From the NCBI GenBank assembly GCA_963668315.1, contig OY764216.1, positions 4,256,001 through 4,320,000 on the forward strand: a stretch of 64,000 nucleotides of DNA, read 5' to 3'. The position numbers and the translations under genes are program-made. Source of the stretch: Spirochaetia bacterium (GTDB lineage Bacteria > Spirochaetota > Spirochaetia > DSM-2461). The notes under the pieces are model-generated. The model made no database searches. It had not been told where the DNA came from and worked only from the letters and a program-made list of their open reading frames with translations. Below, piece by piece: positions 1 through 64,000 of this stretch. How positions within the stretch are numbered: the stretch's first letter is position 1; the number at the start of each line of letters is the position of its first letter.

Positions 1-401
1 CCCTTACTGGCGACGAAAGCGACAGCCCCTTTACCATCATGTTTGCCCACAACACTGGAATGATAGACAAAATGGCTCTGTCGCTGAAACATGAGAAGTC
101 CCAGAACGGGACCGAGAAAGACAGAATTGATCAAGCCCCAGCGGGCCGGTTCCGTTGCAGGCTGGTAAGTAACCGTTGTCCCATCCTCTATGAGGAAAAC
201 ACCGATTTCTCTCCAGTACATAAACATCCCGGAAGGGACCTTCATCATGACCCTTAACCGGGATTGATCCACTTCCTCCGGAATCGTAACAACTCCTCTC
301 TTGAAGTAGACATCGTAATTCTCAACAGGAACAATCGGGGTAAAGGGAATCACTTCCACATCTGAACAGACAGTCATCCCGAAGGTCTTGTAGTAATACA
401 C
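1..401 (-). CDS. HPr-kinase-like lasso peptide kinase (PadeK type), 5' part, runs off the left edge
   Basis: Not in ORF track. Manual translation from GTG at 401 (AGGAG RBS at 411-415): MYYYKTFGMTVCSDVEV...FLGPVLGLLMFQRQSHFVYHSSVVGKHDGKGAVAFVASKG, open to the window edge. It matches the 'Y..FG....S' start and 'LG..LG.LL.QR....H.S.V...G.AVAF' pre-Walker-A pattern of lasso-cluster kinases and lies directly downstream of the precursor. Confidence 0.8.
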   Translation of the reverse strand, partial: MYYYKTFGMTVCSDVEVIPFTPIVPVENYDVYFKRGVVTIPEEVDQSRLRVMMKVPSGMFMYWREIGVFLIEDGTTVTYQPATEPARWGLINSVFLGPVLGLLMFQRQSHFVYHSSVVGKHDGKGAVAFVASK

Positions 402-461
402 GATGTCAAACTCCTAAAAACTTGGAAGAAGAGCTGCAGTATGATTTCGAATCAAAAGCAA

Positions 462-632
462 TTACGATGCGGAATAATCTTTGTTATCGGCAAAGGGATG
501 AGTGGTGGGATCGTCATCAAAAATGAGATCAACTCTCCACCAGTCATGCCAACCCAGTTTACCGACACCTTTTGTCAAATCCATTACCTCGCCAAGATCA
601 GTCATCTCGGGAGCGTTGTACACTTTTTTCAT
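462..632 (-). CDS. Lasso peptide precursor, 56 aa (21-aa leader plus predicted 35-aa core)
   Basis: Not in ORF track. AGGAGG RBS (638-643), ATG 632, TAA 462-464. Sequence MKKVYNAPEMTDLGEVMDLTK|GVGKLGWHDWWRVDLIFDDDPTTHPFADNKDYSAS has the YxxP leader motif, LG.V..LT with Thr at -2, Gly1, Asp9 and a C-terminal Ser. B1, B2, ABC and kinase genes are nearby. Confidence 0.9.
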   Translation of the reverse strand: MKKVYNAPEMTDLGEVMDLTKGVGKLGWHDWWRVDLIFDDDPTTHPFADNKDYSAS

Positions 633-705
633 TTATGCCTCCTGAAGCGTTTTAACATTATTAAATGAAAACTCTTTCTTCCAAGTATGTTATCATACAA
701 GGAAT

Positions 706-714
706 ATTATAGCA
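706..714 (-). promoter_or_regulatory. Candidate extended -10 promoter for the precursor/kinase transcript
   Basis: Minus strand reads TG-C-TATAAT (perfect TGnTATAAT) about 75 nt upstream of the precursor ATG. No clear -35 box. Confidence 0.45.
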
Positions 715-858
715 CACTTACAACACGTTTTCTTCATATTCCACATATTTCTTCCTAATTTATCAACATTTTCTAATTGTCAAATCGATACCGATATAAT
801 ATACGCCTTTTATCATGATAATAATGACTCGTTTACATTTTCCTGTGTCTATTATAAA

Positions 859-2118
859 ATGATTCCAATGAATAAAAACTGGTCCCGGCTGACAAGGGAA
901 GAAGAGCTGCTTCTCGCGCTTCTGAATGATGATGACGAAAAAACGGGACAACTCATGGACTCCCATCCCTCCTTGAATTACATGCGATTCTTTGATTTAC
1001 TGACTCTTCATAGAATCAGTCCTTTAATAATGGCAAAATTACTCAAGAACTCCCCTCGTATCCCTTTGCCGGCGGAGTACCTTAAAATCGCCAAACTTGA
1101 TATTCTACGAAACAGCGCGTTTAGAAAACTTCGATTACGGGAACTGCTGAAAGTAGTATCGTTATTGAACAAGCACAATTTTGACATTACCCTGATGAAG
1201 GGTTTTTCCTATGACCCTGATGATCTTTTCTTGCGTTATTTCACTGATATAGACTTGCTGATTGATGAAGATAAGATCCTAGAAGCAATAACAGTATTAA
1301 CTGGAAACGGCTACAATTACAAAGGCAGTTTTATTCTTTCCGAAAAGGAGAAACTTGATATTAATGGGCAGCTGATCTGGAATAATCAATATCAATTTAC
1401 AAGCCCCGGAACACAACTGACAATAGAAATCCATACCAATCTATTTGAAAGAGACAGGATACGCTATGAGAACCTTGAAGTACTCCTGAATCACCCCGAG
1501 ATTTTCAAGAACAACAGAACATGGAGTGACAAGTTAAGCTGCTTTGTTCCCTGTACGGAAGCCTGTCTTCTTCTTTTATGCCTCCACGGTTCGCTTAAAC
1601 GTTCCCTGGCCAATGATTCCTTTATCCTGCGCCATATAACCGACATGGACATACTCTTTTCCCGGGGGATAGATAGCAGCTATTTCATCAGCTTAGTTCA
1701 GAATACTCAGACAGCTTATCACCAGGCCTTTGCCCTTAATCTCTACGAAAGGATAAAAAAAATAGACAGGATGGCTTTGACAGAATCGATAATGGCACTC
1801 CTCTCTGCCAAAGAACTTCGCCTTATGAAATACCACCTATCCTGTATGAAAAACCTATACCACAGCAGCCGTTTTTATCGGTATGTATATCATCTGACAG
1901 CCCCTTTTATCATCGGGGCCCGGGGAAAAAAACGTATTCTCTGGATTCTCTCGGCATTTTTTAATTCGAAGGTACAGCAGGAACAACGCTACATGAAATA
2001 CGGAATCACGAAGGAATCACCCTTAATTTATCTAACCTATCTCATTAACCCCTTTCAGTCGACCTGGCAATTTTTCAAAAAAACAGGAAGAATGATAGGA
2101 AAAACACATCAGCGGTAA
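859..2118 (+). CDS. Nucleotidyltransferase family protein (NTP_transf_5-like, lasso-cluster type)
   Basis: LMKG...RYFTDIDLLI and IEIH motifs; located inside the lasso cluster. Confidence 0.8.
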   Translation: MIPMNKNWSRLTREEELLLALLNDDDEKTGQLMDSHPSLNYMRFFDLLTLHRISPLIMAKLLKNSPRIPLPAEYLKIAKLDILRNSAFRKLRLRELLKVVSLLNKHNFDITLMKGFSYDPDDLFLRYFTDIDLLIDEDKILEAITVLTGNGYNYKGSFILSEKEKLDINGQLIWNNQYQFTSPGTQLTIEIHTNLFERDRIRYENLEVLLNHPEIFKNNRTWSDKLSCFVPCTEACLLLLCLHGSLKRSLANDSFILRHITDMDILFSRGIDSSYFISLVQNTQTAYHQAFALNLYERIKKIDRMALTESIMALLSAKELRLMKYHLSCMKNLYHSSRFYRYVYHLTAPFIIGARGKKRILWILSAFFNSKVQQEQRYMKYGITKESPLIYLTYLINPFQSTWQFFKKTGRMIGKTHQR

Positions 2119-3908
2119 TTTTCCGCCTGCAGATTAAAAAGTTCGAAGTAAAGGCCTTTCTTTTCCATAAGCTCATCATGGGTGCCTTCCTCGACGATAC
2201 GCCCCTTATCCATGACACAGATACGGTCGGCCATGCGTACCGTAGCCATTCTATGACTGATCAGCAAAGCCGTTTTTCTGGTAACCATAGATCTAAACCG
2301 GGAGAAAACTTCCAACTCTGCTTTCGGGTCCAGGGAGCTGGTTGGCTCGTCAAGCACGATAATCCCTGAATCTTTATAAAAGGCCCTTGCCATGGCCACT
2401 TTCTGCCATTGCCCCCCGGAAAGCTCTTTACCATGTTCGAATAAAACCCCGAGAAGGGTGTCGTATCCCTCATCGAGGTGTTCAACAAGATCTTCGGCCC
2501 CTGCCAGATTAACAGCTTCTTCCAACCTTTTCCTATCAAGGGGACTATTCCAGTCGCCTATATGGATATTTTCTCTCAGTGTCAGATTATATTTAACAAA
2601 ATCCTGGAAAATAACGCCCACATTTTCACGCAGATCCTGCAAATTCAACAACCGGATATCGTTTCCGTCAATTTTGATTGCACCGTCGTTGACTTCATAA
2701 AGCCTGCATAAAAGCTTGACAAGAGTCGTTTTACCGCAACCGTTCAGCCCCACAAGAGCTACGACCTCCCCTTCTCCTATCTCCAGGGAAAGATTATCCA
2801 GAACCTTGTTCTGCGATCGGGGATAGGTAAAGGAAACGTTCTCAAAAACAATCCCTCCGCTTAAGGGACACTTCAACGTCACTGGAATCTCCGGAGAAAC
2901 GATCTGAGGCTCATCATTAAGAAATTCGAATAAATTCCTTAAGAAGAGATTATGACTGTACAAGGAAGTCATTCCATTCAACGCACCTCTCAGAAACCCC
3001 TGTCCTCTCTGGAAAGCCTGATAGAACATGACGAAATCACCCACTGACACCTGGCCTTTCACCACGTCCTTTCCGACCCAGATATAGGCAGAAAACACCA
3101 GAATCACCATAAAAGTATTGCTTATAATCGTATAGAGAGTCCGCCTTGCATCAAGCGCATTTCTGATATTACGCAGTTCCTCCCTGCCCTTGTAAAAACG
3201 TTCCATAATGGTTCTGCCCAGGTGGAAAAGCCTTACTTCCTTGGCGTAATCCCTTTCCAGCATCATAAACTGATAATAAAATGAGCGGCGTTCCTTAACC
3301 GTACACTCCCTCTCCCTCCGATACTCCTTGGAAGAGAAGAAAAGACGATTCACCAGACCGGGCAGGGATGCCAGGAAGAGAACAAGTATAATGAGAGGAT
3401 TAAACCGCGCAATGATCCACAGGACTCCGGCCAGGGAAATGGCATTCTGCAGAATACCGGCCAGGGAGTTGACAATCATACGGGGACGGCTGGCCGCCTG
3501 CTCCTGGGCCCTCTGAAGAGAATCGAGTTTCTTCGAATCTTCGAAAAACTGATAATCAAGGGTTTCCGATTTCTCCAGCAGCATTCCTGTCATGTAATCG
3601 GTCACCCGCCTCCCCTGCTCACGGCTGATCCATTGGGCAAGGGCTCCTGCGATATGAGAACCAAGAGTAACTAAACCGGTTAATACGATGACGATAAGGA
3701 TACGGGAATAATTACCCTCTCCTCCAGCCGCCTGGGCGACGGCATCAACCATCCTTTTTAACAGGAAGAGAAGAAGCACGGGAAACACACCGTTTACCAG
3801 CTGCAGTAAAAAGTTCAATACCAGCCAGAGGGGTGAACTATCCCAGACGAATCGAAGGGAAGTCAATATTCCCGATAGGATCTCCCGTATTTTTTTGCTC
3901 ATTTTCAT
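2109..3908 (-). CDS. ABC transporter, fused permease/ATPase (lasso exporter D candidate)
   Basis: N-terminal TM helices, Walker A GLNGCGKT, signature LSGGQ, Walker B IIVLDE; follows B1-B2. Confidence 0.9.
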   Translation of the reverse strand: MKMSKKIREILSGILTSLRFVWDSSPLWLVLNFLLQLVNGVFPVLLLFLLKRMVDAVAQAAGGEGNYSRILIVIVLTGLVTLGSHIAGALAQWISREQGRRVTDYMTGMLLEKSETLDYQFFEDSKKLDSLQRAQEQAASRPRMIVNSLAGILQNAISLAGVLWIIARFNPLIILVLFLASLPGLVNRLFFSSKEYRRERECTVKERRSFYYQFMMLERDYAKEVRLFHLGRTIMERFYKGREELRNIRNALDARRTLYTIISNTFMVILVFSAYIWVGKDVVKGQVSVGDFVMFYQAFQRGQGFLRGALNGMTSLYSHNLFLRNLFEFLNDEPQIVSPEIPVTLKCPLSGGIVFENVSFTYPRSQNKVLDNLSLEIGEGEVVALVGLNGCGKTTLVKLLCRLYEVNDGAIKIDGNDIRLLNLQDLRENVGVIFQDFVKYNLTLRENIHIGDWNSPLDRKRLEEAVNLAGAEDLVEHLDEGYDTLLGVLFEHGKELSGGQWQKVAMARAFYKDSGIIVLDEPTSSLDPKAELEVFSRFRSMVTRKTALLISHRMATVRMADRICVMDKGRIVEEGTHDELMEKKGLYFELFNLQAENYR

Positions 3909-3931
3909 AAAGCCCCGTCACTCCCTTCGAT

Positions 3932-4390
3932 CTATAGAAATTTCCCATCAAATGCTTCGAAAACTGCGAATTTATCCAGTCCGTAAAGCTCCCCCAGAAG
4001 CACTTTCCCGTCTTTTTCCAGCCAGGCATGAGCTTCGACAGGATATCCGGGGCGACGCCTTCGCGCTCCTATTTTAAGAGTGACATCCCACCCGCACCGG
4101 CGGAGAAGAATGAATCCGGCCAATGCCCTGGGAAGGCATTTAAGGAGACCGGGAAACGCAATTCCCGTGGATTCAATCAGCCAGGCCAGTCTTTCAGGAT
4201 CGGACAACGTCCGGAGCTCTACCCGCGGACTTTGCTTTTTGACCCAGGCAAGTACCTTGGGAAAAGAAGTAACGGTCATAAGGATGCGTATTTTGAAAAG
4301 GAGAAAGACAGCCTGTCGAAAGAGTTTCCGCTCTCCCCTCTCCATGGAAAAGACAGTTATTATTCTCTTAAGCTTCCTGTTCAAGGACAC
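3932..4390 (-). CDS. Lasso peptide B2 leader peptidase (transglutaminase-like)
   Basis: KCLPRALA...IG...EAHAWLE Cys/His motifs. Start uncertain: the track gives 4456, but GTG 4390 or TTG 4384 overlapping the B1 end is more plausible. Confidence 0.9.
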   Translation of the reverse strand: MSLNRKLKRIITVFSMERGERKLFRQAVFLLFKIRILMTVTSFPKVLAWVKKQSPRVELRTLSDPERLAWLIESTGIAFPGLLKCLPRALAGFILLRRCGWDVTLKIGARRRRPGYPVEAHAWLEKDGKVLLGELYGLDKFAVFEAFDGKFL

Positions 4391-4646
4391 CCTGACTGAC
4401 CATCTGCTGAATAATTTTTTCAAGATCTCTGCGGCAAAGGTCCTCTTCCACATCATACTCCTGCATGATAAGAGAGACTAAATCCTCCAGAGAAGCACTT
4501 CCCTTCTCAAGTTTCTGCCAGACAAGACTTCCCGTATCGTTCAGAGAGAAATATTTACCTTCCTGAACATGCATCAGTACGGATTCGCCGTCCATTTCTG
4601 TTGATATGACATCACTGGCAATTGTAAACGTGTCGGATAGTTTCAT
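4368..4646 (-). CDS. PqqD-family RiPP recognition element (lasso B1)
   Basis: DGESVLMHVQEGKYFSLNDTGSLVWQKLE...EYDVEEDLCRRD is a typical RRE. Start could be 4646 or 4658. Confidence 0.92.
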   Translation of the reverse strand: MKLSDTFTIASDVISTEMDGESVLMHVQEGKYFSLNDTGSLVWQKLEKGSASLEDLVSLIMQEYDVEEDLCRRDLEKIIQQMVSQGVLEQEA

Positions 4647-4839
4647 GTGGTTGATCATACTTGTTACCTTACTTGCGGGTCAAGCTGATTTACTATAGAA
4701 AGGCATATTATCAACTTGGAGGATTGTTATTTATGGAATAATTTTTATTTTTATTTCTGGAAAGTATAATTCACACATTCTTCAATTTTGCCCCATCATC
4801 CCTTCATATCACAAGAGTTAGGACTGTTTTTTTTGTTTA

Positions 4840-5934
4840 ATGTTGTATATTCTTAGGCATATGAAAAAAGAGGGAAAAATTAATCCTAACATTGAACTTT
4901 TACGGATTATATCGATTCTTGCTCTTGTTCTCTACCATGTTGCTTGTATGGGAGAAAGAAACAGTCACCTGGAAGAGCTTTTTCTTTACATTGCCGACAG
5001 GGGTTGGATGGGAACAGATATGTTTCTCGTTATAGCGGGCTATTTCTTCTATCGATCTTTTCTTCATACATATGAAGGAAATATATATTCATTCCTAAAA
5101 AGCCGTTTTTTTCGAATAGTCCCCTCCTATTTCCTCTTTGTTATTTTATACTTAACGATCGGATTATTTATTGAAAGGAAGGTAGGAAATACTTTTATAT
5201 TACCCAATGCTTATTGGCTTTATTTCCTTACATTTACGGCGAATATCCCCATGGCCATGGGCAATTGGAGCGGTGTTGCCCTGGAAGGTTTATTTGGGAT
5301 TTCCCTCCTTGTACAACTTTACTTAATTTTTCTCTTGATATTTTCCATAAGTAAAGACAAAAACAACCTTAAGAAAATACTGCTTATAATAGAAACGGTC
5401 GTGCTTATCAGCCGTTTCATTCCTTTGCTTAAAAACACAGCATGGTTCAGCTATTTTTTCACATTGACTAGAATGGACGGTTTCATTTTCGGGATTCTTT
5501 TGGCGGTTCTATATGAGGATAAGCAAGCTAAGGAACTGCTTATCCGACTAAAAACGAAAATTCTTCTCATTTCGTTTTTAGCGTTATTATCAACAGCCCC
5601 TTTTACAGGGATATTATCAGTTAACCACAGCAATACTTCCTGCCTGGCTTTTCCCCTTATAGGACTGTTCTTTTCCGCTCTACTGAACTATATTCTTACC
5701 TGGAGAATAAGGATTCCCCAGTTCTACGCGGGAGATTTTGTCTATTCCGTTTATCTTGTCAAACTCCCGTTAATATATATTGTTCTACGTTTTTTGGATC
5801 ATCTTCCCAATATAACACATATACCCTTCATCTCTGTTATAGCATCTCTGATATTCTGTATAGCCTGGGGAGCAGGATTAAGCTTTATTCATAAACATAG
5901 CTGTAAGCTGATAAAAGGAATTAACAAAAAGTAA
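4840..5934 (+). CDS. Membrane acyltransferase (Acyl_transf_3/OafA-like)
   Basis: IELLRIISILALVLYH, GWMGTDMFLVIAGY and FLKSRFFRIVP motifs; multi-TM; stop is 3 nt before the PKS start. Confidence 0.8.
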   Translation: MLYILRHMKKEGKINPNIELLRIISILALVLYHVACMGERNSHLEELFLYIADRGWMGTDMFLVIAGYFFYRSFLHTYEGNIYSFLKSRFFRIVPSYFLFVILYLTIGLFIERKVGNTFILPNAYWLYFLTFTANIPMAMGNWSGVALEGLFGISLLVQLYLIFLLIFSISKDKNNLKKILLIIETVVLISRFIPLLKNTAWFSYFFTLTRMDGFIFGILLAVLYEDKQAKELLIRLKTKILLISFLALLSTAPFTGILSVNHSNTSCLAFPLIGLFFSALLNYILTWRIRIPQFYAGDFVYSVYLVKLPLIYIVLRFLDHLPNITHIPFISVIASLIFCIAWGAGLSFIHKHSCKLIKGINKK

Positions 5935-5937
5935 CAT

Positions 5938-8900
5938 ATGAAAGATCGAAATTACTATGAAAGTTTGGAAGGCGCCATCGCCGTAATCGGAATGTCTGGA
6001 GCTTTCTCCAAATCGAAAGACATTAATGAATACTGGCAAAACATCCTTGCAGGCAGAGAATGTATTGATGATCTGACCGCTGAAGAGTTACAGGCCGCCG
6101 GAATACCCCAGGAACTTTCCGATAATCCCCTTTATGTGCGTCGGACCGCCGGCCTGGAATCGGCCAAGGAGTTTGACCCTGCCTTTTTTGGATATACCCC
6201 TGCGGAAGCCCGGCTTATGGATCCCCAGCACCGGCTTTTCCTGGAACACTCCTGGAAGTGTCTGGAAGACGGAAATATTATACCCGATCATTACGACGGT
6301 CTTATTGGTGTTTTCGGCGGATGCAGCCAGAATAATTATCTCTTAAAAAACCTCATTTATAGCGATCAGGCGGATAAAGCCGGTGCCTTTCAGATAATGA
6401 TCGGTAACGACAAGGATTATCTGACGACCAAAGTTTCCTACAAACTGAACCTCAAGGGCCCCAGCATTACCATGCAGACTGCCTGTTCCACATCCCTTAC
6501 GGCCATTCAGCAGGGATGCCTCTCTCTGCTCAATTACCAAAGTGATATGGCTCTGTGCGGGGGCGCTTCCGTCAATGTACCCTACAGGGGAGGCTACCTT
6601 TATCAGGACGGGATGATTTTTTCTCCCGATGGACATTGCCGCGCCTTTGACAAGGATGCAAACGGAACGGTTTTCGGTGACGGTGTAGGAGTTGTCCTTC
6701 TTAAGAGATTTGAAGATGCCCTAGAGGACGGAGATCTAATTCATGCCATAATCCGCGGGTCGGCGATTAATAACGACGGATCGGAAAAGGTCGGATATAC
6801 GGCTCCCGGTGTTAAGGCCCAAGCCGAAGTCGTCGCCACCGCCCTGGCAGTGGCTGATGTATCGGCAGATACAATCGGTTATGTTGAAACCCACGGCACA
6901 GGAACGCTTATGGGTGACCCCATCGAACTGGCGGCCCTGACAGAAGCCTTTCGTATGTCTACCGAGGAAAAAAACTACTGCCACATTGGATCGGCAAAAC
7001 CCAATATAGGCCATCTTGATGCGGCGGCAGGCGTCGCCAGTTTCATCAAAGCCGTCATGGTTCTCAAAACAGGGACTATACCGCCCTTGACAAACTTCAC
7101 ATCCCCCAATCCGGCATTAAACATAGAAGAGACTCCTTTTACCATAACTTCCACCCCCGTAAAATGGGATACGGAAGTGATACCCCGCCGAGCCGGAGTA
7201 AGCGCTTTAGGAGTAGGAGGAACGAATGTTCATCTGGTACTGGAGGAATATACTCCTTCGAAAGAACCTTCACCGGAACCGGGTGATAAGCCCAATCTTC
7301 TCGTTTTCTCCGCTAAATCAGAGGAATCCCTGACTAGACAGAAGGAACTTTTCTCTACGTTCCTGAAAAAAAAGGATATCTCCCTGCCTTCCCTGGCCTA
7401 TACGCTCCAGAAAAAACGGGTACCCTTCCCCTATCGGGACTTTCTGGTCACAGACGGAAAGGGTGAATATGACGAAAGTACATTCATAAATAAAAAGTCC
7501 CTTCCCTGCAACGGTTCGCCCGAAATTGCGTTTATATTCACCGGTCAGGGAAGTCAATATCCTAATATGGGAAAAAGTCTTTATGAATCGGTACCCTTCA
7601 TTAAAAAAATCATGGATCATGGTTTTTCTATTCTGGAACGAACCCATAATCTACCCCTCAAAGAAATTATCTACCCTGAAGGCTCCGCTTCCCTTAAGGA
7701 AAGCGAAATGAAACTTATGCAGACGACCTATACACAGCCAGCTTTGTTTCTTTTGGAATACGCCCTGGCCAGATATCTGATAATACTCGGTTTACAGCCG
7801 GCCTATCTTCTCGGCCATAGCCTGGGAGAGTACACCGCCGCCTGCCTGAGCGGGATTTTCACATTCGAAGATGCCCTGTCTCTCGTTGCGGAGCGGGGAC
7901 GGATCATGCAGACGGCACCAAAGGGTTCCATGATAAGCATCCCCCTTTCCCGTAACGCGATTGAATCCATGATTACCGGTGATCAGCTTCAGGTATCTGT
8001 CATTAACGCCCCGGATCGCTGTGTTGTATCCGGATCGGACGAGGCGGTGGACCTGTTTCAAAAAGAACTGACGGAAAAGGATATCCGCCACTCCCGTTTA
8101 AAGACCAGCCATGCTTATCACTCTTTTCTCATGGATAGCATACTGGATGAGTTCGCCTCAAGCTTTTCGTCCGTGACCTTTCATAAACCGGAGATTCCGA
8201 TTATCACCAACCAGTCCACAGAATCTTTCGGGTCGGAAAATATGGAAAGTGCTGAATACTGGGTAGATCAGCTCCGTCAACCGGTTGATTTTGATAAGGG
8301 GATTTCTCTTCTTCTCAAGAATAAAAACGTTACCCTGGTAGAAGTCGGACCCGGAAATACACTGATAACCCTAGCAAAGCTCAATCCTGATATGAAGGGA
8401 GATAATCTCTGCCTCCCTACGGTAAGAAACCCTAAACAGCAAACTCCGGACCATACCTTTTTCCTCACGGCTCTTGGAAAACTCTGGCAGAAAGGCCATT
8501 CTCTGCATTGGGATGAATTCTACGGTGAAAGGAAGCCCGAATATATCCGTATCCCCACCTATGAATTCGATAACAGAAGCTACTGGATAGAAGGGATAAA
8601 AAGCAAGAAATCCCCCCTTCCAATTGAGGAGACCGAGGAAAATTATATCGAAAAAAGGGAAGAACTGACGGTAAAAGAGAAGGTTCTTCATGTCTGGAGT
8701 GAAATCTTCGGCAACGATGATATCGGCGAAACGGATAATTTTTATGATATGGGAGGGCACTCCGTCCTGGCGACGCAGCTGCTTTCCAGAATAAACGAAA
8801 CCTTTAATCTGGAAATCGGCATGGGAGCCCTGCTCATGGAGCCGACACCGGCTAATTCCCTTGCTCTAGTGGAAGAACAGTTGCCCCGAAAAAAGCCCAC

Positions 8901-9771
8901 AGAAGTCCAATCTCCTTCTTCTCCGAAAGAGAAAGTCCTGCCCATGATGTTTCCCGTACAGAAGGGAGATCCTGAGAAAAAACCTCTTTTCATGGTGGCT
9001 GGTATGTACTTTAACCGGTATGATCATGAATCAGAGGAAGAGGGGCAGAGGAAATACGAAGAGGATTACTTCCGCTACTTCAGCACCCTGGTCAAAAACA
9101 TCGGAACGAGCCAACCAATATATGGTTTTCGACCAAAGGGGATTTTCCTTAATGAAAAACCCCATAAAAATGTTAAAGCAATGGCGGAGTCTTATATTAC
9201 AGAAATGAAAAAGATTCAGCCCGAAGGGCCTTATCTGATAGGAGGGGAATGTATCGGAGGTATTATTACTTACGAAATGGCTATGCAATTACAAGGACAG
9301 GGAGAGGAGGTCAAACACCTTATACTGATAGATACGTTCTATCCCAGGGCTAAAGCCATGTTTCGGGATGCTATTCGAGTAACATTATGGAGGTTTAAAG
9401 ACGAATTTATTACACCTCTGAAAAACAAGGAAAAATCCTTCATTAACCGTCTGTTAACCGTAATTAATCACTTGCAATTGTTTTTATTTCCCATAGGAAA
9501 AAAACAGAAAAATTTAAAACAGGTACAATACAGTAATGTGGCTTATATGTATCGGTTAATGAGTTATTCTCTTAAATTGTACGATAAAAAAAATATAACC
9601 CTTCTCGTGAATCAAGAGTGGAGCGATGACATCAGCCCCACCCTCAATTGGAAGAAAAAGCATATATTAAACGTAAATCTAATAACCGTTCCCGGAACTC
9701 ATGTTTCCTGTTTAACGGATTACGGACATATAACGGGCAAACACATAAGAGATATAATTGATAATGATTAA
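5938..9771 (+). CDS. Single-module type I PKS: KS-AT-ACP-TE
   Basis: KS QTACSTS, HGTGT and NIGH; AT GQGSQ, GHSLG and HAYH; ACP GGHS; TE-like domain with GECIG and C-terminal GTH. Confidence 0.93.
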   Translation: MKDRNYYESLEGAIAVIGMSGAFSKSKDINEYWQNILAGRECIDDLTAEELQAAGIPQELSDNPLYVRRTAGLESAKEFDPAFFGYTPAEARLMDPQHRLFLEHSWKCLEDGNIIPDHYDGLIGVFGGCSQNNYLLKNLIYSDQADKAGAFQIMIGNDKDYLTTKVSYKLNLKGPSITMQTACSTSLTAIQQGCLSLLNYQSDMALCGGASVNVPYRGGYLYQDGMIFSPDGHCRAFDKDANGTVFGDGVGVVLLKRFEDALEDGDLIHAIIRGSAINNDGSEKVGYTAPGVKAQAEVVATALAVADVSADTIGYVETHGTGTLMGDPIELAALTEAFRMSTEEKNYCHIGSAKPNIGHLDAAAGVASFIKAVMVLKTGTIPPLTNFTSPNPALNIEETPFTITSTPVKWDTEVIPRRAGVSALGVGGTNVHLVLEEYTPSKEPSPEPGDKPNLLVFSAKSEESLTRQKELFSTFLKKKDISLPSLAYTLQKKRVPFPYRDFLVTDGKGEYDESTFINKKSLPCNGSPEIAFIFTGQGSQYPNMGKSLYESVPFIKKIMDHGFSILERTHNLPLKEIIYPEGSASLKESEMKLMQTTYTQPALFLLEYALARYLIILGLQPAYLLGHSLGEYTAACLSGIFTFEDALSLVAERGRIMQTAPKGSMISIPLSRNAIESMITGDQLQVSVINAPDRCVVSGSDEAVDLFQKELTEKDIRHSRLKTSHAYHSFLMDSILDEFASSFSSVTFHKPEIPIITNQSTESFGSENMESAEYWVDQLRQPVDFDKGISLLLKNKNVTLVEVGPGNTLITLAKLNPDMKGDNLCLPTVRNPKQQTPDHTFFLTALGKLWQKGHSLHWDEFYGERKPEYIRIPTYEFDNRSYWIEGIKSKKSPLPIEETEENYIEKREELTVKEKVLHVWSEIFGNDDIGETDNFYDMGGHSVLATQLLSRINETFNLEIGMGALLMEPTPANSLALVEEQLPRKKPTEVQSPSSPKEKVLPMMFPVQKGDPEKKPLFMVAGMYFNRYDHESEEEGQRKYEEDYFRYFSTLVKNIGTSQPIYGFRPKGIFLNEKPHKNVKAMAESYITEMKKIQPEGPYLIGGECIGGIITYEMAMQLQGQGEEVKHLILIDTFYPRAKAMFRDAIRVTLWRFKDEFITPLKNKEKSFINRLLTVINHLQLFLFPIGKKQKNLKQVQYSNVAYMYRLMSYSLKLYDKKNITLLVNQEWSDDISPTLNWKKKHILNVNLITVPGTHVSCLTDYGHITGKHIRDIIDND

Positions 9772-10014
9772 TCAGCCAGCCAGGCGTCCTTCGATATAGC
9801 GAACCATCTTGTCCACGGAACCGAAGTTGTCACGGACCATATCTTCCGTTTCCACTTCGAATCCGTGGGTATTTTTCATATATGCCGATATCTCTACCAG
9901 ACCGAAAGAATCAATAATCCCCTCATCGATGAGCGATTTATCGTGGGGGATCTCTTCTAATTCCACCATAAAATTGTCCGCGATAAATTCGAGTAAACCT
10001 TTTTTAATTTCCAT
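9772..10014 (-). CDS. Stand-alone acyl carrier protein
   Basis: 80 aa, acidic, GIIDSFG phosphopantetheine site, DNFGSV tail. Confidence 0.9.
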   Translation of the reverse strand: MEIKKGLLEFIADNFMVELEEIPHDKSLIDEGIIDSFGLVEISAYMKNTHGFEVETEDMVRDNFGSVDKMVRYIEGRLAG

Positions 10015-10054
10015 AACTGTTCAAGCTCCTTAAATGTATGAAAGATATTTTATC

Positions 10055-12028
10055 TTAATTCTCATGAATTTCCACCCGTTTAAGTGATTCATCCAGACTT
10101 TCATGTCGGGGATTATCCATGGCCCGGCTGATCATCTGAGTGGAAAGAATGAAAGTAATGAGCATATTGTCCCTATAGCCTATCTGCTTTGGCATGCGGC
10201 GGGAAAACTTATTTATCAGCCGATTCACATATTTCTTATCGAATACTCCGGCCATATCCACCGCTTCCTCCGAAAGAAAGGGAGCCGCTTCGTCGGTCAG
10301 ACGTCCGTCGGAGAAGAAAGATTTCAGATCCGGCGCCTGATAAGGCTGCTTGGGCCTGTCTATAATGGAAGGGGGCACCACATCCCGGAAAGCATCGCGA
10401 AGGATGTGCTTCTGAGAAAATCCCTTAAGTTTGTAGTCGTCAGGATAGGCGAAGGCCTTTTCCACCAGACGGTGATCAAGGAAGGGATAGCGTCCCTCAA
10501 CACTGTGTCCCATGGACATCCGGTCCCCCTGGGAAGAGAGAAGGTAGCCGGGCAACAGGGTTTTCATCTCTAGATACTGCTCCTTCTGCATAAGGGACCA
10601 TTTCCCATAATCCGCAGGGAGGGTCTCTTTCAGGTTGGCCAGCAGTTCCTCCTTCTCATAGGTGACGGCATAATCCTTGTTCAGGTAGTTCCCCAGAATC
10701 CGGTTGTTATTCATGCGGATATTCAGGCCCATCAGATCGTTGTCGAAATCATCAAGGAAATCCTCGTAGTACATCTTCATGAAACCCATCTGGGTCTTGT
10801 CCTTGTAGTGGGAGAGGTGGGGATAAAGCTGGCCCAGCAGCTTTTCCACAGGGGCGTTATCCCTGTTGTCCCTCCACATCTGCAGCATCCGTACTTCCTT
10901 GAAAACATCGTAGCCGCAGAGAATCTCGTCGGCCGCTTCACCGGTCAAAACGACCTTGATGTTCTCTTCCCTCACCTTTCGGCTCAACAGGTAGAGAGGT
11001 ACTGGAGCGGTACGGAAGACGGGCCGTTCAAAGTGATAAGCCGCTTCGCCCAGGTAACTATTGATCATAGTGTAATCAATCTTCAAATCGATATGCTCGG
11101 AATTCAGCCGTTCCACCATCTCCTGCTGATAGACCGACTCATCATAGCCTTTGTCCGTAAAGGAGACAGCAAATGTCTTGAACCGGTCCTTATTGTGGAT
11201 TTTCGTCAGATGGGCAATAACCGAGGAGTCGATTCCCCCGGAAAGATAATTCCCTACGGGCACGTCACTTCTAAGCCGCAGGCGCACGGCGTCGCTTAGA
11301 AGCTCCACCATCTCCTCCCGGGCCTGTTCGTAATCCGGCGTCGGCAAGTCGTAATTCTCTCCCAGCTGATAATAGGTAAACCGGCGGGGCTCTTCCCCGA
11401 TGCGGTATTCAGCATAATCTCCGGCGGGCAGGGAAATAATATCGTTGTAGACGGTCCGGTCTCCCAGAGTGTTCCAGAGAAGACCATGCTCGTAGAGATT
11501 CTTCATGTGAAAGGAACGGTGGTATCCGGGAATCTGATCAAAGCACTTGAGTTCAGAGGCGAAATAGAAAACCCCCATATGGTCCAGCACATAGAGAGGA
11601 CGGATACCGTAGCGGTCCCGGGCCACAGTCAGAACCTTCTCCTTTTTATCCCAAAGGAGGATGGCGAACTGTCCGTTAAAGGAGGAAAAGGCGGCGGGAC
11701 CGTCCAGTTCAAAGGCCTTGAGAACTATCTCCGTGTCGCAGGTCGTCTTGAATTGAACACCCCGCTTCTCCATCTCCGCCCTAAGCTCAATGAAGTTAAA
11801 AACCTCCCCGTTAAAGGAGATGACGTATCTTCCCGTCGACATAGGCTGATGCCCCCCGGAGAGATCCTGAATGGAAAGCCGGGCATGGCCCAGGGCGACA
11901 TGGGAATCGGTGTAGAGCCCCCATCCGTCGGGTCCCCGGTGGCCTAGAACGGAAATCATCTTCTTCAAGGTGTCCTTCTGTTCTTCTCGCTCTCTATAAT
12001 ATCCTAAAAATCCGGTTATTCCGCACAT
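10055..12028 (-). CDS. asnB: Asparagine synthase-family glutamine amidotransferase
   Basis: MCGI N-terminal Cys, HRGPD, FNGE, LSGGIDS, TGEAADE and PFLDH motifs. Confidence 0.9.
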   Translation of the reverse strand: MCGITGFLGYYREREEQKDTLKKMISVLGHRGPDGWGLYTDSHVALGHARLSIQDLSGGHQPMSTGRYVISFNGEVFNFIELRAEMEKRGVQFKTTCDTEIVLKAFELDGPAAFSSFNGQFAILLWDKKEKVLTVARDRYGIRPLYVLDHMGVFYFASELKCFDQIPGYHRSFHMKNLYEHGLLWNTLGDRTVYNDIISLPAGDYAEYRIGEEPRRFTYYQLGENYDLPTPDYEQAREEMVELLSDAVRLRLRSDVPVGNYLSGGIDSSVIAHLTKIHNKDRFKTFAVSFTDKGYDESVYQQEMVERLNSEHIDLKIDYTMINSYLGEAAYHFERPVFRTAPVPLYLLSRKVREENIKVVLTGEAADEILCGYDVFKEVRMLQMWRDNRDNAPVEKLLGQLYPHLSHYKDKTQMGFMKMYYEDFLDDFDNDLMGLNIRMNNNRILGNYLNKDYAVTYEKEELLANLKETLPADYGKWSLMQKEQYLEMKTLLPGYLLSSQGDRMSMGHSVEGRYPFLDHRLVEKAFAYPDDYKLKGFSQKHILRDAFRDVVPPSIIDRPKQPYQAPDLKSFFSDGRLTDEAAPFLSEEAVDMAGVFDKKYVNRLINKFSRRMPKQIGYRDNMLITFILSTQMISRAMDNPRHESLDESLKRVEIHEN

Positions 12029-12029
12029 A

Positions 12030-15000
12030 CTATCGTTTCCTTACATTCTTCAGACGCTGAGCCGCATGACGGCTCCGTTCTGCCCGATCCAACAATTTAC
12101 CTATCCCCTCATCGGAAGAATTCATTTCCTGTCCCAGGTATCCCGCCAGACCTTTGACGGTGGTATGGATGAAAAGATCCGTCACGGGAATAGCACGGCC
12201 GAACCGCTCAGAGAGTTCCCGCTGAAGTTGAATAATGTGGAGAGAGGAACCTCCCAATTCAAAAAAGTTTTCCTCCCTGCCCACCTTCTCCAGCCCCAGC
12301 AGCTTCTTCCAGAGATCGGCGATAAACCCCTCCCCTTCCCCTTCGGGCAGAGTAAAGGGCTTATCCGACGGGGTATGGCAGATTCCCGGCTCGGGCAGGT
12401 TCTTCCTGTCCAGCTTCCCATTGGCGTTAAGGCTGATTTGCTCAACGAAGATAATCCGCTTGGGAACCATATGAAGAGGAAGACGCCGGCTCAGAAAAGA
12501 GATCAGCTCTTCCACGCTCAGCTCTTCACGTTTGACTATATAGGCAACAAGGGACTGATCGGCCCCAAACTCTCCGTGAACAATCACGACGGCCGTTTCC
12601 ACGGCGGGGTGGTCGTTAATCCCATTTTCGATTTCACCCAGCTCAATACGAAGCCCATGGAGCTGCACCTGGCTGTCGTTCCGGCCCAGATAGAGAATCT
12701 CCCCCTTGAGATTCCACTGCCCCAGATCTCCCGTCTTATACATCCGCCCCCCATCGAAAGGGTTGGGAACAAAGCGTTCCGCCGTCAGCTCCGGCTTGTT
12801 CAGATAACCCCGGGCCAGCTGAACACCGGCCAGATAAATCTCTCCGGTAACGCCGGGTGGCAGAGGATTCAATGCCTCATCCAAAATATGGATTTTCGTA
12901 TTGGCGACAGGCCTTCCTATGGGTACAACCCGGCAATCAGGCTTACAAGGCCAGTAGGTTACATCGATGGATGCCTCGGTAGGCCCGTAAAGATTATGGA
13001 GCCGGACATGGGGCAGCGTTTCATAGAACTCCCGCACCACCGCGGCGGGCAGAGCTTCTCCACTACACATCACATCACGCAGAGAGGGACAGTCCCCGGG
13101 ACGACAGCTCTTTAGGAACTCCCGTAGCATGGAGGGTACGAAATGGATAAGGGAAATATTCTCTCTCCCTATCGTTTCGATAAGATAGCCATTGTCCTTG
13201 TGACCCTCCGGTTCGGCGATGACCAGGGGCACTCCTTTCATCAAAGGCCACCAGAATTCCCAGCCGGAGACATCAAAATTATAGGGCGTCTTCTGGAAAA
13301 GCACATCCTTCCCGGTCAGCTCATACTCCTCATCCATCCACAAGATACGGTTAATCAAACCTCTATGGGTGATTTCCACTCCCTTGGGGCGACCGGTTGA
13401 ACCGGAGGTATAAAGGATGTAAACCCGGGAATCGGGATCTATAGCCGGGAAAAGCCCCTCTTCCTTACCGGCTGAAAAATCAAAGGTATCCAGGGCGGTA
13501 AAACCTTCCAGCCCGGAAAAGAGCGGGCGGTATTTCTCGTTGGAGAGGATCAGAGATAGCTGTGAATCCCCGCGAATATAAGCGATGTAATCGGCGGGAA
13601 GAGTCGGCTCGATAGGCAGATAGGTTCCCCCGGCCAGAACGATGGCGTACATACCTATGACCATCTCGAAAGAGCGTTCCAGGGAGAGGCCGACAATCGT
13701 CTCCGGACCGACGCCCTTCTCCTTAAGGTAAGCCGCTACAATCCTTACACGCCGGGCCAGTTCGCCGTAAGTCATGGTTTCGTCGCGGAAAATCAGCGCC
13801 CTTTCTTCGGGCCGAATCCGAACCTGTTCCAGAAAGGCGTCAATGACGCCGCCGGTAATCGGATAGTCCCGTTCCGTCCCATTCCAGGCAGCAATCATGT
13901 CCCGGCTCCGATCATCCATCACGCCCATGGAACCTACAGCGAGACTGTCCCTGTCCAGCCCCTGTTCCAGAAGAATCAGGAAGGAGGAAAAAAATCCCTC
14001 CACCCTCTCCCGGGTAAAAAGATCGGAACAGTACTCCACGGCCCAGCGGAAACGGTCGTTTTCCTGCCAGAAGTAAAAAAACAGATCCAGCTGGGCCGCA
14101 TCGGGAGCCGCATCCAGGGATTTAACATCCAATCCATCCAACTTCAATCCCATGGGGTGTTCGAAGGTGAATCCCACTTGGAAGAGAGGATTGTACTTGC
14201 CATCCCGCTTTCCCCTATTCAGCTTAACCACTTCCAGATAGGGAACGTTCTGGTTACGGTGCATGCCCAGCATCTTAACCCTGATCTGACGTAAAAGTTT
14301 CCTGAAGGTCATCCCCTCCCCGATGTTCAGGCAGAGGGGCAGGATATTCACAAAACAGCCGATGGTATCCTCAAAACCTTCCGGCCGGTTTGTCCGAGGA
14401 ATACCGATGGAGAAACGATTCTGACCGGAGAACCGGTTCAGAAAAACCGCGTAAGCAGAGAGAAGCACGAGAAATGGGTCGGAGCCCTGATTCCGGCAAT
14501 AGGCATCAAGTTTATCCTTAAGAGGACCGGGAAGCGACCCAAAAATCCGATGGCCCCGGGATGAGGGTATGGGCTGCCTATCTTTATCGGCAGGAAGGTT
14601 CAGTAAAGAACTTTCCAGGTGTTCATTCTCCCAGTAGGCAAGCATCTCTCGGTATTTGTCCGAATTGGCGAATTGTTCATACCAAACACCGTAATCGTCA
14701 TAGGAGCGGACCGGCTTCAGATCGGGTTCCCGGGATTTGGATAGTGAGTTATAGATTTCACTAAACTCGCGGGAAAAAATCTCCTTGGAACGAAGATCGA
14801 AAAGAATGTGATGAAAGAGGAATAGGAGATAGATTTGGGAGTCCTTTCTCCAGAGATGAGCTCGAAATAGGGGTTCCTCGTTCAGAACGAAGGGTGTATT
14901 AATGACCGAGGCACAATCCTCCGTTGAATAGAAACTATCATGATAGACAGGTTCTACCTTACCACCCCAATCATACCGCTCAGACATGATATCAAGGACC

Positions 15001-15146
15001 CGCTTAAATTGAATGCGATCAAGGGGACCGATGATTTCAAAGAGCGAGGCGAGGTTGTAAGCCCTGTTATCCGGATTCAGACGGGATACGAGCCGAAACT
15101 GTTCTTGTATGAGTGAGATTTTTGACTCTCCTTTCCCTTTTTCCAA
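12030..15146 (-). CDS. NRPS module C-A-T (A domain predicted Ser)
   Basis: C motif HHILFDL; A motifs YTSGSTGRPKG, YGPTE, YKTGD and NGKLD; T site LGGSS. Hand-aligned specificity code DVWHMSLIDK. Confidence 0.92.
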   Translation of the reverse strand: MEKGKGESKISLIQEQFRLVSRLNPDNRAYNLASLFEIIGPLDRIQFKRVLDIMSERYDWGGKVEPVYHDSFYSTEDCASVINTPFVLNEEPLFRAHLWRKDSQIYLLFLFHHILFDLRSKEIFSREFSEIYNSLSKSREPDLKPVRSYDDYGVWYEQFANSDKYREMLAYWENEHLESSLLNLPADKDRQPIPSSRGHRIFGSLPGPLKDKLDAYCRNQGSDPFLVLLSAYAVFLNRFSGQNRFSIGIPRTNRPEGFEDTIGCFVNILPLCLNIGEGMTFRKLLRQIRVKMLGMHRNQNVPYLEVVKLNRGKRDGKYNPLFQVGFTFEHPMGLKLDGLDVKSLDAAPDAAQLDLFFYFWQENDRFRWAVEYCSDLFTRERVEGFFSSFLILLEQGLDRDSLAVGSMGVMDDRSRDMIAAWNGTERDYPITGGVIDAFLEQVRIRPEERALIFRDETMTYGELARRVRIVAAYLKEKGVGPETIVGLSLERSFEMVIGMYAIVLAGGTYLPIEPTLPADYIAYIRGDSQLSLILSNEKYRPLFSGLEGFTALDTFDFSAGKEEGLFPAIDPDSRVYILYTSGSTGRPKGVEITHRGLINRILWMDEEYELTGKDVLFQKTPYNFDVSGWEFWWPLMKGVPLVIAEPEGHKDNGYLIETIGRENISLIHFVPSMLREFLKSCRPGDCPSLRDVMCSGEALPAAVVREFYETLPHVRLHNLYGPTEASIDVTYWPCKPDCRVVPIGRPVANTKIHILDEALNPLPPGVTGEIYLAGVQLARGYLNKPELTAERFVPNPFDGGRMYKTGDLGQWNLKGEILYLGRNDSQVQLHGLRIELGEIENGINDHPAVETAVVIVHGEFGADQSLVAYIVKREELSVEELISFLSRRLPLHMVPKRIIFVEQISLNANGKLDRKNLPEPGICHTPSDKPFTLPEGEGEGFIADLWKKLLGLEKVGREENFFELGGSSLHIIQLQRELSERFGRAIPVTDLFIHTTVKGLAGYLGQEMNSSDEGIGKLLDRAERSRHAAQRLKNVRKR

Positions 15147-15208
15147 TTTATCCCTTCTTCCCTTTATTCCATATCAATATCACGATGTCCCAGATGTCAG
15201 AGCATTGA

Positions 15209-17638
15209 TTATCTATCTATTTTCTCTTTAAGAAAATCGGCAAGCTTAACGACATGGGGTTGATTCAAGATCCCCATATGATCATCGGGGAGTTCCAGAA
15301 TACCAACTTGACCGGATGTCAAATCATTCCATCCCAGATCATCACTGAAGCTTTCTCCCTTGCTGTAAACATTTGTCAAAGCCCTTATCAGATAAATATC
15401 CCCGTCAATGGGAGTGGCTACCTTATCAAATACTTCGATGGCCTGATCATTGATGAAATCCCGCATCGCCTCGATATAAGCCTGATCTGGATTTAATTTA
15501 TTCTTTGGCTCTCCAGGTTTTCCCGATCTGTGTTTAAGAGACCTTAAGGCAGAGTATATCTTACCGAACGGCGTAAGTCTACGTGCATGGGGAAGATGGG
15601 AATCCAGAATAAACAGTTCCCCCCTGGCCCCTTCATTCGCTTTAATGAGTTTTGATGCTTCAAAAGCTATCATGCCCGCAATTGAAACTCCCAGAATATG
15701 ACAGGGCCCCTGGGGATAATACTTGCGGATATCCCTTAAATAAGCCCCGGCCATTCCCTGGATGGACACATACTCCCACTCGTCAATGGTTCCCCGCTGT
15801 ATATTATCTATCAGCTGTTCCTCATAGGGAAGGAATACACCATAAACTGGTCTCTCCCCTTCAAAACAGGCGGCCAGTTCTGAATAGATGTCAATTCCCC
15901 CCAGACAGAAGAGAGGGACCCCTTCAGTCGTATTATTCAGAAGGAGCACGGTCATCTCCTTATCTGATCCGGATTTAGCCTGATTTATCATATCATCGAT
16001 CACGGGATTCATGAAGAACGCCCCCAAGGGAACCGTCAGTCCGCAGAACTCACCAATCTCCCTTAAAAGCTGAACCGCCAGAATTGAATTCCCCCCAATT
16101 TCAAAAAAATTCTGATCTGTCGAGATATCCTCCCGCTGTAGAACCCTTTTCCAGACAAAGAGGATTTTCTCCTTTAAAGACAGGTCATCCCCATTTCCCT
16201 CAAGAACGATCTCCTTCACCTGCGGAAGGGGTAGATTTTTTCTGTCAATCTTGCCGTTTGTGTTCAGGAGAAACTTATCGAGGCGGACGAAATAGGCGGG
16301 GATCATATAATCGGGAAGAATCCGGGAAAGATGCTCCACCAGCACTCGCTCCTCCACAGGTTTACGTTCTATCAAATAGGCCACCAGATCCTTCATACCC
16401 TTGCGGACAACTTGAGGATGGACAACTGCACTTGCGATCTCGTCAAGCGTCAGAAGAGCGCTCTCGATTTCTCCCAGTTCGATCCGGAAACCGCGGATTT
16501 TCACCTGAAAGTCGGAACGGCCCAGACACTCAAGCCTGCCGTCGGCCATATAACGGACCAGATCTCCGGTCTTATATATGGTCTCCCCGGGGGTAAAGGG
16601 ATTGGGGATAAACACTTTCTCGGTCAAATCGGGCCTTTTAAAATAACCCGCAGCCAGCCCTTTGCCTCCTATGAAAAGATCCCCTTCGACCCCATGGAGC
16701 ACTTTATTCATATTCTCATCAAGAATATAGATTTCCGTATTATCAATGGGTTCACCTATGGATATAGGTTTATCCCTCTCCACTTTTTCGATGGTAGACC
16801 ACACGGTCGTTTCTGTCGGACCATACATGTTCCAAAGCTCGCCGCAACGGTCCAATAATTCCTCTGCCAGTTCCGGCGTTAACGCTTCCCCTCCGCATAA
16901 CACCTTCAGATTATCCTTCCCTTTCCAGCCTGCGTCGATAAGCATTCTCCATGTTACGGGAGTAGCCTGCATTACGGTAATGTCATAACTATCCAGGGCA
17001 GAAATTATGGAATCGGGATCATGTGATTCATTTTTATCCAGAAGAAACAATTGCGCACCCGTACGAATAGGCAAGAAAATCTCAAGTACGGAAATATCAA
17101 AGGATACCGTTGTGACAGCAAGAAGTCGATCATTTGCTGTTAATCCGGGTTTCTTAGCCATGGAATCGAGAAAATTGTCCATGGCAGGGCGGGGTATCAT
17201 AACCCCCTTAGGTTTACCGGTGGAACCGGAAGTAAAGATAATGTAGGCAATACTCTCTCTGTCCTGGCAAAACTCCCGGCTCACTGGTTCTGGAACACTC
17301 TCATCGGAGGAAAGAGAATCCACATCAATCTTGACAGAATCAGAAGGAAGCTTTGACAGATAATGGCCATGAGTAAGAATCAGGTCCGGTTTAACATCCT
17401 CCAGAATCATATTAATCCTTTCGGCAGGATGGTCCGGGTCCAGAGGGATATAAGTGTTGCCGGTAATAAGGCAAGCATTTACTGCGGCGACAAGAGCAGG
17501 AGTTCTATCCAGGTAGATACCTACGTTTAACCCCGTTTTGGGGAATTCTGAAATCCTATGACAGATAAGATTAATAAGATTCCCAAACTCAACTTTTTCC
17601 CCATGGTAGACTAGCGTATCCATTGCTTCTTTCGTCAT
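15209..17638 (-). CDS. NRPS A-T-TE (A domain predicted Gly)
   Basis: FTSGSTGKPKG, YGPTE and NGKID; T site IGGNS; TE GVSIAG and DDH. Hand-aligned code DILQLGMVWK. Confidence 0.9.
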   Translation of the reverse strand: MTKEAMDTLVYHGEKVEFGNLINLICHRISEFPKTGLNVGIYLDRTPALVAAVNACLITGNTYIPLDPDHPAERINMILEDVKPDLILTHGHYLSKLPSDSVKIDVDSLSSDESVPEPVSREFCQDRESIAYIIFTSGSTGKPKGVMIPRPAMDNFLDSMAKKPGLTANDRLLAVTTVSFDISVLEIFLPIRTGAQLFLLDKNESHDPDSIISALDSYDITVMQATPVTWRMLIDAGWKGKDNLKVLCGGEALTPELAEELLDRCGELWNMYGPTETTVWSTIEKVERDKPISIGEPIDNTEIYILDENMNKVLHGVEGDLFIGGKGLAAGYFKRPDLTEKVFIPNPFTPGETIYKTGDLVRYMADGRLECLGRSDFQVKIRGFRIELGEIESALLTLDEIASAVVHPQVVRKGMKDLVAYLIERKPVEERVLVEHLSRILPDYMIPAYFVRLDKFLLNTNGKIDRKNLPLPQVKEIVLEGNGDDLSLKEKILFVWKRVLQREDISTDQNFFEIGGNSILAVQLLREIGEFCGLTVPLGAFFMNPVIDDMINQAKSGSDKEMTVLLLNNTTEGVPLFCLGGIDIYSELAACFEGERPVYGVFLPYEEQLIDNIQRGTIDEWEYVSIQGMAGAYLRDIRKYYPQGPCHILGVSIAGMIAFEASKLIKANEGARGELFILDSHLPHARRLTPFGKIYSALRSLKHRSGKPGEPKNKLNPDQAYIEAMRDFINDQAIEVFDKVATPIDGDIYLIRALTNVYSKGESFSDDLGWNDLTSGQVGILELPDDHMGILNQPHVVKLADFLKEKIDR

Positions 17639-17670
17639 GATCTTTCTCCTACATTATTATGCAATAGATT

Positions 17671-18588
17671 TCAGTCGTATAAACCGGCAGGAGGTGCGGG
17701 GATTTTTTCCAAACGGGCCCCCAGTTTAAAGCGGCTTCTCTGCCATGCTCTGAGAGATTTTCGAAATGCCAGATCGGGATATCTTTTCATAGGGCTGAAC
17801 ATGGCCTTCAGGTATCCCAAGAGGATATAAAATCCTCCGACGATATAGGGTTTTTCGGTACTTCTGTAAATAGAAATAGCAATGACATACCAAAGGGGAG
17901 TCCCCATAAAGTACTGTCCCCTTCCCCATCGAAGACGACCGGTGTAAATTCCTTTGAAAGAAGATCCCATCTGCCTTAGATGAATAAATTCAAGCTCCCT
18001 ATTCCTGATGCTTCGCGTCCTCCAACCGAACATACGGGCCCGGTGAAAGGTAATACCGTCCCAGTGTACTTCTTTAACAAAACCGCCGATCTGTTCAAAA
18101 CATTCCCGGCGATAAAAATTTATCATGCCGGCGACCATCTCATCGTTGTGACGCTCTTCTACCAGTTTACCGTTTTCATTAACATAGGGCTTACCGCTGG
18201 CCGCTCCCAATTGGGGGTCCTTATCAAAATAATCAAGAAGGGTATCAAAATATCTACTCTTGAAGTCAATATCTCCGTCCATCTTGCAGATAAAATCATA
18301 ATCTTTGCTTTCGATCCTGTCATAACCATAATAGAAAGCTTCAACCACTCCGGGACCGACAGCCCGTTCTCCCCGATCCGGTTTCTGAATAAGCCGAATC
18401 CACGGATTATTCTTACTCGCCTCACGAACCAGCTCCGCCGTTCTGTCCTTGGAACCGTCATCCACGACGATCCATTCGACGGGAAGAACACCTTCCTGAT
18501 TAATTAGGGAATCTATCGTCTTTTGAATGTACTCTTCTTCATCTCTCACGGGAGACACTATTACGATTTTGTCTTTTCTTTGGCTCAT
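17671..18588 (-). CDS. GT2 glycosyltransferase
   Basis: SPVRDEE, VDDGSKD and KMDGD motifs. Confidence 0.88.
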   Translation of the reverse strand: MSQRKDKIVIVSPVRDEEEYIQKTIDSLINQEGVLPVEWIVVDDGSKDRTAELVREASKNNPWIRLIQKPDRGERAVGPGVVEAFYYGYDRIESKDYDFICKMDGDIDFKSRYFDTLLDYFDKDPQLGAASGKPYVNENGKLVEERHNDEMVAGMINFYRRECFEQIGGFVKEVHWDGITFHRARMFGWRTRSIRNRELEFIHLRQMGSSFKGIYTGRLRWGRGQYFMGTPLWYVIAISIYRSTEKPYIVGGFYILLGYLKAMFSPMKRYPDLAFRKSLRAWQRSRFKLGARLEKIPAPPAGLYD

Positions 18589-18614
18589 TTTCCTATCCTT
18601 ATTACTATGTACTA

Positions 18615-19679
18615 CTATAGATCTTTTCGAATCAATTTATCCAACTCAACGGCAATCTTTTTATTGTTCTCCACCGTAATATGACCATCACTCTTAAAAT
18701 TAACTGGATTTTTCGTCGAAACTATATCCCCGGTATTAAGATAATCCACCTCCAAATCGTCAAGAAAAGAAGTAAAACTTTCTCCCAAAGCATCATTGTA
18801 TTTCTGCGTTTCAATGAGAATAACGACAGGAGTACAACCGTATTCCCTCGCTTCCTTGACGAAAAGAGAAATGAGATCTTCAGCCTGTGAAACGATCTCT
18901 TCATTAAACTTATGATTGTGGAATACTTTTTCCGTTACATTATTATTATGCTTACTCTTATACCACCGTTTAATAAAACGTCCTATTATTGAATAATCAA
19001 GGACATTACGTTTATAGATAAAGGGGGAATAGGATTTATCGTACTTCTCCAGCAAATCAAGATTTTCATTCCACAACTCTCTATCAGACAACGCCGTCTG
19101 CAAATCTTCAAAGGAGTTAATATAAGGAGTAATCTGTTCATAACCTTCCGGAGAGACAACAAACTGGGAGTAAAATGACCCCATGGGAGTATCCACCCCA
19201 ATCGTGTCGTTAGTCATAGCATTAATATACTTTAGAGAAGAATCCAAAACTCCGAGAGCTGCAAATCTAGATGTACATACATCCTTATCGACCAAGAAAG
19301 AGGATAGTGAGTGATTTATAGGAGAAGCGGGTCCATCAATCTTTCTTACGAGAAGCTCATTATCCAACCCTATCAGCTGATCGGCGATATGATTACTAAA
19401 CGACATACCATAAAAAGTAATATCTGCGGTTGTGCCTCTTTGTCTGAATTTCTCGTCGCTAATCCAACCGGAATGAAGTACTGAATTCGCTGGAATTTCC
19501 TTTTTGAACATTTCACGAATTTGCATTTCCGTAGAGAGCCCATAGGAAAAAAATTTATTTAGCTTCTCATTATTAAGAACTTTCAGTAAAAACTGTGAAC
19601 CAATATCAAAAACCACAAGCCAGACGATAATGATCAGCGATGTTCTTTCTAATTTGTGAATAATTTCTCTCATATTCAA
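18615..19679 (-). CDS. Membrane-anchored SGNH-like/AlgJ-like acyl-transfer partner (putative)
   Basis: N-terminal TM anchor, YGMSFS (GDSF-like) and C-terminal SDGH (DxH) motif; immediately downstream of the MBOAT gene. Confidence 0.55.
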   Translation of the reverse strand: MNMREIIHKLERTSLIIIVWLVVFDIGSQFLLKVLNNEKLNKFFSYGLSTEMQIREMFKKEIPANSVLHSGWISDEKFRQRGTTADITFYGMSFSNHIADQLIGLDNELLVRKIDGPASPINHSLSSFLVDKDVCTSRFAALGVLDSSLKYINAMTNDTIGVDTPMGSFYSQFVVSPEGYEQITPYINSFEDLQTALSDRELWNENLDLLEKYDKSYSPFIYKRNVLDYSIIGRFIKRWYKSKHNNNVTEKVFHNHKFNEEIVSQAEDLISLFVKEAREYGCTPVVILIETQKYNDALGESFTSFLDDLEVDYLNTGDIVSTKNPVNFKSDGHITVENNKKIAVELDKLIRKDL

Positions 19680-19685
19680 GCTCCT

Positions 19686-21089
19686 TTAGAATTGAAAGTA
19701 GATAAACTCAGCCGGAGCGTTAGTCATGCCCATAAATAGAATGAATAAAGACAGAGCATACATAAAAGACCGTACGACTTTATGGTAGGAAAAATAAAAA
19801 GCTGCATTATCGTGGACAACACTAATGACATCAAATATAAACAGAAACATTATACCTATTAACGTTGCGATGGAAGGAATATGTATAATAGAATGAAGCG
19901 TATCTAGATGAATCAGCAATTCCGTAAACTGAACTATCTGGCTTAGTGAATTAGCCCTAAATAATAGCCATCCGTAGCATGTCACCTGGAAGAAAAATAC
20001 AATAGCTAACAAATTGATGGCAGGATTTTTCGTTCTTCTTTTCTTCTTTTGAAAAAGCCGATAGAGGACAAGAATAACACCCTGGTATGTACCCCAGAGA
20101 ACAAAATTCCAGGCAGCCCCATGCCAGAGTCCTCCCAAAACCATAGTAATAATCAGATTGCGATAGGTACAGAAAGAACCTTTCCGATTGCCACCCAATG
20201 GAATATAAAGATAGTCTCTAAGCCAGGAGGAGAGACTAATGTGCCATCGATTCCAGAATTCACTGGGATCTTTGGAAATATAGGGGACTCGGAAATTCTC
20301 CATAAGTTCAAAGCCCATCATCTTAGAAACACCTCTGGCGATATCGGAATATCCAGAAAAATCACAGTAGATTTGCAAAGCAAAAAGATAAGTGGCCAAT
20401 ATGACATCTATCCCAGTAACTCCGCCGGCAGCATTATAGATCTGATTTACAGAGGGAGCCACCCCATCGGCAATAACAACTTTCTTAAAAAGGCCGAAAA
20501 CTATGAGAAACAATCCCCTTCGGATTTTCTCATAGGTCACAACTCTTTCGGTAGTAACATTAGGTAGAAGGTTTTTCGCCCTTTCAATAGGCCCGGCTAC
20601 CAACTGGGGAAAGAAAGAAACAAATAGAGCAAAATCAAAAAAATTGTCACAAGGCTTCAATTCTTTCCGATAGACATCAATTGTATAACTCATCGTTTGA
20701 AAAGTATAGAAGGATATCCCCACAGGAAGAAGAATGTTCAATGTGGAAAAATTCACATTCAGATTAAATGTTTGCAGAAAATCGATCAAAGACTGGGTGA
20801 AAAAATTAAAATACTTGAAAAAAGCTAAAATACCAAGATTACAAAACATGGAGAGAAATAGCCATTTTTTACGAACAAGCTTATCAACGGAAGCATCAAG
20901 TTTACGTCCTACCATATAATCGATTACTGTGGAAATAACGATCAAACTCAGAAAACGCCAATTCCAACATCCATAAAAAAAATAACTGGCAATTAGAAGA
21001 ATTCTATTCTGCCATTTGTGTTGCACACTTAAATAGAGTACATAAACAATGGCAAAAAAAATAAGGAAGGACAAACTATTGAACGTCAT
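19686..21089 (-). CDS. MBOAT O-acyltransferase (AlgI/DltB family)
   Basis: LPVGISFYTFQ, FFPQLVAGPIER, YCDFSGYSD, FWNRWHISLS, GLWHGA and C-terminal FIYFQF. Confidence 0.93.
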   Translation of the reverse strand: MTFNSLSFLIFFAIVYVLYLSVQHKWQNRILLIASYFFYGCWNWRFLSLIVISTVIDYMVGRKLDASVDKLVRKKWLFLSMFCNLGILAFFKYFNFFTQSLIDFLQTFNLNVNFSTLNILLPVGISFYTFQTMSYTIDVYRKELKPCDNFFDFALFVSFFPQLVAGPIERAKNLLPNVTTERVVTYEKIRRGLFLIVFGLFKKVVIADGVAPSVNQIYNAAGGVTGIDVILATYLFALQIYCDFSGYSDIARGVSKMMGFELMENFRVPYISKDPSEFWNRWHISLSSWLRDYLYIPLGGNRKGSFCTYRNLIITMVLGGLWHGAAWNFVLWGTYQGVILVLYRLFQKKKRRTKNPAINLLAIVFFFQVTCYGWLLFRANSLSQIVQFTELLIHLDTLHSIIHIPSIATLIGIMFLFIFDVISVVHDNAAFYFSYHKVVRSFMYALSLFILFMGMTNAPAEFIYFQF

Positions 21090-21455
21090 ACTTTTTTTTA
21101 CTTTTCCTTAAAACATTAGTTATCGATAAAGTTATCACAGATTATCATTTTTTTCTAACATTCATAAATGAAATATTTTTTTTAACCCATATCACTTTTA
21201 ATACAAAAAAAAGGAGAAAACATTTGGTGAATTAAATTTTAACCAATAATTAATATCCCTACTTGATAACAATATCAGATCTGCCCTAAAAACAATAAAA
21301 ATAAAACCATAGTGCATAATAATACCTTACTATAAATGTGTTATTTTTATATAAAGGTGCTAGAATATTATTTGTGATACAGGATGACAAATGGAAAGTA
21401 ATATATTTTCCGAAAATAGTTATCCGCAATTATATAATAAAGGAAATAATACTCC

Positions 21456-22430
21456 ATGGAACTCTCCATAATCATTGTCAGTTACAATACAAAAGAAATA
21501 CTGAAGAAATGCCTCCAACTTTTATATAATGATATTGGAAATATAAATACCGAAATTCTTATTATAGATAATGCCTCCCATGACGGATCACCGGATATGA
21601 TAGAACAAGATTTTCCCAATGTGCGTCTTATCCGCTGCGAAAAGAATTATGGTTTTGGTAAAGCAAATAATATTGCGATGAAAGAAGCCAAGGGAGATTA
21701 CTTTCTTCTCTTGAACTCTGACGCCTACGTTAAACCGGGTGTGATTGACTCAACTCTGGATTATATGAAAAATAATTCCGATGTTGGGATTCTTGGTGTA
21801 AAATTGGTTGATAAGGAAGGCAACCTACAGCCATCCGCCCGGCATTTTCCTTCTTCCTTCTCAAAGTTTATTGTTTTAGCCGGAATATCAAAACATTTTC
21901 CTCATTCAAGATTATTAGGGGGACCTGACTATTCCTGGTGGGACCATAGTTCCATTAAAAATGTCGACTGGGTTGTGGGAGCTTACTTCATGATCCGAAA
22001 AGATGTTGCTGAGCAAGTCGGTTATTTTGATGAAAGATATTTTCTATACTACGAAGAGACCGATTTTTGTCTGCAGGTCAAAAGAAAAGGCTATAAGGTT
22101 ATATTTTATCCCTATGCCGAGGTAATCCATCTTGGAGGAGAAAGCAGTAAAAAAACGGATAAGCGTGTCTCTGAAGCGGGCAAACAGATCACAAGTATAA
22201 GGGTCGACAGCGAGCAAAAATTCCATTGGAAAAATTTTGGGATTATTCGCATGCTTAGTATTGTTTACGTGGAAGTGTTATGGCTTAGATTATCCATAGG
22301 GAAAAACATTTTATTCCCCCGGAAGGATTCAAAGACAAAAATGAAAAATGCGCGTCTAATAATTGAGCTGCATAAAGATAATATGAAAAATAAAAATTAT
22401 CGCAATACGAGTTATGACTATGCTAAGTGA
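21456..22430 (+). CDS. GT2 glycosyltransferase
   Basis: IIIVSYN, DNASHDGS, LLLNSDA and FDERYFLYYEETD. Confidence 0.9.
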   Translation: MELSIIIVSYNTKEILKKCLQLLYNDIGNINTEILIIDNASHDGSPDMIEQDFPNVRLIRCEKNYGFGKANNIAMKEAKGDYFLLLNSDAYVKPGVIDSTLDYMKNNSDVGILGVKLVDKEGNLQPSARHFPSSFSKFIVLAGISKHFPHSRLLGGPDYSWWDHSSIKNVDWVVGAYFMIRKDVAEQVGYFDERYFLYYEETDFCLQVKRKGYKVIFYPYAEVIHLGGESSKKTDKRVSEAGKQITSIRVDSEQKFHWKNFGIIRMLSIVYVEVLWLRLSIGKNILFPRKDSKTKMKNARLIIELHKDNMKNKNYRNTSYDYAK

Positions 22431-22929
22431 ATTACAAAAAGATCTAGCAACATATGGAGGAAACAGATGGGCTCCGGGTTACCGGGTCATGCGTGTCTAC
22501 CGATTCGGGAATTGGCGCTATGAAATAAAGAATCCACTTCTCCGGAAGCCCTTCTCCCTACTATATAAATATCTATATCGAAAAATTATAGAAAAAACAG
22601 GAATTGAACTCCCTTGTGAGGCAAGGGTAGGTCAGAATTTCCGAATCGACCATCAATCGGGAATTGTGGTTAGTGGATTTACGGAAATCGGTGATAACTG
22701 TGTCATTAGAAACGGTGTTACCATAGGATTGAAAAATACTGACGTACTAAAAGCACCAAAAATCGGTAATAATGTAGATATTGGTACCGGAGCGAAAATC
22801 CTTGGAGATATAACTATTGGAGACAATGTTCATATTGGAGCCAATGCAGTTGTCCTGATAGATATTCCATCCAATTCTCTAGCAGTAGGAACACCTGCGC
22901 GCATTATTCCCAAGGAAAACAAAGCATGA
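22414..22929 (+). CDS. Hexapeptide-repeat O-acetyltransferase (WcaB/CysE-like)
   Basis: Left-handed beta-helix repeats, IGANAVV...G.PAR; within a GT operon. Confidence 0.85.
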   Translation: MTMLSELQKDLATYGGNRWAPGYRVMRVYRFGNWRYEIKNPLLRKPFSLLYKYLYRKIIEKTGIELPCEARVGQNFRIDHQSGIVVSGFTEIGDNCVIRNGVTIGLKNTDVLKAPKIGNNVDIGTGAKILGDITIGDNVHIGANAVVLIDIPSNSLAVGTPARIIPKENKA

Positions 22930-23912
22930 ATCAGCCACTTATTTCAATCGTTATTATTGGCCGCAACGAGGGAGAACGTCTTGGTCGCTGCATCAAAGCT
23001 GTACAGGATCTTGACTATCCCACTCAAAAAAAAGAAATCATCTATGTTGATTCCCGTTCTTCCGACGGTAGCGTAGCATATGCTAAAAAGCTTGGCGTTG
23101 AAAAAGTTTTCACCCTTAAACAGGAAAAAACCTGCGCTGCCATGGGACGCAACATGGGCCTAAGTCAAGCCAAGGGAGAATTAATACTTTTCCTTGACGG
23201 AGACACTCAGATATCAAGGGACTTTTTAACTGTGGCAGTTCCCCACTTCGACAAGGAAGAAATTGCAATTGTTTACGGCCGCCGAAACGAAATACATCCT
23301 GAATCGCTCTATATACGGCTGTGCGGTTCTGACTGGAGCCAGAGGATTCCCGGCTTTACAGAAACGTCAGCCGGAGATGTTCTCATAAGATCAAGTGTCA
23401 TTAGAGATATCGGAGGTTACAAGGAGATAATTGCCGGAGAAGATCCGGAGATGTCCAATAGAGTAATCAACTCCGGTTTTAAAATTCTGTTTATTAATAA
23501 GGACATGGTAAACCATGATTTAGGCATACGCAGTTTTCATCAATACTGGAAGCATTCCGTAAGAAGCGGTTTCGCCTATGCCGTTGTAGCCAATATGACA
23601 AAAAAAAGAGAGATACCCCTTTGGGTGGATAAGAATAGAAAGATTATGTTACAGGGATCAATTTACTTGCTGGCTCCTATTATTACAATCCTTGTTTCAC
23701 TAATTTTGAAAAGCATTCTACCTGCTATTTTCTATTTGATTCTGGGATTTCTCATTGTAGTACGTTCGTATATGAAAAATCGTAAGAAAGGTATGAACGG
23801 CGGGTTCAATTTATTCTATTCCATGCACAGTCATTTTTTAAAAATCCCAATGCTCATTGGACAACTTACTTACCATACGAATAAAAATAAATCCCTCATA
23901 GAATATAAATAG
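22926..23912 (+). CDS. GT2 glycosyltransferase with C-terminal TM segments
   Basis: IGRNEG, YVDSRSSDGS, FLDGD and IAGED. Confidence 0.88.
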   Translation: MNQPLISIVIIGRNEGERLGRCIKAVQDLDYPTQKKEIIYVDSRSSDGSVAYAKKLGVEKVFTLKQEKTCAAMGRNMGLSQAKGELILFLDGDTQISRDFLTVAVPHFDKEEIAIVYGRRNEIHPESLYIRLCGSDWSQRIPGFTETSAGDVLIRSSVIRDIGGYKEIIAGEDPEMSNRVINSGFKILFINKDMVNHDLGIRSFHQYWKHSVRSGFAYAVVANMTKKREIPLWVDKNRKIMLQGSIYLLAPIITILVSLILKSILPAIFYLILGFLIVVRSYMKNRKKGMNGGFNLFYSMHSHFLKIPMLIGQLTYHTNKNKSLIEYK

Positions 23913-23920
23913 GACTAATC

Positions 23921-24655
23921 ATGAATAAATCAGTTTACTTCGGCAGTTTAAGATTTGATCATTATACCAGGGAGGAACTGGTCAATAATATACTTGACTA
24001 CAAAGGCACTCTTCAAACTGTGGTAACCCCGAACGTTGATCATGTTATCCGTGCCAATGAATCTCCCGAACTTCTGCCCCTTTACCAAAATGCGGAAATA
24101 AGTGTTAACGACAGCAGAATACTTAATAAGCTATCTCGACTAGCCCGTAAGGATCTGGGAAATGTCATACCCGGAAGTGATCTGACAAAGGAACTCATTG
24201 AAAAATTACATAATACAGAAGTCGCAATAACCGTTATCGGCTGCCGGGACGAGTCCATAAAAATAATCAAAGAGAAATATCATCTAAATAAACTCACTCA
24301 CTATAATCCCCCCATGGGATTCATAGAAGAGGAAGCAGAGATAACCAAATGTGTCGATATGATTGTCAGCAATTCCCCATCCATCATTTTTCTTGCCGTC
24401 GGTTCTCCTCGGCAGGAGATTTTGGCAGGAAGGGCAAAAGAAGCAGGAGCCAAGGGCAGCGCCCTGTGTATAGGAGCCTCCCTCATGTTTCTGGCGGGAG
24501 AAGAAAAAAGGGCTCCTAAGATTATCCAAAAGCTTTCTCTTGAGTGGTTATTCAGGCTTCTTCAGTCCCCCAAAAGACTGGCGAAACGCTATCTTGTGGA
24601 CGGACTGAAGATTATTCCGATCTTAATTAAGGAAATGAATACTTCCAAGAATTAG
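23921..24655 (+). CDS. WecB/TagA/CpsF family glycosyltransferase
   Basis: TPNVDH, GSDL, VGSPRQE, LEWLFRL..P.RL..RY. Confidence 0.92.
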   Translation: MNKSVYFGSLRFDHYTREELVNNILDYKGTLQTVVTPNVDHVIRANESPELLPLYQNAEISVNDSRILNKLSRLARKDLGNVIPGSDLTKELIEKLHNTEVAITVIGCRDESIKIIKEKYHLNKLTHYNPPMGFIEEEAEITKCVDMIVSNSPSIIFLAVGSPRQEILAGRAKEAGAKGSALCIGASLMFLAGEEKRAPKIIQKLSLEWLFRLLQSPKRLAKRYLVDGLKIIPILIKEMNTSKN

Positions 24656-24664
24656 AATTTTCCC

Positions 24665-27307
24665 TTATTTATTTTTCCACTGAAAATTCATCTCATACAT
24701 CTTTCTGTATAAGAAGTAAAAGGTTAATAAGAACAGAATGATGGGAATCAGCAATGCTGCAATATTGGGAACACCTACAGCTTCCATAATCCCCTTAAAG
24801 GGTATGACAAGCTCATGGCCAACATACAGAGGAAATGCCAGCAGGCCGGTTAAAGAAAAGAACTGCAATATCACCCGAAGCACAACCCCTGACCGGTTAT
24901 AAAAACCTAACAAAGATCCTATCCCTTTGAAGAATATCATCACAATCCCCCAATAGATTAACCATCCCCATAGGTAAGTAGCAGTAAGAGGCCAAGTAAC
25001 AAGCAATTTGATGCTATCGGCATGATACGCAATGATCATTCCAAGCAAAATAGCAATGAGCCCCCAGGAAAGAAAGTTCTTTGCTGCTAGAGCATTACGT
25101 TTTAGATGTATCCCCAAAGTCAATCCCAGAAAAGCCCCGCCAATTAGGTTAAAATAACTGTATTTTGCACAAAATGCCATTTTGACTAATTCCCATATAC
25201 CCGTAGTTTTCATAATACTAAGTTTATCCCAAACGAGAGGATAGGTAATATAGAGTATACAAGCGGTAAGTAAAATAGGCAGAGTCACATCTTTGAACCG
25301 TGCAAAGAAGCGAAACCAAAGAGGCAGAGTTAAAGAAGCCAGAAAATAGAATAACAGAACTGAATAAAAAGTATTGGCAATCTCTGTACCCGTCAAATTC
25401 CCATGCATTAGAATTTTCTCGGTCAACGAAAGCAAGGCCAGAACAAAAATCCCAGCCCCCAGCAATAATTGAGTATTACGAAGTATTGACTTAAAACGCT
25501 TATTATCCTTTTGGGATATATCGAAAAGTGAAAATCCGACGGTAAGTCCATAGACAATAGCAAATCCCGGGGTACCCATATTAAAGAAGAATGAGAGAAA
25601 TGGAGATATTATCTGAGCAAGAGAACCGGGCAACTTATCCATAACGAAACCGGACCAATGGGCACCAATTACTAGCAAAACAAAAATGCCTCTAACAGCA
25701 TTTACATTAAGACTATTCTTTATAGCCTGATTTCTTATGGTATGCCTATGAGGTTCCTCAGAGGTAACAGTCTGATCAAGTTTCTCGGATAGCTCTCTTA
25801 CAGACATTCCCTGAAGCATTCCCTGAAGCAGATCCTTGGGTAGACCCATACGATTCATCTTTACTATAACCGAAATAGCGGTTAAGGAATCCCCCCCCAA
25901 ATCATAAAAGGTATCCTTTGCTCTAATCTTGCTGACTTTTAAAACATCCTTCCAGGCTCGAATAATCTTTTCTTCAGTCTCGGAAAGGTTTTCCTGTTCT
26001 TCAACTCCATCTTTTTCATCTACCGTCTCTATCTGATTTTTTGCATATTCGCTATAAATCTCAGTCAATAATCTTCTTTTTATCTTACCCGTATCTGTTG
26101 CGGGAAAAGATAATAGAGACATTAGTTTTACGGAACCGGAACCTTTGATATCATTCTCAGAAGCGGCTTGTAAAGCCGCCTTCTCAATATCGTGTTTCCG
26201 CCCTTCCAATTCCTGTAAATAACAGATAATAATAATCTCCCCACGGACCTTATCATTACCCCGAGCTACGGCTATTCCCTTCTCTATCCCCATAATCTCC
26301 CGGATACGCTTTTCAATAATATCGGGATAGACTTTAATACCGCCGCAATTGATAATATCGTCAGATCGACCTTTATAATATACGAAGCCTTCTTTTATAT
26401 CACCCAAGTCATTTGTCGTATGCCACAAGTCATCACTGATATTATCAACAACTTCAGAATCCTTTATTATTTTCTTTGAAACATGGGGACCCTTTATCAT
26501 AATCCGACCGTCATCGGATAACTTTATCTCCGTCTTCCCATATCCTTTTCCTACAGACTCATAAAACTCTACGGGAGTATCATTCAAACGCAAAAAAGTA
26601 GACCGGGACGCTTCGGTTAAACCATAGTGTTGTACAATGGTAGCCTTGGGGAAAATCTTTGAGAGTCGAAGTTTTTCATCACTACTCATATACTGGCTAC
26701 CTATCTCAATCCATTTCACCCTATGAGTTTCTTTTCCAAAAATTTCCTGATTATCAAAAAGAACACGCCATAGACTTGGAACTGCAGATATGGCATTGAT
26801 TTCTCCCTTTTGGAGCATTTCCTTAATTTCGAAGGGATTGAATCCTGCTTCAGGGACGAAGAAACGCCCTCCCACGGAAGCAACAACGCGACACCGTCCA
26901 AAACCAAAAGAATAATTAACAGGAATGCCCACATATTCAGAAATAGACGAATCTATATTCATAATATCAACCAATCGTTCGACTACATCGTTCAAGGCAC
27001 TGTGGCTGAGCAAAACACCTTTAGGGTTTCCCGTAGTACCGGATGAAAAAGAGATTTGGGCAATACTGTCATTGGATTTGAAATTTATTTTTTCCGTAAA
27101 CCATCCATAGTTTTTTCTGGGAGTGACAATTTTTTCGACATTTGTCATTTTGATTTTGTATTCATCCTGCTCATTTTTAAGTAGAACAACCACTTCGTCA
27201 TTCTCATAAGCTGTAAATACCTTTTCTAGAAAATCGATTGAGTTGGTTGAAACGACCCCTACGGTGCTTCTATTTTCCAATTCAGCGGATAAGTGATCTG
27301 TCAACAT
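24665..27307 (-). CDS. Fusion: adenylate-forming enzyme + carrier protein + multi-TM acyltransferase-like domain
   Basis: FSSGTTGNPKG, YGLTE, NDLG, GRSDD and TGKIKR; carrier site LGGDS; then VNAVRGIFVLLVIGAH and many hydrophobic helices. Confidence 0.8.
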   Translation of the reverse strand: MLTDHLSAELENRSTVGVVSTNSIDFLEKVFTAYENDEVVVLLKNEQDEYKIKMTNVEKIVTPRKNYGWFTEKINFKSNDSIAQISFSSGTTGNPKGVLLSHSALNDVVERLVDIMNIDSSISEYVGIPVNYSFGFGRCRVVASVGGRFFVPEAGFNPFEIKEMLQKGEINAISAVPSLWRVLFDNQEIFGKETHRVKWIEIGSQYMSSDEKLRLSKIFPKATIVQHYGLTEASRSTFLRLNDTPVEFYESVGKGYGKTEIKLSDDGRIMIKGPHVSKKIIKDSEVVDNISDDLWHTTNDLGDIKEGFVYYKGRSDDIINCGGIKVYPDIIEKRIREIMGIEKGIAVARGNDKVRGEIIIICYLQELEGRKHDIEKAALQAASENDIKGSGSVKLMSLLSFPATDTGKIKRRLLTEIYSEYAKNQIETVDEKDGVEEQENLSETEEKIIRAWKDVLKVSKIRAKDTFYDLGGDSLTAISVIVKMNRMGLPKDLLQGMLQGMSVRELSEKLDQTVTSEEPHRHTIRNQAIKNSLNVNAVRGIFVLLVIGAHWSGFVMDKLPGSLAQIISPFLSFFFNMGTPGFAIVYGLTVGFSLFDISQKDNKRFKSILRNTQLLLGAGIFVLALLSLTEKILMHGNLTGTEIANTFYSVLLFYFLASLTLPLWFRFFARFKDVTLPILLTACILYITYPLVWDKLSIMKTTGIWELVKMAFCAKYSYFNLIGGAFLGLTLGIHLKRNALAAKNFLSWGLIAILLGMIIAYHADSIKLLVTWPLTATYLWGWLIYWGIVMIFFKGIGSLLGFYNRSGVVLRVILQFFSLTGLLAFPLYVGHELVIPFKGIMEAVGVPNIAALLIPIILFLLTFYFLYRKMYEMNFQWKNK

Positions 27308-27433
27308 TTAATACATCCCTATACTTTTTTAGATATAGTATATCACAAGATATCTTATAAACAATTATTACGCACACCTTGGAAAAAGTATATTGATAAT
27401 AAGTTGATTCACAACCAGGATTTTTACAACCTC

Positions 27434-29191
27434 TTAATTAGAAACCCCAGCTCTAAGCCACGTATTTATCATACCCGCCGTTAAGTCTGTGTCCCAATTA
27501 TCCCGACTTTGCTCTCGTATTTTTTCAATGAAGGAGTCATAAGTACCATCTCCCCCTAAAACTAAGCTATCATAGTCTTCGATAGTTCTACCTATCGTTA
27601 CCTGACTATTCTTGGCATCCTTCTCATTACTGGAAACCCAATCATTATAGGAATAATTAATGCCTTCAGATTCTATAGGTGATTCAGATTCTGAATAATA
27701 GGAATTCCCATATAATCCAACTAGGGGAGAAAGGTTGTCATACCCAGCAACAGTAGCTTCTCTATCCTCTGATAATACGTTGTCATATATATATATATTC
27801 GTTTGATAGGGAAGAGTACCCTCATCTGAAATAAATTTAATATGGCCTGTACCAGACCCGATATTTGATACCATATTGGATCTAACAATAGTATCTTTAA
27901 TCTCACTAATTAATTCTATACCAAAAATATTTGTTGCATTAGTAGAAAAATCTATTAAATAATTTCCCTCAACAATACCTGATTCCCAGTCGACGCAGTC
28001 AAATCCCCAGGCAACACCTCGACCTGTTTGATTAGACTCACCGAATTTTGTTAGTACATTATCCAATAGGTTAACATTTTTAAATCGATAGGGATCAGTT
28101 GTATTCCCACCGATACTTACACCTATTTCTCCATCAACCATTAAGTTATTTATCATATAAATATTATTAGATGCGTAGTCAGCAGGATTTTCATGGTTCT
28201 CCGTAAATTTGAAACACATACTGGAAGGTCTCATGGATATATTATTTATTAAATATACGTTACTGCATGAAGAGAAGTAAAAATTATGATTAAACTTAGT
28301 AGCAACACCAACAGTTTCACCACTGTCTACTGAATTAAGCCACCCGTTATGATCCCAGAGACATTCATAAAATCTTAAACCATCTATATACTGACCGTAC
28401 ATACCTTGGCTGTGCCCGTCTTCGTTCGTATACACATAACGATCAAGGAATTGACACCGATTGAATGTAAAATCACTGGCTGTTCCATCACCATAGAGTG
28501 GGCCAATAGTAGCCCCAATATATTGAAAGCGACATCCCTCTATTAAAATGTCATACATATCACCGTAGTGGCCAGATCTAAGGGATAATGCACTGGTTCC
28601 CTCAAATTTTTCTATTGTTCCAACATTCGGATCAATATCTTCATTATAAAAGTTCAACGATGTAATTGCAGAATGAGCGAGCTCATCACCATCATGAGGC
28701 CAATTCACAAAAATAAATTCATAACATGTATAATCAGTTATTGACTCACTCAAAGTAGGTCTGACAATTGGTAAATTACCAGCACCATAAGCTCCTATTA
28801 ATGATTTATGATCCTCATCTACCCCGGATTTAAGCGCACCATTTGTTATTTCGAAGGTTCCATCCCTCTCAAATAGTAACCAATCATCGTATCCATCCCT
28901 TTGGTATTCTTCTGCCGCGTCATAAGTGGCAAATGGTAGTATAGCATCGGTAGGTTGAAATGGATCATCTCCTATTTCCGAATCTGTAGAACTATAATAA
29001 GCTGCATTTTCATCATCTCCGGTATTTGAAATATAAATAATTCTCGAGTTACTGGATGGAGAAAATTCCGTCCATCCCATGACATTAGCATCGATTCTTG
29101 AAGGCTCATTAAAATTGAGTATCATTGAGCACTGTGTATTTAATAACAAATAGATTAGTAATAACATGATTACAATTATTCTCTTTTTCAT
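27434..29191 (-). CDS. Exported acidic right-handed beta-helix (pectin-lyase-fold-like) protein, probable lipoprotein
   Basis: Likely start MKKRIIV at 29191 (track 29290) with hydrophobic signal ending NTQC; Asn/Gly/Ile-rich repeats; paralogous to 62921-64000. Confidence 0.6.
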   Translation of the reverse strand: MKKRIIVIMLLLIYLLLNTQCSMILNFNEPSRIDANVMGWTEFSPSSNSRIIYISNTGDDENAAYYSSTDSEIGDDPFQPTDAILPFATYDAAEEYQRDGYDDWLLFERDGTFEITNGALKSGVDEDHKSLIGAYGAGNLPIVRPTLSESITDYTCYEFIFVNWPHDGDELAHSAITSLNFYNEDIDPNVGTIEKFEGTSALSLRSGHYGDMYDILIEGCRFQYIGATIGPLYGDGTASDFTFNRCQFLDRYVYTNEDGHSQGMYGQYIDGLRFYECLWDHNGWLNSVDSGETVGVATKFNHNFYFSSCSNVYLINNISMRPSSMCFKFTENHENPADYASNNIYMINNLMVDGEIGVSIGGNTTDPYRFKNVNLLDNVLTKFGESNQTGRGVAWGFDCVDWESGIVEGNYLIDFSTNATNIFGIELISEIKDTIVRSNMVSNIGSGTGHIKFISDEGTLPYQTNIYIYDNVLSEDREATVAGYDNLSPLVGLYGNSYYSESESPIESEGINYSYNDWVSSNEKDAKNSQVTIGRTIEDYDSLVLGGDGTYDSFIEKIREQSRDNWDTDLTAGMINTWLRAGVSN

Positions 29192-29425
29192 ACTTACCAA
29201 TATGATTGAAAAAGATTTATAAATCAACTCCGAATAATATATGATAATAATAGTTAATATAAAGCAACATATATTCAACAATACGTTCATATAAATTAGA
29301 TATTTAAAATCTAAGGAATTAATATTTGTTACATAATTAACAATAATTTAAATATAACATTTTTCCTGAAAACACAATAAACATTAAATATATCATTTCT
29401 TCAAATATATATTTTTGCTGTAATT

Positions 29426-29650
29426 TGGGCCTGCTGAAAAAGTCTCTCAAGCAGCCTATGCTGAGCCCACAGGGTAAAGGGAAGGTAAAAATCCTCTAAT
29501 TTCTGCTGTTCCTTGGATTCGTCTTTATACATCAATAACCTCCCTGCAAGGGTTTTGGGCCAAAATGGCCGGAAGCAATGCAGTTACGGATAGTATATTG
29601 ATCATTAAATCCTTTGTATATTTAAAGTTACGGATTTTTCAGTAAGCCAT
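29426..29650. mobile_element. MITE-like non-autonomous element (IS1182/IS5-like ends)
   Basis: Imperfect terminal IR GGCCTGCTGAAAAAGTC / GGCTTACTGAAAAATCC; AATT on both flanks; no transposase. Confidence 0.5.
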
Positions 29651-29994
29651 AATTAATATTAGTAAAACATCCTTCCCAATCCCATAAAAAAGCCTTTTAT
29701 TATCCTATTATTAATTTCAATAATTCGCTAAACGTATTTCTTTCTATAAATAGCCCATTTTCAGATCTCGATATAAAAAAAATATGATTTTAAAAAACTC
29801 AAAATCCTCCAACTCTATTTCCCCTCTTAAATATAATACAAAAGGGCTCCCTAAAATTAAAAAAAAGCGGATATATTCCTTCATTGCGAATATAGTGATC
29901 TCAAAAGTCTGTACACATCATAAAGTTCAAATGATGTAGTATACTACTACAAAGGGAGCACAAATGAGAAAGAAATGGAGTGATGCCGCCGAGA

Positions 29995-31294
29995 GATAGT
30001 GTACAATAGTGTCTGTAAATTAGAAATAAAGGGGGCTTGAAAAAGTTAGCCAATCAGTCTTCGATTAGTTCGACGAAAAACAAAAGAAGGCATCATGACT
30101 AACGAGGATTACTATAGCGTTTTCGATCAAATGATTGAAGACCTCCAGGCAGAGAATAGAGAAGGATTAACAAAAGTCATAAGTTCAATAATGAATTTAT
30201 CTATGCGGTTAGAGCAGGAGAAGGCAATTCAAGCCAGTCATTATGAACGGAACGATGATCGTATTGGGCATAGGAATGGGTACAAGAGCAGAAAGATCCG
30301 GACTCGAGTCGGCGAAATTCCCATCGAGATCCCACAGGTCCGTGGGATGGAATTCTATCCTGGCAGCATTGAAAAGGGGTGCCGCAGCGAAAGAGCCCTG
30401 AAAATGGCCATAGCTCAGATGTACATCCAAGGCGTATCAACTCGCAGAGTGACCAAAATAGTAGAACAGCTCTGCGGCTTCGAAGTTTCCCAATCGCAGG
30501 TTTCAGAAGCGGCAGCTCTCCTTGATGAAGAGATCACCAAATGGCGTAATCGTCCTCTGGGAGCTTTTCCTTATCTTGTCGTTGACGCCACTTATGAGAA
30601 GGCTCGAGTGAATAGAACTGTTGTTTCTGCAGCCGTTCTAATTGCCTATGGTGTTGATAATAATGGGATGAGACGAGTATTGGGTATTTCTACAGAACTC
30701 AGTGAGGCCGATGTACACTGGAGAGGTTTTCTTTCCGGTCTGGTAGATCGGGGGCTCCATGGCGTGAAGATGATAACTTCCGATGCTCATAGCGGCCTGA
30801 GATCAGCAATAGAATCGGTTTTTCCAACAGTTCCCTGGCAGCGGTGCCAGTTCCATCTGCAACAGAATGCGGGACATCATGTGCCAAAGAAAAGTATGGA
30901 TAAAGAGGTCGCGGAGGATATAAGAACCATTTTTAACGCTCCCAATGGAGAGGAGGCTAACCGTTTTCTTTCTATGGCGGTGAAGAAGTATGAGAAAACT
31001 GCGCCAGAACTAAGCAGTTGGATGGATCAGAATGTTCCTGAAGCGCTCACGATCTTTAAAATGCCAAAGTCACATTGGAGAAGGTTAAGGACTTCAAATC
31101 TGGCAGAACGTCAGATGAGGGAAATTAAAAGAAGAACGAAGGTGGCTATGATATTTCCAAATAAGGAATCTGTCGATAGATTGGTTTCCGCTCTGTTAAT
31201 GGAAATAGATGAACAATGGTTCACAGGTAAGCGGTATTTAAATATGGAGACTGATTAACTTTTTTGATTTTACAGACAAAGGGGTTGCTCTATC
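29995..31294 (+). mobile_element. IS256-family element type a, copy 1 (intact, 1300 bp)
   Basis: GATAG...CTATC ends; 8-bp flanks cgccgaga/tgccgaga (7 of 8 match); Mutator transposase. Confidence 0.93.
30095..31258 (+). CDS. IS256 (Mutator) transposase
   Basis: RNGY, GVSTR, VDATY, SDAH, WQRCQFH, TSNLAER and EIKRRT. Confidence 0.95.
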   Translation: MTNEDYYSVFDQMIEDLQAENREGLTKVISSIMNLSMRLEQEKAIQASHYERNDDRIGHRNGYKSRKIRTRVGEIPIEIPQVRGMEFYPGSIEKGCRSERALKMAIAQMYIQGVSTRRVTKIVEQLCGFEVSQSQVSEAAALLDEEITKWRNRPLGAFPYLVVDATYEKARVNRTVVSAAVLIAYGVDNNGMRRVLGISTELSEADVHWRGFLSGLVDRGLHGVKMITSDAHSGLRSAIESVFPTVPWQRCQFHLQQNAGHHVPKKSMDKEVAEDIRTIFNAPNGEEANRFLSMAVKKYEKTAPELSSWMDQNVPEALTIFKMPKSHWRRLRTSNLAERQMREIKRRTKVAMIFPNKESVDRLVSALLMEIDEQWFTGKRYLNMETD

Positions 31295-31557
31295 TGCCGA
31301 GAAAGCCCGGATTGCCCTGATGGCGTTCAAAGAAGAGAAAACCGTTGCAGAGATTTCACAGGAAACAGGAGCCCATCCTTCCATGATCAATAAATGGAAA
31401 AAGGAACTTCTTGAGAATGCTGATATTGTATTCAGTAAGGGGAAATCAGATAATGAGAAGGAACTGGAAAAAGAACAGGAAGAGCTCTATAAAACGATTG
31501 GGAAACTTCATGCTGGAAATGACTTTCTAAAAAAAAATTAAAAGAACAGGGCCGATA

Positions 31558-32403
31558 TTGAGATCTATGGTTAATCCTAAACATAAAACTCTTTCTATTG
31601 AGGACCAATGCCGTCTTCTTGGTAAGAGTCGCGCCTGGTACTACTATAAACCATATAAAAGTCCCTCTAGAACCAGAAGAGATAATCTGGAAAAAAAGAA
31701 AATAAAGGACCTCTGGGAAGAACATATCTTTCTTGGCTATATACAGATATCTGATCTTCTTAATGAGAAAAATACAAAAACCTCTCCTAAAAGAGTTTAC
31801 CGGTTAATGAGAGAATTAGGGATTAAGGCGGTTGTTCCTAAAAGAGGTCTGACAAAACCGAATAAGAAACATAAAAAAAACCCTTATTTGTTAAGGGGTC
31901 TTAAAGTAATCCATAAGAACCAGGTGTGGTCGACTGATATCACCTATGTTGGGCTCCCAGGTGGAACGGCTTATATCATTGCGATAATCGATCTCCATAG
32001 CCGAAAGATCCTTTCCAGGAATGTCAGTAACACAATGGATACAGCATTTGTTATGGAAGCCTTATTACGAGCCATGATGAAACATGGTGTCCCTGAAATC
32101 ATCAATACAGATCAGGGGAGTCAGTTCACCAGCCAGGATTTCACTTCTTTCCTAGAACATGTAATGGTTAAAATCAGCATGGATGGAAAGGGCCGGGCGT
32201 TGGATAATATCTTTATTGAACGATTCTGGAAAACGTTGAAATACGAGGATATTTTTATCTATGGTTATGAGACTTTGAAGGATTTACGGAAAGGGGTGAA
32301 GAAGTACATTAAGTTCTATAATTCAGAACGACCTCATCAGAGTCTGGGAGGAAAATCTCCTGATAAGATTTATCATTCTGATCAGAGCTTAATTGCAGCA
32401 TAA
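31558..32403 (+). CDS. IS3 orfB transposase (rve core)
   Basis: WSTDITY, NTDQGSQF, DNIFIERFW and YNSERPHQSL. Confidence 0.93.
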   Translation: MRSMVNPKHKTLSIEDQCRLLGKSRAWYYYKPYKSPSRTRRDNLEKKKIKDLWEEHIFLGYIQISDLLNEKNTKTSPKRVYRLMRELGIKAVVPKRGLTKPNKKHKKNPYLLRGLKVIHKNQVWSTDITYVGLPGGTAYIIAIIDLHSRKILSRNVSNTMDTAFVMEALLRAMMKHGVPEIINTDQGSQFTSQDFTSFLEHVMVKISMDGKGRALDNIFIERFWKTLKYEDIFIYGYETLKDLRKGVKKYIKFYNSERPHQSLGGKSPDKIYHSDQSLIAA

Positions 32404-32896
32404 GGGTGTATTGACTGGAGGGTTCACAATATCTATAGTTGAAATCGAAACGCTAGCTCCCACTTCGAATTATCCAGATCAGAGAACTTAATTAATTTAT
32501 GTTAGTAGGATATATGACCAGTGTGTAAAATTTATAATAATTTCTTTATAAAGATCGATTATTAACGTAAATTCATTTGACAGTAAATATAACTTTACCT
32601 ATCATTTACTGGTAACTGATTTGAGTTTTCTGTTTTTTTACTATTAAAGCGCGAAACGTATTGTCTTTGGTGTATCAACCCCCTGGTGAGGCAGCAACTA
32701 TGGAAATTAGGATTTTTATTAGGAATTATAATTTATACTGAAATACAGCTCTCGGTAAGAGAAAAGAACAGATTTATTATTCTAAAAACACAAGGAAATT
32801 TTAATAGAGATTCAGTAATCAAATTAGTTATAAATATTTATTAATCAGGATTATGGAATCCATGTTATTAGAATAGATATAAGAGGCACAACGGGC

Positions 32897-33787
32897 ATGA
32901 GAAGAATTTGTGTGTTCGCACATTATGATCAAAATAATAGAATTGACGATTATGTATTATTATACTTGAAAAGAATTAAAGAGGTAGTTACTCGCATAAT
33001 TTTTGTATCTGATAATAATTTATATACAGATGAAGTAAGTAAGATTTATGATGTAGTATCGCAAAGTGATATTCTTGTACAAAAACATGGAGAATATGAT
33101 TTTGGTAGTTACAAGAGAGGTATAAATCATATTGGTTTCAATCTACTTTTTTCTCTATATGATCAATTATTATTATGTAATGATAGTTGTTATGGGCCTT
33201 TTTTTCCTTTGAATCCTATTTTTCAAAAAATGTCAGATACAAAAAGTGATTTCTGGGGTTTAACCCAAAATGATCATCGAAAAAGAATGCCTCTGCATAT
33301 TCAGAGTTATTTCTTGGTTTTTAATAAATGTATCTTTCTTAATAAAAGTTTTAAAGCCTTTTGGGATGAAGTTGGTATATATAAAGAGAAAGATGATATA
33401 GTTTTAAACTATGAAGTTAAATTAACCACTATTTTGGTTAATGAAGGTTTTCAATTTAAAACTTATTTTGAAAATAAACATTACGATCTAACACTTCGTG
33501 ATTATAGCATCATTATTCCTAATGGTTTTCCTTTTTTAAAGAAACAATTAATAAATGGAAATCGTTATCGTTTAGATATTTATTCTTGGGACAAAGTCAT
33601 TAGAAATGTGACGGATTATCCAATTCGACTTATATTTAAACACTTGTTGAAAAATCGAAAGAAATCAGATTATTTTAGAATTTTAATTGAATGTATAAAA
33701 TACAAAGGAATTTTTAGTATATATTCTGTACAGGCATTTATTCAATATTTGTCTAATTTATTACACCTTAAAGTTATTTTTTTCTGA
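32897..33787 (+). CDS. Rhamnan synthesis F (RgpF)-family protein
   Basis: FAHYD, YDFGSYK, LCNDSCYGP, DFWGLT and HIQSYFL. Confidence 0.8.
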   Translation: MRRICVFAHYDQNNRIDDYVLLYLKRIKEVVTRIIFVSDNNLYTDEVSKIYDVVSQSDILVQKHGEYDFGSYKRGINHIGFNLLFSLYDQLLLCNDSCYGPFFPLNPIFQKMSDTKSDFWGLTQNDHRKRMPLHIQSYFLVFNKCIFLNKSFKAFWDEVGIYKEKDDIVLNYEVKLTTILVNEGFQFKTYFENKHYDLTLRDYSIIIPNGFPFLKKQLINGNRYRLDIYSWDKVIRNVTDYPIRLIFKHLLKNRKKSDYFRILIECIKYKGIFSIYSVQAFIQYLSNLLHLKVIFF

Positions 33788-33836
33788 TATAAAATCCTAA
33801 GAAATATTAAATTACTATTTTGCAGAAGTAATAAGA

Positions 33837-34853
33837 TTGGGGATAGTGGTGAGAAATGAAAAAGTTGATATTCTTAGATTAATCGGAATATTCATGATAA
33901 TTTTAGCACATTCAGGAACTCCTGAAATAATATTTCAGGTAAGAAACTTTGATGTTCCCTTAATGGTTTTAATAAGCGGGATTTCCTTTTCCATTACCAG
34001 TAAAAGAAATTATTCTTATGGTACTTATATATTAAAACGAATAAAGAGGCTTGTTTTTCCTACATGGACTTTTCTTGCTTTTTATTTTTTATATTTATCT
34101 CAAACTAGTGAAGGTTTACCAGAATTGGAAGATATTATCCATTCATTTACTCTTCAAGGGGGAATCGGTTATGTTTGGATAATAAGAGTCTTTTTATTAG
34201 TTTCCATTAGCTTTCCTTTTCTAAAATATCTAAATGACAAAATAGATAAAGATTTTTATTTCCTTATTATTCTCATATCTCTATTATATTCTTTTGAAAT
34301 AATTAGGCTTTTAACCGTTAATAATAATTCAACCACACACATACTATCAGATATCTTTCTTTATATAATTCCGTATTCTATAATTGGATTTCTTGGAATA
34401 CGTATAATCTCACTATCCTCCGTAACTACTTTGAAATATGGTTTTGTTTTATTAATCATTTTTTTAACAATGGCTATTTATTATTATCACCAAAACAATG
34501 ATTTTATTCAAACTCAAGTATATAAGTACCCTCCCGGGATTTATTATACATCTTATGCTCTTTTTGTTTCTTTATTTCTATGGTTTTTTGTAAATATCTT
34601 TGGAGATAGATTCTATAATAATAGGATAATAAAAAAATTATTATTCTTATCTAAAAATACAATGTGGATATACCTTTGGCATATACCATTTGTATCAATA
34701 ATACAGACTAACTTTATCGTTAAATCTTTTTCTCTCTTTTTTATTGCTTCTTTTTTGATGTGCTTACAATATTATATAATTAAGAAGATTTGTGAGAAGG
34801 ATTTTTTATCAGATAAAACTAAGAAGAACCTTAGAGTAATATTTACTGGTTGA
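33837..34853 (+). CDS. Membrane acyltransferase (Acyl_transf_3)
   Basis: DILRLIGIFMIILAH, FDVPLMVLISG, KRIKRL and IYLWH; multi-TM. Confidence 0.8.
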   Translation: MGIVVRNEKVDILRLIGIFMIILAHSGTPEIIFQVRNFDVPLMVLISGISFSITSKRNYSYGTYILKRIKRLVFPTWTFLAFYFLYLSQTSEGLPELEDIIHSFTLQGGIGYVWIIRVFLLVSISFPFLKYLNDKIDKDFYFLIILISLLYSFEIIRLLTVNNNSTTHILSDIFLYIIPYSIIGFLGIRIISLSSVTTLKYGFVLLIIFLTMAIYYYHQNNDFIQTQVYKYPPGIYYTSYALFVSLFLWFFVNIFGDRFYNNRIIKKLLFLSKNTMWIYLWHIPFVSIIQTNFIVKSFSLFFIASFLMCLQYYIIKKICEKDFLSDKTKKNLRVIFTG

Positions 34854-35552
34854 ACTATGATATTATATATTTAAAAATAAATAGCCCGATAAACAGGACT
34901 AAACTGACTTATGCTACCTCCTTATTTATACTAGCATTCTATGCTGAGCCCACAGGGTAAACCAGTACTTTAAATATTTAAGTTGGAATTCCCGATTCAT
35001 GATAATATGAAAAGGGAGAAAATCAATGAAGAGAAAATTCGATGAAGAGTTCAAAGCGAAAGTAGCACTGGAAGCGTTAAAGGAAGAAAAAACTCTTCAG
35101 GAACTGGCTGAGGAATATGAAGTACATCCGAACCAGATCAGTATGTGGAAAAAACGATAAAGCAACCCTTTTGTCTGTAAAATTAGAAAAAGTTAATCAG
35201 TCTCCATATTCAAATATCTTTTACCTGTAAACCACTGCTCATCTATTTCCATTAACAGAGCCGCGATCAGACGATCAACGGACTTCCTATTTGGAAATAT
35301 CATGGCTACCCTTGTTCGCCTCTTTATTTCTTTCATCTGCCGCTCTGCCAAATTTGAAGTTCTTAGCCGTCGCCAATGAGCCTTTGGCATTGAGAAGACG
35401 GTAAGGGACTCGGGGATATTCTCATCCATCCAGCTACTCAGATCGGGCGCCGTTTCCTCATATTTTTTAACAGCCATTGAAAGAAAGCGTTTCGCTTCTT
35501 CTCCATTGGGTGCGTTAAAAATAGTTCTGATGTCTTCTGCTACCTCCTTCTC

Positions 35553-36901
35553 GGATAGCGTACAATCAAGTTCGCAATTTTAATTATTGAAAGAAGCCAT
35601 CGAATTCTCCAGAATGGTAATGCACAACTAAAACCATGGAGGAAGAAAACGATGGCTAAGGAAAATGATAATGGTAATCTGGAAAAAATGCTACTCCAAT
35701 TCATTTCGGAACCGGATCCCATTTTCAGCTTATTGAAATGGCTACTGGAAAAGCTTATGGAAATAGAAGCGGCGAATAAAGTAGGAGCTCAAAAGGGGTC
35801 TCATTCTACGGGAAGATCCACCCATTTTTCTGGATATCGACCACGCCGATTTGATACTCGTCTTGGAACACTGTATCTCCTTGTCCCCAAGCTCAGAAAA
35901 GGCGGATATATTCCCTTCTTTGTAACAGAAAAGAAGAGATCCGAGCAAGCTCTGATTCAGGTTGTCCAGGAAGCATTTATCAACGGTGTTTCAACCAGAA
36001 AGATTGAGAAATTGGCTATGAGTCTGGGCATTGAAAATATTTCAGCCAGCCAGGTCTCTGAAATCAATAAGGGACTTGATGAACAGGTAGATGAATTCCG
36101 CTATCGATCTCTTGATTCAGAATATCCTGTCATCTGGGTTGATGCCCTCTATGAAAAGATCCGGTATAACGGAAGAGTGAGAAATATGGCTGTGATGGTT
36201 GTATCTGGTGTTAATTCACAAGGATTCAAAGAAATCCTTGCTGTTGAACCAATGCAGGAAGAATCAGAAAGCACTTATACCGAACTGTTCAGGTCTCTTA
36301 AAGCAAGAGGATTTAAAAATGCCTGGCTCTGTGTCTCTGATGCCCATCTGGGACTTCAAGCCGCCATAAGAAAGGAACTCATCGGTTGCTCCTGGCAACG
36401 CTGTAAAATCCATTTTATGAGGAACATCCTGTCCCATCTTCCTGCCAGGGATAAAGAAGCTGTTGCCGGCAGAATTAAGCAGATTTGGAATCAACCGAAC
36501 TCCCAATCGGCCCGTGAATATGCATACCGAATTATAGAGGAATTTGAAGAACAATTTCCGAAGTCCATGACTTGTCTTGAAGACGGATTAGAAGACTCTC
36601 TTCAGTATTATGAATTCTCAGAAATAGACAGCCGGAAAACTGCTTCTACCAATCAACTGGAACGATTGAATCGGGAAATCCGTAGACGATCTCGTGTTGT
36701 GGGAATCTTTCCCAGTATTGACTCCTACCTTAGACTAGTCTGTTGTTACCTGATTGAATACTCAGAAGACTGGGCTTCGGGAAAACGGTATATCAGTGAG
36801 AAATCGATTGATGAACAAAGAATTAAATTAGGTCAGGCTGCCTAATGGGGAATTTTGATGGCTTCTTGAAAGGAAAGTTGCGAACATGGCTGGACACTAT
36901 C
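35553..36901 (+). mobile_element. IS256 type b, copy 1 (1349 bp)
   Basis: GGATAG...ACTATC ends; 8-bp TSD tccttctc. Confidence 0.92.
35652..36845 (+). CDS. IS256 transposase (type b)
   Basis: GVSTRK, WVDALY, SDAH, WQRCKIH and STNQLERLNREIRRR. Confidence 0.95.
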   Translation: MAKENDNGNLEKMLLQFISEPDPIFSLLKWLLEKLMEIEAANKVGAQKGSHSTGRSTHFSGYRPRRFDTRLGTLYLLVPKLRKGGYIPFFVTEKKRSEQALIQVVQEAFINGVSTRKIEKLAMSLGIENISASQVSEINKGLDEQVDEFRYRSLDSEYPVIWVDALYEKIRYNGRVRNMAVMVVSGVNSQGFKEILAVEPMQEESESTYTELFRSLKARGFKNAWLCVSDAHLGLQAAIRKELIGCSWQRCKIHFMRNILSHLPARDKEAVAGRIKQIWNQPNSQSAREYAYRIIEEFEEQFPKSMTCLEDGLEDSLQYYEFSEIDSRKTASTNQLERLNREIRRRSRVVGIFPSIDSYLRLVCCYLIEYSEDWASGKRYISEKSIDEQRIKLGQAA

Positions 36902-37669
36902 TCCTTCTCCATGCTCTTCTTGGGAACGTGATGAGAAGCATTCTGCTGGAGATGAAACTGACAGCGATGCCAGGGAACCGTAGGAAAAACAGCCTCTATT
37001 GCAGATTTTAGACCACTATGGGCATCTGAAGTTATCATTCTGACTCCATGTAAACCTCGGTCAACCAATCCAGCGAGGAACTTTCTCCAATGAACATCAG
37101 CCTCGCTGAGTTCTGTTGAAATCCCAAGAACCCTTCTCATTCCCTTATTATCAACTCCATAAGCAATTAGAACGGCTGCCGAAACGACAGCTCTATCCAC
37201 ACGAGCTTTTTCATAGGTCGCATCCACAATGAGATAGCGAAAAGCTCCCAGAGGGCGATTCCGCCACTTAGAAATCTCTTCATCCAGCAGTGCGGTTGCT
37301 TCAGAAACCTGGGATTGGGAAACTTCGAAGCCGCAGAGCTGTTCTACAATTTTGGTTACTCTGCGAGTTGATACCCCCTGGATATACATCTGAGCTATTG
37401 CCATTTTCAACGCCCTTTCGCTGCGGCACCCTTTTTCAATGCTGCCAGGATAGAATTCCATCCCACGGACCTGCGGAATCTCGATAGGGATCTCACCTAC
37501 ACGAGTTCGAATCTTCCTGCTTTTGTACCCGTTTCTATGGCCAATGCGATCGTCATTCCGTTCATAATGACTGGCTTGGATTGCCTTCTCTTGCTCTAAC
37601 CGCATGTTGAATCACACATTATCCTGACCAAAACTTCCAGATTATTCTGGAATCCAAATTATTTTAACA

Positions 37670-37688
37670 GCTTCCCCGAAAGGGAAGC
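37670..37688 (-). terminator. Hairpin after the last transposon gene
   Basis: GCTTCCC-cgaaa-GGGAAGC just downstream of the 37697 stop; weak U-tract. Confidence 0.4.
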
Positions 37689-37696
37689 CATAAATC

Positions 37697-38002
37697 TTAG
37701 AACGGCAAACTTAACTGTCCGTCAAAATCCGCATCAGGATCAAGAGAAAGTTCATCCCACTCCTTCTCAAGTATCTCCTCAATTACCGGTACAGAGACCT
37801 TTCCATAATAGAGAGCTCTCTCACAGGCTGCCTCCATTCTCACCGGCGAGACCTTAAACGTCAGATCCAAAAACCGACTGACCTCTTCATATTTCTCATG
37901 GCACCACCTACCCCACAACATATAGGCTACCTGCCTGGTTTTCTCCATGAAAAGATAAGTTTCAGGAGGAGTAAAGCGAAAAAAAGTTTTCCCATTATCC
38001 AT
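37697..38002 (-). CDS. Small transposon accessory protein resembling the IS21 IstA C-terminal helix region
   Basis: AGGAGG RBS; RMEAACERALYYG...IEEILEKEWD resembles the IstA tail motif RLEAAC.RAL..G....V..IL.KGLD. Confidence 0.55.
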   Translation of the reverse strand: MDNGKTFFRFTPPETYLFMEKTRQVAYMLWGRWCHEKYEEVSRFLDLTFKVSPVRMEAACERALYYGKVSVPVIEEILEKEWDELSLDPDADFDGQLSLPF

Positions 38003-38016
38003 ACGGCTTCCTCCTG

Positions 38017-38820
38017 TTAGATGATTTCGGTCTGAGCGATGCGAACATGTTCCGCGGAAACGAGCTGACTTTTTTCTTTCGCCGCCGCCATCATAGCTCC
38101 CCTGGCGATGGTGTTAGCCCGTCTTAGAAGTCCTCCCGATGTTTGATGGATAGCAAGAATGGCTTCATCTGCGAATAGGGGCTTCTCCATCCCGGCCAGA
38201 TGAAGATGATGTTCCAGGTATCCTTTCATATGCTTCAGATTCAGACTGTCCAAATGGGAGCGCCCCACGATACGCGATGCCAGGGGTTTGGCGGAAATAG
38301 CCATGAGTTTGTCTATGAGCCCGTCCTGCCCGCAGAGAATTATGGGCATAATCGGGTTTGAATCAAAATCAAACTGACAGAGAGTATGAAGCTGGTTGAA
38401 GACCTTGGACTTAAGAAGATGGGCTTCATCTATAACGAGAATGGGGACTTTTTTCTTTGAAGCAATGTCTTTTATGATATCCCGGACATTTTTCATCGCG
38501 ATAGCCAGCTGAAATGAACGGTACTCCTCCCCAAACTCCATAAGAAACTGCCGTAAAAGCTCCATCATACTGCCCGATGTAGCGACCAGCGAGATAATCT
38601 TGTACTTCCCCGGGTGGAACTTACTACACGCCAATCTCAGAGATGTGGATTTCCCGGATCCTACTTCCCCAGTGATGAGAGAGATAGCTCCCAGCTTTAC
38701 GGCGTATTCAAATCTGTCCAAAAGGGGCGGTAGTCCAGGCAGCATATAGAGATCATCCAATTTGATTTTCTGAGAATAGGGCTCCTGTGTTAATCCGTAA
38801 AAATGCTTTATATCAATCAT
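38017..38820 (-). CDS. ExeA-like AAA+ ATPase (transposition regulator)
   Basis: Walker A GEVGSGKS, Walker B LVIDEAH, LCGQ and GLLRRAN. Confidence 0.88.
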   Translation of the reverse strand: MIDIKHFYGLTQEPYSQKIKLDDLYMLPGLPPLLDRFEYAVKLGAISLITGEVGSGKSTSLRLACSKFHPGKYKIISLVATSGSMMELLRQFLMEFGEEYRSFQLAIAMKNVRDIIKDIASKKKVPILVIDEAHLLKSKVFNQLHTLCQFDFDSNPIMPIILCGQDGLIDKLMAISAKPLASRIVGRSHLDSLNLKHMKGYLEHHLHLAGMEKPLFADEAILAIHQTSGGLLRRANTIARGAMMAAAKEKSQLVSAEHVRIAQTEII

Positions 38821-40102
38821 CGTTTTCTTCCTCCGAGAATAGTTGTCCGCCGCTATAGGGATTGGAATTCAGATCAGCTTGAATCTCTGAACGTTTGACC
38901 TGGCTATTGATATGCACGTCCATAGGTTTAAGAAATCCTCTGGATTTATCGGCAATAAAGATTTCTACCCGGCTCATATCCGATTCATCGTAAGAGAGGT
39001 AGACCTTCTGCCCTGCCAGACCGATGGGTGCCTGGTATAGTTTTCCCTCGATACTGACCGATCTGTCATTGGTTACCGTTCTGAGCAGTCTCTTACGAAA
39101 ATAATCATTCAGATTCTCCGGAGCCGATCGAAGAAGGGTTAGTGATTTCAAATAACGGTCCAGAGGTTTCTCCCGGATTGAAGAGTGTTTCCTAATATGA
39201 TAATTCTCATCAATGAAAGCAGCGAGATGCCCGTTCAATTCCTCCAATGTCAGTTCTTCCGGAAGGGCTTGAAGAACCTCCATCCTGACCGTCCTGTTAA
39301 ATCTTTCGATTTTCCCTTTCCCTTGAGGGCGGTAGGGCTTCGCATACGTCAGAACAATCCCCAGAGAAGCGCAACCGTATTGAAGCTTATGGGATTTGAA
39401 ATAAGCGCCGTTGTCCGTGTAGAGTTTACGGGGAAGGCCACGCTTAACCAGGGCTTTCTTCATACAGTCGATAAAATTGTCCACATTCTCCCGTAGATAG
39501 AACTGGGCATGGGGAATAAGACGGGAATGATCGTCGATGATGGCGAACATATAGGATTTTCTACGGCGGCCCTCATGAATGACATAAGGACCGTGCATAC
39601 AGTCCGATTGCCAGAGGTCATTGGGAAACTCCACTTCGAACTTCAACATATCTTCCTTCTGCTTCCTCTCCTTACCCAGTCCATGTTTTTTCAGAATTCT
39701 ATAGATGGATTGGGAGGAGGCGTTGAAGTCGGGAGGAAGTACATTTCTTTGCCGGGCCAGCCTCATCAAGACGGGAACGGATGCCTTCATAAAATCCTTT
39801 CTCAGATTAATGAAGGCCAGTTCTGTTTCCCTGTCCATAATGCGGCATCCGCCCTGGTCCCCCCGGCTTTTGGGATGCAGACTCTCTATTTGCCGACCGC
39901 TGGATTCATACTTTCTGAGCCAACTGAGGATAGTCGCGCGGCTGATATAGGTACGGGTGGAAAAAGGGATATTCCACTCCCTAGCCGTCAATTTATCAAG
40001 GACATCCCTTTGCATACCCCAATCTTCTCTGCTCAGATCCAGTAAAGGATAGATCACAGAAAACCGGAAGGCGGCTACTTTTTCTCGTTCTTCTTTGGTC
40101 AT
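38813..40102 (-). CDS. DDE integrase/transposase (rve core, Mu-like C-terminus)
   Basis: WQSD, IDDHSR, YTDNG, PQGKGKIERFNRT and YHIRKHSS. Confidence 0.92.
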   Translation of the reverse strand: MTKEEREKVAAFRFSVIYPLLDLSREDWGMQRDVLDKLTAREWNIPFSTRTYISRATILSWLRKYESSGRQIESLHPKSRGDQGGCRIMDRETELAFINLRKDFMKASVPVLMRLARQRNVLPPDFNASSQSIYRILKKHGLGKERKQKEDMLKFEVEFPNDLWQSDCMHGPYVIHEGRRRKSYMFAIIDDHSRLIPHAQFYLRENVDNFIDCMKKALVKRGLPRKLYTDNGAYFKSHKLQYGCASLGIVLTYAKPYRPQGKGKIERFNRTVRMEVLQALPEELTLEELNGHLAAFIDENYHIRKHSSIREKPLDRYLKSLTLLRSAPENLNDYFRKRLLRTVTNDRSVSIEGKLYQAPIGLAGQKVYLSYDESDMSRVEIFIADKSRGFLKPMDVHINSQVKRSEIQADLNSNPYSGGQLFSEEENDD

Positions 40103-40130
40103 AAAACCTCCTAAAACGTTTTATTTCCAT

Positions 40131-40619
40131 TTAAGGCGGTATTTTATTAGTTGTCACTGCAAAGCTAAGGTAGGTCATGCAGAGAGCTACCGATTTCACA
40201 TCATGATTTATCGAATGTGAGGGGAAGCAGAACCGATTCTGAACGCTGTCTGAAAGGAAAAGGGAGAGATCAAAATTCAGTCCCTGAATAGCAGCTTGTT
40301 TCATCAGTCCCCGATACCAGTATTGCTGCCTTTGACGGCTGAAGGATGTGAACCAGGTATGGGATTCTAACTTATGAGAAAGGCTTCGATAAATTTCTGT
40401 AGCGGTTGATTGAAACCTGGGGAAATATGCAACAGGCCTGGCCGTATGTACCGCTCCGCACTCGGGACAGCGGAATCTTTTGAGGTAGAGTCCTTCCGGA
40501 AATTCGTCGAAATAACGCAGTACATAACCATGCCCCCAGATCCTGAAACTTTGGCAGGAAGGACATCTTCTTGGTTTCCTCCAGACATAATTCTTATGTT
40601 TCTCTTTAAGGACAGCCAA
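40131..40619 (-). CDS. Zinc-ribbon protein (DUF6431-like), transposon accessory
   Basis: CPSC..WGHG...RFRCPECG..H; first gene of the transposon operon. Confidence 0.7.
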   Translation of the reverse strand: MAVLKEKHKNYVWRKPRRCPSCQSFRIWGHGYVLRYFDEFPEGLYLKRFRCPECGAVHTARPVAYFPRFQSTATEIYRSLSHKLESHTWFTSFSRQRQQYWYRGLMKQAAIQGLNFDLSLFLSDSVQNRFCFPSHSINHDVKSVALCMTYLSFAVTTNKIPP

Positions 40620-40652
40620 ATCCGTCCGAAAATAAATTATGATTTATGGGTT

Positions 40653-40694
40653 GGGATAGCCGTTCTTGCAGGAACAATAGGCTATCCCTTTTTT
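40653..40694 (+). terminator. Intrinsic-terminator-like hairpin near the transposon end
   Basis: GGGATAGCC...GGCTATCCC stem followed by TTTTTT. Confidence 0.55.
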
Positions 40695-42727
40695 ATCGAT
40701 AATTTATTTTGTGAAAATGAAGTATAAAAATATTTTATTGTGGAATATTGATAGAATAATCTGATAGATTAATGTTGGATTCTACACCGCATAGATAAAT
40801 TCATTATTGAACTTATGACCTTTGTTAATCCTTCTCGATTATCTGCCTGGAGCTCTTCAATCATTTGATCGAAAACGGTATAGTAATCCTCGTTAGTCAT
40901 GATGCCTTCTTTTGTTTTTGGTCGAACTAATCGAAGACTGATTGGCTAACTTTTTCAAGCCCCCTTTATTTCTAATTTACAGACACTATTGTACACTATC
41001 GAAAAAACAGCTTATGGAAAATGCCAGTTCCCTCTTTGTCCGAAAGAATAAAAAAGACAAAGAACTGGAAGAAATGAAGAAAAAAGAGCAGGAACTTTTC
41101 AAGCAGCTGGGTGAAGCTAATTATGTGAACGAATTTCTAAAAAAAAAGTACAAACAACTATACGGGAAGGATTACAAATGATAGAGCCGGATCATAGGAA
41201 ATTGTCTGTCCGGAAGCAATGTAAAATTCTCAATGTCAGCAGGACGGCTTATTACTATGATCCCAAACCGGAAGATCGGAAAGATATAGAAGAGAAGATT
41301 CGCCTTAAAGAACTTTTCATTCAGATCCCATTCTATGGTTATCGAAAAATGGCTGAGGAATTGAATTCAGAAGGCTATAATACAAGCAGAAAGCGAGTTC
41401 GCCGTCTTATGAGAGAATTAGGCTTACGGGCTATTTCTCCCAGAAAATTTACCTCTATCCCCAATAAGCAGAATCCCATCTATCCTTATCTTTTAAAGGG
41501 AAAAAGAATCCGCTATCCCAATCAGGTTTGGGCCACTGATATCACCTATCTTAAAATGGATAAGGGATTTGCCTACCTTGTAGCCATAATGGACGTCTGG
41601 AGCCGTAAGGTATTAACCTGGAAGATCTCTACTACTTTGGATTCTGAGTTCTGTATCGCCGCCGTAAAGGAAGCTATGGATAAATATGGAACGCCGGCGA
41701 TCTTTAATACGGATCAGGGGTGTCAATTTAGATAGTGTACAATAGTGTCTGTAAATTAGAAATAAAGGGGGCTTGAAAAAGTTAGCCAATCAGTCTTCGA
41801 TTAGTTCGACGAAAAACAAAAGAAGGCATCATGACTAACGAGGATTACTATAGCGTTTTCGATCAAATGATTGAAGACCTCCAGGCAGAGAATAGAGAAG
41901 GATTAACAAAAGTCATAAGTTCAATAATGAATTTATCTATGCGGTTAGAGCAGGAGAAGGCAATTCAAGCCAGTCATTATGAACGGAACGATGATCGTAT
42001 TGGGCATAGGAATGGGTACAAGAGCAGAAAGATCCGGACTCGAGTCGGCGAAATTCCCATCGAGATCCCACAGGTCCGTGGGATGGAATTCTATCCTGGC
42101 AGCATTGAAAAGGGGTGCCGCAGCGAAAGAGCCCTGAAAATGGCCATAGCTCAGATGTACATCCAAGGCGTATCAACTCGCAGAGTGACCAAAATAGTAG
42201 AACAGCTCTGCGGCTTCGAAGTTTCCCAATCGCAGGTTTCAGAAGCGGCAGCTCTCCTTGATGAAGAGATCACCAAATGGCGTAATCGTCCTCTGGGAGC
42301 TTTTCCTTATCTTGTCGTTGACGCCACTTATGAGAAGGCTCGAGTGAATAGAACTGTTGTTTCTGCAGCCGTTCTAATTGCCTATGGTGTTGATAATAAT
42401 GGGATGAGACGAGTATTGGGTATTTCTACAGAACTCAGTGAGGCCGATGTACACTGGAGAGGTTTTCTTTCCGGTCTGGTAGATCGGGGGCTCCATGGCG
42501 TGAAGATGATAACTTCCGATGCTCATAGCGGCCTGAGATCAGCAATAGAATCGGTTTTTCCAACAGTTCCCTGGCAGCGGTGCCAGTTCCATCTGCAACA
42601 GAATGCGGGACATCATGTGCCAAAGAAAAGTATGGATAAAGAGGTCGCGGAGGATATAAGAACCATTTTTAACGCTCCCAATGGAGAGGAGGCTAACCGT
42701 TTTCTTTCTATGGCGGTGAAGAAGTAT

Positions 42728-44076
42728 GGATAGCGTACAATCAAGTTCGCAATTTTAATTATTGAAAGAAGCCATCGAATTCTCCAGAATGGTAATGCAC
42801 AACTAAAACCATGGAGGAAGAAAACGATGGCTAAGGAAAATGATAATGGTAATCTGGAAAAAATGCTACTCCAATTCATTTCGGAACCGGATCCCATTTT
42901 CAGCTTATTGAAATGGCTACTGGAAAAGCTTATGGAAATAGAAGCGGCGAATAAAGTAGGAGCTCAAAAGGGGTCTCATTCTACGGGAAGATCCACCCAT
43001 TTTTCTGGATATCGACCACGCCGATTTGATACTCGTCTTGGAACACTGTATCTCCTTGTCCCCAAGCTCAGAAAAGGCGGATATATTCCCTTCTTTGTAA
43101 CAGAAAAGAAGAGATCCGAGCAAGCTCTGATTCAGGTTGTCCAGGAAGCATTTATCAACGGTGTTTCAACCAGAAAGATTGAGAAATTGGCTATGAGTCT
43201 GGGCATTGAAAATATTTCAGCCAGCCAGGTCTCTGAAATCAATAAGGGACTTGATGAACAGGTAGATGAATTCCGCTATCGATCTCTTGATTCAGAATAT
43301 CCTGTCATCTGGGTTGATGCCCTCTATGAAAAGATCCGGTATAACGGAAGAGTGAGAAATATGGCTGTGATGGTTGTATCTGGTGTTAATTCACAAGGAT
43401 TCAAAGAAATCCTTGCTGTTGAACCAATGCAGGAAGAATCAGAAAGCACTTATACCGAACTGTTCAGGTCTCTTAAAGCAAGAGGATTTAAAAATGCCTG
43501 GCTCTGTGTCTCTGATGCCCATCTGGGACTTCAAGCCGCCATAAGAAAGGAACTCATCGGTTGCTCCTGGCAACGCTGTAAAATCCATTTTATGAGGAAC
43601 ATCCTGTCCCATCTTCCTGCCAGGGATAAAGAAGCTGTTGCCGGCAGAATTAAGCAGATTTGGAATCAACCGAACTCCCAATCGGCCCGTGAATATGCAT
43701 ACCGAATTATAGAGGAATTTGAAGAACAATTTCCGAAGTCCATGACTTGTCTTGAAGACGGATTAGAAGACTCTCTTCAGTATTATGAATTCTCAGAAAT
43801 AGACAGCCGGAAAACTGCTTCTACCAATCAACTGGAACGATTGAATCGGGAAATCCGTAGACGATCTCGTGTTGTGGGAATCTTTCCCAGTATTGACTCC
43901 TACCTTAGACTAGTCTGTTGTTACCTGATTGAATACTCAGAAGACTGGGCTTCGGGAAAACGGTATATCAGTGAGAAATCGATTGATGAACAAAGAATTA
44001 AATTAGGTCAGGCTGCCTAATGGGGAATTTTGATGGCTTCTTGAAAGGAAAGTTGCGAACATGGCTGGACACTATC
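42728..44076 (+). mobile_element. IS256 type b, copy 2 (1349 bp)
   Basis: Same ends and protein as 35553-36901; no TSD; host sequence deleted at the junction. Confidence 0.92.
42827..44020 (+). CDS. IS256 transposase (type b)
   Basis: Translation identical to 35652-36845. Confidence 0.95.
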   Translation: MAKENDNGNLEKMLLQFISEPDPIFSLLKWLLEKLMEIEAANKVGAQKGSHSTGRSTHFSGYRPRRFDTRLGTLYLLVPKLRKGGYIPFFVTEKKRSEQALIQVVQEAFINGVSTRKIEKLAMSLGIENISASQVSEINKGLDEQVDEFRYRSLDSEYPVIWVDALYEKIRYNGRVRNMAVMVVSGVNSQGFKEILAVEPMQEESESTYTELFRSLKARGFKNAWLCVSDAHLGLQAAIRKELIGCSWQRCKIHFMRNILSHLPARDKEAVAGRIKQIWNQPNSQSAREYAYRIIEEFEEQFPKSMTCLEDGLEDSLQYYEFSEIDSRKTASTNQLERLNREIRRRSRVVGIFPSIDSYLRLVCCYLIEYSEDWASGKRYISEKSIDEQRIKLGQAA

Positions 44077-44534
44077 GGTTTCCGCTCTGTTAATGGAAAT
44101 AGATGAACAATGGTTCACAGGTAAGCGGTATTTAAATATGGAGACTGATTAACTTTTTTGATTTTACAGACAAAGGGGTTGCTCTATCTCAATTTACTTC
44201 ATATGCTTTTTTGAAACCGCTCCAGGAAGCGGGAGTCAGAATCAGTATGGATGGTCAGGGAAGCTGGCGTGACAACATCTATGTGGAACGTCTTTGGCGT
44301 AGTTTAAAATACGAGGATATCTATCTCCGATCCTATGAGAATGTCCGGGAGTTGAAGAAAGGGATACAGAAATACTTTCGCTTCTACAACGGGAAAAGAT
44401 TTCATCAGGGGCTTGGTTATTTAACTCCTGATGATGTTTATGAGTCCTTATAGATTGGGAAGGATCAGGCAGCTTGATATCGGAGGATTCCACTTATTAA
44501 TTTTGAAAAAGTGGTTTGACACGAGGGCTCATCA

Positions 44535-44688
44535 TAATTCAAAAAAGTGGGATAGGATTATTTCATCCTGGGAAAGAAGCGTTTTAAGTCAAAAGGGATT
44601 TTGCAATCAAAATAATCTGCCCTTATCCACTTTTCATTATTGGAGGCGAAAGCTTGATAAAGAAGCCTATAGAAAACATCTTCTATGA
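44535..44688 (+). pseudogene. IS66 TnpA accessory-gene remnant
   Basis: KKWDRIISSWERSVLSQKGFCNQNNLPLSTFHYWRRKL fits the W..I..W..S.LS...FC......F.YWRRKL pattern. Confidence 0.65.
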
Positions 44689-45882
44689 TTGTAAAATGGT
44701 TTCAGCAAACCGTTTAATGTCTTTCTTTGCGTTGAGAGCCCAACTATCAGCACGCGAAATAAAATTCATAAAACATTCTACATTAATTTTAAAACTTTCA
44801 TTATCATTTTTCTCAGTTTCCTCGCATACGAACATTGCAGAAGGGATCCCTAAATTTAAACAAGAATCGGTTATATTTCTTGCAACTCGACAAGGAGGCT
44901 GAAGTACTATCATCAAACTATCATTATTAAGAGTATACATTGCCGGACGTAAATGACTACCTTCTACTCCGATGACTATTGATGCTCCTATCAGTTGATA
45001 AATGAGGTTCCCTGTTACAACAGAATTAATATCCACACAAGAAAAACCTTCTTTAGATAATTGATGAATCAAATCTTCTTCATTTTGGAGAGTTCTTCGT
45101 TGTCCATCGTTACCACGTTTTATATATATTTTGTTTTTTTTAACATTATTTTTTTGATATAATAATTTTCGAATTTCATTATGTTCCTTTATACATGCAA
45201 TACTTGTATTTTGACCATCACACATAATCAAATGATTACATAAAAAAGATTCTGATTCATCAATATGTGGTAGATCAACTAGATTTCTCCAACTATCCTC
45301 ATCCCTATACTTTTCCCTTGGTAAATATCCAATGAATGGCCCTCGATTTCTTAGAAGTAGCTGCAAAGGATATTCTTGAGAAAGCCAATGTCCCCAATAC
45401 CTAGATGAATAATATGTGTTAGCCATAATGGCAAGATTATATTTTTTTATTTTACCAGGAATAGAAAGAGGAAGTTTATCTTTCCAATTAAAACTATAAC
45501 TAATTTTTCCAGTAAACATCCACGATTTATTAATAAATACATTTCGAAAATGAAGGACTTTACACTCAGGAAAAACACGGAGTTCCTCACGAAATGATTC
45601 TAAAATTGAGTTAAAAGAACGATCACCCCACTCATCACTAACATTATCTGGAATATTTCTTAAATTCTCTTCTTCCATATATGGATGAAGAGCGGGAATA
45701 GAAACTGAGCTTGAGATTACTTCAACCTTGTCAGCATTATATTCAAGTTTAGATTTATTTTTATTTGAAACAACCTTACCAAACACAAAAATACTATAGT
45801 ATTTCACCATGGTAATAATACTCGATATTTTCATTATGCACTCCATATAACAAATATCAATTAGCTTACACGAGTTGTTCAA
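44683..45882 (-). CDS. GT61/DUF563-family protein
   Basis: YWGHWL, KIYIKR...RRTLQNEE and IVIGVEGSHL motifs. The true start may be downstream. Confidence 0.75.
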   Translation of the reverse strand: MNNSCKLIDICYMECIMKISSIITMVKYYSIFVFGKVVSNKNKSKLEYNADKVEVISSSVSIPALHPYMEEENLRNIPDNVSDEWGDRSFNSILESFREELRVFPECKVLHFRNVFINKSWMFTGKISYSFNWKDKLPLSIPGKIKKYNLAIMANTYYSSRYWGHWLSQEYPLQLLLRNRGPFIGYLPREKYRDEDSWRNLVDLPHIDESESFLCNHLIMCDGQNTSIACIKEHNEIRKLLYQKNNVKKNKIYIKRGNDGQRRTLQNEEDLIHQLSKEGFSCVDINSVVTGNLIYQLIGASIVIGVEGSHLRPAMYTLNNDSLMIVLQPPCRVARNITDSCLNLGIPSAMFVCEETEKNDNESFKINVECFMNFISRADSWALNAKKDIKRFAETILQS

Positions 45883-46400
45883 TCATTTTTTATAATTCTA
45901 GCAGGCATACCAATAGCCGTACAATTACAAGGGATATCAGAAAGAACAACCGCATTGGCTCCAATTTTCACATTATTCCCGATGTTAAGGAAATCCTGAT
46001 CGCACGCTTTATCTGTTACATCTCGATCTATATGTTTACTAATAATTTTTGCACCAGCTCCTATATCAACATGAGAACCAATTCTTACACACCCACCTAC
46101 AGTTACCTGTTGCAATATTAAACAGTTTGTACCAATTTCGGCTAAAGAATATATAACTATTCCATTGGGATGAGGAATGAGTAACCCCCCCCCGATCTTA
46201 CACTGAAGAGGAATATCTGCTCCAGATACAACAGACCAAAATCGATACCTTAAAACACATATTTTTTTAATGAAAAAAAACAAAGGATTTTTACTATTGA
46301 GTTTCTGATAATCACGAATTGATTTCAGTAATCTTTGCCCGGGATCCCAAAATCGCTTCGGTTTTTCGCGATCCCAATCAGGTTTCTCATCCATTACCAT
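45879..46400 (-). CDS. Hexapeptide-repeat O-acetyltransferase (WcaB/CysE-like)
   Basis: IPHPNGIVI, IGAGAKI and IGANAVVL..IP....G.PAR. Confidence 0.85.
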   Translation of the reverse strand: MVMDEKPDWDREKPKRFWDPGQRLLKSIRDYQKLNSKNPLFFFIKKICVLRYRFWSVVSGADIPLQCKIGGGLLIPHPNGIVIYSLAEIGTNCLILQQVTVGGCVRIGSHVDIGAGAKIISKHIDRDVTDKACDQDFLNIGNNVKIGANAVVLSDIPCNCTAIGMPARIIKND

Positions 46401-46515
46401 TTATACAACTCCAATATATAAGCCATAAGTGACCAAGTTTTAATTACAAATTAATCCATAGCGAGAGTATCGATAGATTCATATCGTTTTCATACATTCT
46501 TGATTTTTTTGAAAA

Positions 46516-48456
46516 TCAGAGAGATACCCCATATGTTTTCCCCCACCAAAGAAGGACGTAAATAGACCAGACACGGGACCAATATAAACCGGGCATATCA
46601 TTCTGAAAGGCAAGCCATATATTATAAATTTGTTTCTGATCCAGTCCCATAGAAGCGCATAATGCTTTATCCTGAAATAATGAATCTATCTCCCCTCTAA
46701 GGTTTTTATGGCACCAGTTACCAATAGGAAATTCGAAACCTTTCTTCTGTCTGTTAAAGAAGTTTTCTTCCACTCCTTCCAAGGCAATCTTCTTCAAAAG
46801 CCGTTTTCTGCGGATAGGAAGGTAACGAGCCATTGGCTCATATCTCGCCATAATTTCGATAAGTTCATGGTCAATCAGTGGTACCCTTACTTCCAGAGCA
46901 GAAGCCATACTTGTCATATCCGTATCGATAATCAATCGCTCGCCCACAAAATTCAATAGCTCCAACTGACTTATTCCATGTAATGTATGTCTGGTTGAGA
47001 CAAGCTCATCCATCAACTTATAGTATGAAGAACTCCAACCGAATTTAACACTAGAAACTCTGTTTTCCGGTAATAATAACTTATCAATAAAATCCTGCCG
47101 GAATAGGCCATAAGTTATTTGGTACAATTTCAGGAGATCACCCTGCGCAGCGAGAATATCCCCGACTTTGGCCCAACGGGCTTGATGGGGAATATAAACA
47201 GGTCTCCCATACTTGATTTGTCCAAGAATTTTCCCTAGAGGTTTTACAAAAGACTGGGGACAGTATCGAAATAACTGACTAGCCTTTTTAATCATGGGAA
47301 TAGTTTTAAAACTTTCATATCCGCCGAAGAGTTCATCCCCCCCCATCCCGGAAAGAGCCACGGTTATCCCCGCATCCTTGATGGCCTTGCTTAGATAATA
47401 GGTGTTAAGACCATCAAAAGTAGGAGTATCCAGACTATGCAGAGCATCGGGCAGTCCCCCAATAAAATCACTCTCCGATAATAAGATTTCATGATGCTCG
47501 GTATTATAGATCTGTGATATTCTCCGAGCATAATAGGATTCGTCAAATCCGTCTTCTGAAAATGAGATATTAAAAGTCTTTAATTTATTGGAAAATTGTG
47601 ACGCGATGGCGACAATTGCACTGGAGTCAACACCTCCAGATAGAAAAACCCCTAGTGGCACATCGCTGATCATTCTGAGGCGCACCGAATCAATTAATGT
47701 TTCTTTCAATAGATTCAGATCTTTGAGAGTATCAGTCCTCTTGGTGGGAAGCTCAGGTATTTGCCAGTATCTCTGTTCCTTAATCTGAAAGTTATCTAAA
47801 GAAATAACTAGATATGAAGATGAATTCAGCTTCTTGATATCTTTGATAATTGTATCTGTTCCGGCGACATACCCATTCCACAGATAAGTTTCAAGACTGA
47901 CAGGATTCAATTTCCTCTCTATCATTGAGGATTCCAGAAGGGCTCTAATTTCTGAAGCAAATAGAAAAACAGGTTTTCCTCTATAGTTCTGTATAGAATA
48001 ATAAAGCGGCTTAATCCCCATTCTGTCCCGGACGACCAAAACAATATTCTTCCTGGAATCATATAGAGAAAAAGCGAACATCCCCCTTAAATACTGTAAA
48101 CACTCTACTCCCCACTCAATATAGGATTTTAACAGAACCTCTGTGTCAGATTTGGTTCTAAAAAGATGACCTGCTTTCTCAAGCTGACTTTTCAGTTCCA
48201 GATAGTTATATATTTCCCCGTTGAAAACAAGTGAAAGCCCTCTGTCCTTATCAAGAAAAGGTTGATTACCATCATTAGACAAATCTATAATGGATAATCT
48301 TCTATGAGCTAATACAACTCCGCCAGGTGTATCCAGACGATCGGAATATATTCCCTCGGCATTAGGCCCGCGGTGAACAAGAGAATTATTAATTTTTTTC
48401 ACCGCATTCAGAATCGTTGTATCAACGGATCCAATAGCGCCTGCTATTCCACACAT
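46516..48456 (-). CDS. asnB: Asparagine synthase-family amidotransferase (polysaccharide amidation type)
   Basis: MCGIAG, HRRLSIID, FNGEIYN, LSGGVDS and SGMGGDELFGGY. Confidence 0.9.
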   Translation of the reverse strand: MCGIAGAIGSVDTTILNAVKKINNSLVHRGPNAEGIYSDRLDTPGGVVLAHRRLSIIDLSNDGNQPFLDKDRGLSLVFNGEIYNYLELKSQLEKAGHLFRTKSDTEVLLKSYIEWGVECLQYLRGMFAFSLYDSRKNIVLVVRDRMGIKPLYYSIQNYRGKPVFLFASEIRALLESSMIERKLNPVSLETYLWNGYVAGTDTIIKDIKKLNSSSYLVISLDNFQIKEQRYWQIPELPTKRTDTLKDLNLLKETLIDSVRLRMISDVPLGVFLSGGVDSSAIVAIASQFSNKLKTFNISFSEDGFDESYYARRISQIYNTEHHEILLSESDFIGGLPDALHSLDTPTFDGLNTYYLSKAIKDAGITVALSGMGGDELFGGYESFKTIPMIKKASQLFRYCPQSFVKPLGKILGQIKYGRPVYIPHQARWAKVGDILAAQGDLLKLYQITYGLFRQDFIDKLLLPENRVSSVKFGWSSSYYKLMDELVSTRHTLHGISQLELLNFVGERLIIDTDMTSMASALEVRVPLIDHELIEIMARYEPMARYLPIRRKRLLKKIALEGVEENFFNRQKKGFEFPIGNWCHKNLRGEIDSLFQDKALCASMGLDQKQIYNIWLAFQNDMPGLYWSRVWSIYVLLWWGKTYGVSL

Positions 48457-48485
48457 ATTCTGCTATGTTTATCCTTATACTATGG

Positions 48486-49682
48486 CTATGGGAGAATATT
48501 CTCAATAAGATCTAAAAGTTTACGGGATTCAATTAAAGGGTTATGCTGTTCTTTGACACGAGCGTAACCAACATCTCCCATTTTTCTTAGCTCATCATGG
48601 GATTTTCCTAAGATTTCTTTTATACCCTTTTTTATATATTCGACAGAACCGGCGGGAATAAGGATTCCACAAGCGGAATCTACTAACTCCGGTATCCCTG
48701 CGACATAGGTACTGACGACAGGACGATGCAGTGCCAGTGCTTCCATGATAACAACAGGCAGTCCTTCGGCAAAACTCGGAAGAACAAGAGCCCGGCTGGA
48801 CTGCAACTCATCCTTAACCTGCTCACTGCTTAACCATCCCGTAATTTTAACATTATCCCTTAATCCCATGGAATCTATATAAGACTCTATAATATCCCTT
48901 AAATCTCCATCACCAGCCAGAATCAATCGGACATCTACCCCTTCTTCTTTTAGCTGCTTTACCGCTTCCATTATAAGAACCTGTCCTTTCTGGGGAGCCA
49001 GACGGCCGACACATACTAATTTATTATCTTCGAAGGGCAGATCTTCCTGCTGAAGATAGGTCCCTTCCACGGCACAATGAATAATATGAATCTTGTTCCA
49101 TTGATCCGGGTGACACCAGCGCATCAATTGACTTCGACCATAGGAACTGATGGCACATACAAAACGGGAATTATTGATTTTCTCTTCCATAGACAGATAA
49201 CGGGGACTGTCGAATTCCTCCGGTCCATGTACGGTAAAGCTGTATCCGGGACCACCAAGCAACTTGCCCAGCATAACCACGGTCGTCGTATTCGTACCAA
49301 AATGAGCATGTACATGGTCAATACCTTTATTGTTACAGATCTCTTTAAAAACGCAGGCTTCAACGAAATAAAGGATATGTTTTATAACTCCCCGTTCATT
49401 CAACCTTCCCAATTTAAGGGAGTGGGCAAAGACTCTGATGAAACGAAAGGGATTAGTAAAAAAAACTTTGATGAAAGCCCAAAGAATTTTAACAATACTA
49501 AAGTCCAGAATACAGATAGTCTGCTCCTGCTCTCTTTTATCCTTTTCATCTACTATATCATCTATTTTTCTGATAGTGACGCGGGTAATATTAACACCGT
49601 GACTTTCCAATCCCAGAATTTCTCTTCGTATAAAGCTATGACTCACCTTAGGATACTGATTGATAAGATAAGCGATTTTCAT
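48486..49682 (-). CDS. GT4 glycosyltransferase (WcaL-like)
   Basis: YPKVSHSFIRRE, HVHAHF, GRL..QKG and EGLPVVIMEA. Confidence 0.92.
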   Translation of the reverse strand: MKIAYLINQYPKVSHSFIRREILGLESHGVNITRVTIRKIDDIVDEKDKREQEQTICILDFSIVKILWAFIKVFFTNPFRFIRVFAHSLKLGRLNERGVIKHILYFVEACVFKEICNNKGIDHVHAHFGTNTTTVVMLGKLLGGPGYSFTVHGPEEFDSPRYLSMEEKINNSRFVCAISSYGRSQLMRWCHPDQWNKIHIIHCAVEGTYLQQEDLPFEDNKLVCVGRLAPQKGQVLIMEAVKQLKEEGVDVRLILAGDGDLRDIIESYIDSMGLRDNVKITGWLSSEQVKDELQSSRALVLPSFAEGLPVVIMEALALHRPVVSTYVAGIPELVDSACGILIPAGSVEYIKKGIKEILGKSHDELRKMGDVGYARVKEQHNPLIESRKLLDLIENILP

Positions 49683-49759
49683 TTACTCTGTCCTTGATTC
49701 CTTGTAGCTTGAAGTTATTATCCAACAATTTACCACATTCTTCATATAAAAAACATTTT

Positions 49760-50983
49760 TTACAGATACTTTTTTATTAGTTCACTTCGGTTCTTGAATA
49801 CGATTGTATCACTATAAAGACTTCCCGATTGAGCAGCCTCCTGAACGAGTTTTATTCTTAATTCTCTATCCCTGGCAATATTAATAATGCAATCGGTTAA
49901 TTCTTCAACATTATTCTTTTCAACAAATAATCCCCCGCCAAATTGGGAAACGAGGTCAACGGGATAGGGAGTCCGGTATCCGACAATAGGGCAACCGGAA
50001 ATCAACGCCTCTATAAGACATCGGGGTGATTCCTGAGTTTTATGACAGAAGACAAAAAGATCACTCTCCTTCATCATATTCAGCAGTTCCTCTCGATTAG
50101 ATACCATCCCGATAAACTTTATAGTATTATCCATTCCTTGCTTCCGGATTTTCTCTGTGATCTGATCTTTCAGATCTCCCACTCCGGCCCATCTGGCTTC
50201 AAAAGGAATTCCTGCGCTTATAAGATTTTTCATTACCTCAACCCAATCTTCAGGTCCTTTCATAGGAACAACCCGCCCGACATAAAGTATTTTCAAAGGC
50301 CTTCCCGAATTAATCCCATCAACTTTTTGCTCCACTTCCTCTTTCGTAATATGGTATTTGGATGAAAGATGAATATCATGAACACAAAAAGAAGTCTTAA
50401 GCAAAGAGGAATAGGTATTGTAACAGTCATTTCCATGAAAAAGGCCCAGTGAAGCCTTTTTAATAGCCTTGTTATTCAAGGCCTGTGAAACCTTGGCTAA
50501 CAGAAAATAGTAAATTTTCTTTATCCCTTTTTTATTTTGCGCATCAAGAAGAATTATATCATGCTCCACCCTGTCCGTCCAAACGGAATATACCCTCTTC
50601 TTGCGGAATGCACGAAGACAGGCAAAACTCCCCCAATCTCCCCAGAATCCGCCTATGGCAAAACTAAGATATTGATGTGTACCGATAAGAGAATCTATTA
50701 ATTTCACAGTTTTTCTATAATTACGCATAAAAGATAAAGGAGTATAAGAATAGGGAAGCGGGAAAACGTCTAATCTGCTTCGTCGTTCAATAAGTTCGAC
50801 AGACTTATACCCCTCCTTACTATGCAGCCTAGGATTAAGAACTGCGGCTAAAGTAACTGATTCAAAGTTCTCCAGCCATAGTCGAAGACCGTTGCAAGCC
50901 TGCTCATCCAGCCAAATAGTCTTGTCCCATTCTTGTAAAAAAACAGGGAGGATTATTAATAAAGATTTCTCAATGGAACACAT
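49760..50983 (-). CDS. GT4 glycosyltransferase
   Basis: VGRVVPMKG and ESPRCLIEAL (EX7E) motifs. Confidence 0.85.
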   Translation of the reverse strand: MCSIEKSLLIILPVFLQEWDKTIWLDEQACNGLRLWLENFESVTLAAVLNPRLHSKEGYKSVELIERRSRLDVFPLPYSYTPLSFMRNYRKTVKLIDSLIGTHQYLSFAIGGFWGDWGSFACLRAFRKKRVYSVWTDRVEHDIILLDAQNKKGIKKIYYFLLAKVSQALNNKAIKKASLGLFHGNDCYNTYSSLLKTSFCVHDIHLSSKYHITKEEVEQKVDGINSGRPLKILYVGRVVPMKGPEDWVEVMKNLISAGIPFEARWAGVGDLKDQITEKIRKQGMDNTIKFIGMVSNREELLNMMKESDLFVFCHKTQESPRCLIEALISGCPIVGYRTPYPVDLVSQFGGGLFVEKNNVEELTDCIINIARDRELRIKLVQEAAQSGSLYSDTIVFKNRSELIKKYL

Positions 50984-51004
50984 AAAAATATATCTCTCCT
51001 GTCT

Positions 51005-52354
51005 CTAAAAATAACTTACCCCTGGCATACCCAGATGTAAAGCCATACGTATTAACAGTACTAACACAATGGCCATAATGAGTAAAATGGTAATAATCAG
51101 GTCATCCAGTAAATGGGCAATATTCTCCCGTAAAAACCCCCAATTCATGACAATATAAGTTGGAATATCATTAAGGGATATGACTATGATAACTCCCAAT
51201 AAGCCAAAGAAATGATAAACCAAAGGAGTCAGAATAATCATATAAAGAAACTTAACAAAATTTCCTATAGATTCATACTGTGGTTTCCCAAATACATACA
51301 GAGAATTACTATTAGACACATAGAGAACATAGGGCCACATCCCAATTGCCAGGATAGGAAGCATCCAGGCAGCGGCATAATATCTATCATCATAGAGCAG
51401 AGTGATTACATAATCTCCAAAACATGTCAGAAGAATGGTTGGAATTGCCGTTAAAAGGAGCAGAATTCGTCTTGGTTTTACAACCATCTTCCGGTATTCA
51501 CCTCTAGGTAGATCACGGTAGCGACTAAATAGAGGGAATAAAACCATACTAGAGAGTCTTCCGACAATCTGCTTTATAAGTTCAGAGAACATAATGGCAA
51601 TATTGAAAAATCCTAAAGCTTTAAAAGTCAATAACTTCCCTAATAAGATTTTATCTATTTGACTAGCCACAAATGTTAATGCAGTTGAAAGAAAAATCCA
51701 TTTCCCAAAATGTAATATCTCACTAAAGTACTGTTTTTCGATTGTAAGTCTTGGTTTGATATCTCCTTTTAAAAGAAAATGACTGAAAAACAGTCGTAGA
51801 GATGAAGAAACCAATGAAATGATGACCAAAGACCATATGCTCCTATAGTAATAGGCAAAAAGTATACCAGCAAGAGCGCCAAAGATTTGAGCAGATAAAT
51901 CGATACAAGATAAAGCACCTTGTTTTAATTCCTTCCTGTACAATAATAATTTGACAGAGTTAAACCCTTGAAGAGATGCTATAGCACCTATAAAGATGAT
52001 AATCCCCTTTAATTGGGGCTCATGATAAAAATAAGCAACAGGAACTGAGATAATCAATGCAATCGCAGTTATTATTCCCCCCCTTACCACTTGTAGTGTC
52101 CAGACAGTATTAATAAACGGTTCCTTATCTGTCTCACCACTTTTTATAACCGAAGGGCCAAGACCGATATCTGAAAACAAATTAATTCCTTGAATAAATA
52201 CATTGGCGATAGAGACTATCCCAAAATATTCGGGAACAAGTAAACGGGTTAAAATTAAGTTATTAGCAAGACGAATTACCTGTCCCAAACCATAACCGAA
52301 CAAGGTAAAAAAAGAAGCTTCTAACGCCAGCCTTTTATGATTTTTACTTTCCAC
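51005..52354 (-). CDS. wzx: Oligosaccharide flippase (Wzx), copy 1
   Basis: LTRLLVPEYFG, FSDIGLG and QIDKILLGK; multi-TM. Confidence 0.88.
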   Translation of the reverse strand: MESKNHKRLALEASFFTLFGYGLGQVIRLANNLILTRLLVPEYFGIVSIANVFIQGINLFSDIGLGPSVIKSGETDKEPFINTVWTLQVVRGGIITAIALIISVPVAYFYHEPQLKGIIIFIGAIASLQGFNSVKLLLYRKELKQGALSCIDLSAQIFGALAGILFAYYYRSIWSLVIISLVSSSLRLFFSHFLLKGDIKPRLTIEKQYFSEILHFGKWIFLSTALTFVASQIDKILLGKLLTFKALGFFNIAIMFSELIKQIVGRLSSMVLFPLFSRYRDLPRGEYRKMVVKPRRILLLLTAIPTILLTCFGDYVITLLYDDRYYAAAWMLPILAIGMWPYVLYVSNSNSLYVFGKPQYESIGNFVKFLYMIILTPLVYHFFGLLGVIIVISLNDIPTYIVMNWGFLRENIAHLLDDLIITILLIMAIVLVLLIRMALHLGMPGVSYF

Positions 52355-52393
52355 TAAATTTCCTTTTATTATTTATTCTATTAATTGATGATT

Positions 52394-53713
52394 TTACACC
52401 GCTAAAAGATTTCTCTTATTATTAACTAAATACTCACAATAACTAACTAATGCGCCCGAGCATAATGTATAAATAACATTCATCATCGCATTCACAAGGC
52501 AATCATAAGCGAAAAGTATGATAATCAAACATAGAACAATACTTTCAAGACAAAAATGATTTTTCTTCATATTTCTTATGATTGTAAGAGGACCAGCAAG
52601 AATAAGAGTAAACTGACTCAACAACCCAAGTAAACCTTGGGAAGCATATGAAATAATCCATAAAGAATCGACAACCACAGCTCGGTTTGTTAATGGGTTG
52701 ACTCCATTTATCCCACGAGCCCATCGGCTCCAACCCCAAAATACTTGTCCTAAACCCATACTTTTTAATAAAACCTCTTCTGAATTCAGCCGGAACAATA
52801 GTGACTCGATTCGTTCTTCATCAAAAAAGCGTGACATCAAAATAGAAAGATCATTAACAGTAACTAAACTCTGAATTCTCAGAAGAAAATAAACGGGGAC
52901 TATAATTATTAGTAATACAAAGAATTTCTCTGTAGTCTTTCTTTTATATATAAACCAAGAAAATAGTCCCAATATACCTAAAAAGAGAGCTCCCTTTGAT
53001 TTGGACATTACTAGAGTTGTAAAACAGACAGCAAATACGATAAGAAGAGGTAAGTGAAACATTTTTCGAATGTTCTTATCTCTCCACATCCAAAAAGAAA
53101 CAACAGCTCCGGCCATTAACCAAAAAGACACCATTAATCCATGGGTCATAAAAACAATGGGCCTATATCCGCCATATCTGAAATGCTGTATCCAGCTATG
53201 TTGAAAAAAACCATATATTTTAAGATTCAGCTGAGGACTCATCCTTAATTCATACTGGCATAGAGGAACATATATCAACACCCCAGCCAAGATGTAGCGA
53301 ATTAGCAATTTCAAGTCCTCTTCTTTCCTGAAATATTTTCGTCCTGTAACGAAAGAGACTCCCCATGAAAAAAATAAGGCTAACCCGTTAACAAAACCTT
53401 CATAAGCTCCAAAGCCATTGATGACTGATGAGATAATGGGACTAATAAAACAATAAAGAATCAAAATTCTATCAAAGTTATTTTTTTTATATTTGACCCT
53501 CTTTTTCGATAATGCTTCCCCAATCAAAATTCCCAAAGCAATGGCGACTTCCTTGTTATAAGTAATAACAGGCAGATCTATTGAGAGTTTGGGCAAAAAA
53601 CAGATGCCCCCGATATAGGAGAGAAGTACGGCAACTCTTGCATCTTTCTTCTGAAACCAGTAAATAGTGAGAGGCACCCAAAAGATCAGCATAAATTTTG
53701 CAAAAATCATCAT
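52394..53713 (-). CDS. Wzy polymerase/O-antigen ligase-family membrane protein
   Basis: Multi-TM; RYGGYRP...H, SKSKGA and DSLWI...GLLG; lies between two flippases. Confidence 0.75.
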   Translation of the reverse strand: MMIFAKFMLIFWVPLTIYWFQKKDARVAVLLSYIGGICFLPKLSIDLPVITYNKEVAIALGILIGEALSKKRVKYKKNNFDRILILYCFISPIISSVINGFGAYEGFVNGLALFFSWGVSFVTGRKYFRKEEDLKLLIRYILAGVLIYVPLCQYELRMSPQLNLKIYGFFQHSWIQHFRYGGYRPIVFMTHGLMVSFWLMAGAVVSFWMWRDKNIRKMFHLPLLIVFAVCFTTLVMSKSKGALFLGILGLFSWFIYKRKTTEKFFVLLIIIVPVYFLLRIQSLVTVNDLSILMSRFFDEERIESLLFRLNSEEVLLKSMGLGQVFWGWSRWARGINGVNPLTNRAVVVDSLWIISYASQGLLGLLSQFTLILAGPLTIIRNMKKNHFCLESIVLCLIIILFAYDCLVNAMMNVIYTLCSGALVSYCEYLVNNKRNLLAV

Positions 53714-53764
53714 ATCTTTCTTATGCCTCTTCCTATACCCGGTTCATTTTATTACTTAATACTA

Positions 53765-55114
53765 TCATAAAAACTGCGCCCCTGGCAGTCCCCAATGGAA
53801 CATAAGACGTACAAGTATAAAAAGTCCAATAATAATAGCCAGAAATACAGTAGAGATCAAATCGTCGAACAAGAGGGATATTCTTTCCTTTAAATATCCC
53901 CAGTTCAAAACAATATATGGTGGCAGATCATTAAGAGCGATGGCGATAATAACACCTATCAGCCCGAAATACCGATAAGCAAAAGGAAGGAGAATCACCA
54001 TATAGAGAAATTTAACAAGATTTCCATAAGCATGGTATTGGGCTTTTCCCAAAACATAAAGGGAATTGCTGTTGGAAATGTACAAGGCATAAGGCCACAT
54101 ACCCAAAGCCAAAACGGGGAGCATCCATGCGGCCGCTTTATATCTGTCGTCATAGAGAATAGTAATTAAAAAATCCCCGTAGCAGACCAGAAAAGCCGTA
54201 AGTATCCCAGTAAGAAGAAGAAGGATTCTCCGCGGTTTTTTGATCATTTCCCGGTAGTCCTTGCGTGACAGATGCTGGTATTTACTATAAAGAGGAAAAA
54301 GCACCATTCCGGAAAGCCTCTCTAAAACCTGTTTGATAAGTTCAGAAAACATAATGGCAATATTGAAGACCCCCAGGGTTTCAAAGGACAAAAGCTTTCC
54401 CAAAAGGATCTTGTCGGTTTGTCCAGCCACGAATGTCATGGAAGTGGCGAAAAAAATCCACTTTCCGAATTGCAATATTTCATTAATATATTTCTTTTCC
54501 AGAACGATACGAGGTTTTATATTTCCCTTAAGAATAAGATGACTACCCAAGAGTTCTAAAAGAGACCCGAAGAAAGCGGAAATAACAAGAGACCAGATCG
54601 TTCTAAAGTAATAAGCGATGGCGATTCCAATGACAGCAGTAATAATCTGAATAGCTAAATACATAAGAGACAGGATTCCCTGTTTTAACTCTTTATTATA
54701 CAGAGCCAGATTCGTGGAATTAAACCCTTCCAGAAGGGAAAAGGAACCTATGAAAATAATCATGCCAATAAGCTTTGGCTCATTGTAAAATTTAGCTACC
54801 GGAACAGCTATTAGGATAGAAATAACAGTAAGGATCACACCTCTTATGATTTGAATCGTCCAGACAGTATTGATAAATTCCTCATCATCGGTTTTATCGC
54901 TCCTTATAATAGAAGGACCTAACCCTATATCGGAAAAGAGATTTATCCCAACGATAAATACATTGGCGATAGAAACTATTCCAAAATACTCCGGAACAAG
55001 CAACCGGGTAAGAATCAGATTATTTACCAGTCTGATGACTTGAGAAGAACCGAACCCGAATAGTGTAAAGAAAGATGCCTCCAAAGCAATTCGTTTATTA
55101 GACTTTTGTTTCAT
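53765..55114 (-). CDS. wzx: Oligosaccharide flippase (Wzx), copy 2
   Basis: 449 aa, clearly paralogous to 51005-52354. Confidence 0.88.
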   Translation of the reverse strand: MKQKSNKRIALEASFFTLFGFGSSQVIRLVNNLILTRLLVPEYFGIVSIANVFIVGINLFSDIGLGPSIIRSDKTDDEEFINTVWTIQIIRGVILTVISILIAVPVAKFYNEPKLIGMIIFIGSFSLLEGFNSTNLALYNKELKQGILSLMYLAIQIITAVIGIAIAYYFRTIWSLVISAFFGSLLELLGSHLILKGNIKPRIVLEKKYINEILQFGKWIFFATSMTFVAGQTDKILLGKLLSFETLGVFNIAIMFSELIKQVLERLSGMVLFPLYSKYQHLSRKDYREMIKKPRRILLLLTGILTAFLVCYGDFLITILYDDRYKAAAWMLPVLALGMWPYALYISNSNSLYVLGKAQYHAYGNLVKFLYMVILLPFAYRYFGLIGVIIAIALNDLPPYIVLNWGYLKERISLLFDDLISTVFLAIIIGLFILVRLMFHWGLPGAQFL

Positions 55115-55132
55115 TTTTACCTAAGAAAAACC

Positions 55133-58100
55133 CTATCGGGCAACTTTCATCCTTCTTTGTTTTTGTTTTTCCACTCTCGAAAGGATATGAGAGCGCGGCT
55201 CACCGCCTCCTCCTGCCCGTAGATATCCGGCCAGACTCTCCACAGTGGTGTAACGGAACATCATGGCAACGGGAATTTCCTCTTTTGCCAATTTTCCCAG
55301 TTCCCGATGCATTTCCATAATCTGAAGAGAGGTTCCGCCCAAATCAAAAAAATTATCTCTGGGACCGATAGGTACATTCAGAATCCTCTCCCAAATTTGG
55401 GCAATTTGCTTTTCCATCTCTCCTTCAATCTTTTCTTTAACCAAGTTCTGACTCTTCATCATAGTCAAATCTCTGGGCAGTTTCTTTCTGTCAAGTTTTC
55501 CATTATCACTCAGTGGCAGCTCTTCCAGAGAAAAGATAAGGGAGGGAACCATATATTTAGGAGACGTCTTTAGAATATGGCTTTTTAAAACCTCAATATT
55601 TAGTTCTCCGTCTTCGGGCACAACATAAGCGATAAGCCGTTGATCAGTACCGAAATCACCGTCCACTATGACGGCCGACGTTTTTACCCCCGGATGGTTG
55701 TTCAGGGTCGATTCAATCTCTCCCAGTTCGATACGCTGTCCGTGCAGCTGAACCTGATTATCGCTTCTTCCGAAATAGAGAACATCTCCGTCCATCGTCC
55801 ACTGTGCCAGATCACCGGAAAGATACATCTTACGGTTGCTATCAAGAAAGTGATCGACAAAAACCTTTTCCGTTAAATCTCCCCTCTTATAGTATCCCCT
55901 GGCCAACCCGGAACCGGCCAGATAAAGATCTCCCAGAACCCCTGGAGGAAGGGGACGCAAACTCTTATCCAAAACATAAACCTGAGTATCGGATACGGGT
56001 TTTCCGATAGGGACGACGGAACATTCCTTCTCACAATTCCAGTAAGTTATGAAAATGGTCGCCTCCGTTGGTCCGTAAAGGTTATGGAGTCTGGCTTGGG
56101 GAAACTTCCTGTAAAAATCATTTACGACCCCTGCCGGCAGTGCTTCTCCGCAGCAAAGCACATCCCCTATCATGGGGCAGCTTTCGGGATTCGTCGTATT
56201 CAGAAAAACATTTAAGAGGGAAGGGACAAAATGAAGAATGGATATATTCTCCCTTTGAATTATATCGGTCAGATAGCTATTGTCCAGATGTCCCTCAGGC
56301 TCAGCGATAACCAGAGGAGCGCCCGTTGTCAGGGGAAGCCAGAACTCCATACCTGAAACATCAAAATTATAGGGTGTCTTTAATAGGGTTTTTCTTTCCG
56401 TTCCGAAGTGGAATGTCCTGTTCATCCACAGGATCCGGTCAGTCAGCCCTCCATGCTCCACCTCAACACCCTTGGGTTTCCCCGTTGAGCCGGACGTATA
56501 AAAAAGGTAGGCTCGTGTCGAGGAAGCCACAGCCCCATCCGGATTTCCGGGATCGTCCCCCTCTATAAGGCGGCTATCGTCCAGAGACAGGATATTGACT
56601 TCGGGGAAATCTGCCCTGAGAATCTCTTCATACGCTTTCATTGACAGAAGAAGAGATAGGCCGGTATCCTCTACAAGATATTTTTTGTATTCTCTGGGAT
56701 GGGTCGGTTCAATCGGCATATAGGATGCCCCCGTTTTGAGGATTCCCAGCATACCAACCACCATCTCTAAGGACCTTTCCAGGGAAAGCCCTATGACCGC
56801 TTCCGGCTGTGCGCCCAATCGGATCAATTCTTCGGCGAGTATATTTGCCCGGCGATTCAATTCTCCATAGGAGAGGGATTCACCCCTGAAGCGAAGAGCT
56901 GTTTTCATCGGTTGCTGACTCACTTGCTCTTCAAAATATTGATGTACTCCTTTGAACTCCACCGGCGGGTATGAAGTATTGTTCCAGTCATAACATACTT
57001 TCTGTCTCCACACCTCAGAAACCCACACCGTTTGGGAGAGGGGAAAATCGACACCCTGAACAATTTGTTCCATAATGGTTAAAAAGGAGGCAGGGAAAAG
57101 TTCTGCCCTCTCTTTTGTAAAAAGAGCCTCATTAAACTCCAGCTCCCAATGATATATATCGTCTCTTTCCCAGAAATAAAAAAACAAGTCCAGTTGAGAA
57201 CCATGACCGGGAATAGCAAGCGGTTCAACAGTCAGGCCGTCCAGAGTCAATTCCATGGGGTATTCATTTGTAAAGCCGACCTGAAAAAGGGGGTTGTACT
57301 TCCTGTCTAACTCCCCTTTCACCGCTTTGATAACCTGAAGATAGGGAACAAATTGGTTCCTGTGAACAAGAAGCATCTTTCTTCGAACCTGTTTTAGCAG
57401 ATCGATGAACGTCATATCTTCGGAAAAATCAATTACCAAAGGAAGGATATTCATAAAACACCCGAAAATATCCTCGAAGATTGGCTTACCCCGATTTGTG
57501 CGCGGTACACCTACGGCAATTCTATCCTGCCCGGAATATTTATGAAGCAACAGATAATACGCCGCAAGAAGAACGAGATAAGGAGACGTGCTTTCTTTTT
57601 CACAGTACCTGTGCAATGCAATGGAAAGGTCTGATGAAAATTCACCTGCAAGACGAGAGCCTGTTGTCCGGGAAAAAGAAGGTCTTTCGAAATCAGTTGT
57701 CAGAGTCAGGGGATCGGAAACAAGATTCATTCTTTGCCAAAAGTCGTTCATTTTCCCGTAATCGTCGGAACCGGAAAAGTCCTCCATACTCCTTACATAA
57801 CACTCATAGGAGACCGCCTCCCTCAGAGAAGGCTCCGCCCCCCGGATAAGACTATTATAGATAAGGCTAAATTCCTCTCCGAAAATATCCTTGGAACGAA
57901 GATCCACAATCAGGTGATGAAACACGAAAAGAAGACGTCTCTTGCTGCCGTCTTTATAGAGAATAAAACGGAAAAGCGGTCCCTTTTCTATATAAAAGGG
58001 AGTGCAGATATCCTCTTCCAACCCTTCGGCAGAATACTCTTTTTCAGTGAGTTCGAAATACAGGTCGTCGTATACGATCTGTTCCGGTCCTTCCGTCCCC

Positions 58101-58294
58101 ATAATGAACCTGGCACGGAGCATTTCATGTCTATTAACAAGCAAATCAAGGGTCTTTCGAACCGCATCGGTATTCAAAGAACCTTTAATCTCAAATAGAG
58201 AGGCCATATTGTATGCGGAACCCTCCGGTTCCTGTTGGTACTGAAGCCAAAACTGCTTCTGTACGGCAGAAAGGTTTAACCGTTTCTCATGCAT
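55133..58294 (-). CDS. NRPS module C-A-T (atypical specificity code)
   Basis: C HHLIVDL; A YTSGSTGKPKG, YGPTE and NGKLD; T LGGTS; code DVMHLCLIFK. Likely start ATG 58294 overlapping the upstream stop (track 58327). Confidence 0.92.
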   Translation of the reverse strand: MHEKRLNLSAVQKQFWLQYQQEPEGSAYNMASLFEIKGSLNTDAVRKTLDLLVNRHEMLRARFIMGTEGPEQIVYDDLYFELTEKEYSAEGLEEDICTPFYIEKGPLFRFILYKDGSKRRLLFVFHHLIVDLRSKDIFGEEFSLIYNSLIRGAEPSLREAVSYECYVRSMEDFSGSDDYGKMNDFWQRMNLVSDPLTLTTDFERPSFSRTTGSRLAGEFSSDLSIALHRYCEKESTSPYLVLLAAYYLLLHKYSGQDRIAVGVPRTNRGKPIFEDIFGCFMNILPLVIDFSEDMTFIDLLKQVRRKMLLVHRNQFVPYLQVIKAVKGELDRKYNPLFQVGFTNEYPMELTLDGLTVEPLAIPGHGSQLDLFFYFWERDDIYHWELEFNEALFTKERAELFPASFLTIMEQIVQGVDFPLSQTVWVSEVWRQKVCYDWNNTSYPPVEFKGVHQYFEEQVSQQPMKTALRFRGESLSYGELNRRANILAEELIRLGAQPEAVIGLSLERSLEMVVGMLGILKTGASYMPIEPTHPREYKKYLVEDTGLSLLLSMKAYEEILRADFPEVNILSLDDSRLIEGDDPGNPDGAVASSTRAYLFYTSGSTGKPKGVEVEHGGLTDRILWMNRTFHFGTERKTLLKTPYNFDVSGMEFWLPLTTGAPLVIAEPEGHLDNSYLTDIIQRENISILHFVPSLLNVFLNTTNPESCPMIGDVLCCGEALPAGVVNDFYRKFPQARLHNLYGPTEATIFITYWNCEKECSVVPIGKPVSDTQVYVLDKSLRPLPPGVLGDLYLAGSGLARGYYKRGDLTEKVFVDHFLDSNRKMYLSGDLAQWTMDGDVLYFGRSDNQVQLHGQRIELGEIESTLNNHPGVKTSAVIVDGDFGTDQRLIAYVVPEDGELNIEVLKSHILKTSPKYMVPSLIFSLEELPLSDNGKLDRKKLPRDLTMMKSQNLVKEKIEGEMEKQIAQIWERILNVPIGPRDNFFDLGGTSLQIMEMHRELGKLAKEEIPVAMMFRYTTVESLAGYLRAGGGGEPRSHILSRVEKQKQRRMKVAR

Positions 58295-59597
58295 TGGTAA
58301 ACTGCTCCACATCATAACGTCCGACAAAAATGGGAACCTTCCCTTCGGGAGAACCGGATTTTTCCAGAAGATTCGTCAGATATGTGCGGTCATCCCACCC
58401 CTGGCTATGGCATAATCCCAGAATACCCATGTTCTCTCTGCTGCCGACTTGCGCTCTTAACTTGATTTTAGGAATAAAGGCTTTAATCTCGTCATCGACC
58501 TGATAAAGATTCACTAATTTTTTGGGATCACCATGGAGCAGGACCGATTCGTCCAAAGACATGTAGAGATCAAAGAGAACGGAATATGGCTGGATACAGA
58601 CCAATCCGTAAGAGGTAAAAGGACTGATTTCCCGATCCGACGTGTCCAGTCCACCTATCAAATACTGCTGGAGCTGCTTCTTCCCTACCCGGGGCAGCTT
58701 GTAATACTCCTTGCCATCGATCACTTCACCGGCATAATCGCAGGTGAATTCATTCATAAGGTCTCCCGTCAGGATAATGACCTTTTCCCGGTCAATTCTT
58801 TCATCCCCATCAACCAGTGTTTTGATATTCCTGGCCAGAAGAATATTCAGGGCGGCGCAATGAACGTTAAAATCACGAAAATCCTGACAACTGTAGGGGG
58901 CTTCTCCCATGGCGTCCAGAATATCTTCCCGGGAAGCGGGGAAAGTTTTATGGGTTATTCCGATATGCCCGGCAATCTTTATTGATTTTTCCGAATCTTC
59001 CGATTTACCCAGATCTAGGGTACACGCGATGGGAGAATCAAGATAAGCCGCGGCTTTAGAGGCGATGATTGTACTATCCAGACCTCCTGAAAGGGCAATG
59101 AAAACCGTCCAACCTTCTTTTTCCTTCCGGCGGATAGACTGAAATACAAGGTTCAAACGATGGTTAAGTTCATCCTGAAAGTCCTTAACATCCTCCGTTA
59201 GGGCCCCCCAGTCAAAGGCATCCCTGTTCAATGTGCCCTGAGGTTCTACAACAGGAGCCAAAGACCGAAGCTTAGTTAAACCATGCGAAGAGAGTCGTAC
59301 TTTATAACCGGCAGGCAAGGAGCAGATCTTTGTATTCCAATGAAAAAGATCAGTAAATCTTCGCGAAAAATGGAATTTTCCCTCGCCGTCCCGACAGTAG
59401 AAAAGTTTATGGATACCCAAGGGATCCCTTACACCTTCATAAGTCCCTTCATCAATCCTCCTGAGACAGGCGAACTGTCCGTAGATTGTCCCCTCATCAT
59501 AATGATCCAATGAGTCCCTGAACAGATCTGCATCTCTGTCTATGATAAATGTATTATGACCCCACTTTTCTATAATAAAAGGAGTATTATCTTTCAC
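58287..59597 (-). CDS. Asparagine-synthase-related protein lacking the Cys1 glutaminase start
   Basis: GQFA, RDPLGIHKLFY, ALSGGLDST (PP-loop) and LTGDLMNE; no MCG N-terminus; 436 aa. Confidence 0.75.
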   Translation of the reverse strand: MKDNTPFIIEKWGHNTFIIDRDADLFRDSLDHYDEGTIYGQFACLRRIDEGTYEGVRDPLGIHKLFYCRDGEGKFHFSRRFTDLFHWNTKICSLPAGYKVRLSSHGLTKLRSLAPVVEPQGTLNRDAFDWGALTEDVKDFQDELNHRLNLVFQSIRRKEKEGWTVFIALSGGLDSTIIASKAAAYLDSPIACTLDLGKSEDSEKSIKIAGHIGITHKTFPASREDILDAMGEAPYSCQDFRDFNVHCAALNILLARNIKTLVDGDERIDREKVIILTGDLMNEFTCDYAGEVIDGKEYYKLPRVGKKQLQQYLIGGLDTSDREISPFTSYGLVCIQPYSVLFDLYMSLDESVLLHGDPKKLVNLYQVDDEIKAFIPKIKLRAQVGSRENMGILGLCHSQGWDDRTYLTNLLEKSGSPEGKVPIFVGRYDVEQFTNA

Positions 59598-59722
59598 TTT
59601 TCTCTCCCATTCTTAAATCCGAAACAATAAGACACAACTTAATATACCGGAATATTCATAAAAAATCTAAATTATTTAGATGAATGAAATGAAAAACCGT
59701 TTTTCTCAGATATACTAAAGAT

Positions 59723-60580
59723 ATGAATACTAAAGTAATGATAATCCTGACGGCTGTTTTCCTATTTACCATTTCATGCGACAAAGGAGATAACATGTTT
59801 CTTTCCCGTTCCCGGCTTTCCGACGTTAACCCAGGAAAAGGATCTCCCCAGATAGTGACTCTAAGACAAAATATGAAGAAAAAATCCTTTCTTCTTCAAT
59901 TTCCGGCGGATTATCAGGCTGATAAAACTTATCCGCTAGTTATAGCCTTGCATGGCTGGACAGAAAAGGAAGATTACTATTTCAGGCCATTCGAAGAAGA
60001 GCAAAATGATAGGCAAGAATACCCATGTATTTACCTGGCGCCCAACAATACCACCTATGGATGGGGAGAAAAGGCAGCTTGGGCAAGAAAAATCGCCGCC
60101 GAGCTGACTGTCCAATATCCAATAGATGAGGAACGTATCTATATCATAGGATTTTCCATGGGAGGTTCCGGCTCATTTGACTTTGCCGAATCCCTCTATA
60201 AAGAACAGGGTCTGATGGCCGCAGCCATTCTGCGATGCGCCGGCATGAGCCGCCCCACCCTTAAAGAGCCGCTTTTCTTTCGTACAGCCCTGAGTTATAA
60301 TATAGGGGACCGGGATTCACTGGAAAATGTATTCGAAACCTTTCAGGAATCAATGACCTATTACAGCAAAAACACAAACACATCCATAGGGAATGAAGAA
60401 ATTACCTTTAGCTACAAAGAGAGGCAAATCATCAAAACCACCAAATCACTTACGGATAATGATTCGGGGTTAGAGAAGTATAGGTTTAGCCTCTATTCCC
60501 CCATGAGTCATGAGTATGGACCGGTTTTTCTGACCGATGAAGAGTATGGATGGCTTTTCAGTCAGTCCTTGGGAAAATAG
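59723..60580 (+). CDS. Alpha/beta-hydrolase (esterase-like) lipoprotein
   Basis: Signal ending TISC; YPLVIALHG and IDEERIYIIGFSMGG nucleophile elbow. Confidence 0.75.
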   Translation: MNTKVMIILTAVFLFTISCDKGDNMFLSRSRLSDVNPGKGSPQIVTLRQNMKKKSFLLQFPADYQADKTYPLVIALHGWTEKEDYYFRPFEEEQNDRQEYPCIYLAPNNTTYGWGEKAAWARKIAAELTVQYPIDEERIYIIGFSMGGSGSFDFAESLYKEQGLMAAAILRCAGMSRPTLKEPLFFRTALSYNIGDRDSLENVFETFQESMTYYSKNTNTSIGNEEITFSYKERQIIKTTKSLTDNDSGLEKYRFSLYSPMSHEYGPVFLTDEEYGWLFSQSLGK

Positions 60581-60602
60581 AATTACCCTTTATAGTCAAT
60601 TC

Positions 60603-61652
60603 TTATTTATATATTTTACCCTTACGATAAACGGATAAGGCATAGATAAAGAAGGATAGAGAAATAAAGAATTCCTTATATTCTGTGACTTCCCAAATAC
60701 GAGAGAAAGCATCACCTTTCCACAAGAACAAAATCTGAGTAAGAGAGACAAGAATTGTTGTAAGATATAAAAATAACTTGTCCTGACTATCTTTATTTAA
60801 AGTAGAAAGATAGAATAATATTACCACAGCGCCGCAGAAAGAGATCTGAATAAAACTTATATTCCACATATCAAAATTATACGCACACGGAATAGCTCCG
60901 GTTACTACTATAAAAGTACCAGGCCAGAAATAAGAAAGGAAGTCATTTTTCTTTATATAGGGTATTTTTATTTTTAAGAACGGCATGACAACCAGGAATA
61001 GAAAAGAACCGAAATAAAACATGAGCTCAAGACGATCGGTGGCAAAATTATGAAAATTCATTTCGCTTTGAATATTATTTTTAAAGGAATCGGGCGTTTC
61101 AATATTGAAGACCCGTTGAAACCAAGAAATTTCTTCTCCTGCCATGACAAAAAAGATGAGGCAAAAAAAGCAAAGCATAAATAGAATACTTTTATTCTTA
61201 TGCCTGAAATTTTTCAAAAAAGACATAAAAAATACAATGCTGCTTAGGAAAAATAGAACGGCAGTACCCCATTCGACAATACCGTCTTCTAATGATAATT
61301 TGCTAAAAGCAGAGGGCTTAAATATAAAAATCAATAAAAAGAAGAGAGAGAGAAAATAACCAATAAATGTAAATATATTATTTATTGAATTTTTATTTTC
61401 AACACTAAAAATTATCACCTGATTATCATCACCAATGCTCTTAATATATCCGAACAAAAGCAGTAATGAAATAAAGATGAGTATGCTTTGTAACAGATAT
61501 TCTTCAGTAAAAATGGGTAAATCTTCTTCCAGAGCGTACGGCTTTAAGGTATCAATTCCAAATACCAAAATCATTCCCACGAATCCTATAATCAGTGCGA
61601 TATTTCTTAAATGTCTATGAATTAATTTATTTGAGGATTTCATATTCAACAA
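60603..61652 (-). CDS. Polytopic membrane protein of unknown function
   Basis: Multi-TM; EDGIVEW, GEEISWFQR and N.Q.E.NFHN motifs. Confidence 0.7.
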   Translation of the reverse strand: MLNMKSSNKLIHRHLRNIALIIGFVGMILVFGIDTLKPYALEEDLPIFTEEYLLQSILIFISLLLLFGYIKSIGDDNQVIIFSVENKNSINNIFTFIGYFLSLFFLLIFIFKPSAFSKLSLEDGIVEWGTAVLFFLSSIVFFMSFLKNFRHKNKSILFMLCFFCLIFFVMAGEEISWFQRVFNIETPDSFKNNIQSEMNFHNFATDRLELMFYFGSFLFLVVMPFLKIKIPYIKKNDFLSYFWPGTFIVVTGAIPCAYNFDMWNISFIQISFCGAVVILFYLSTLNKDSQDKLFLYLTTILVSLTQILFLWKGDAFSRIWEVTEYKEFFISLSFFIYALSVYRKGKIYK

Positions 61653-61737
61653 TGCTCCTTTCCAGCAATATTCATACCTGCTTCAGTTTTGTGTTCACCA
61701 GAAGAAGTTTATATAATGCCCGAATTCCATTATCGGC

Positions 61738-62589
61738 CTATGGAATTGATTCCTTGAAAAACCTAATAAAACCATCACTTCGACCCGGTTCTATTTTACG
61801 GGCAAACAAAGCCTGACTCTCATCCGCAGAAGCAATATCTTCTTCTGTAAGCACCCGCGGTGGGAAGGGGTTAGGATGTTCCCAATCGGTATAGGTAAGA
61901 TTGTAACCTGTTAATTTATACTTATACTTCGAATTACACAATATGGTTTGAATGAAAAGTTCATCCGGGATGAATGTATTTCTAAAAAACCTTGTCACCC
62001 TTGGATTATTCCTGACATATTCCAGCAGATAGTTTACGCAATCCCCCGTTAATACCCACCATTGGTGTCCGCCGAAAGGTTCCAGACCATTAGGAATTCT
62101 CCTTTTCACAGGAATATAAATATGGTATTTTCTTAAGAAAAAATGCCAATGATAAACTCTTCTGAGGGATTGAAAATAGGATCCCTGTTCCGTCCATCTA
62201 TTATTTTCATGAATAGAAAAGTACTCAATAAACTGTTTATCCCGATGTTTATTCAAATAATCCTTTATTTCATAAATCGATTTCAAAGGATAATCCTGAC
62301 CGGATATCAATATGACATGACTATATGTCTCATTATTTCCATTAATAAGGGACAGACTATTTAATGTGGCTTGGACTATGCTAAACTGCCCCCAGCGGGG
62401 GGCCACCCTCTTCTCAATCAAGAATACATTATTATATTTCCCCGATTCTTTTAGAATCTTATCAAATGTGTCAGCTGCTCTTCTATCTATATGAATAAAG
62501 AGATGATCCCCATCCACACCAAGAATATCGATAAGATTAAGGATTTTTTCGGGATATTTATGGCCAAGTATTAGAAATGCTAATTTCAT
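61738..62589 (-). CDS. GT14-like (core-2/I-branching) glycosyltransferase
   Basis: LAFLILGHK, IHID, WGQFSIV.A, ISGQDYPL, GHQWW, PDELFIQT and LFARK. Confidence 0.87.
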   Translation of the reverse strand: MKLAFLILGHKYPEKILNLIDILGVDGDHLFIHIDRRAADTFDKILKESGKYNNVFLIEKRVAPRWGQFSIVQATLNSLSLINGNNETYSHVILISGQDYPLKSIYEIKDYLNKHRDKQFIEYFSIHENNRWTEQGSYFQSLRRVYHWHFFLRKYHIYIPVKRRIPNGLEPFGGHQWWVLTGDCVNYLLEYVRNNPRVTRFFRNTFIPDELFIQTILCNSKYKYKLTGYNLTYTDWEHPNPFPPRVLTEEDIASADESQALFARKIEPGRSDGFIRFFKESIP

Positions 62590-62920
62590 TTAAACAGGAT
62601 CCCTTCGCTCGCCATGATGTTCTTCCTGAGCATGAATATTCCCTTCACGATATAAAAACCATTTTATTGAAATAAAACTATTCTATAGTTATACACCTAT
62701 TAGTTCAAGGTTATTTGATTTCTACAATTACAAACTGCTACATTAAAGCATCATTCACAGATTTTTATCTAGATTATAAAACACTTTCTACAAGTAATTA
62801 CCATCTTTATTATATTTCCCATGCATCAAATAAACAAACAAAGCTTATATAACTTTGATATAAGAATACGTAGTTATTCAAAACGTTATTACAAAATATA
62901 AAAGCTGAGGTGAAAAGTTT

Positions 62921-64000
62921 ATGAAAGGAATATTATTACCATTATTATTAATATCTCTCTATAGTTGCGCATTAGCAGTTAATTTTACAGAAGCGGACAG
63001 TGAAGAATCCGTTTGGACCACCTATGAACCGGATTCAAACAGTAGAATCATTTACGTTAGTTCTTCTGTAGGGGATGATACAAATGATGGACTTTCAGAA
63101 GAAACTGCCGTAGAAACACTAACACGAGGTGCGGCACTCGTAAGAGACGGGGAATATGATTTCCTTCTTCTTCGCAGAGGGGATACCTGGCGAGGCGAGG
63201 ATCTTTATCGCTTCAAATCCGGCAGGGATGCCGACCACCCCATGGTAATTGCTTCCTACGGAACATCTATGGAAATGCCCCGAATAGAATTAGCAACATA
63301 TTTTATTAATCATAACGGTGCAGAAAGGAATTATCTGGCCATTATGGATCTGGAATTCATATCCTATCCAAAGATACCCACTGACCCGGAGTTTGATGGA
63401 TCAAACGGTGGAGGATTACGTTTCGTCGGCGGAGGGACAGGGATATTGGTTGAGGGCTGCCGTTTTACTTATAGCGAATTGCAGGTACAATCATATGGCG
63501 ACTATCATTATGACGGAGTAAGCATACGTAGAAATGTGATAGAAAAAAACTACCATATTAATACGGCAAATCAGAACTCTGCCTACAGACCCTCGGGAAT
63601 ATACGCCTCCCATGTACAGAATCTTCTCATAGAGGAGAATCTTTTTGACCATAACGGTTGGAATGAAGATGTGGATACAGCAGATGCCTCAATGTACAAC
63701 CATAATATGTATCTGAACGGCTGTGATGACCTGGTTGTACAGAGAAATATCATTACCCGATCATCCAGTATGGGAATAAAACTTCGCTCAGACGAGACTT
63801 CAGACTCCCAGGGAATTACAATTAAAGACAATATCTTTGCCGATGGCGAAATAGGCCTGAGCGTCGGGGGAAATACCAGTGAAGAGATAAGATTTGAAGA
63901 TGTACTGGTCCAGGGAAATGTGTTTTCCCAAATCGGTTTAAGTAACGCCAGCGGACGAAACTTTGCCTGGTTTTTAGATATCCAGGATAATGCCCGAACA
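62921..64000 (+). CDS. Beta-helix lipoprotein, 5' part, runs off the right edge
   Basis: Not in ORF track. GAGGTG RBS; MKGILLPLLLISLYSC lipobox; open for 360 codons; shares NSRIIY, DHNGW, NHN.Y and DGEIG.S.GGNT with 27434-29191. Confidence 0.8.
   Translation, partial: MKGILLPLLLISLYSCALAVNFTEADSEESVWTTYEPDSNSRIIYVSSSVGDDTNDGLSEETAVETLTRGAALVRDGEYDFLLLRRGDTWRGEDLYRFKSGRDADHPMVIASYGTSMEMPRIELATYFINHNGAERNYLAIMDLEFISYPKIPTDPEFDGSNGGGLRFVGGGTGILVEGCRFTYSELQVQSYGDYHYDGVSIRRNVIEKNYHINTANQNSAYRPSGIYASHVQNLLIEENLFDHNGWNEDVDTADASMYNHNMYLNGCDDLVVQRNIITRSSSMGIKLRSDETSDSQGITIKDNIFADGEIGLSVGGNTSEEIRFEDVLVQGNVFSQIGLSNASGRNFAWFLDIQDNART

Follow-up and report, generated by a model that had tools for sequence, protein, structure and literature searches.

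Why should a gene cassette for a lasso peptide, equipped with both a peptide kinase and a nucleotidyltransferase, lie among the genes for a surface polysaccharide, and what do its products become? This question is raised by a stretch of DNA of 64,000 nucleotides (the window; G000:C1:4256001-4320000) in the 5.62-Mb single-contig genome G000. Three matches to FlaA (PF04620) above cut-off were found in this genome and none in 14 control genomes; the host is likely a spirochaete. On balance, we read the locus as an intact pseudomycoidin-type kinase and nucleotidyltransferase lasso cassette in a polysaccharide locus, whose product is likely a Gly1-Asp9 macrolactam with a phosphorylated or polyphosphorylated Ser35, to which the nucleotidyltransferase likely joins a sugar. 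The seven genes with their catalytic motifs, the selection that acts on the entire precursor and the placing of the cassette within the locus are read directly from the sequence.

A complete cassette inside a polysaccharide locus

Since the left edge of the window splits the kinase gene, the genome was read leftwards beyond it; negative coordinates denote positions left of the window. The edge cuts through a cassette of seven genes that is complete in the genome: cyclase, kinase, precursor, PF14907 nucleotidyltransferase, ABC exporter, B2 and B1. The cyclase C (-2501..-543, minus strand; G000:C1:4253499-4255457; 652 aa) lies outside the window, and the HprK-like peptide kinase K (-537..401, minus strand; G000:C1:4255463-4256401; 312 aa) has its 5′ part at 1..401. 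The precursor A (462..632, minus strand; 56 aa) is preceded by an AGGAGG site. As the earlier note had described, the kinase follows directly downstream, starting at 401, 60 bases past the stop of A, and the nucleotidyltransferase N (859..2118, plus strand; 419 aa; start likely at 868) is divergent from the precursor. N matches PF14907 with 79 bits (cut-off 31.2). It is followed by an MsbA-like ABC exporter (2109..3908, minus strand; 599 aa; PF00005 and PF00664), the leader peptidase B2 (3932..4456, minus strand) and the RRE protein B1 of the PqqD family (4368..4658, minus strand; 96 aa), giving the order B1-B2-ABC><N and A-K-C.

The profile matches agree with a class II lasso system, in which an RRE (B1) is paired with a transglutaminase-like protease (B2). 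B1 matches PF05402 with 74 bits, and B2 matches NF033537 with 83.7 bits (cut-off 33) and retains Cys107 and His143. The cyclase scores 500 bits on NF033535, slightly under the cut-off of 525 though by far its best model, against 248 bits on the AsnB model (cut-off 267), and it carries SGGLDS at 262. Two AsnB genes within the window reach 217 and 185 bits on NF033535. C, K, A, N, B1 and B2 all occur once in the genome, C having in addition three distant AsnB-like matches.

The spacer between A and N (633..858) is AT-rich, with 28% GC. It holds promoter-like sites at 684-657 toward A and at 832-860 toward N, whose positions are suggestive only, the regional site count being little above that of shuffled sequences. 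Overall the promoter and terminator scans were uninformative (21 and 14 sites, compared with 14.9 and 9.8 in shuffles). We considered the divergent layout of N and A as a functional sign and rejected it: in four related cassettes the nucleotidyltransferase is divergent from B1-B2, and the N/A arrangement is a rearrangement peculiar to G000.

A priming sugar transferase (Bac_transf; -6290..-5082, minus strand; G000:C1:4249710-4250918; PF02397, 204.6 bits) lies 5.5 kb left of the precursor and is the only one matched by the profile for this locus. To the right, 4840..17638 encodes an Acyl_transf_3 acyltransferase, a type I PKS, an ACP, an AsnB-type amidotransferase and two NRPS-like proteins (Pfam/NCBIfam), and we infer that this block likely decorates the glycan. 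The body of the glycan locus (17671..64000) holds GT2, MBOAT, WecG, RgpF, GT61, GT4, two Wzx and Branch genes and goes on to about 4.337 Mb, where an AlgX/MBOAT pair stands at its end. Because the priming sugar transferase lies on the left and the glycan genes on the right, the cassette sits inside a locus of about 88 kb, near its left end, and does not abut it as had been claimed. The earlier placing of the start of the glycan locus about 4 kb away holds for the acyltransferase at 4840; about 12 kb of PKS, ACP, AsnB and NRPS genes follow, and the first glycosyltransferase is reached at 17.7 kb and the nearest Wzx at 51 kb. The sugar for N is likely drawn from this surrounding locus.

Purifying selection on the precursor peptide

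The precursor comprises a leader of 21 aa with a YxxP motif and Thr at position -2 (Thr20), and a core of 35 aa that starts with Gly1, has Asp9 and ends in a 26-aa tail, with a Trp-rich loop and only two Ser, at positions 33 and 35. The YxxP leader, Thr-2 and an Asp or Glu within core positions 7-9 are the marks of a class II lasso precursor. The lasso leader models NF033528 and NF033521 match A weakly, below cut-off, and a search for precursor homologues matched only A itself. From these features, the product is likely a lasso (knotted) peptide with a Gly1-Asp9 macrolactam; the cyclic core would have a monoisotopic mass of 4041.87 before any modification.

A relative was found on contigs from one independent sample (runs X5 and X6); runs X1 and X2 match the window exactly and possibly gave rise to it. 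In the precursor ORF the relative differs at 10 positions: nine are third-position changes, all synonymous and scattered through leader, ring and tail, and the tenth replaces ATG by GTG. All nine internal changes are thus synonymous, where 20% would be expected from random substitution (100 of the 495 possible single changes), and the precursor ORF is therefore more than a chance reading frame. Judged by these substitutions, purifying selection acts on the whole peptide, tail included. The last residue, given by the earlier note as a C-terminal Ser, is Ser35 in both sequences.

For comparison, kinase alignments located 80 genome loci and nine metagenome loci, the latter mostly short. We examined 85 of these 89, all but the four remotest metagenome loci, and in 76 of them a precursor could be paired with the kinase at a distance of at most 4.5 kb, though some of these may be false pattern matches. 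An unusually long tail was rejected as a distinctive feature of A: the cores of the 76 related precursors run from 15 to 54 aa, and since 11 exceed 35 aa, the core length is not special.

The kinase and its candidate site

H114, K137, D154 and D155 do not vary in an alignment of 30 kinase homologues; together they form the His-Lys-Asp-Asp motif given for lasso kinases in PMC9266682. The first glycine of Walker A is Ala in K and in its nearest relatives, and matches of K to HprK-related profiles are weak and all below cut-off. The core of A has Gly at position 3 and no Ser or Thr before position 22, which makes Ser35 (or Ser33) the likely site. Against a terminal site, BsfK (PMC10368454) and LppK (PMC13381572) modify Ser3.

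The kinases nearest to K on the tree, those of G014 (another genus) and of the congener G001 (support 95 and 100), each lie downstream of a Ser-terminal precursor. Between G014 and G000 the precursor is 66% identical over 50 aa and the kinase 53%. Among the 76 related precursors, 42 end in Ser, compared with 8% Ser at internal positions, and 34 end in another residue. In three loci (L100, L103 and L177) the first ten core residues are much like those of A, and the cores end in SG, SGN and SG. Phosphorylation of Ser35 is likely on sequence grounds; the proposal that the tail ends in phosphoserine gains from the intact kinase motif, the presence of only two core Ser, the terminal Ser beside the two closest kinases and the 42 of 76 Ser-terminal precursors, and stands as a prediction.

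The nucleotidyltransferase

Among 55 nucleotidyltransferase homologues, K114, G115, D130 and D132 are invariant. The corresponding DxD of PsmN is known from the D134A/D136A exchange, which inactivated that enzyme (PMC6993621). The structure model of N (pLDDT 87) has a Pol-beta-type fold, with which Foldseek agrees. Its matches are MenT1 (Z 12.4), 5uvd (11.5), the ANT(2'') entry 4xje (11.4; rmsd 3.3 over 163 aligned residues), LnuA (10.0) and FKRP (7.7), and 4xje is one of the two entries named for PsmN (PMC6993621). A sequence search of the PDB with the nucleotidyltransferase profile gave nothing meaningful.

The structural matches mostly cover residues 78-288 of N, and fold likeness by itself shows no function.

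Within the class, the N profile matched 22 of 301 genomes, and a plasmid search with N gave no match. Among the 18 further N neighbourhoods, several of them short contigs, one has a cyclase and three have a glycan gene.

Whether N places a sugar on the phosphate of Ser35 is, by analogy, an evenly balanced call. The earlier note had taken the phosphoserine to be glycosylated. The one precedent for this is pseudomycoidin, and in E. coli only (PMC6993621); against it, deletion of the homologue lppN was silent in B. subtilis (PMC13381572).

Comparison with known systems

Seven gene types are common to our cassette and to psmCAKB1B2ND of Bacillus pseudomycoides DSM 12442 (PMC6993621). This likeness concerns gene types, motifs and fold. 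Pseudomycoidin and the G000 product would share a ring between residue 1 and Asp9, and the two systems share the C-terminal Ser, the kinase DD, the nucleotidyltransferase DxD and an ANT(2'')-like nucleotidyltransferase fold. G000 differs in its likely spirochaete host, the nucleotidyltransferase on the opposite strand, the 35-aa core, the 26-aa tail and the Trp-rich loop. In E. coli, the only setting of these observations, pseudomycoidin was mono- to triphosphorylated in a PsmK-dependent manner, and the gain of one or two hexoses on the phosphate depended on PsmN. The main PsmN products carried one phosphate with one or two hexoses and required the kinase; the peptide was isolated unthreaded and was not seen in its native host, and the authors left the chemistry of PsmN open (PMC6993621). 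According to PMC11912497, there was no activity in vitro.

The paeninodin family (PadeK, ThcoK) resembles G000 in its His-Lys-Asp-Asp kinase, terminal Ser and often adjacent polysaccharide genes (PMC9266682, PMC13381572). Paeninodins are, however, described as restricted to Bacillota and as favouring Trp in WxxP leaders (PMC13381572), and the YxxP leader and FlaA-bearing host place G000 outside the strict clade. The pade cluster also lacks a nucleotidyltransferase, which G000 has. The systems for linear polyphosphorylated peptides (LPPs; PMC13381572) share with G000 a kinase, a nucleotidyltransferase, an RRE and an MsbA-like exporter in capsule loci, and resemble the cyclase-less cassette of G001. 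LPPs rely on a signal-peptidase-like protease, lack a cyclase and carry their modification at Ser3, whereas G000 has B2, a cyclase and Gly3 and so falls outside this type. Like G000, the Bsf cluster of Bradymonas sediminis (PMC10368454) has a Gram-negative host, a YxxP leader and K and N genes. There BsfK modifies Ser3 and the leader has Ile-2, in contrast to the Thr-2 of G000 and its ring without Ser; the Ser or Thr at core position 3 that marks Bsf is missing here.

The kinase and nucleotidyltransferase lasso gene set (pseudomycoidin; PMC6993621) and its capsule co-location (in Bacilli, where paeninodin and LPP systems are often found at capsular polysaccharide loci; PMC13381572) are already known, and the bare finding repeats both. 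Our literature searches, which left most subscription papers outside, found no spirochaete example of such a cassette, nor did they show that anyone had proposed a bond between peptide and polymer or a peptidyl-triphosphate as donor. New here are the likely spirochaete host, to which the locus extends both the cassette and its tie to polysaccharide loci, the selection on the peptide, a ring-less twin in the same slot, and testable chemistry. Papers of 2025-2026 still treat as open questions what phosphorylated lasso peptides do and on which substrate PsmN-type enzymes truly act (PMC11912497, PMC13381572).

The same slot in two congeners

The kinase was found in five of 60 relatives. Both congeners with a cassette, G001 and G003, have it at the position that it takes in G000, adjoining the same unannotated 566-aa gene. 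G001 keeps the order of upstream housekeeping genes, priming transferase, cassette, PKS, ACP, AsnB, NRPS, GT2 and Wzx, and its slot retains kinase, nucleotidyltransferase, B1/B2, ABC exporter and a Ser-terminal precursor. G001 encodes a pair of kinases and a phosphoribosyltransferase-like protein, and its two precursors, one of them Ser-terminal, lack Asp or Glu at positions 7-9. With the G000 cyclase as query, no lasso cyclase was found in G001 (genome 96% complete), where the best match (22%) is its AsnB, or in G003 (90% complete), whose contig begins inside the kinase. The cyclase being absent from both searches, the slot conserves K, N, B1, B2 and the ABC exporter, not the ring.

The nearest sequences to the G000 genes come from two sources. 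K, C, A and the ABC exporter are closest to those of G014 (53, 49, 66 and 63%), whereas N, B1 and B2 are closest to those of the congeners (47-50, 59-66 and 64-65%, compared with 44, 40 and 45% in G014). From these identities the G000 cassette looks mosaic. G014 has the closest full cassette, flanked on an 8.6-kb contig by an aldose epimerase gene and a RibD_C gene.

Glycan genes near related cassettes

To assess the adjacency of cassettes and glycan genes in relatives, 40 of the 80 genome loci were picked because their 10-kb flanks were complete, as they were in a further four that were left unused. Each of the 40 was paired with a control of 20 kb taken elsewhere in its genome, at a distance of about 100 kb if the contig allowed and otherwise at the contig end or on contig C1. 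Four controls shorter than 19 kb were dropped with their pairs, leaving 36 pairs, which were scanned with local profiles for GT4, GT2, Wzx, priming transferase, Wzc, WecG and Wza. Cassette loci had supplied some of the seeds for these profiles, and every such locus among the 36 retains another match; the Wzc profile likely also catches ParA-like proteins and is the sole match in one locus.

Of the 36 cassette loci, 22 had a glycan gene within 10 kb, as did 7 of the 36 controls. Discordant pairs numbered 16 versus 1 (sign test p 0.0003, with kin not independent). The adjacency expected by the earlier note is thus enriched in relatives and not obligatory, since 14 of the 36 cassettes have no glycan gene within this distance; wzx is rare, found within 10 kb of one cassette in 36.

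Co-variation of nucleotidyltransferase, terminal Ser and glycan genes was tried and rejected. N is present in 33 of the 44 full-flank cassettes. In raw counts, terminal Ser occurs in 21 of 33 loci with N and two of 11 without, and glycan genes in 23 of 33 and two of 11. The raw Fisher p values of 0.014, 0.005 and 0.03 fell away on the kinase tree, with 4, 4 and 2 independent pairs and p 1. One Nostoc/Anabaena clade supplies five of the 11 loci without N.

A proposed pathway and its alternatives

In the pathway that we propose, K would place one to four phosphates on Ser35 while the precursor is still linear, a step we hold with good confidence. Just as probably, B1 and B2 would cut off the leader after Lys-1 and the cyclase would close Gly1 onto Asp9. 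N would then make a Ser-phosphate-sugar diester, for which the chances seem about equal either way. In enzymes of this fold a hydroxyl attacks the alpha-phosphate of a triphosphate, and ANT(2'') uses a sugar hydroxyl. Going by the fold, the peptide polyphosphate would most likely be the activated donor and the sugar hydroxyl the nucleophile. A Ser-triphosphate donor would give a peptide-phosphate-sugar with one phosphate and a need for the kinase, in agreement with the main PsmN products. Either a small sugar or the glycan made by the locus itself could serve as acceptor; only the second would yield the lasso-glycan conjugate of the earlier note, which we consider unlikely. The ABC exporter is predicted to carry the product out of the cell.

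In its boldest form this chemistry would make kinase and nucleotidyltransferase a peptide-to-glycan ligase: Ser35-triphosphate would mimic an NTP, and N would move the peptidyl-phosphate to a polysaccharide hydroxyl, freeing pyrophosphate. We regard this as improbable, yet it would account for polyphosphorylation by the kinase, the one-phosphate-plus-sugar products of PsmN and the lack of a free native product. If true, the surface polymer would be studded with a gene-encoded, swappable peptide, knotted in G000 and linear in the congener. Stated more broadly, the peptide may be grafted covalently through the Ser35 phosphate to the surface polysaccharide or to a lipid-linked repeat unit, as a polymer decoration and not a free molecule. 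This is unlikely in our view, though several observations speak for it. The cassette lies inside the locus, and its slot is kept in two congeners though G001 has lost or never had the ability to form a ring; further systems that add substituents are encoded in the locus (MBOAT, acyltransferases, adenylation enzymes and amidotransferases). Two studies saw no free product in native hosts (PMC6993621, PMC13381572), and in the latter one lasso cluster was induced together with an EPS gene. The C-terminal 84 aa of N, basic and aromatic (15 K/R, 2 D/E, 16 aromatic), could sit on the membrane. Against grafting stand the related cassettes without nearby glycan genes and the near lack of wzx, the one or two hexoses that pseudomycoidin bore (PMC6993621), the cassette's own exporter, and the failure of our literature searches to find a printed case. 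Were the peptide grafted onto the polymer, ribosomal peptides would be put to a new use and the nucleotidyltransferase fold would be credited with a new reaction.

Alternatively, the product could be a free phospho-lasso peptide only, with the glycan locus a hotspot of gene exchange and N idle or acting on something else. The many transposase-like genes that interrupt the locus at about 30-44 kb (labelled from the look of their sequence, not by family scan), the mosaic look of the cassette and the lack of effect of lppN deletion in B. subtilis point this way. We nevertheless find it doubtful: N retains all invariant catalytic residues and is kept in most full-flank cassettes, and the glycan enrichment holds for the pairs from Cyanobacteria (12 vs 3 of 19) as well as for the remaining ones (10 vs 4 of 17).

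It is likewise unlikely that N acts as a genuine nucleotidyltransferase and caps phospho-Ser35 with an NMP, or adds sugar-phosphate from an NDP-sugar like FKRP/LicD, with a separate glycosyltransferase finishing the product: the close fold matches of known activity (MenT1, ANT(2'') and LnuA) do transfer NMP, FKRP scores 7.7, and a partner enzyme was raised in PMC6993621 and PMC13381572, but the main PsmN products have one phosphate with one or two hexoses and depend on the kinase, no NMP adduct was reported, and sugar-phosphate on phosphoserine would leave two phosphates, for which one minor peak was reported (PMC6993621).

For the preferred reading, a phosphorylated macrolactam to which N joins a sugar, G000 and G001 can be compared as a pair set up by nature: these congeners share the slot, but a ring-forming peptide is predicted in G000 only.

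Kinase cassettes with a phosphoribosyltransferase-like protein, and other cassette variants

A phosphoribosyltransferase-like protein is encoded within kinase/nucleotidyltransferase peptide cassettes on five of the fetched stretches: L011 (458-1333; G001, the congener carrying its cassette in the same slot of the glycan locus), L014 (15728-16933; genome G045), L176 (genome G120), L044 (2925-4145) and L050 (5259-6473). In several cases a C-terminal PqqD/RRE domain is fused to it. Three of the cassettes, all from the class to which the host belongs, have the gene between precursor and kinase, at the position expected for the cyclase, and their precursors have no Asp/Glu, the ring-closing residue of lasso precursors, at core positions 7-9. 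The protein is possibly a RiPP tailoring enzyme, perhaps an undescribed one.

The G001 cassette contains two precursors and two kinases, with no cyclase found (L010:17221-17415 and L011:283-444). It is likely a linear phosphopeptide system, processed by the leader peptidase B2 and not by signal peptidase.

Cores of only 8-11 aa were found after lasso-type leaders, adjoining kinase and nucleotidyltransferase, in other members of the host's class (L017:7577-7723 and 15715-15861; L018:8066-8227, from genome G048; L187; L193); a cyclase was not seen within these four stretches.

Two kinase cassettes stand in tandem at five cyanobacterial loci (L026, L044, L050, L051 and L067). The terminal residue of the upstream precursor was not Ser in any of the four read, and the precursor of the nucleotidyltransferase-bearing cassette was Ser-terminal in four of five.

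Other genes of the glycan locus

Glycosyltransferases, MBOAT and flippases are interspersed with a stand-alone type I PKS (KS-AT-ACP-TE) and a free ACP, and also with three to four amidotransferases of the AsnB type and a number of NRPS-like genes (window 5938-17638, 24665-27307 and 55133-58327). These genes appear to serve the acylation or aminoacylation of the glycan, and part of the block is kept in G001.

The locus also has three Wzx-type flippase paralogues (window 51005-55114 and L196:2575-3906), of which the second and third share 66% and 43% identity with the first. An unannotated 439-aa protein, which lies between two of them, may be the polymerase. Duplicated genes that, by the look of their sequences, are transposase-like cluster within the locus at window 30095-44020.

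Follow-up and report, generated by a model that had tools for sequence, protein, structure and literature searches.

The minus-strand gene at 462..632 of the 64,000-nucleotide stretch of DNA analysed here (the window) encodes a lasso peptide precursor within a lasso biosynthetic cluster. Our analysis indicates that its product is probably a class II lasso peptide of the pseudomycoidin/Bsf kind, closed between Gly1 and Asp9, likely phosphorylated and possibly hexosylated at Ser35, and encoded in a surface-polysaccharide locus.

Precursor gene

The gene, its ribosome-binding site and the predicted parts of its product are as follows:

462..632, minus strand: precursor gene A, 56 aa
638..643, minus strand: Shine-Dalgarno AGGAGG, 5 nt upstream of the ATG
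570..632, minus strand: leader, 21 aa, with Tyr(-17)xxPro(-14), Met(-12), Gly(-8) and Thr(-2); predicted cut after Thr-Lys
465..569, minus strand: core, 35 aa, with a predicted Gly1-Asp9 ring (Asp9 codon 543-545) and terminal Ser35 (codon 465-467)

The translation of A is exactly the peptide quoted in the initial annotation, which had described a 56-codon minus-strand frame preceded by AGGAGG. That annotation also called the gene unannotated, which holds for the first-stage open reading frame track but not for public resources: both of the public gene-call collections that were searched contain the exact 56-aa protein.

Contigs from sequencing runs X5 and X6, which derive from one sample, cover A in a related strain. 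Among the differences listed, all nine internal substitutions within A are synonymous third-position changes, a tenth difference replaces one start codon by another, and none falls at 633-676, the region of the AGGAGG. Forty of the 65 differences over 300-1000 were listed, ordered from 331 to 788, and the set for A is probably, if not certainly, complete. With 20-27% of possible changes being synonymous, nine synonymous changes out of nine have a probability of ~6e-7 to 7e-6 under neutrality. Judged by these sequences, A is a gene under purifying selection. Run X1 is near-identical to the window and may be its source, and run X4 does not span A; none of the runs listed as containing the sequence is of RNA. 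Two overlapping plus-strand frames were rejected, one of 75 aa, in which 10 of 11 changes alter the product, one of them by introducing a stop, and one of 47 aa, which shares third positions with A and shows five synonymous and two non-synonymous changes. A promoter scan returned three sites against 2.1 expected, and a terminator scan found none.

A lasso-leader pattern, written for this analysis, matched a single one of the 47,217 Met-started frames of 28-90 aa in the 5.62-Mb genome; this match is A itself, which falls within the lasso cluster. The leader reaches 21 bits against the NCBIfam model NF033528 lasso_cyano (cut-off 33), and a Pfam search of A returned no match. The only candidate of a word-indexed protein search was the query itself, and HMMER over 1.84 billion representatives gave four matches, among them the query, two long repeat proteins that we set aside, and P0003 (E 3e-4), a 55-aa precursor-like peptide that is similar in leader and ring and comes without genomic context. 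A metagenome scan yielded one locus from 209 pattern matches, similar in the leader only and with an unrelated core. Searching PDB sequences gave weak, leader-only matches to lasso precursors (E 0.6-1) and a match to an unrelated binding protein (E 0.007), which was treated as chance.

Biosynthetic cluster

The following genes surround A:

1..401, minus strand: 5' part of the HprK-like peptide kinase K (312 aa in full, G000:C1:4255463-4256401, with H114, K137, D154 and D155)
G000:C1:4253499-4255457, minus strand, outside the window: lasso cyclase C, 652 aa, directly after K
859..2118, plus strand: nucleotidyltransferase N (PsmN/BsfN-like; PF14907, 79 bits; DxD at 130-132), divergent from A
2109..3908, minus strand: ABC exporter D, 599 aa
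3932..4456, minus strand: leader peptidase B2, 174-aa frame (PF13471; NF033537, 83.7 bits, cut-off 33; Cys107, His143)
4368..4658, minus strand: RRE / B1 of the PqqD family (PF05402, 74 bits; NF033536, 68 bits, below the cut-off of 80)

This full cluster, with C just outside the window, bears out the identification of A as a lasso precursor; the cyclase, which was out of sight of the initial annotation, lies 543-2501 bases left of the window start. C matches NF033535 over the whole model length with 500 bits (cut-off 525) and the AsnB model with 248 bits, contains SGGLDSS and is without the N-terminal Cys of true AsnB. It is full length and open, has an intact ATP loop and is 49% identical to the cyclase of G017, a genome with all seven cluster genes. 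C, B1 and the precursor all score below their NCBIfam cut-offs, and a PDB search with C matched amidotransferase-fold proteins only. Neither of the two AsnB-like genes elsewhere in the window is required as a cyclase; the closer of them (10055-12028) begins with Met-Cys-Gly and fits a true AsnB.

The co-location of an RRE, a B2 peptidase and a lasso cyclase with A is that of class II, and the His-Lys-Asp-Asp of the kinase, the C-terminal Ser of the core and a nucleotidyltransferase with DxD are the features of a pseudomycoidin-type system. N is called PsmN-like from PF14907 and DxD rather than from an alignment to PsmN itself; this gene, with the hexosylation that it may bring about, and the polysaccharide-locus setting had gone unnoticed in the initial annotation. 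By gene content and catalytic motifs, the cluster (B1, B2, C, D, K and N, plus A) is complete. Its G+C content is 45%, against 51% for the genome. We assign the host to the spirochaetes because its genome contains three FlaA genes (spirochaetal) above cut-off and K groups with the kinases of two Spirochaetaceae records.

Leader, core and the G017 ortholog

An ortholog of A occupies the same position in G017, with a 62% identical precursor and a 34-aa core. The [Y/W]xxP motif and Thr(-2) expected of a class II leader are present in A and kept in the ortholog, the two leaders being identical at 16 of 21 positions, and the core of A is free of Cys, in line with the absence of a disulfide in class II. 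This core contains W7, H8, D9, W10, W11, seven Asp and S35. Asp9 is the only Asp/Glu acceptor at positions 7-9 and is kept in G017, as are Gly1, Gly6-Trp7, Arg12, Asp14-Leu15, Asp18-20, Thr23-His-Pro-Phe26-Ala27 (the THPF block) and the terminal Ser. The initial description of the core as Trp-rich and acidic-tailed is borne out by conservation for W7, D14 and D18-20 but not for Trp10, Trp11, Asp28 and Asp31, and past N29 the two cores share only their last residue.

The G017 ortholog is letter-identical to an entry of the LassoPred supplement (PMC12214591, supplementary file 3, row 1037), in which five rows are labelled spirochaete. LassoPred independently predicts the cut between Lys and Gly that had been proposed for A, together with a 9-residue ring, in agreement with the Gly1-Asp9 closure suggested initially and with the retention of both residues in G017. 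The upper plugs that it predicts are ranked 26, 16 and 31.

Kinase clade and probable phosphorylation site

HprK-like peptide kinases are described as modifying the precursor before cleavage, with the terminal Ser as the target for paeninodin and pseudomycoidin (PMC9266682, PMC6993621) and Ser3 as the target in the Bsf (PMC10368454) and linear polyphosphorylated peptide (LPP; PMC13381572) systems. His-Lys-Asp-Asp is given as the kinase motif of phospho-lasso clusters (PMC9266682), and PsmN is reported to be required for one or two hexoses on the phosphate of pseudomycoidin, by a route that the authors left open (PMC6993621).

In a quick maximum-likelihood tree of 75 kinases, K falls in a five-member spirochaete clade (SH-aLRT 99), where it is joined in turn by the kinase of G017 (98), kinase K1 of G015 (98) and the kinases of the two Spirochaetaceae records (99). 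The precursors adjacent to these kinases have a terminal Ser in four of five cases, and the fifth (L034) ends in Gly with Ser as the penultimate residue. We also observed that the Spirochaetaceae lasso precursors L034:3158-3283 and L076:3009-3143, found with the nearest kinase relatives of K, have Gly1, Asp9 and two or three Trp in cores of 20 and 23 residues, within B1-B2-C-A-K-D clusters.

For a broader comparison, 79 loci were fetched by cyclase alignment, from the best 80 of 577; 61 of them held candidate precursors, giving 78 candidates after one antisense match was dropped. Within this sample 26 of the 78 candidate cores have a terminal Ser and 52 do not, against 8.5% Ser inside, in a count over loci that are not independent. 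Position 3 of the core of A is Gly, so that there is no Ser/Thr at the other known phosphorylation site. Because position 3 is Gly and Ser35 is conserved, Ser35 is our best guess for the phosphosite, and Thr23, also conserved, could be modified instead.

Predicted product

The pairing of lasso leaders with B1 is textbook, and B1 would bind the YxxP leader of A. K would probably phosphorylate Ser35 of the full-length precursor, B2 would cleave between Lys(-1) and Gly1, and C would adenylate Asp9 and very probably close a 9-residue macrolactam around the C-terminal part. We expect the predicted lasso to be stably threaded, with good though not full confidence. Given the conserved THPF block and the LassoPred ranking, Phe26 is the likeliest upper plug, which would leave a loop of ~17 and a tail of ~9 residues. 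The chances are about even that N would lead to one or two hexoses on the phosphate, and D would export the product.

A kinase-dependent gain of 80 Da had been foreseen in the initial annotation, and the presence in the cluster of an HprK-like K with His-Lys-Asp-Asp fits this prediction. The calculated monoisotopic masses are 4041.87 for the ring-closed core, 4121.84 with phosphate, 4283.89 with one hexose added and 4445.94 with two. Lasso topology is not reliably given by fold predictors.

Relatives and cyclase-less clusters

Homologs of B2 occur in four of the 38 genomes of the family, own included, and the kinase in the same four; the lasso B2 model matched in three of 401 sampled genomes of the phylum, again including its own. 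G015, a 96% complete genome of the same genus, has its cluster on one contig between PKS and sugar-transferase genes, which is the slot occupied in the window:

L008:3222-10275 (G015:C35): two precursors, two kinases, N, D, B1, B2 and a 291-aa gene

A search of the G015 genome for a lasso cyclase matched only the PKS-linked AsnB, which is 82% identical to the AsnB of the window, and neither precursor has Asp/Glu at positions 7-9. The 291-aa gene (6459-7334) has a predicted phosphoribosyltransferase-like fold, with a PqqD-containing protein as its best structural neighbour. The G015 cluster suggests a linear variant that relies on B2, unlike the LPPs with their dependence on a signal peptidase, and is a candidate B2-dependent linear phosphopeptide system with an additional candidate tailoring enzyme; our literature search found no report of B2-dependent linear systems by title or abstract. 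In G014, D directly follows K and the contig breaks inside K, so the precursor/cyclase region is not covered.

Further short-core loci were seen along the way. Two G408 loci (L100:7578-15862 and L101:864-8197) contain spirochaete K, N, D and B1/B2-like genes, and their precursors, each directly before a probable lipoprotein gene, have cores of ~10 residues with Ser at position 3; a search of the G408 genome found no lasso cyclase. L102 (G147:C17:8000-27000) holds a B2 homolog and, near 1982-2044 on the minus strand, a lasso-leader-like stretch with a very short core, and no cyclase match was found in the G147 genome.

Alternative readings

The unique motif match in the genome, the position of A directly before K, the ortholog at the same position and the all-synonymous divergence make it extremely improbable that A is a chance frame in an intergenic stretch with the true precursor elsewhere, even though A is without a Pfam match, has only a sub-threshold NCBIfam match and has few homologs. 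The cluster of G015 bears on another reading, in which cleavage and phosphorylation take place without ring closure, or the phosphate goes to Thr23, and the cyclase is in decay: this same-genus relative keeps B1, B2, K, N and D in the same slot without a lasso cyclase and with precursors that have no ring acceptor, and linear analogues of phospho-lasso peptides are described from Bacillota (PMC13381572). We regard this as quite improbable for A, since C is full length and open, has an intact ATP loop and shares 49% identity with its G017 counterpart, and since the two genomes that have C also have Asp9.

The ring could also form without yielding a stable 35-residue lasso, the product being a branched cycle, a lasso threaded only as long as it bears its phospho-hexose cap, or a peptide whose long tail is lost to proteases. 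Unmodified pseudomycoidin, which likewise has a 9-residue ring, was purified as a branched cycle, although a single Phe sufficed to keep pseudomycoidin threaded (PMC6993621). Carboxypeptidase truncation of lasso tails is described (PMC13352647), and the tail of A after N29 is conserved only in its terminal residue. However, the core offers W10, W11, R12, F17, H24, F26 and Y32 as bulky plug candidates, R12, H24 and F26 being conserved, and we consider the loss of a stable lasso unlikely. A threaded, Ser35-phosphorylated class II lasso peptide is the reading that we retain.

Core length

A 2026 review gives 13-33 aa for lasso cores and puts the longest loop at 20 and the longest tail at 18 residues (PMC13352647), and LassoPred gives 14-33 aa for solved structures and 12-160 for predictions (PMC12214591). 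The 35-aa core of A exceeds the characterised range by two residues. In the sample of 79 loci (from the best 80 of 577), for which phylum was assigned by hand from record titles and cuts were set by pattern, 61 of the 78 candidate cores have Asp/Glu at positions 7-9; 22 of these 61 predicted cores are at least 35 aa long, and all belong to the cyanobacterial group (22 of 38, against 0 of 23 others, the longest of which has 31). The core of A is long for a non-cyanobacterial member and ordinary for its cyclase clade. Its unusual length, stressed in the initial annotation, thus stands against the characterised maximum of 33 but not against the predicted cores of the clade. Two or more Trp occur in three of the 78 candidate cores from the same best 80 of 577, two of those three being spirochaetal. 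Separately, the Methanobacteriaceae records L046, L079, L088, L090 and L096 combine same-clade cyclases with kinases and lasso-like precursors.

Polysaccharide-locus setting

On one side of the cluster, ~6 kb to the left of where the window begins, lies a gene for a priming sugar transferase (PF02397). The other flank, ~55 kb long, encodes acyltransferases, MBOAT, glycosyltransferases of the GT2, GT1, GT61 and WecG types, two polysaccharide flippase-type genes, RgpF, PKS/NRPS-like genes and transposases. A sugar-transferase homolog lies within the fetched flank in nine of the 79 loci (from the best 80 of 577). Popov et al. describe paeninodin-like and LPP clusters as often lying in capsular-polysaccharide loci and state their role as unknown (PMC13381572). 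From gene context, a cell-surface role with the neighbouring polysaccharide is more likely than an antibiotic role. There is an outside chance that the peptide is a cell-surface glycan carrier, an over-length lasso with a hexosylated Ser35 phosphate, which the polysaccharide machinery encoded alongside would go on to extend or decorate.

Several features of this locus deserve a record of their own. Left of the window, L001:9710-13484 contains the sugar transferase, whose N-terminal part is weakly GGDEF-like, together with a predicted lipoprotein-like frame and a 566-aa frame for which no family match was found; this trio flanks the peptide cluster in G000 (own genome), G014 and G015. Inside the polysaccharide locus, window positions 4840-17638 encode an acyltransferase, a type I PKS of one module with an additional domain at its C-terminus, a free ACP, an AsnB-type amidotransferase, an NRPS module and an AMP-binding/carrier protein. 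These may form a system for polysaccharide acylation; the PKS and AsnB are conserved beside the cluster in G015. A dense transposase patch (several of Mutator-family and integrase-core types) interrupts the locus at 30095-44020. At 55133-61652 lie a second NRPS module and a 436-aa protein that matches Asn_synthase only in part, and two frames there gave no Pfam match at E 1e-7.

Significance

If made as predicted, the product of A would exceed the 33-residue maximum of the lasso cores characterised so far, in a phylum without a structurally characterised lasso member. LassoPred states that solved lasso structures come from three phyla only (PMC12214591), and no characterised spirochaete lasso was found in the titles and abstracts of the literature searched. 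A cyclase able to handle 26 residues of loop plus tail would be useful for grafting. A possible link to capsular polysaccharide is noted in Bacilli (PMC13381572), and the same setting recurs here in a distant phylum. The genus would also offer a lasso-versus-linear pair, as the cyclase and Asp9 are kept here and both are absent from the same slot in G015; if true, this pair would test whether the knot or the phospho-sugar end matters in the phospho-lasso class.

There is no new chemistry and no new system in the cluster of A. The initial annotation overstated the surprise: clusters of this type have been characterised, a prediction of the ortholog has already been published, and 35 aa or more is a common core length among predicted cyanobacterial members (from the best 80 of 577). 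Its claim of novelty may hold for the core string itself, which was not found in the seven LassoPred (PMC12214591) supplementary files searched, but the G017 ortholog is already a LassoPred prediction. The value of A is that of a concrete expression target with an over-length core, an unstudied phylum and a ring-less sister cluster for comparison.

Comparison with known systems

By gene content, the closest characterised system is pseudomycoidin (psm, Bacillus pseudomycoides DSM 12442), as described in PMC6993621. The two have the seven gene types A, C, K, B1, B2, N and D in common, as well as a ring between residue 1 and Asp9, a terminal Ser as the expected phosphosite and a DxD nucleotidyltransferase. 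They differ in core length (35 aa here against about 24) and in the first core residue (Gly1 against Ala1; PMC6993621), and the present cluster stands apart by its spirochaete host, its three oppositely oriented gene units and its Tyr-type leader.

Paeninodin (pade, Paenibacillus dendritiformis; PMC9266682, PMC13381572) is likewise class II, with a His-Lys-Asp-Asp HprK-like kinase and a C-terminal Ser, and its relatives are often found beside capsular-polysaccharide genes (PMC13381572). However, paeninodin clusters are described as confined to Bacillota and as having WxxP leaders (PMC13381572), and the pade cluster is presented without an N gene (PMC6993621); with its YxxP leader and FlaA-bearing spirochaetal host, A falls outside the narrow paeninodin family as drawn in PMC13381572. 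The Bsf system of Bradymonas sediminis FA350 (PMC10368454) resembles ours in its Gram-negative host, its seven gene types and the Tyr(-17)/Pro(-14) spacing, whereas BsfK is reported to act on Ser3 of the core, and the core of BsfA has 21 aa and follows a leader with Ile(-2). A has Gly3, Thr(-2) and a core ending in Ser, which places it outside the Bsf subfamily. LPPs are defined by the absence of a cyclase and by a leader peptidase of the signal peptidase I type (PMC13381572), and the cyclase and B2 present here set A apart from them.

The Spirochaetota entry of LassoPred (PMC12214591) is a prediction and has a 34-aa core with one Cys, unlike the Cys-free core of A. The longest characterised lasso peptides, pandonodin (33 aa with an 18-aa tail) and achromonodin-1 (30 aa with a 20-aa loop), as listed in PMC13352647, compare with A in length only, the PDB sequence search having shown no sequence similarity. 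With its predicted split into a loop of 17 and a tail of 9 residues, A would hold a record for total length only, and for neither loop nor tail. A is a new member of the known kinase and nucleotidyltransferase kind of lasso system, and not a paeninodin, Bsf or LPP peptide in the narrow sense.

Follow-up and report, generated by a model that had tools for sequence, protein, structure and literature searches.

The window analysed here is a stretch of 64,000 nucleotides in which five multidomain thiotemplate proteins, a free acyl carrier protein (ACP), three AsnB-type genes and four membrane acyltransferase domains lie in tight same-strand runs with glycan genes of the Wzx/Wzy type. The initial annotation had placed the thiotemplate proteins and the free ACP in apparent operons with glycan genes, and all of the open reading frames that it named were recovered with the same coordinates, domains and tight same-strand arrangement. 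Intergenic gaps measure 1-62 bp in the run from 21089 to 9772 and -41 to 115 bp in that from 59597 to 44683, and these short same-strand gaps make it plausible that both runs are operons. A promoter and terminator scan of positions 9000-21500 gave a signal no better than chance. The locus extends past 4840..59597, with a priming transferase at about -6290 at one end and a second MBOAT/AlgX-like pair (~+79 to +81 kb) at about +81341 at the other, and is divided at 29.3-44.6 kb by an insertion-sequence nest. Mutator, IS3-like and Mu-like elements (30095..44020) make up this nest, which carries an RgpF-like gene (32897-33787, + strand) and, beside it, the second of two stand-alone AT3 genes (33837-34853, + strand); the latter lies in DNA of ~30% GC and adjoins no NRPS gene. 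A lasso-peptide cluster is also present within the locus. The 5.6-Mb genome holds only two Pfam matches to condensation (C) domains, both within the locus. A single public contig is identical to the window over 4700-24600 and may be where the DNA comes from.

The polyketide synthase (PKS; 5938..9771, + strand) is a non-reducing KS-AT-ACP-TE module by its Pfam domains and active-site motifs. Its KS Cys/His/His residues are intact, its AT lies in cis with intact GHSLG and HAYH motifs, and its TE nucleophile is Cys (GECIG). AT3a, an AT3 membrane acyltransferase (4840..5934, + strand; PF01757, 79.8 bits), ends 3 bp before the PKS, bearing out the annotated abutment of the two. On the minus strand lie two core members of the cassette described below, the free carrier ACP1 (9772..10014; PF00550) and, 40 bp away, AsnB1 (10055..12028), a glutamine-dependent amide synthetase (TIGR01536, 455 bits versus a cut-off of 267) with its N-terminal Cys (Cys1) present. 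The same strand carries a C-A-T module (12030..15146), whose C motif HHILFDLRS is of the starter clade and whose A code DVWHMSLIDK is predicted to specify Ser, and an A-T-TE protein (15209..17638) with a Ser-type TE and an A code, DILQLGMVWK, predicted to specify Gly. A second C-A-T module (55133..58327, - strand; start likely 58294) has the C motif HHLIVDLRS and the code DVMHLCLIFK, from which no substrate was assignable. Beside it lie an AsnB-like synthetase domain that lacks the glutaminase Cys (58287..59597, - strand), rare in that it recurs in 2 of 40 other loci, and a putative exported alpha/beta-hydrolase (59723..60580, + strand; GFSMGG, Asp, His). Both C domains of the window (HHxxxDLRS) are members of an N-terminal starter clade spanning six phyla. 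No stand-alone AT was found in the window by Pfam or in the cassette maps, and the domain that follows AsnB1/ACP1 is a C domain.

Glycan genes are interleaved with these modules. A GT2 glycosyltransferase (17671..18588, - strand; PF00535) lies in the first run, and 21456..24655 (+ strand) encodes a GT2, a CysE-like LbH acyltransferase, another GT2 and a WecG/TagA glycosyltransferase. The second run, on the minus strand, comprises a GT61 with a CysE-like LbH acyltransferase (44683..46400), the amidotransferase AsnB2 (46516..48456), two GT4 glycosyltransferases (48486..50983), and two Wzx flippases (PF13440) on either side of a Wzy-like polymerase (52394-53713) within 51005..55114. The best subfamily match of AsnB2, to the XrtA/PEP-CTERM type, falls below cut-off, and we take the enzyme to be a likely uronamide-forming glycan enzyme. 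One locus holds Wzx/Wzy pathway genes in the form of three PF13440 matches, a PF02397 match (the priming transferase) and GT2, GT4 and WecG genes. The Wzy-like reading frame has 9 predicted TM helices and no Pfam or NCBIfam match, and among its Atlas neighbours at 0.99 is a cluster in which 67% of the proteins carry Wzy_C. Co-polymerase and export proteins were not found within the locus; a 402-aa gene that flanks relatives' loci, with a homologue at C1:3066008, may have a Wzz-like role.

Of the four membrane acyl-transfer domains that had been annotated, the MBOAT and both stand-alone AT3 proteins score above Pfam cut-offs, and the fourth, a fused domain, is probably AT3-like, judged by motif, TM helices and hhalign. 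The MBOAT (19686..21089, - strand; PF03062) ends in FIYFQF, an instance of the FXYXXF acyl-shuttle motif defined for MBOATs in the accessible part of PMC12148441. Separated from it by 6 bp, an SGNH-fold protein (18615..19679, - strand) has one N-terminal TM helix and the triad S93/D331/H333; in its family S93 and H333 are invariant, D331 is near-invariant, and G-x-S and D-x-H are kept. This protein had no Pfam or NCBIfam match and its profile none among PDB sequences, so that only a fold search gave matches: its model (pLDDT 97) retrieved SGNH/GDSL folds including PatB. The pair thus has the motif and the adjacent membrane-anchored Ser-Asp-His protein of the PatAB/AlgIJ type. It had been read as the delivery route of an elaborated Dlt-like pathway, in which the MBOAT would take a peptide-ketide from a carrier onto its C-terminal tyrosine and pass it through the SGNH protein to the polymer outside the membrane. 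Its place at the head of the NRPS-gene run and the features just described count in favour of such a route. However, among 42 genomes that carry the cassette or are related, the SGNH family was found in 1, an MBOAT lies near 5 of 40 cassettes, and every Dlt equivalog model scored far below cut-off (DltA, NF003417, 270-285 bits versus 476; DltB, TIGR04091, 176 versus 375; DltC, NF003464, 35.9 versus 68). The window's A domains sit in C-A-T or A-T-TE modules, unlike stand-alone DltA, and non-Dlt MBOAT/SGNH pairs are described that operate without a carrier and are evidently fed by acyl-CoA (PMC12148441, accessible part). We therefore regard this route as improbable; both proteins are accessory, the SGNH protein lying outside the conserved cassette, and the pair is likely a separate AlgI/PatA-type system for O-acylation of the window's glycan.

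The fused domain belongs to an acyl-adenylating domain-carrier-AT3-like membrane fusion (A-T-AT3; 24665..27307, - strand), a self-contained family. AT3 acyltransferases have about ten TM helices and an R/K-X10-H motif in helix 1. The fused membrane domain itself has no Pfam match; it has 8 predicted TM helices and an R-X10-H motif whose R539 and H550 are invariant across 58 sequences, and hhalign aligned it with AT3 at a probability of 66% (E 5.8e-5, 86 columns; controls 0.7% and 0.1%). PF01757 is annotated on 11 of 72 homologues of the fusion. A fold search with the full-length model returned adenylation-domain matches only and did not address the membrane part. The membrane domain occurs in 1 of 401 genomes of the host phylum, and natural C-A-T-AT3-like fusions account for 3 of 72 matches, P0117 among them with a Gly-like code. 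The protein is likely a third, self-contained carrier-to-membrane acylation unit. Because the fusion is self-contained and plasmid homologues of its A-T part stand alone, the five proteins need not all belong to the single NRPS-PKS assembly line annotated.

The window's core genes belong to a cassette found in six bacterial phyla, with the composition AsnB–ACP–WbuX-like–C-A(Ser/Gly)-T–non-reducing KS-AT-ACP-TE. Of 51 GTDB loci, 37 were taken to genome searches; set aside were L045 and L046, duplicates of G001, and 12 loci with canonical (DG/DA-type) C domains, and the tallies omit G094 (HHxxxDG). ACP1 recurs in 30 of 40 other loci, an AsnB1 homologue at least 45% identical in 28 and the WbuX-like gene in 25. 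The last had no tblastn match in the host genome and, since it is missing and the insertion-sequence nest splits the locus, the window's copy of the cassette may be altered. Of the 39 genomes whose A domain could be read, 29 have a Ser code; a Gly code was found in 20 of 40 as the union of three readings, since the regex reading was noisy and Gly domains escaped the BLAST reading at E 1e-25. Space for KR/DH is absent from the PKS save in G082 and G084.

We find that the cassette is linked with glycan loci beyond chance. PF02397 or PF13440 lies within ~40 kb of 20 of the 40 cassette loci located by the C-domain query, ~ten-fold over the 2.0 expected under a rough uniform model, with related genomes entering the tallies as non-independent samples. 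The proportion is 17/37 when G000, G001 and G005, which had been chosen through wzy, are set aside, and 3/24 (raw, without contig-length correction) for other C-domain clusters in the same genomes. Of the 25 genomes covered by a stretch of at least 35 kb, that stretch includes Wzx, Wzc, Wza or a priming glycosyltransferase in 21, the flanks having been picked partly with marker positions known. A minority of the homologous NRPS genes stand apart from glycan genes; of the NRPS, wzx and MBOAT synteny suggested as a check, the flippase/priming-transferase part was recovered, and the MBOAT part in 5 of 40 cassettes. Polysaccharide loci could also be insertion hot spots that gathered an unrelated cluster. 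The insertion-sequence nest, the lasso-peptide cluster and the proximity of some control clusters to the markers are in keeping with such mere co-location, but the enrichment, the spread over six phyla, a C-domain tree that branches largely by phylum and the 1-62 bp gaps to glycan genes make it very improbable.

In the relatives G001, G005, G021 and G045 the cassette lies within polysaccharide loci but in differing arrangements, and in several Bacteroidota the cassette comes immediately after wza-wzc. Host loci vary in their flippases, polymerases and glycosyltransferases, which fits a tailoring cassette that is portable, and one related wzx/wzy locus (G010) has no NRPS or PKS within 100 kb. 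Acyl-transfer candidates near the 40 cassettes include AT3 (11), LbH (16), MBOAT (5) and exported hydrolases (14), none of them universal. AT3a orthologues occur in 4 of 41 genomes, host included, all adjoining cassette genes and none elsewhere.

We propose that the cassette makes a short Gly/Ser-malonyl acyl unit with an amide cap and transfers it onto a polysaccharide or its precursor instead of releasing it, a reading to which we give an even chance. A dicarboxyl group (malonyl-type) on ACP1 would be amidated by AsnB1, as GbnC acts on GbnA; the DL-type starter C domain would couple the acyl group to Ser or Gly; and the non-reducing KS-AT-ACP would add one malonate, giving a beta-keto thioester. 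In the cytoplasm or at the inner membrane, no later than flipping, the terminal TE (Cys-type here), the PKS-linked AT3 or an LbH transferase might then pass the unit to an amine or hydroxyl group of a sugar, the weakest of the four steps. The operon-like interleaving with glycosyltransferase, wzx and wzy genes, the restriction of AT3a orthologues to cassettes and the stereotyped chemistry count in favour, while the want of a single conserved transferase and the several cassettes away from glycan genes count against. Of the annotated peptide-ketide decoration of the glycan, then, the Ser/Gly codes, the non-reducing PKS and the enrichment in glycan loci stand as observed, whereas its installation is something we infer.

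Cassettes away from glycan genes bear on two further explanations. In the well-covered G069, G072, G075 and G083, no Wzx, Wzc, Wza or priming glycosyltransferase was found nearby, and ABC/MacB-type transport genes adjoin the cassette in the first two. Of 23 metagenome stretches that were 10 kb or longer, only 8 gave a glycan match (BLAST against a reference set); L107, L121, L129 and L133 have housekeeping-gene flanks and L141 an RND pump. Such copies would suit a diffusible small molecule, in the simplest case an N-acyl tetramate (pyrrolidine-2,4-dione) or a pyrrolinone akin to it, made when the TE closes acyl-Gly/Ser-malonyl to a lactam, the position in polysaccharide operons then reflecting co-regulation with biofilm or capsule production. 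A conserved methyltransferase near 11 of 40 loci is what O-methylated tetramates, for which althiomycin is a precedent, would need. A starter C-A-T followed by KS-T-TE with lactam formation by the TE is also the logic proposed for reutericyclin and mutanocyclin (PMC6694145, accessible part). Against this stand the same-strand embedding between flippases and glycosyltransferases in six phyla, AT3 partners that occur nowhere but next to the cassette, a TE gene among glycosyltransferase genes (a stand-alone TE ~20 kb from the NRPS genes in G095) and, given an ABC ATPase in just 4 of 40 stretches by single-query BLAST, no conserved exporter; we consider the small molecule less probable than the glycan reading but its leading rival. 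Alternatively, the unit could go to another envelope component (a lipid, glycolipid anchor or glycoprotein) or give a free amine for protein anchoring. The four cassettes without Wzx keep AT3, MBOAT or PMT-type GT-C neighbours, and exosortase genes lie near several Desulfobacterota copies, yet neither lipid-synthesis nor sortase genes are conserved, and the majority of well-covered copies lie within Wzx/Wza/Wzc operons, which leaves this destination unlikely.

NRPS-PKS lines are taken to make diffusible metabolites, and where carriers are known to serve the decoration of envelope polymers, it is mainly with single residues, as in Dlt. No description of the cassette was found in the full-text literature searched, mostly non-subscription papers without supplements, and as a route of surface decoration it would be new for bacterial surfaces. 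With slightly less confidence than for the glycan reading itself, we suggest a widespread, undescribed NRPS-PKS class that installs a covalent peptide-ketide substituent on Wzx/Wzy polysaccharides, with an amide (or amidine) starter from AsnB/ACP/WbuX-like enzymes, a C-domain clade recognisable by its HHxxxDL signature, and larger multi-module versions in Bacteroidales. If so, a conserved multi-step thiotemplate cassette writing a peptide-ketide onto capsules or EPS would unite the NRPS-PKS and envelope-decoration fields. A set of cryptic gene clusters from anaerobic and marine bacteria would then be assigned a new role, and uncommon N-acyl substituents of glycans would gain a biosynthetic route. 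Were the product diffusible, the cassette would still be an uncharacterised, stereotyped small-molecule pathway linked to surface-polysaccharide operons in six phyla. Two carriers in culture, Desulfoluna spongiiphila AA1 and D. butyratoxydans MSL71, make the question directly accessible to experiment.

The cassette and its locus share features with several known systems. The window's MBOAT, with its shuttle motif fused to it as in non-Dlt MBOATs, and the adjacent SGNH protein resemble Dlt, PatAB and AlgIJ, but Dlt works with a single carrier and a single stand-alone A domain and involves neither condensation nor ketide extension (PMC12148441, accessible part), and the window's pair does not co-occur with the cassette elsewhere. 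The type B flagellin peptidylamido-glycan of Clostridioides difficile likewise has a short Gly-containing peptide amide-linked to an amino sugar, but the genes named for its locus are FemAB-like, ATP-grasp and cyclodeaminase (PMC5207245, PMC5207246). An NRPS in that locus found no support, no NRPS term occurring in either paper; a Roseobacter NRPS/PKS-glycosyltransferase cluster, considered as a precedent, is not described in the accessible text of PMC4062626, and no Roseobacter locus was among the C-domain matches. The asnB-acp-ligase-nadE operon of Sinorhizobium meliloti pSymB is matched by AsnB3-ACP2-ligase-NadE-like genes at +68 to +74 kb (NadE-like gene, 56.5% identical; AsnB1 and its AsnB, ~40%), but has no NRPS or PKS within the surrounding 31 kb, and the function of its ACP, SMb20651, is said to need further study (PMC5686131, accessible part). 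Reutericyclin and mutanocyclin synthesis (RtcN/MucD with MucE) shares a starter C-A-T followed by one non-reducing KS-carrier-TE module, with the TE proposed to close the lactam of an N-acyl tetramic acid; MucE is trans-AT and its product Leu-derived, fatty-acylated, acetylated and secreted (PMC6694145, accessible part), whereas the cassette has its AT in cis, Ser/Gly residues, an AsnB/ACP-derived starter and genes among Wzx/Wzy genes. Similar at the starter end are the amidated systems of gladiolin (GbnA/B/C) and the glutarimides (malonamyl-ACP), in which a dedicated ACP and a glutamine-dependent asparagine synthetase homologue head the assembly line, and for which the words condensation, NRPS and polysaccharide are absent from the source paper (bioRxiv 10.64898/2026.04.24.720606). 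In those systems a stand-alone AT loads the donor for a trans-AT KS (same source); the cassette, in contrast, has no stand-alone AT, a DL-type C domain as acceptor, usually a WbuX-like PP-loop enzyme next, and a place in a polysaccharide locus.

Searches with Pfam and NCBIfam confirmed the gene inventory of the initial annotation. One run (21089 to 9772) comprises genes for an MBOAT protein, an SGNH-like protein, GT2, A-T-TE, C-A-T, AsnB1 and the carrier protein ACP1, separated in that order by gaps of 6, 26, 32, 62, 1 and 40 bp. A second (59597 to 44683) comprises AsnB-like, C-A-T, wzx, wzy-like, wzx, two GT4 genes, AsnB2, LbH and GT61. As had been claimed, an AT3 membrane acyltransferase gene (AT3a) abuts the PKS gene, ending 3 bp upstream of it; the PKS and ACP1 genes are convergent. 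The two C-A-T modules are the only Pfam condensation matches in the genome, and a PPTase homologue lies outside the locus (C1:2026491-2026862). Alignment to conserved motifs gave the A-domain codes DVWHMSLIDK and DILQLGMVWK, of Ser and Gly type by established assignments, together with DVMHLCLIFK, for which there was no assignment. Both C domains carry HHxxxDLRS in place of HHxxxDG. The KS of the PKS retains Cys-His-His as well as NDKD/QTACSTS, presumably the marks of KS domains accepting aminoacyl chains, while its AT bears GHSLG and HAYH; KR and DH are absent from this PKS. Cys occupies the nucleophile position of its TE, a feature common to genomes G005, G045 and G072, which form one supported group with this TE, and to three further rows of the comparison.

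A wzy query matched 6 of 60 relatives. NRPS/PKS genes were present at three of the loci so found (G001, G005 and G021) and were not found in the 100 kb covered for G010; those of G014 and G018 were short contigs. G045, which came from the C-domain search, carries its cassette next to Wzx. The recurring cassette consists of AsnB1, ACP1, a WbuX-like PP-loop protein (345 aa; TIGR03573 at 143.8 bits, below the cut-off of 203), one or two C-A-T modules, and a KS-AT-ACP with its TE fused or separate. Within 10 to 80 kb of DNA from each of 40 other genomes, AsnB1 was near the cassette in 28, ACP1 in 30, the WbuX-like gene in 25 and KS in 32. The Ser code occurred in 29 of 39 genomes and the Gly code in 20 of 40. 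The WbuX-like gene was found neither in this genome nor in the 50 kb covered for G001, and both carry a glutaminase-less AsnB-like gene instead.

With the C-domain alignment as query, we retrieved 51 GTDB and 58 metagenome loci; cultured carriers include Desulfoluna spongiiphila AA1 and D. butyratoxydans MSL71. In a FastTree phylogeny, which is descriptive because its domains were picked with the same profile, 49 of 98 C domains formed one clade (SH-like 99) spanning Spirochaetota, Desulfobacterota, Bacteroidota, Planctomycetota, Myxococcota and Fibrobacterota, with a Gammaproteobacteria pair adjoining it. Clade members were N-terminal in 49/49 cases. In long Bacteroidales NRPSs the DL-type C domain always comes first and internal C domains are DG-type, thus marking the DL type as a starter domain. 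Separately, a single NRPS of another kind, about 1420 aa long, recurs in spirochaete relatives (L040 in G006, L042 in G010, L044 in G011, L036 in G019 and L037 in G052), surrounded by housekeeping or signalling genes and at a distance from glycan genes. Large multi-module NRPS-PKS systems whose first C domain is DL/DV-type were seen at Bacteroidales loci L065, L066, L076, L079 and L094 (G079, G080, G095, G096 and G097); in G079 and G095 they are followed by co-oriented PPTase, flippase-like, pyruvyltransferase and GT genes, which face wza-wzc.

Of 40 loci, 20 had a glycan marker, either the priming transferase PF02397 or the Wzx flippase PF13440, no more than about 40 kb away, compared to 2.0 expected from marker density in whole-genome searches. 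Without the three wzy-selected genomes, the count was 17 of 37, against 3 of 24 for other C-domain clusters of the same genomes. Many marker-less loci are short contigs or bear other markers, such as Wza/Wzc in G088, G089 and G090; in G079, G080, G095 and G096, priming GTs are found 49-63 kb away, on the far side of long NRPS genes. Among genomes with at least 35 kb of sequence covered, 21 of 25 had a core marker, a count whose flanks were partly picked with marker positions already known; the stretches covered for G069, G083, G072 and G075 had none. Of 23 metagenome stretches of 10 kb or more, only 8 gave a glycan match (BLAST against a reference set compiled for this analysis), and Pfam searches of 49 ORFs from 12 metagenome loci placed housekeeping neighbours at L107, L121, L129 and L133 and an RND pump at L141. 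Given marker enrichment on one side and these marker-less genomes and metagenome loci on the other, the cassette-glycan link is strong, yet not obligatory. At L129 a lone DL-type C-A-T gene (L129:10001-13200) stands directly upstream of saccharopine-dehydrogenase-like, decarboxylase, arginase-family and arginine decarboxylase genes, which suggests a polyamine link for this copy.

By analogy with GbnA/GbnC (bioRxiv 10.64898/2026.04.24.720606), AsnB1 likely amidates dicarboxyl-ACP1. The DL starter domain would then join the amidated group with Ser or Gly, and one malonate, left unreduced, would come from the PKS. Finally, the TE, or a linked AT3/LbH enzyme, would move the unit onto a glycan precursor, a step that, judged from gene and domain content, is our preferred reading at about even odds. 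Of the terminal elements seen, the TE was the most constant (G095 has it as a gene of its own, between wzc and WecG), and the two TEs of this genome may yield parallel products. The main rival has the TE lactamise the chain to an N-acyl tetramate, the route proposed for reutericyclin and mutanocyclin (PMC6694145); we consider this outcome rather unlikely here.

As candidates for transfer onto the glycan precursor, AT3 proteins of any type occurred near 11 of 40 cassettes and LbH proteins near 16 of 40; AT3a orthologues were present in 4 of 41 genomes, including this one, and always beside the cassette only. Delivery by the MBOAT/SGNH pair, as originally envisaged, failed co-inheritance, with MBOAT near 5 of 40 cassettes and the SGNH family in 1 of 42 genomes. 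The MBOAT C-terminus, FIYFQF, fits the FXYXXF tyrosine shuttle that PMC12148441 describes for PatA and DltX, and the adjacent protein has an SGNH fold with a catalytic triad. Near 14 of 40 cassettes there is a family of exported Ser-Asp-His hydrolases, a hint that some part of the product is encountered extracellularly. The 880-aa A-T-AT3 fusion (24665-27307, minus strand) has a predicted fold of adenylation domain, carrier and helical membrane domain, with moderate evidence that the last is AT3-like. Its family gave 72 matches, among them proteins from a cyanobacterium and Marinibactrum. Three matches carry a C domain at the N-terminus (one of them with a Gly-like code), demonstrating that such a membrane domain can be joined to an NRPS module. 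A-T homologues on plasmids are stand-alone. The fusion may by itself constitute a one-protein system for carrier-to-membrane acylation.

The genome is a single 5.62 Mb contig, on which the window (C1:4256001-4320000) has a GC content of 30-54% in 2-kb bins, compared to 51% for the genome; named close homologues are from Spirochaetales, for which reason the host is taken to be a spirochaete. The glycan locus extends past both window edges, with a priming sugar transferase at about -6290 and, on the right up to about +81341, a third Wzx, an LbH protein, GT2, AsnB3, an ATP-grasp protein, ACP2, a NadE-like protein, an acyl ligase and an AlgX-like/MBOAT pair. An IS nest occupies about 29.3-44.6 kb; the second AT3 lies inside it with an RgpF-like gene, so that no link between this AT3 and the NRPS genes is evident. 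The nest also holds (30095-44020) two apparently identical 397-aa Mutator transposases, several truncated Mutator and IS3-like copies, and a Mu-like transposase with an AAA partner. Related exported beta-helix-type proteins, possibly polysaccharide-modifying or lyase-like, are scattered through the locus (27434-29290, minus strand; 62921-64567, plus strand; C1:4330589-4332265), two of them with PF13229. Inside the locus is, in addition, a paeninodin-like lasso peptide cluster (462-632, minus strand; 859-4658; C1:4253499-4256401). Its 56-aa precursor has a YxxPxxxxxG...T leader and a core ending in Ser, and its genes encode a PqqD/RRE, a B2 peptidase, an ABC exporter, a nucleotidyltransferase, an HPr-like kinase and an AsnB-type cyclase. 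In G001, similar genes are found between its PKS and its priming transferase.

The system is not a member of the Dlt pathway to which the initial annotation had likened it; the MBOAT/SGNH pair belongs to the PatAB/AlgIJ type. The cassette would work like amidated-starter NRPS-PKS systems, but without a stand-alone AT. Beyond the window, a second module of AsnB3, ATP-grasp, ACP2, NadE-like and acyl ligase genes (C1:4324323-4330428; +68323 to +74428) is homologous to the S. meliloti pSymB asnB-acp-ligase-nadE operon. Like AsnB1-ACP1-WbuX-like, it pairs AsnB, ACP and a glutaminase-less PP-loop enzyme; it is also seen in polysaccharide loci of G005 and G010. Peptide-capped glycans are known, the C. 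difficile case naming ATP-grasp and FemAB-like genes (PMC5207245, PMC5207246). No description of the cassette or its C clade was found in the main texts of openly accessible papers. We tentatively propose, with slightly more doubt than confidence, that the cassette represents a new class of polysaccharide-decorating assembly line. This analysis yielded its range across phyla, the starter clade and the negative MBOAT result.
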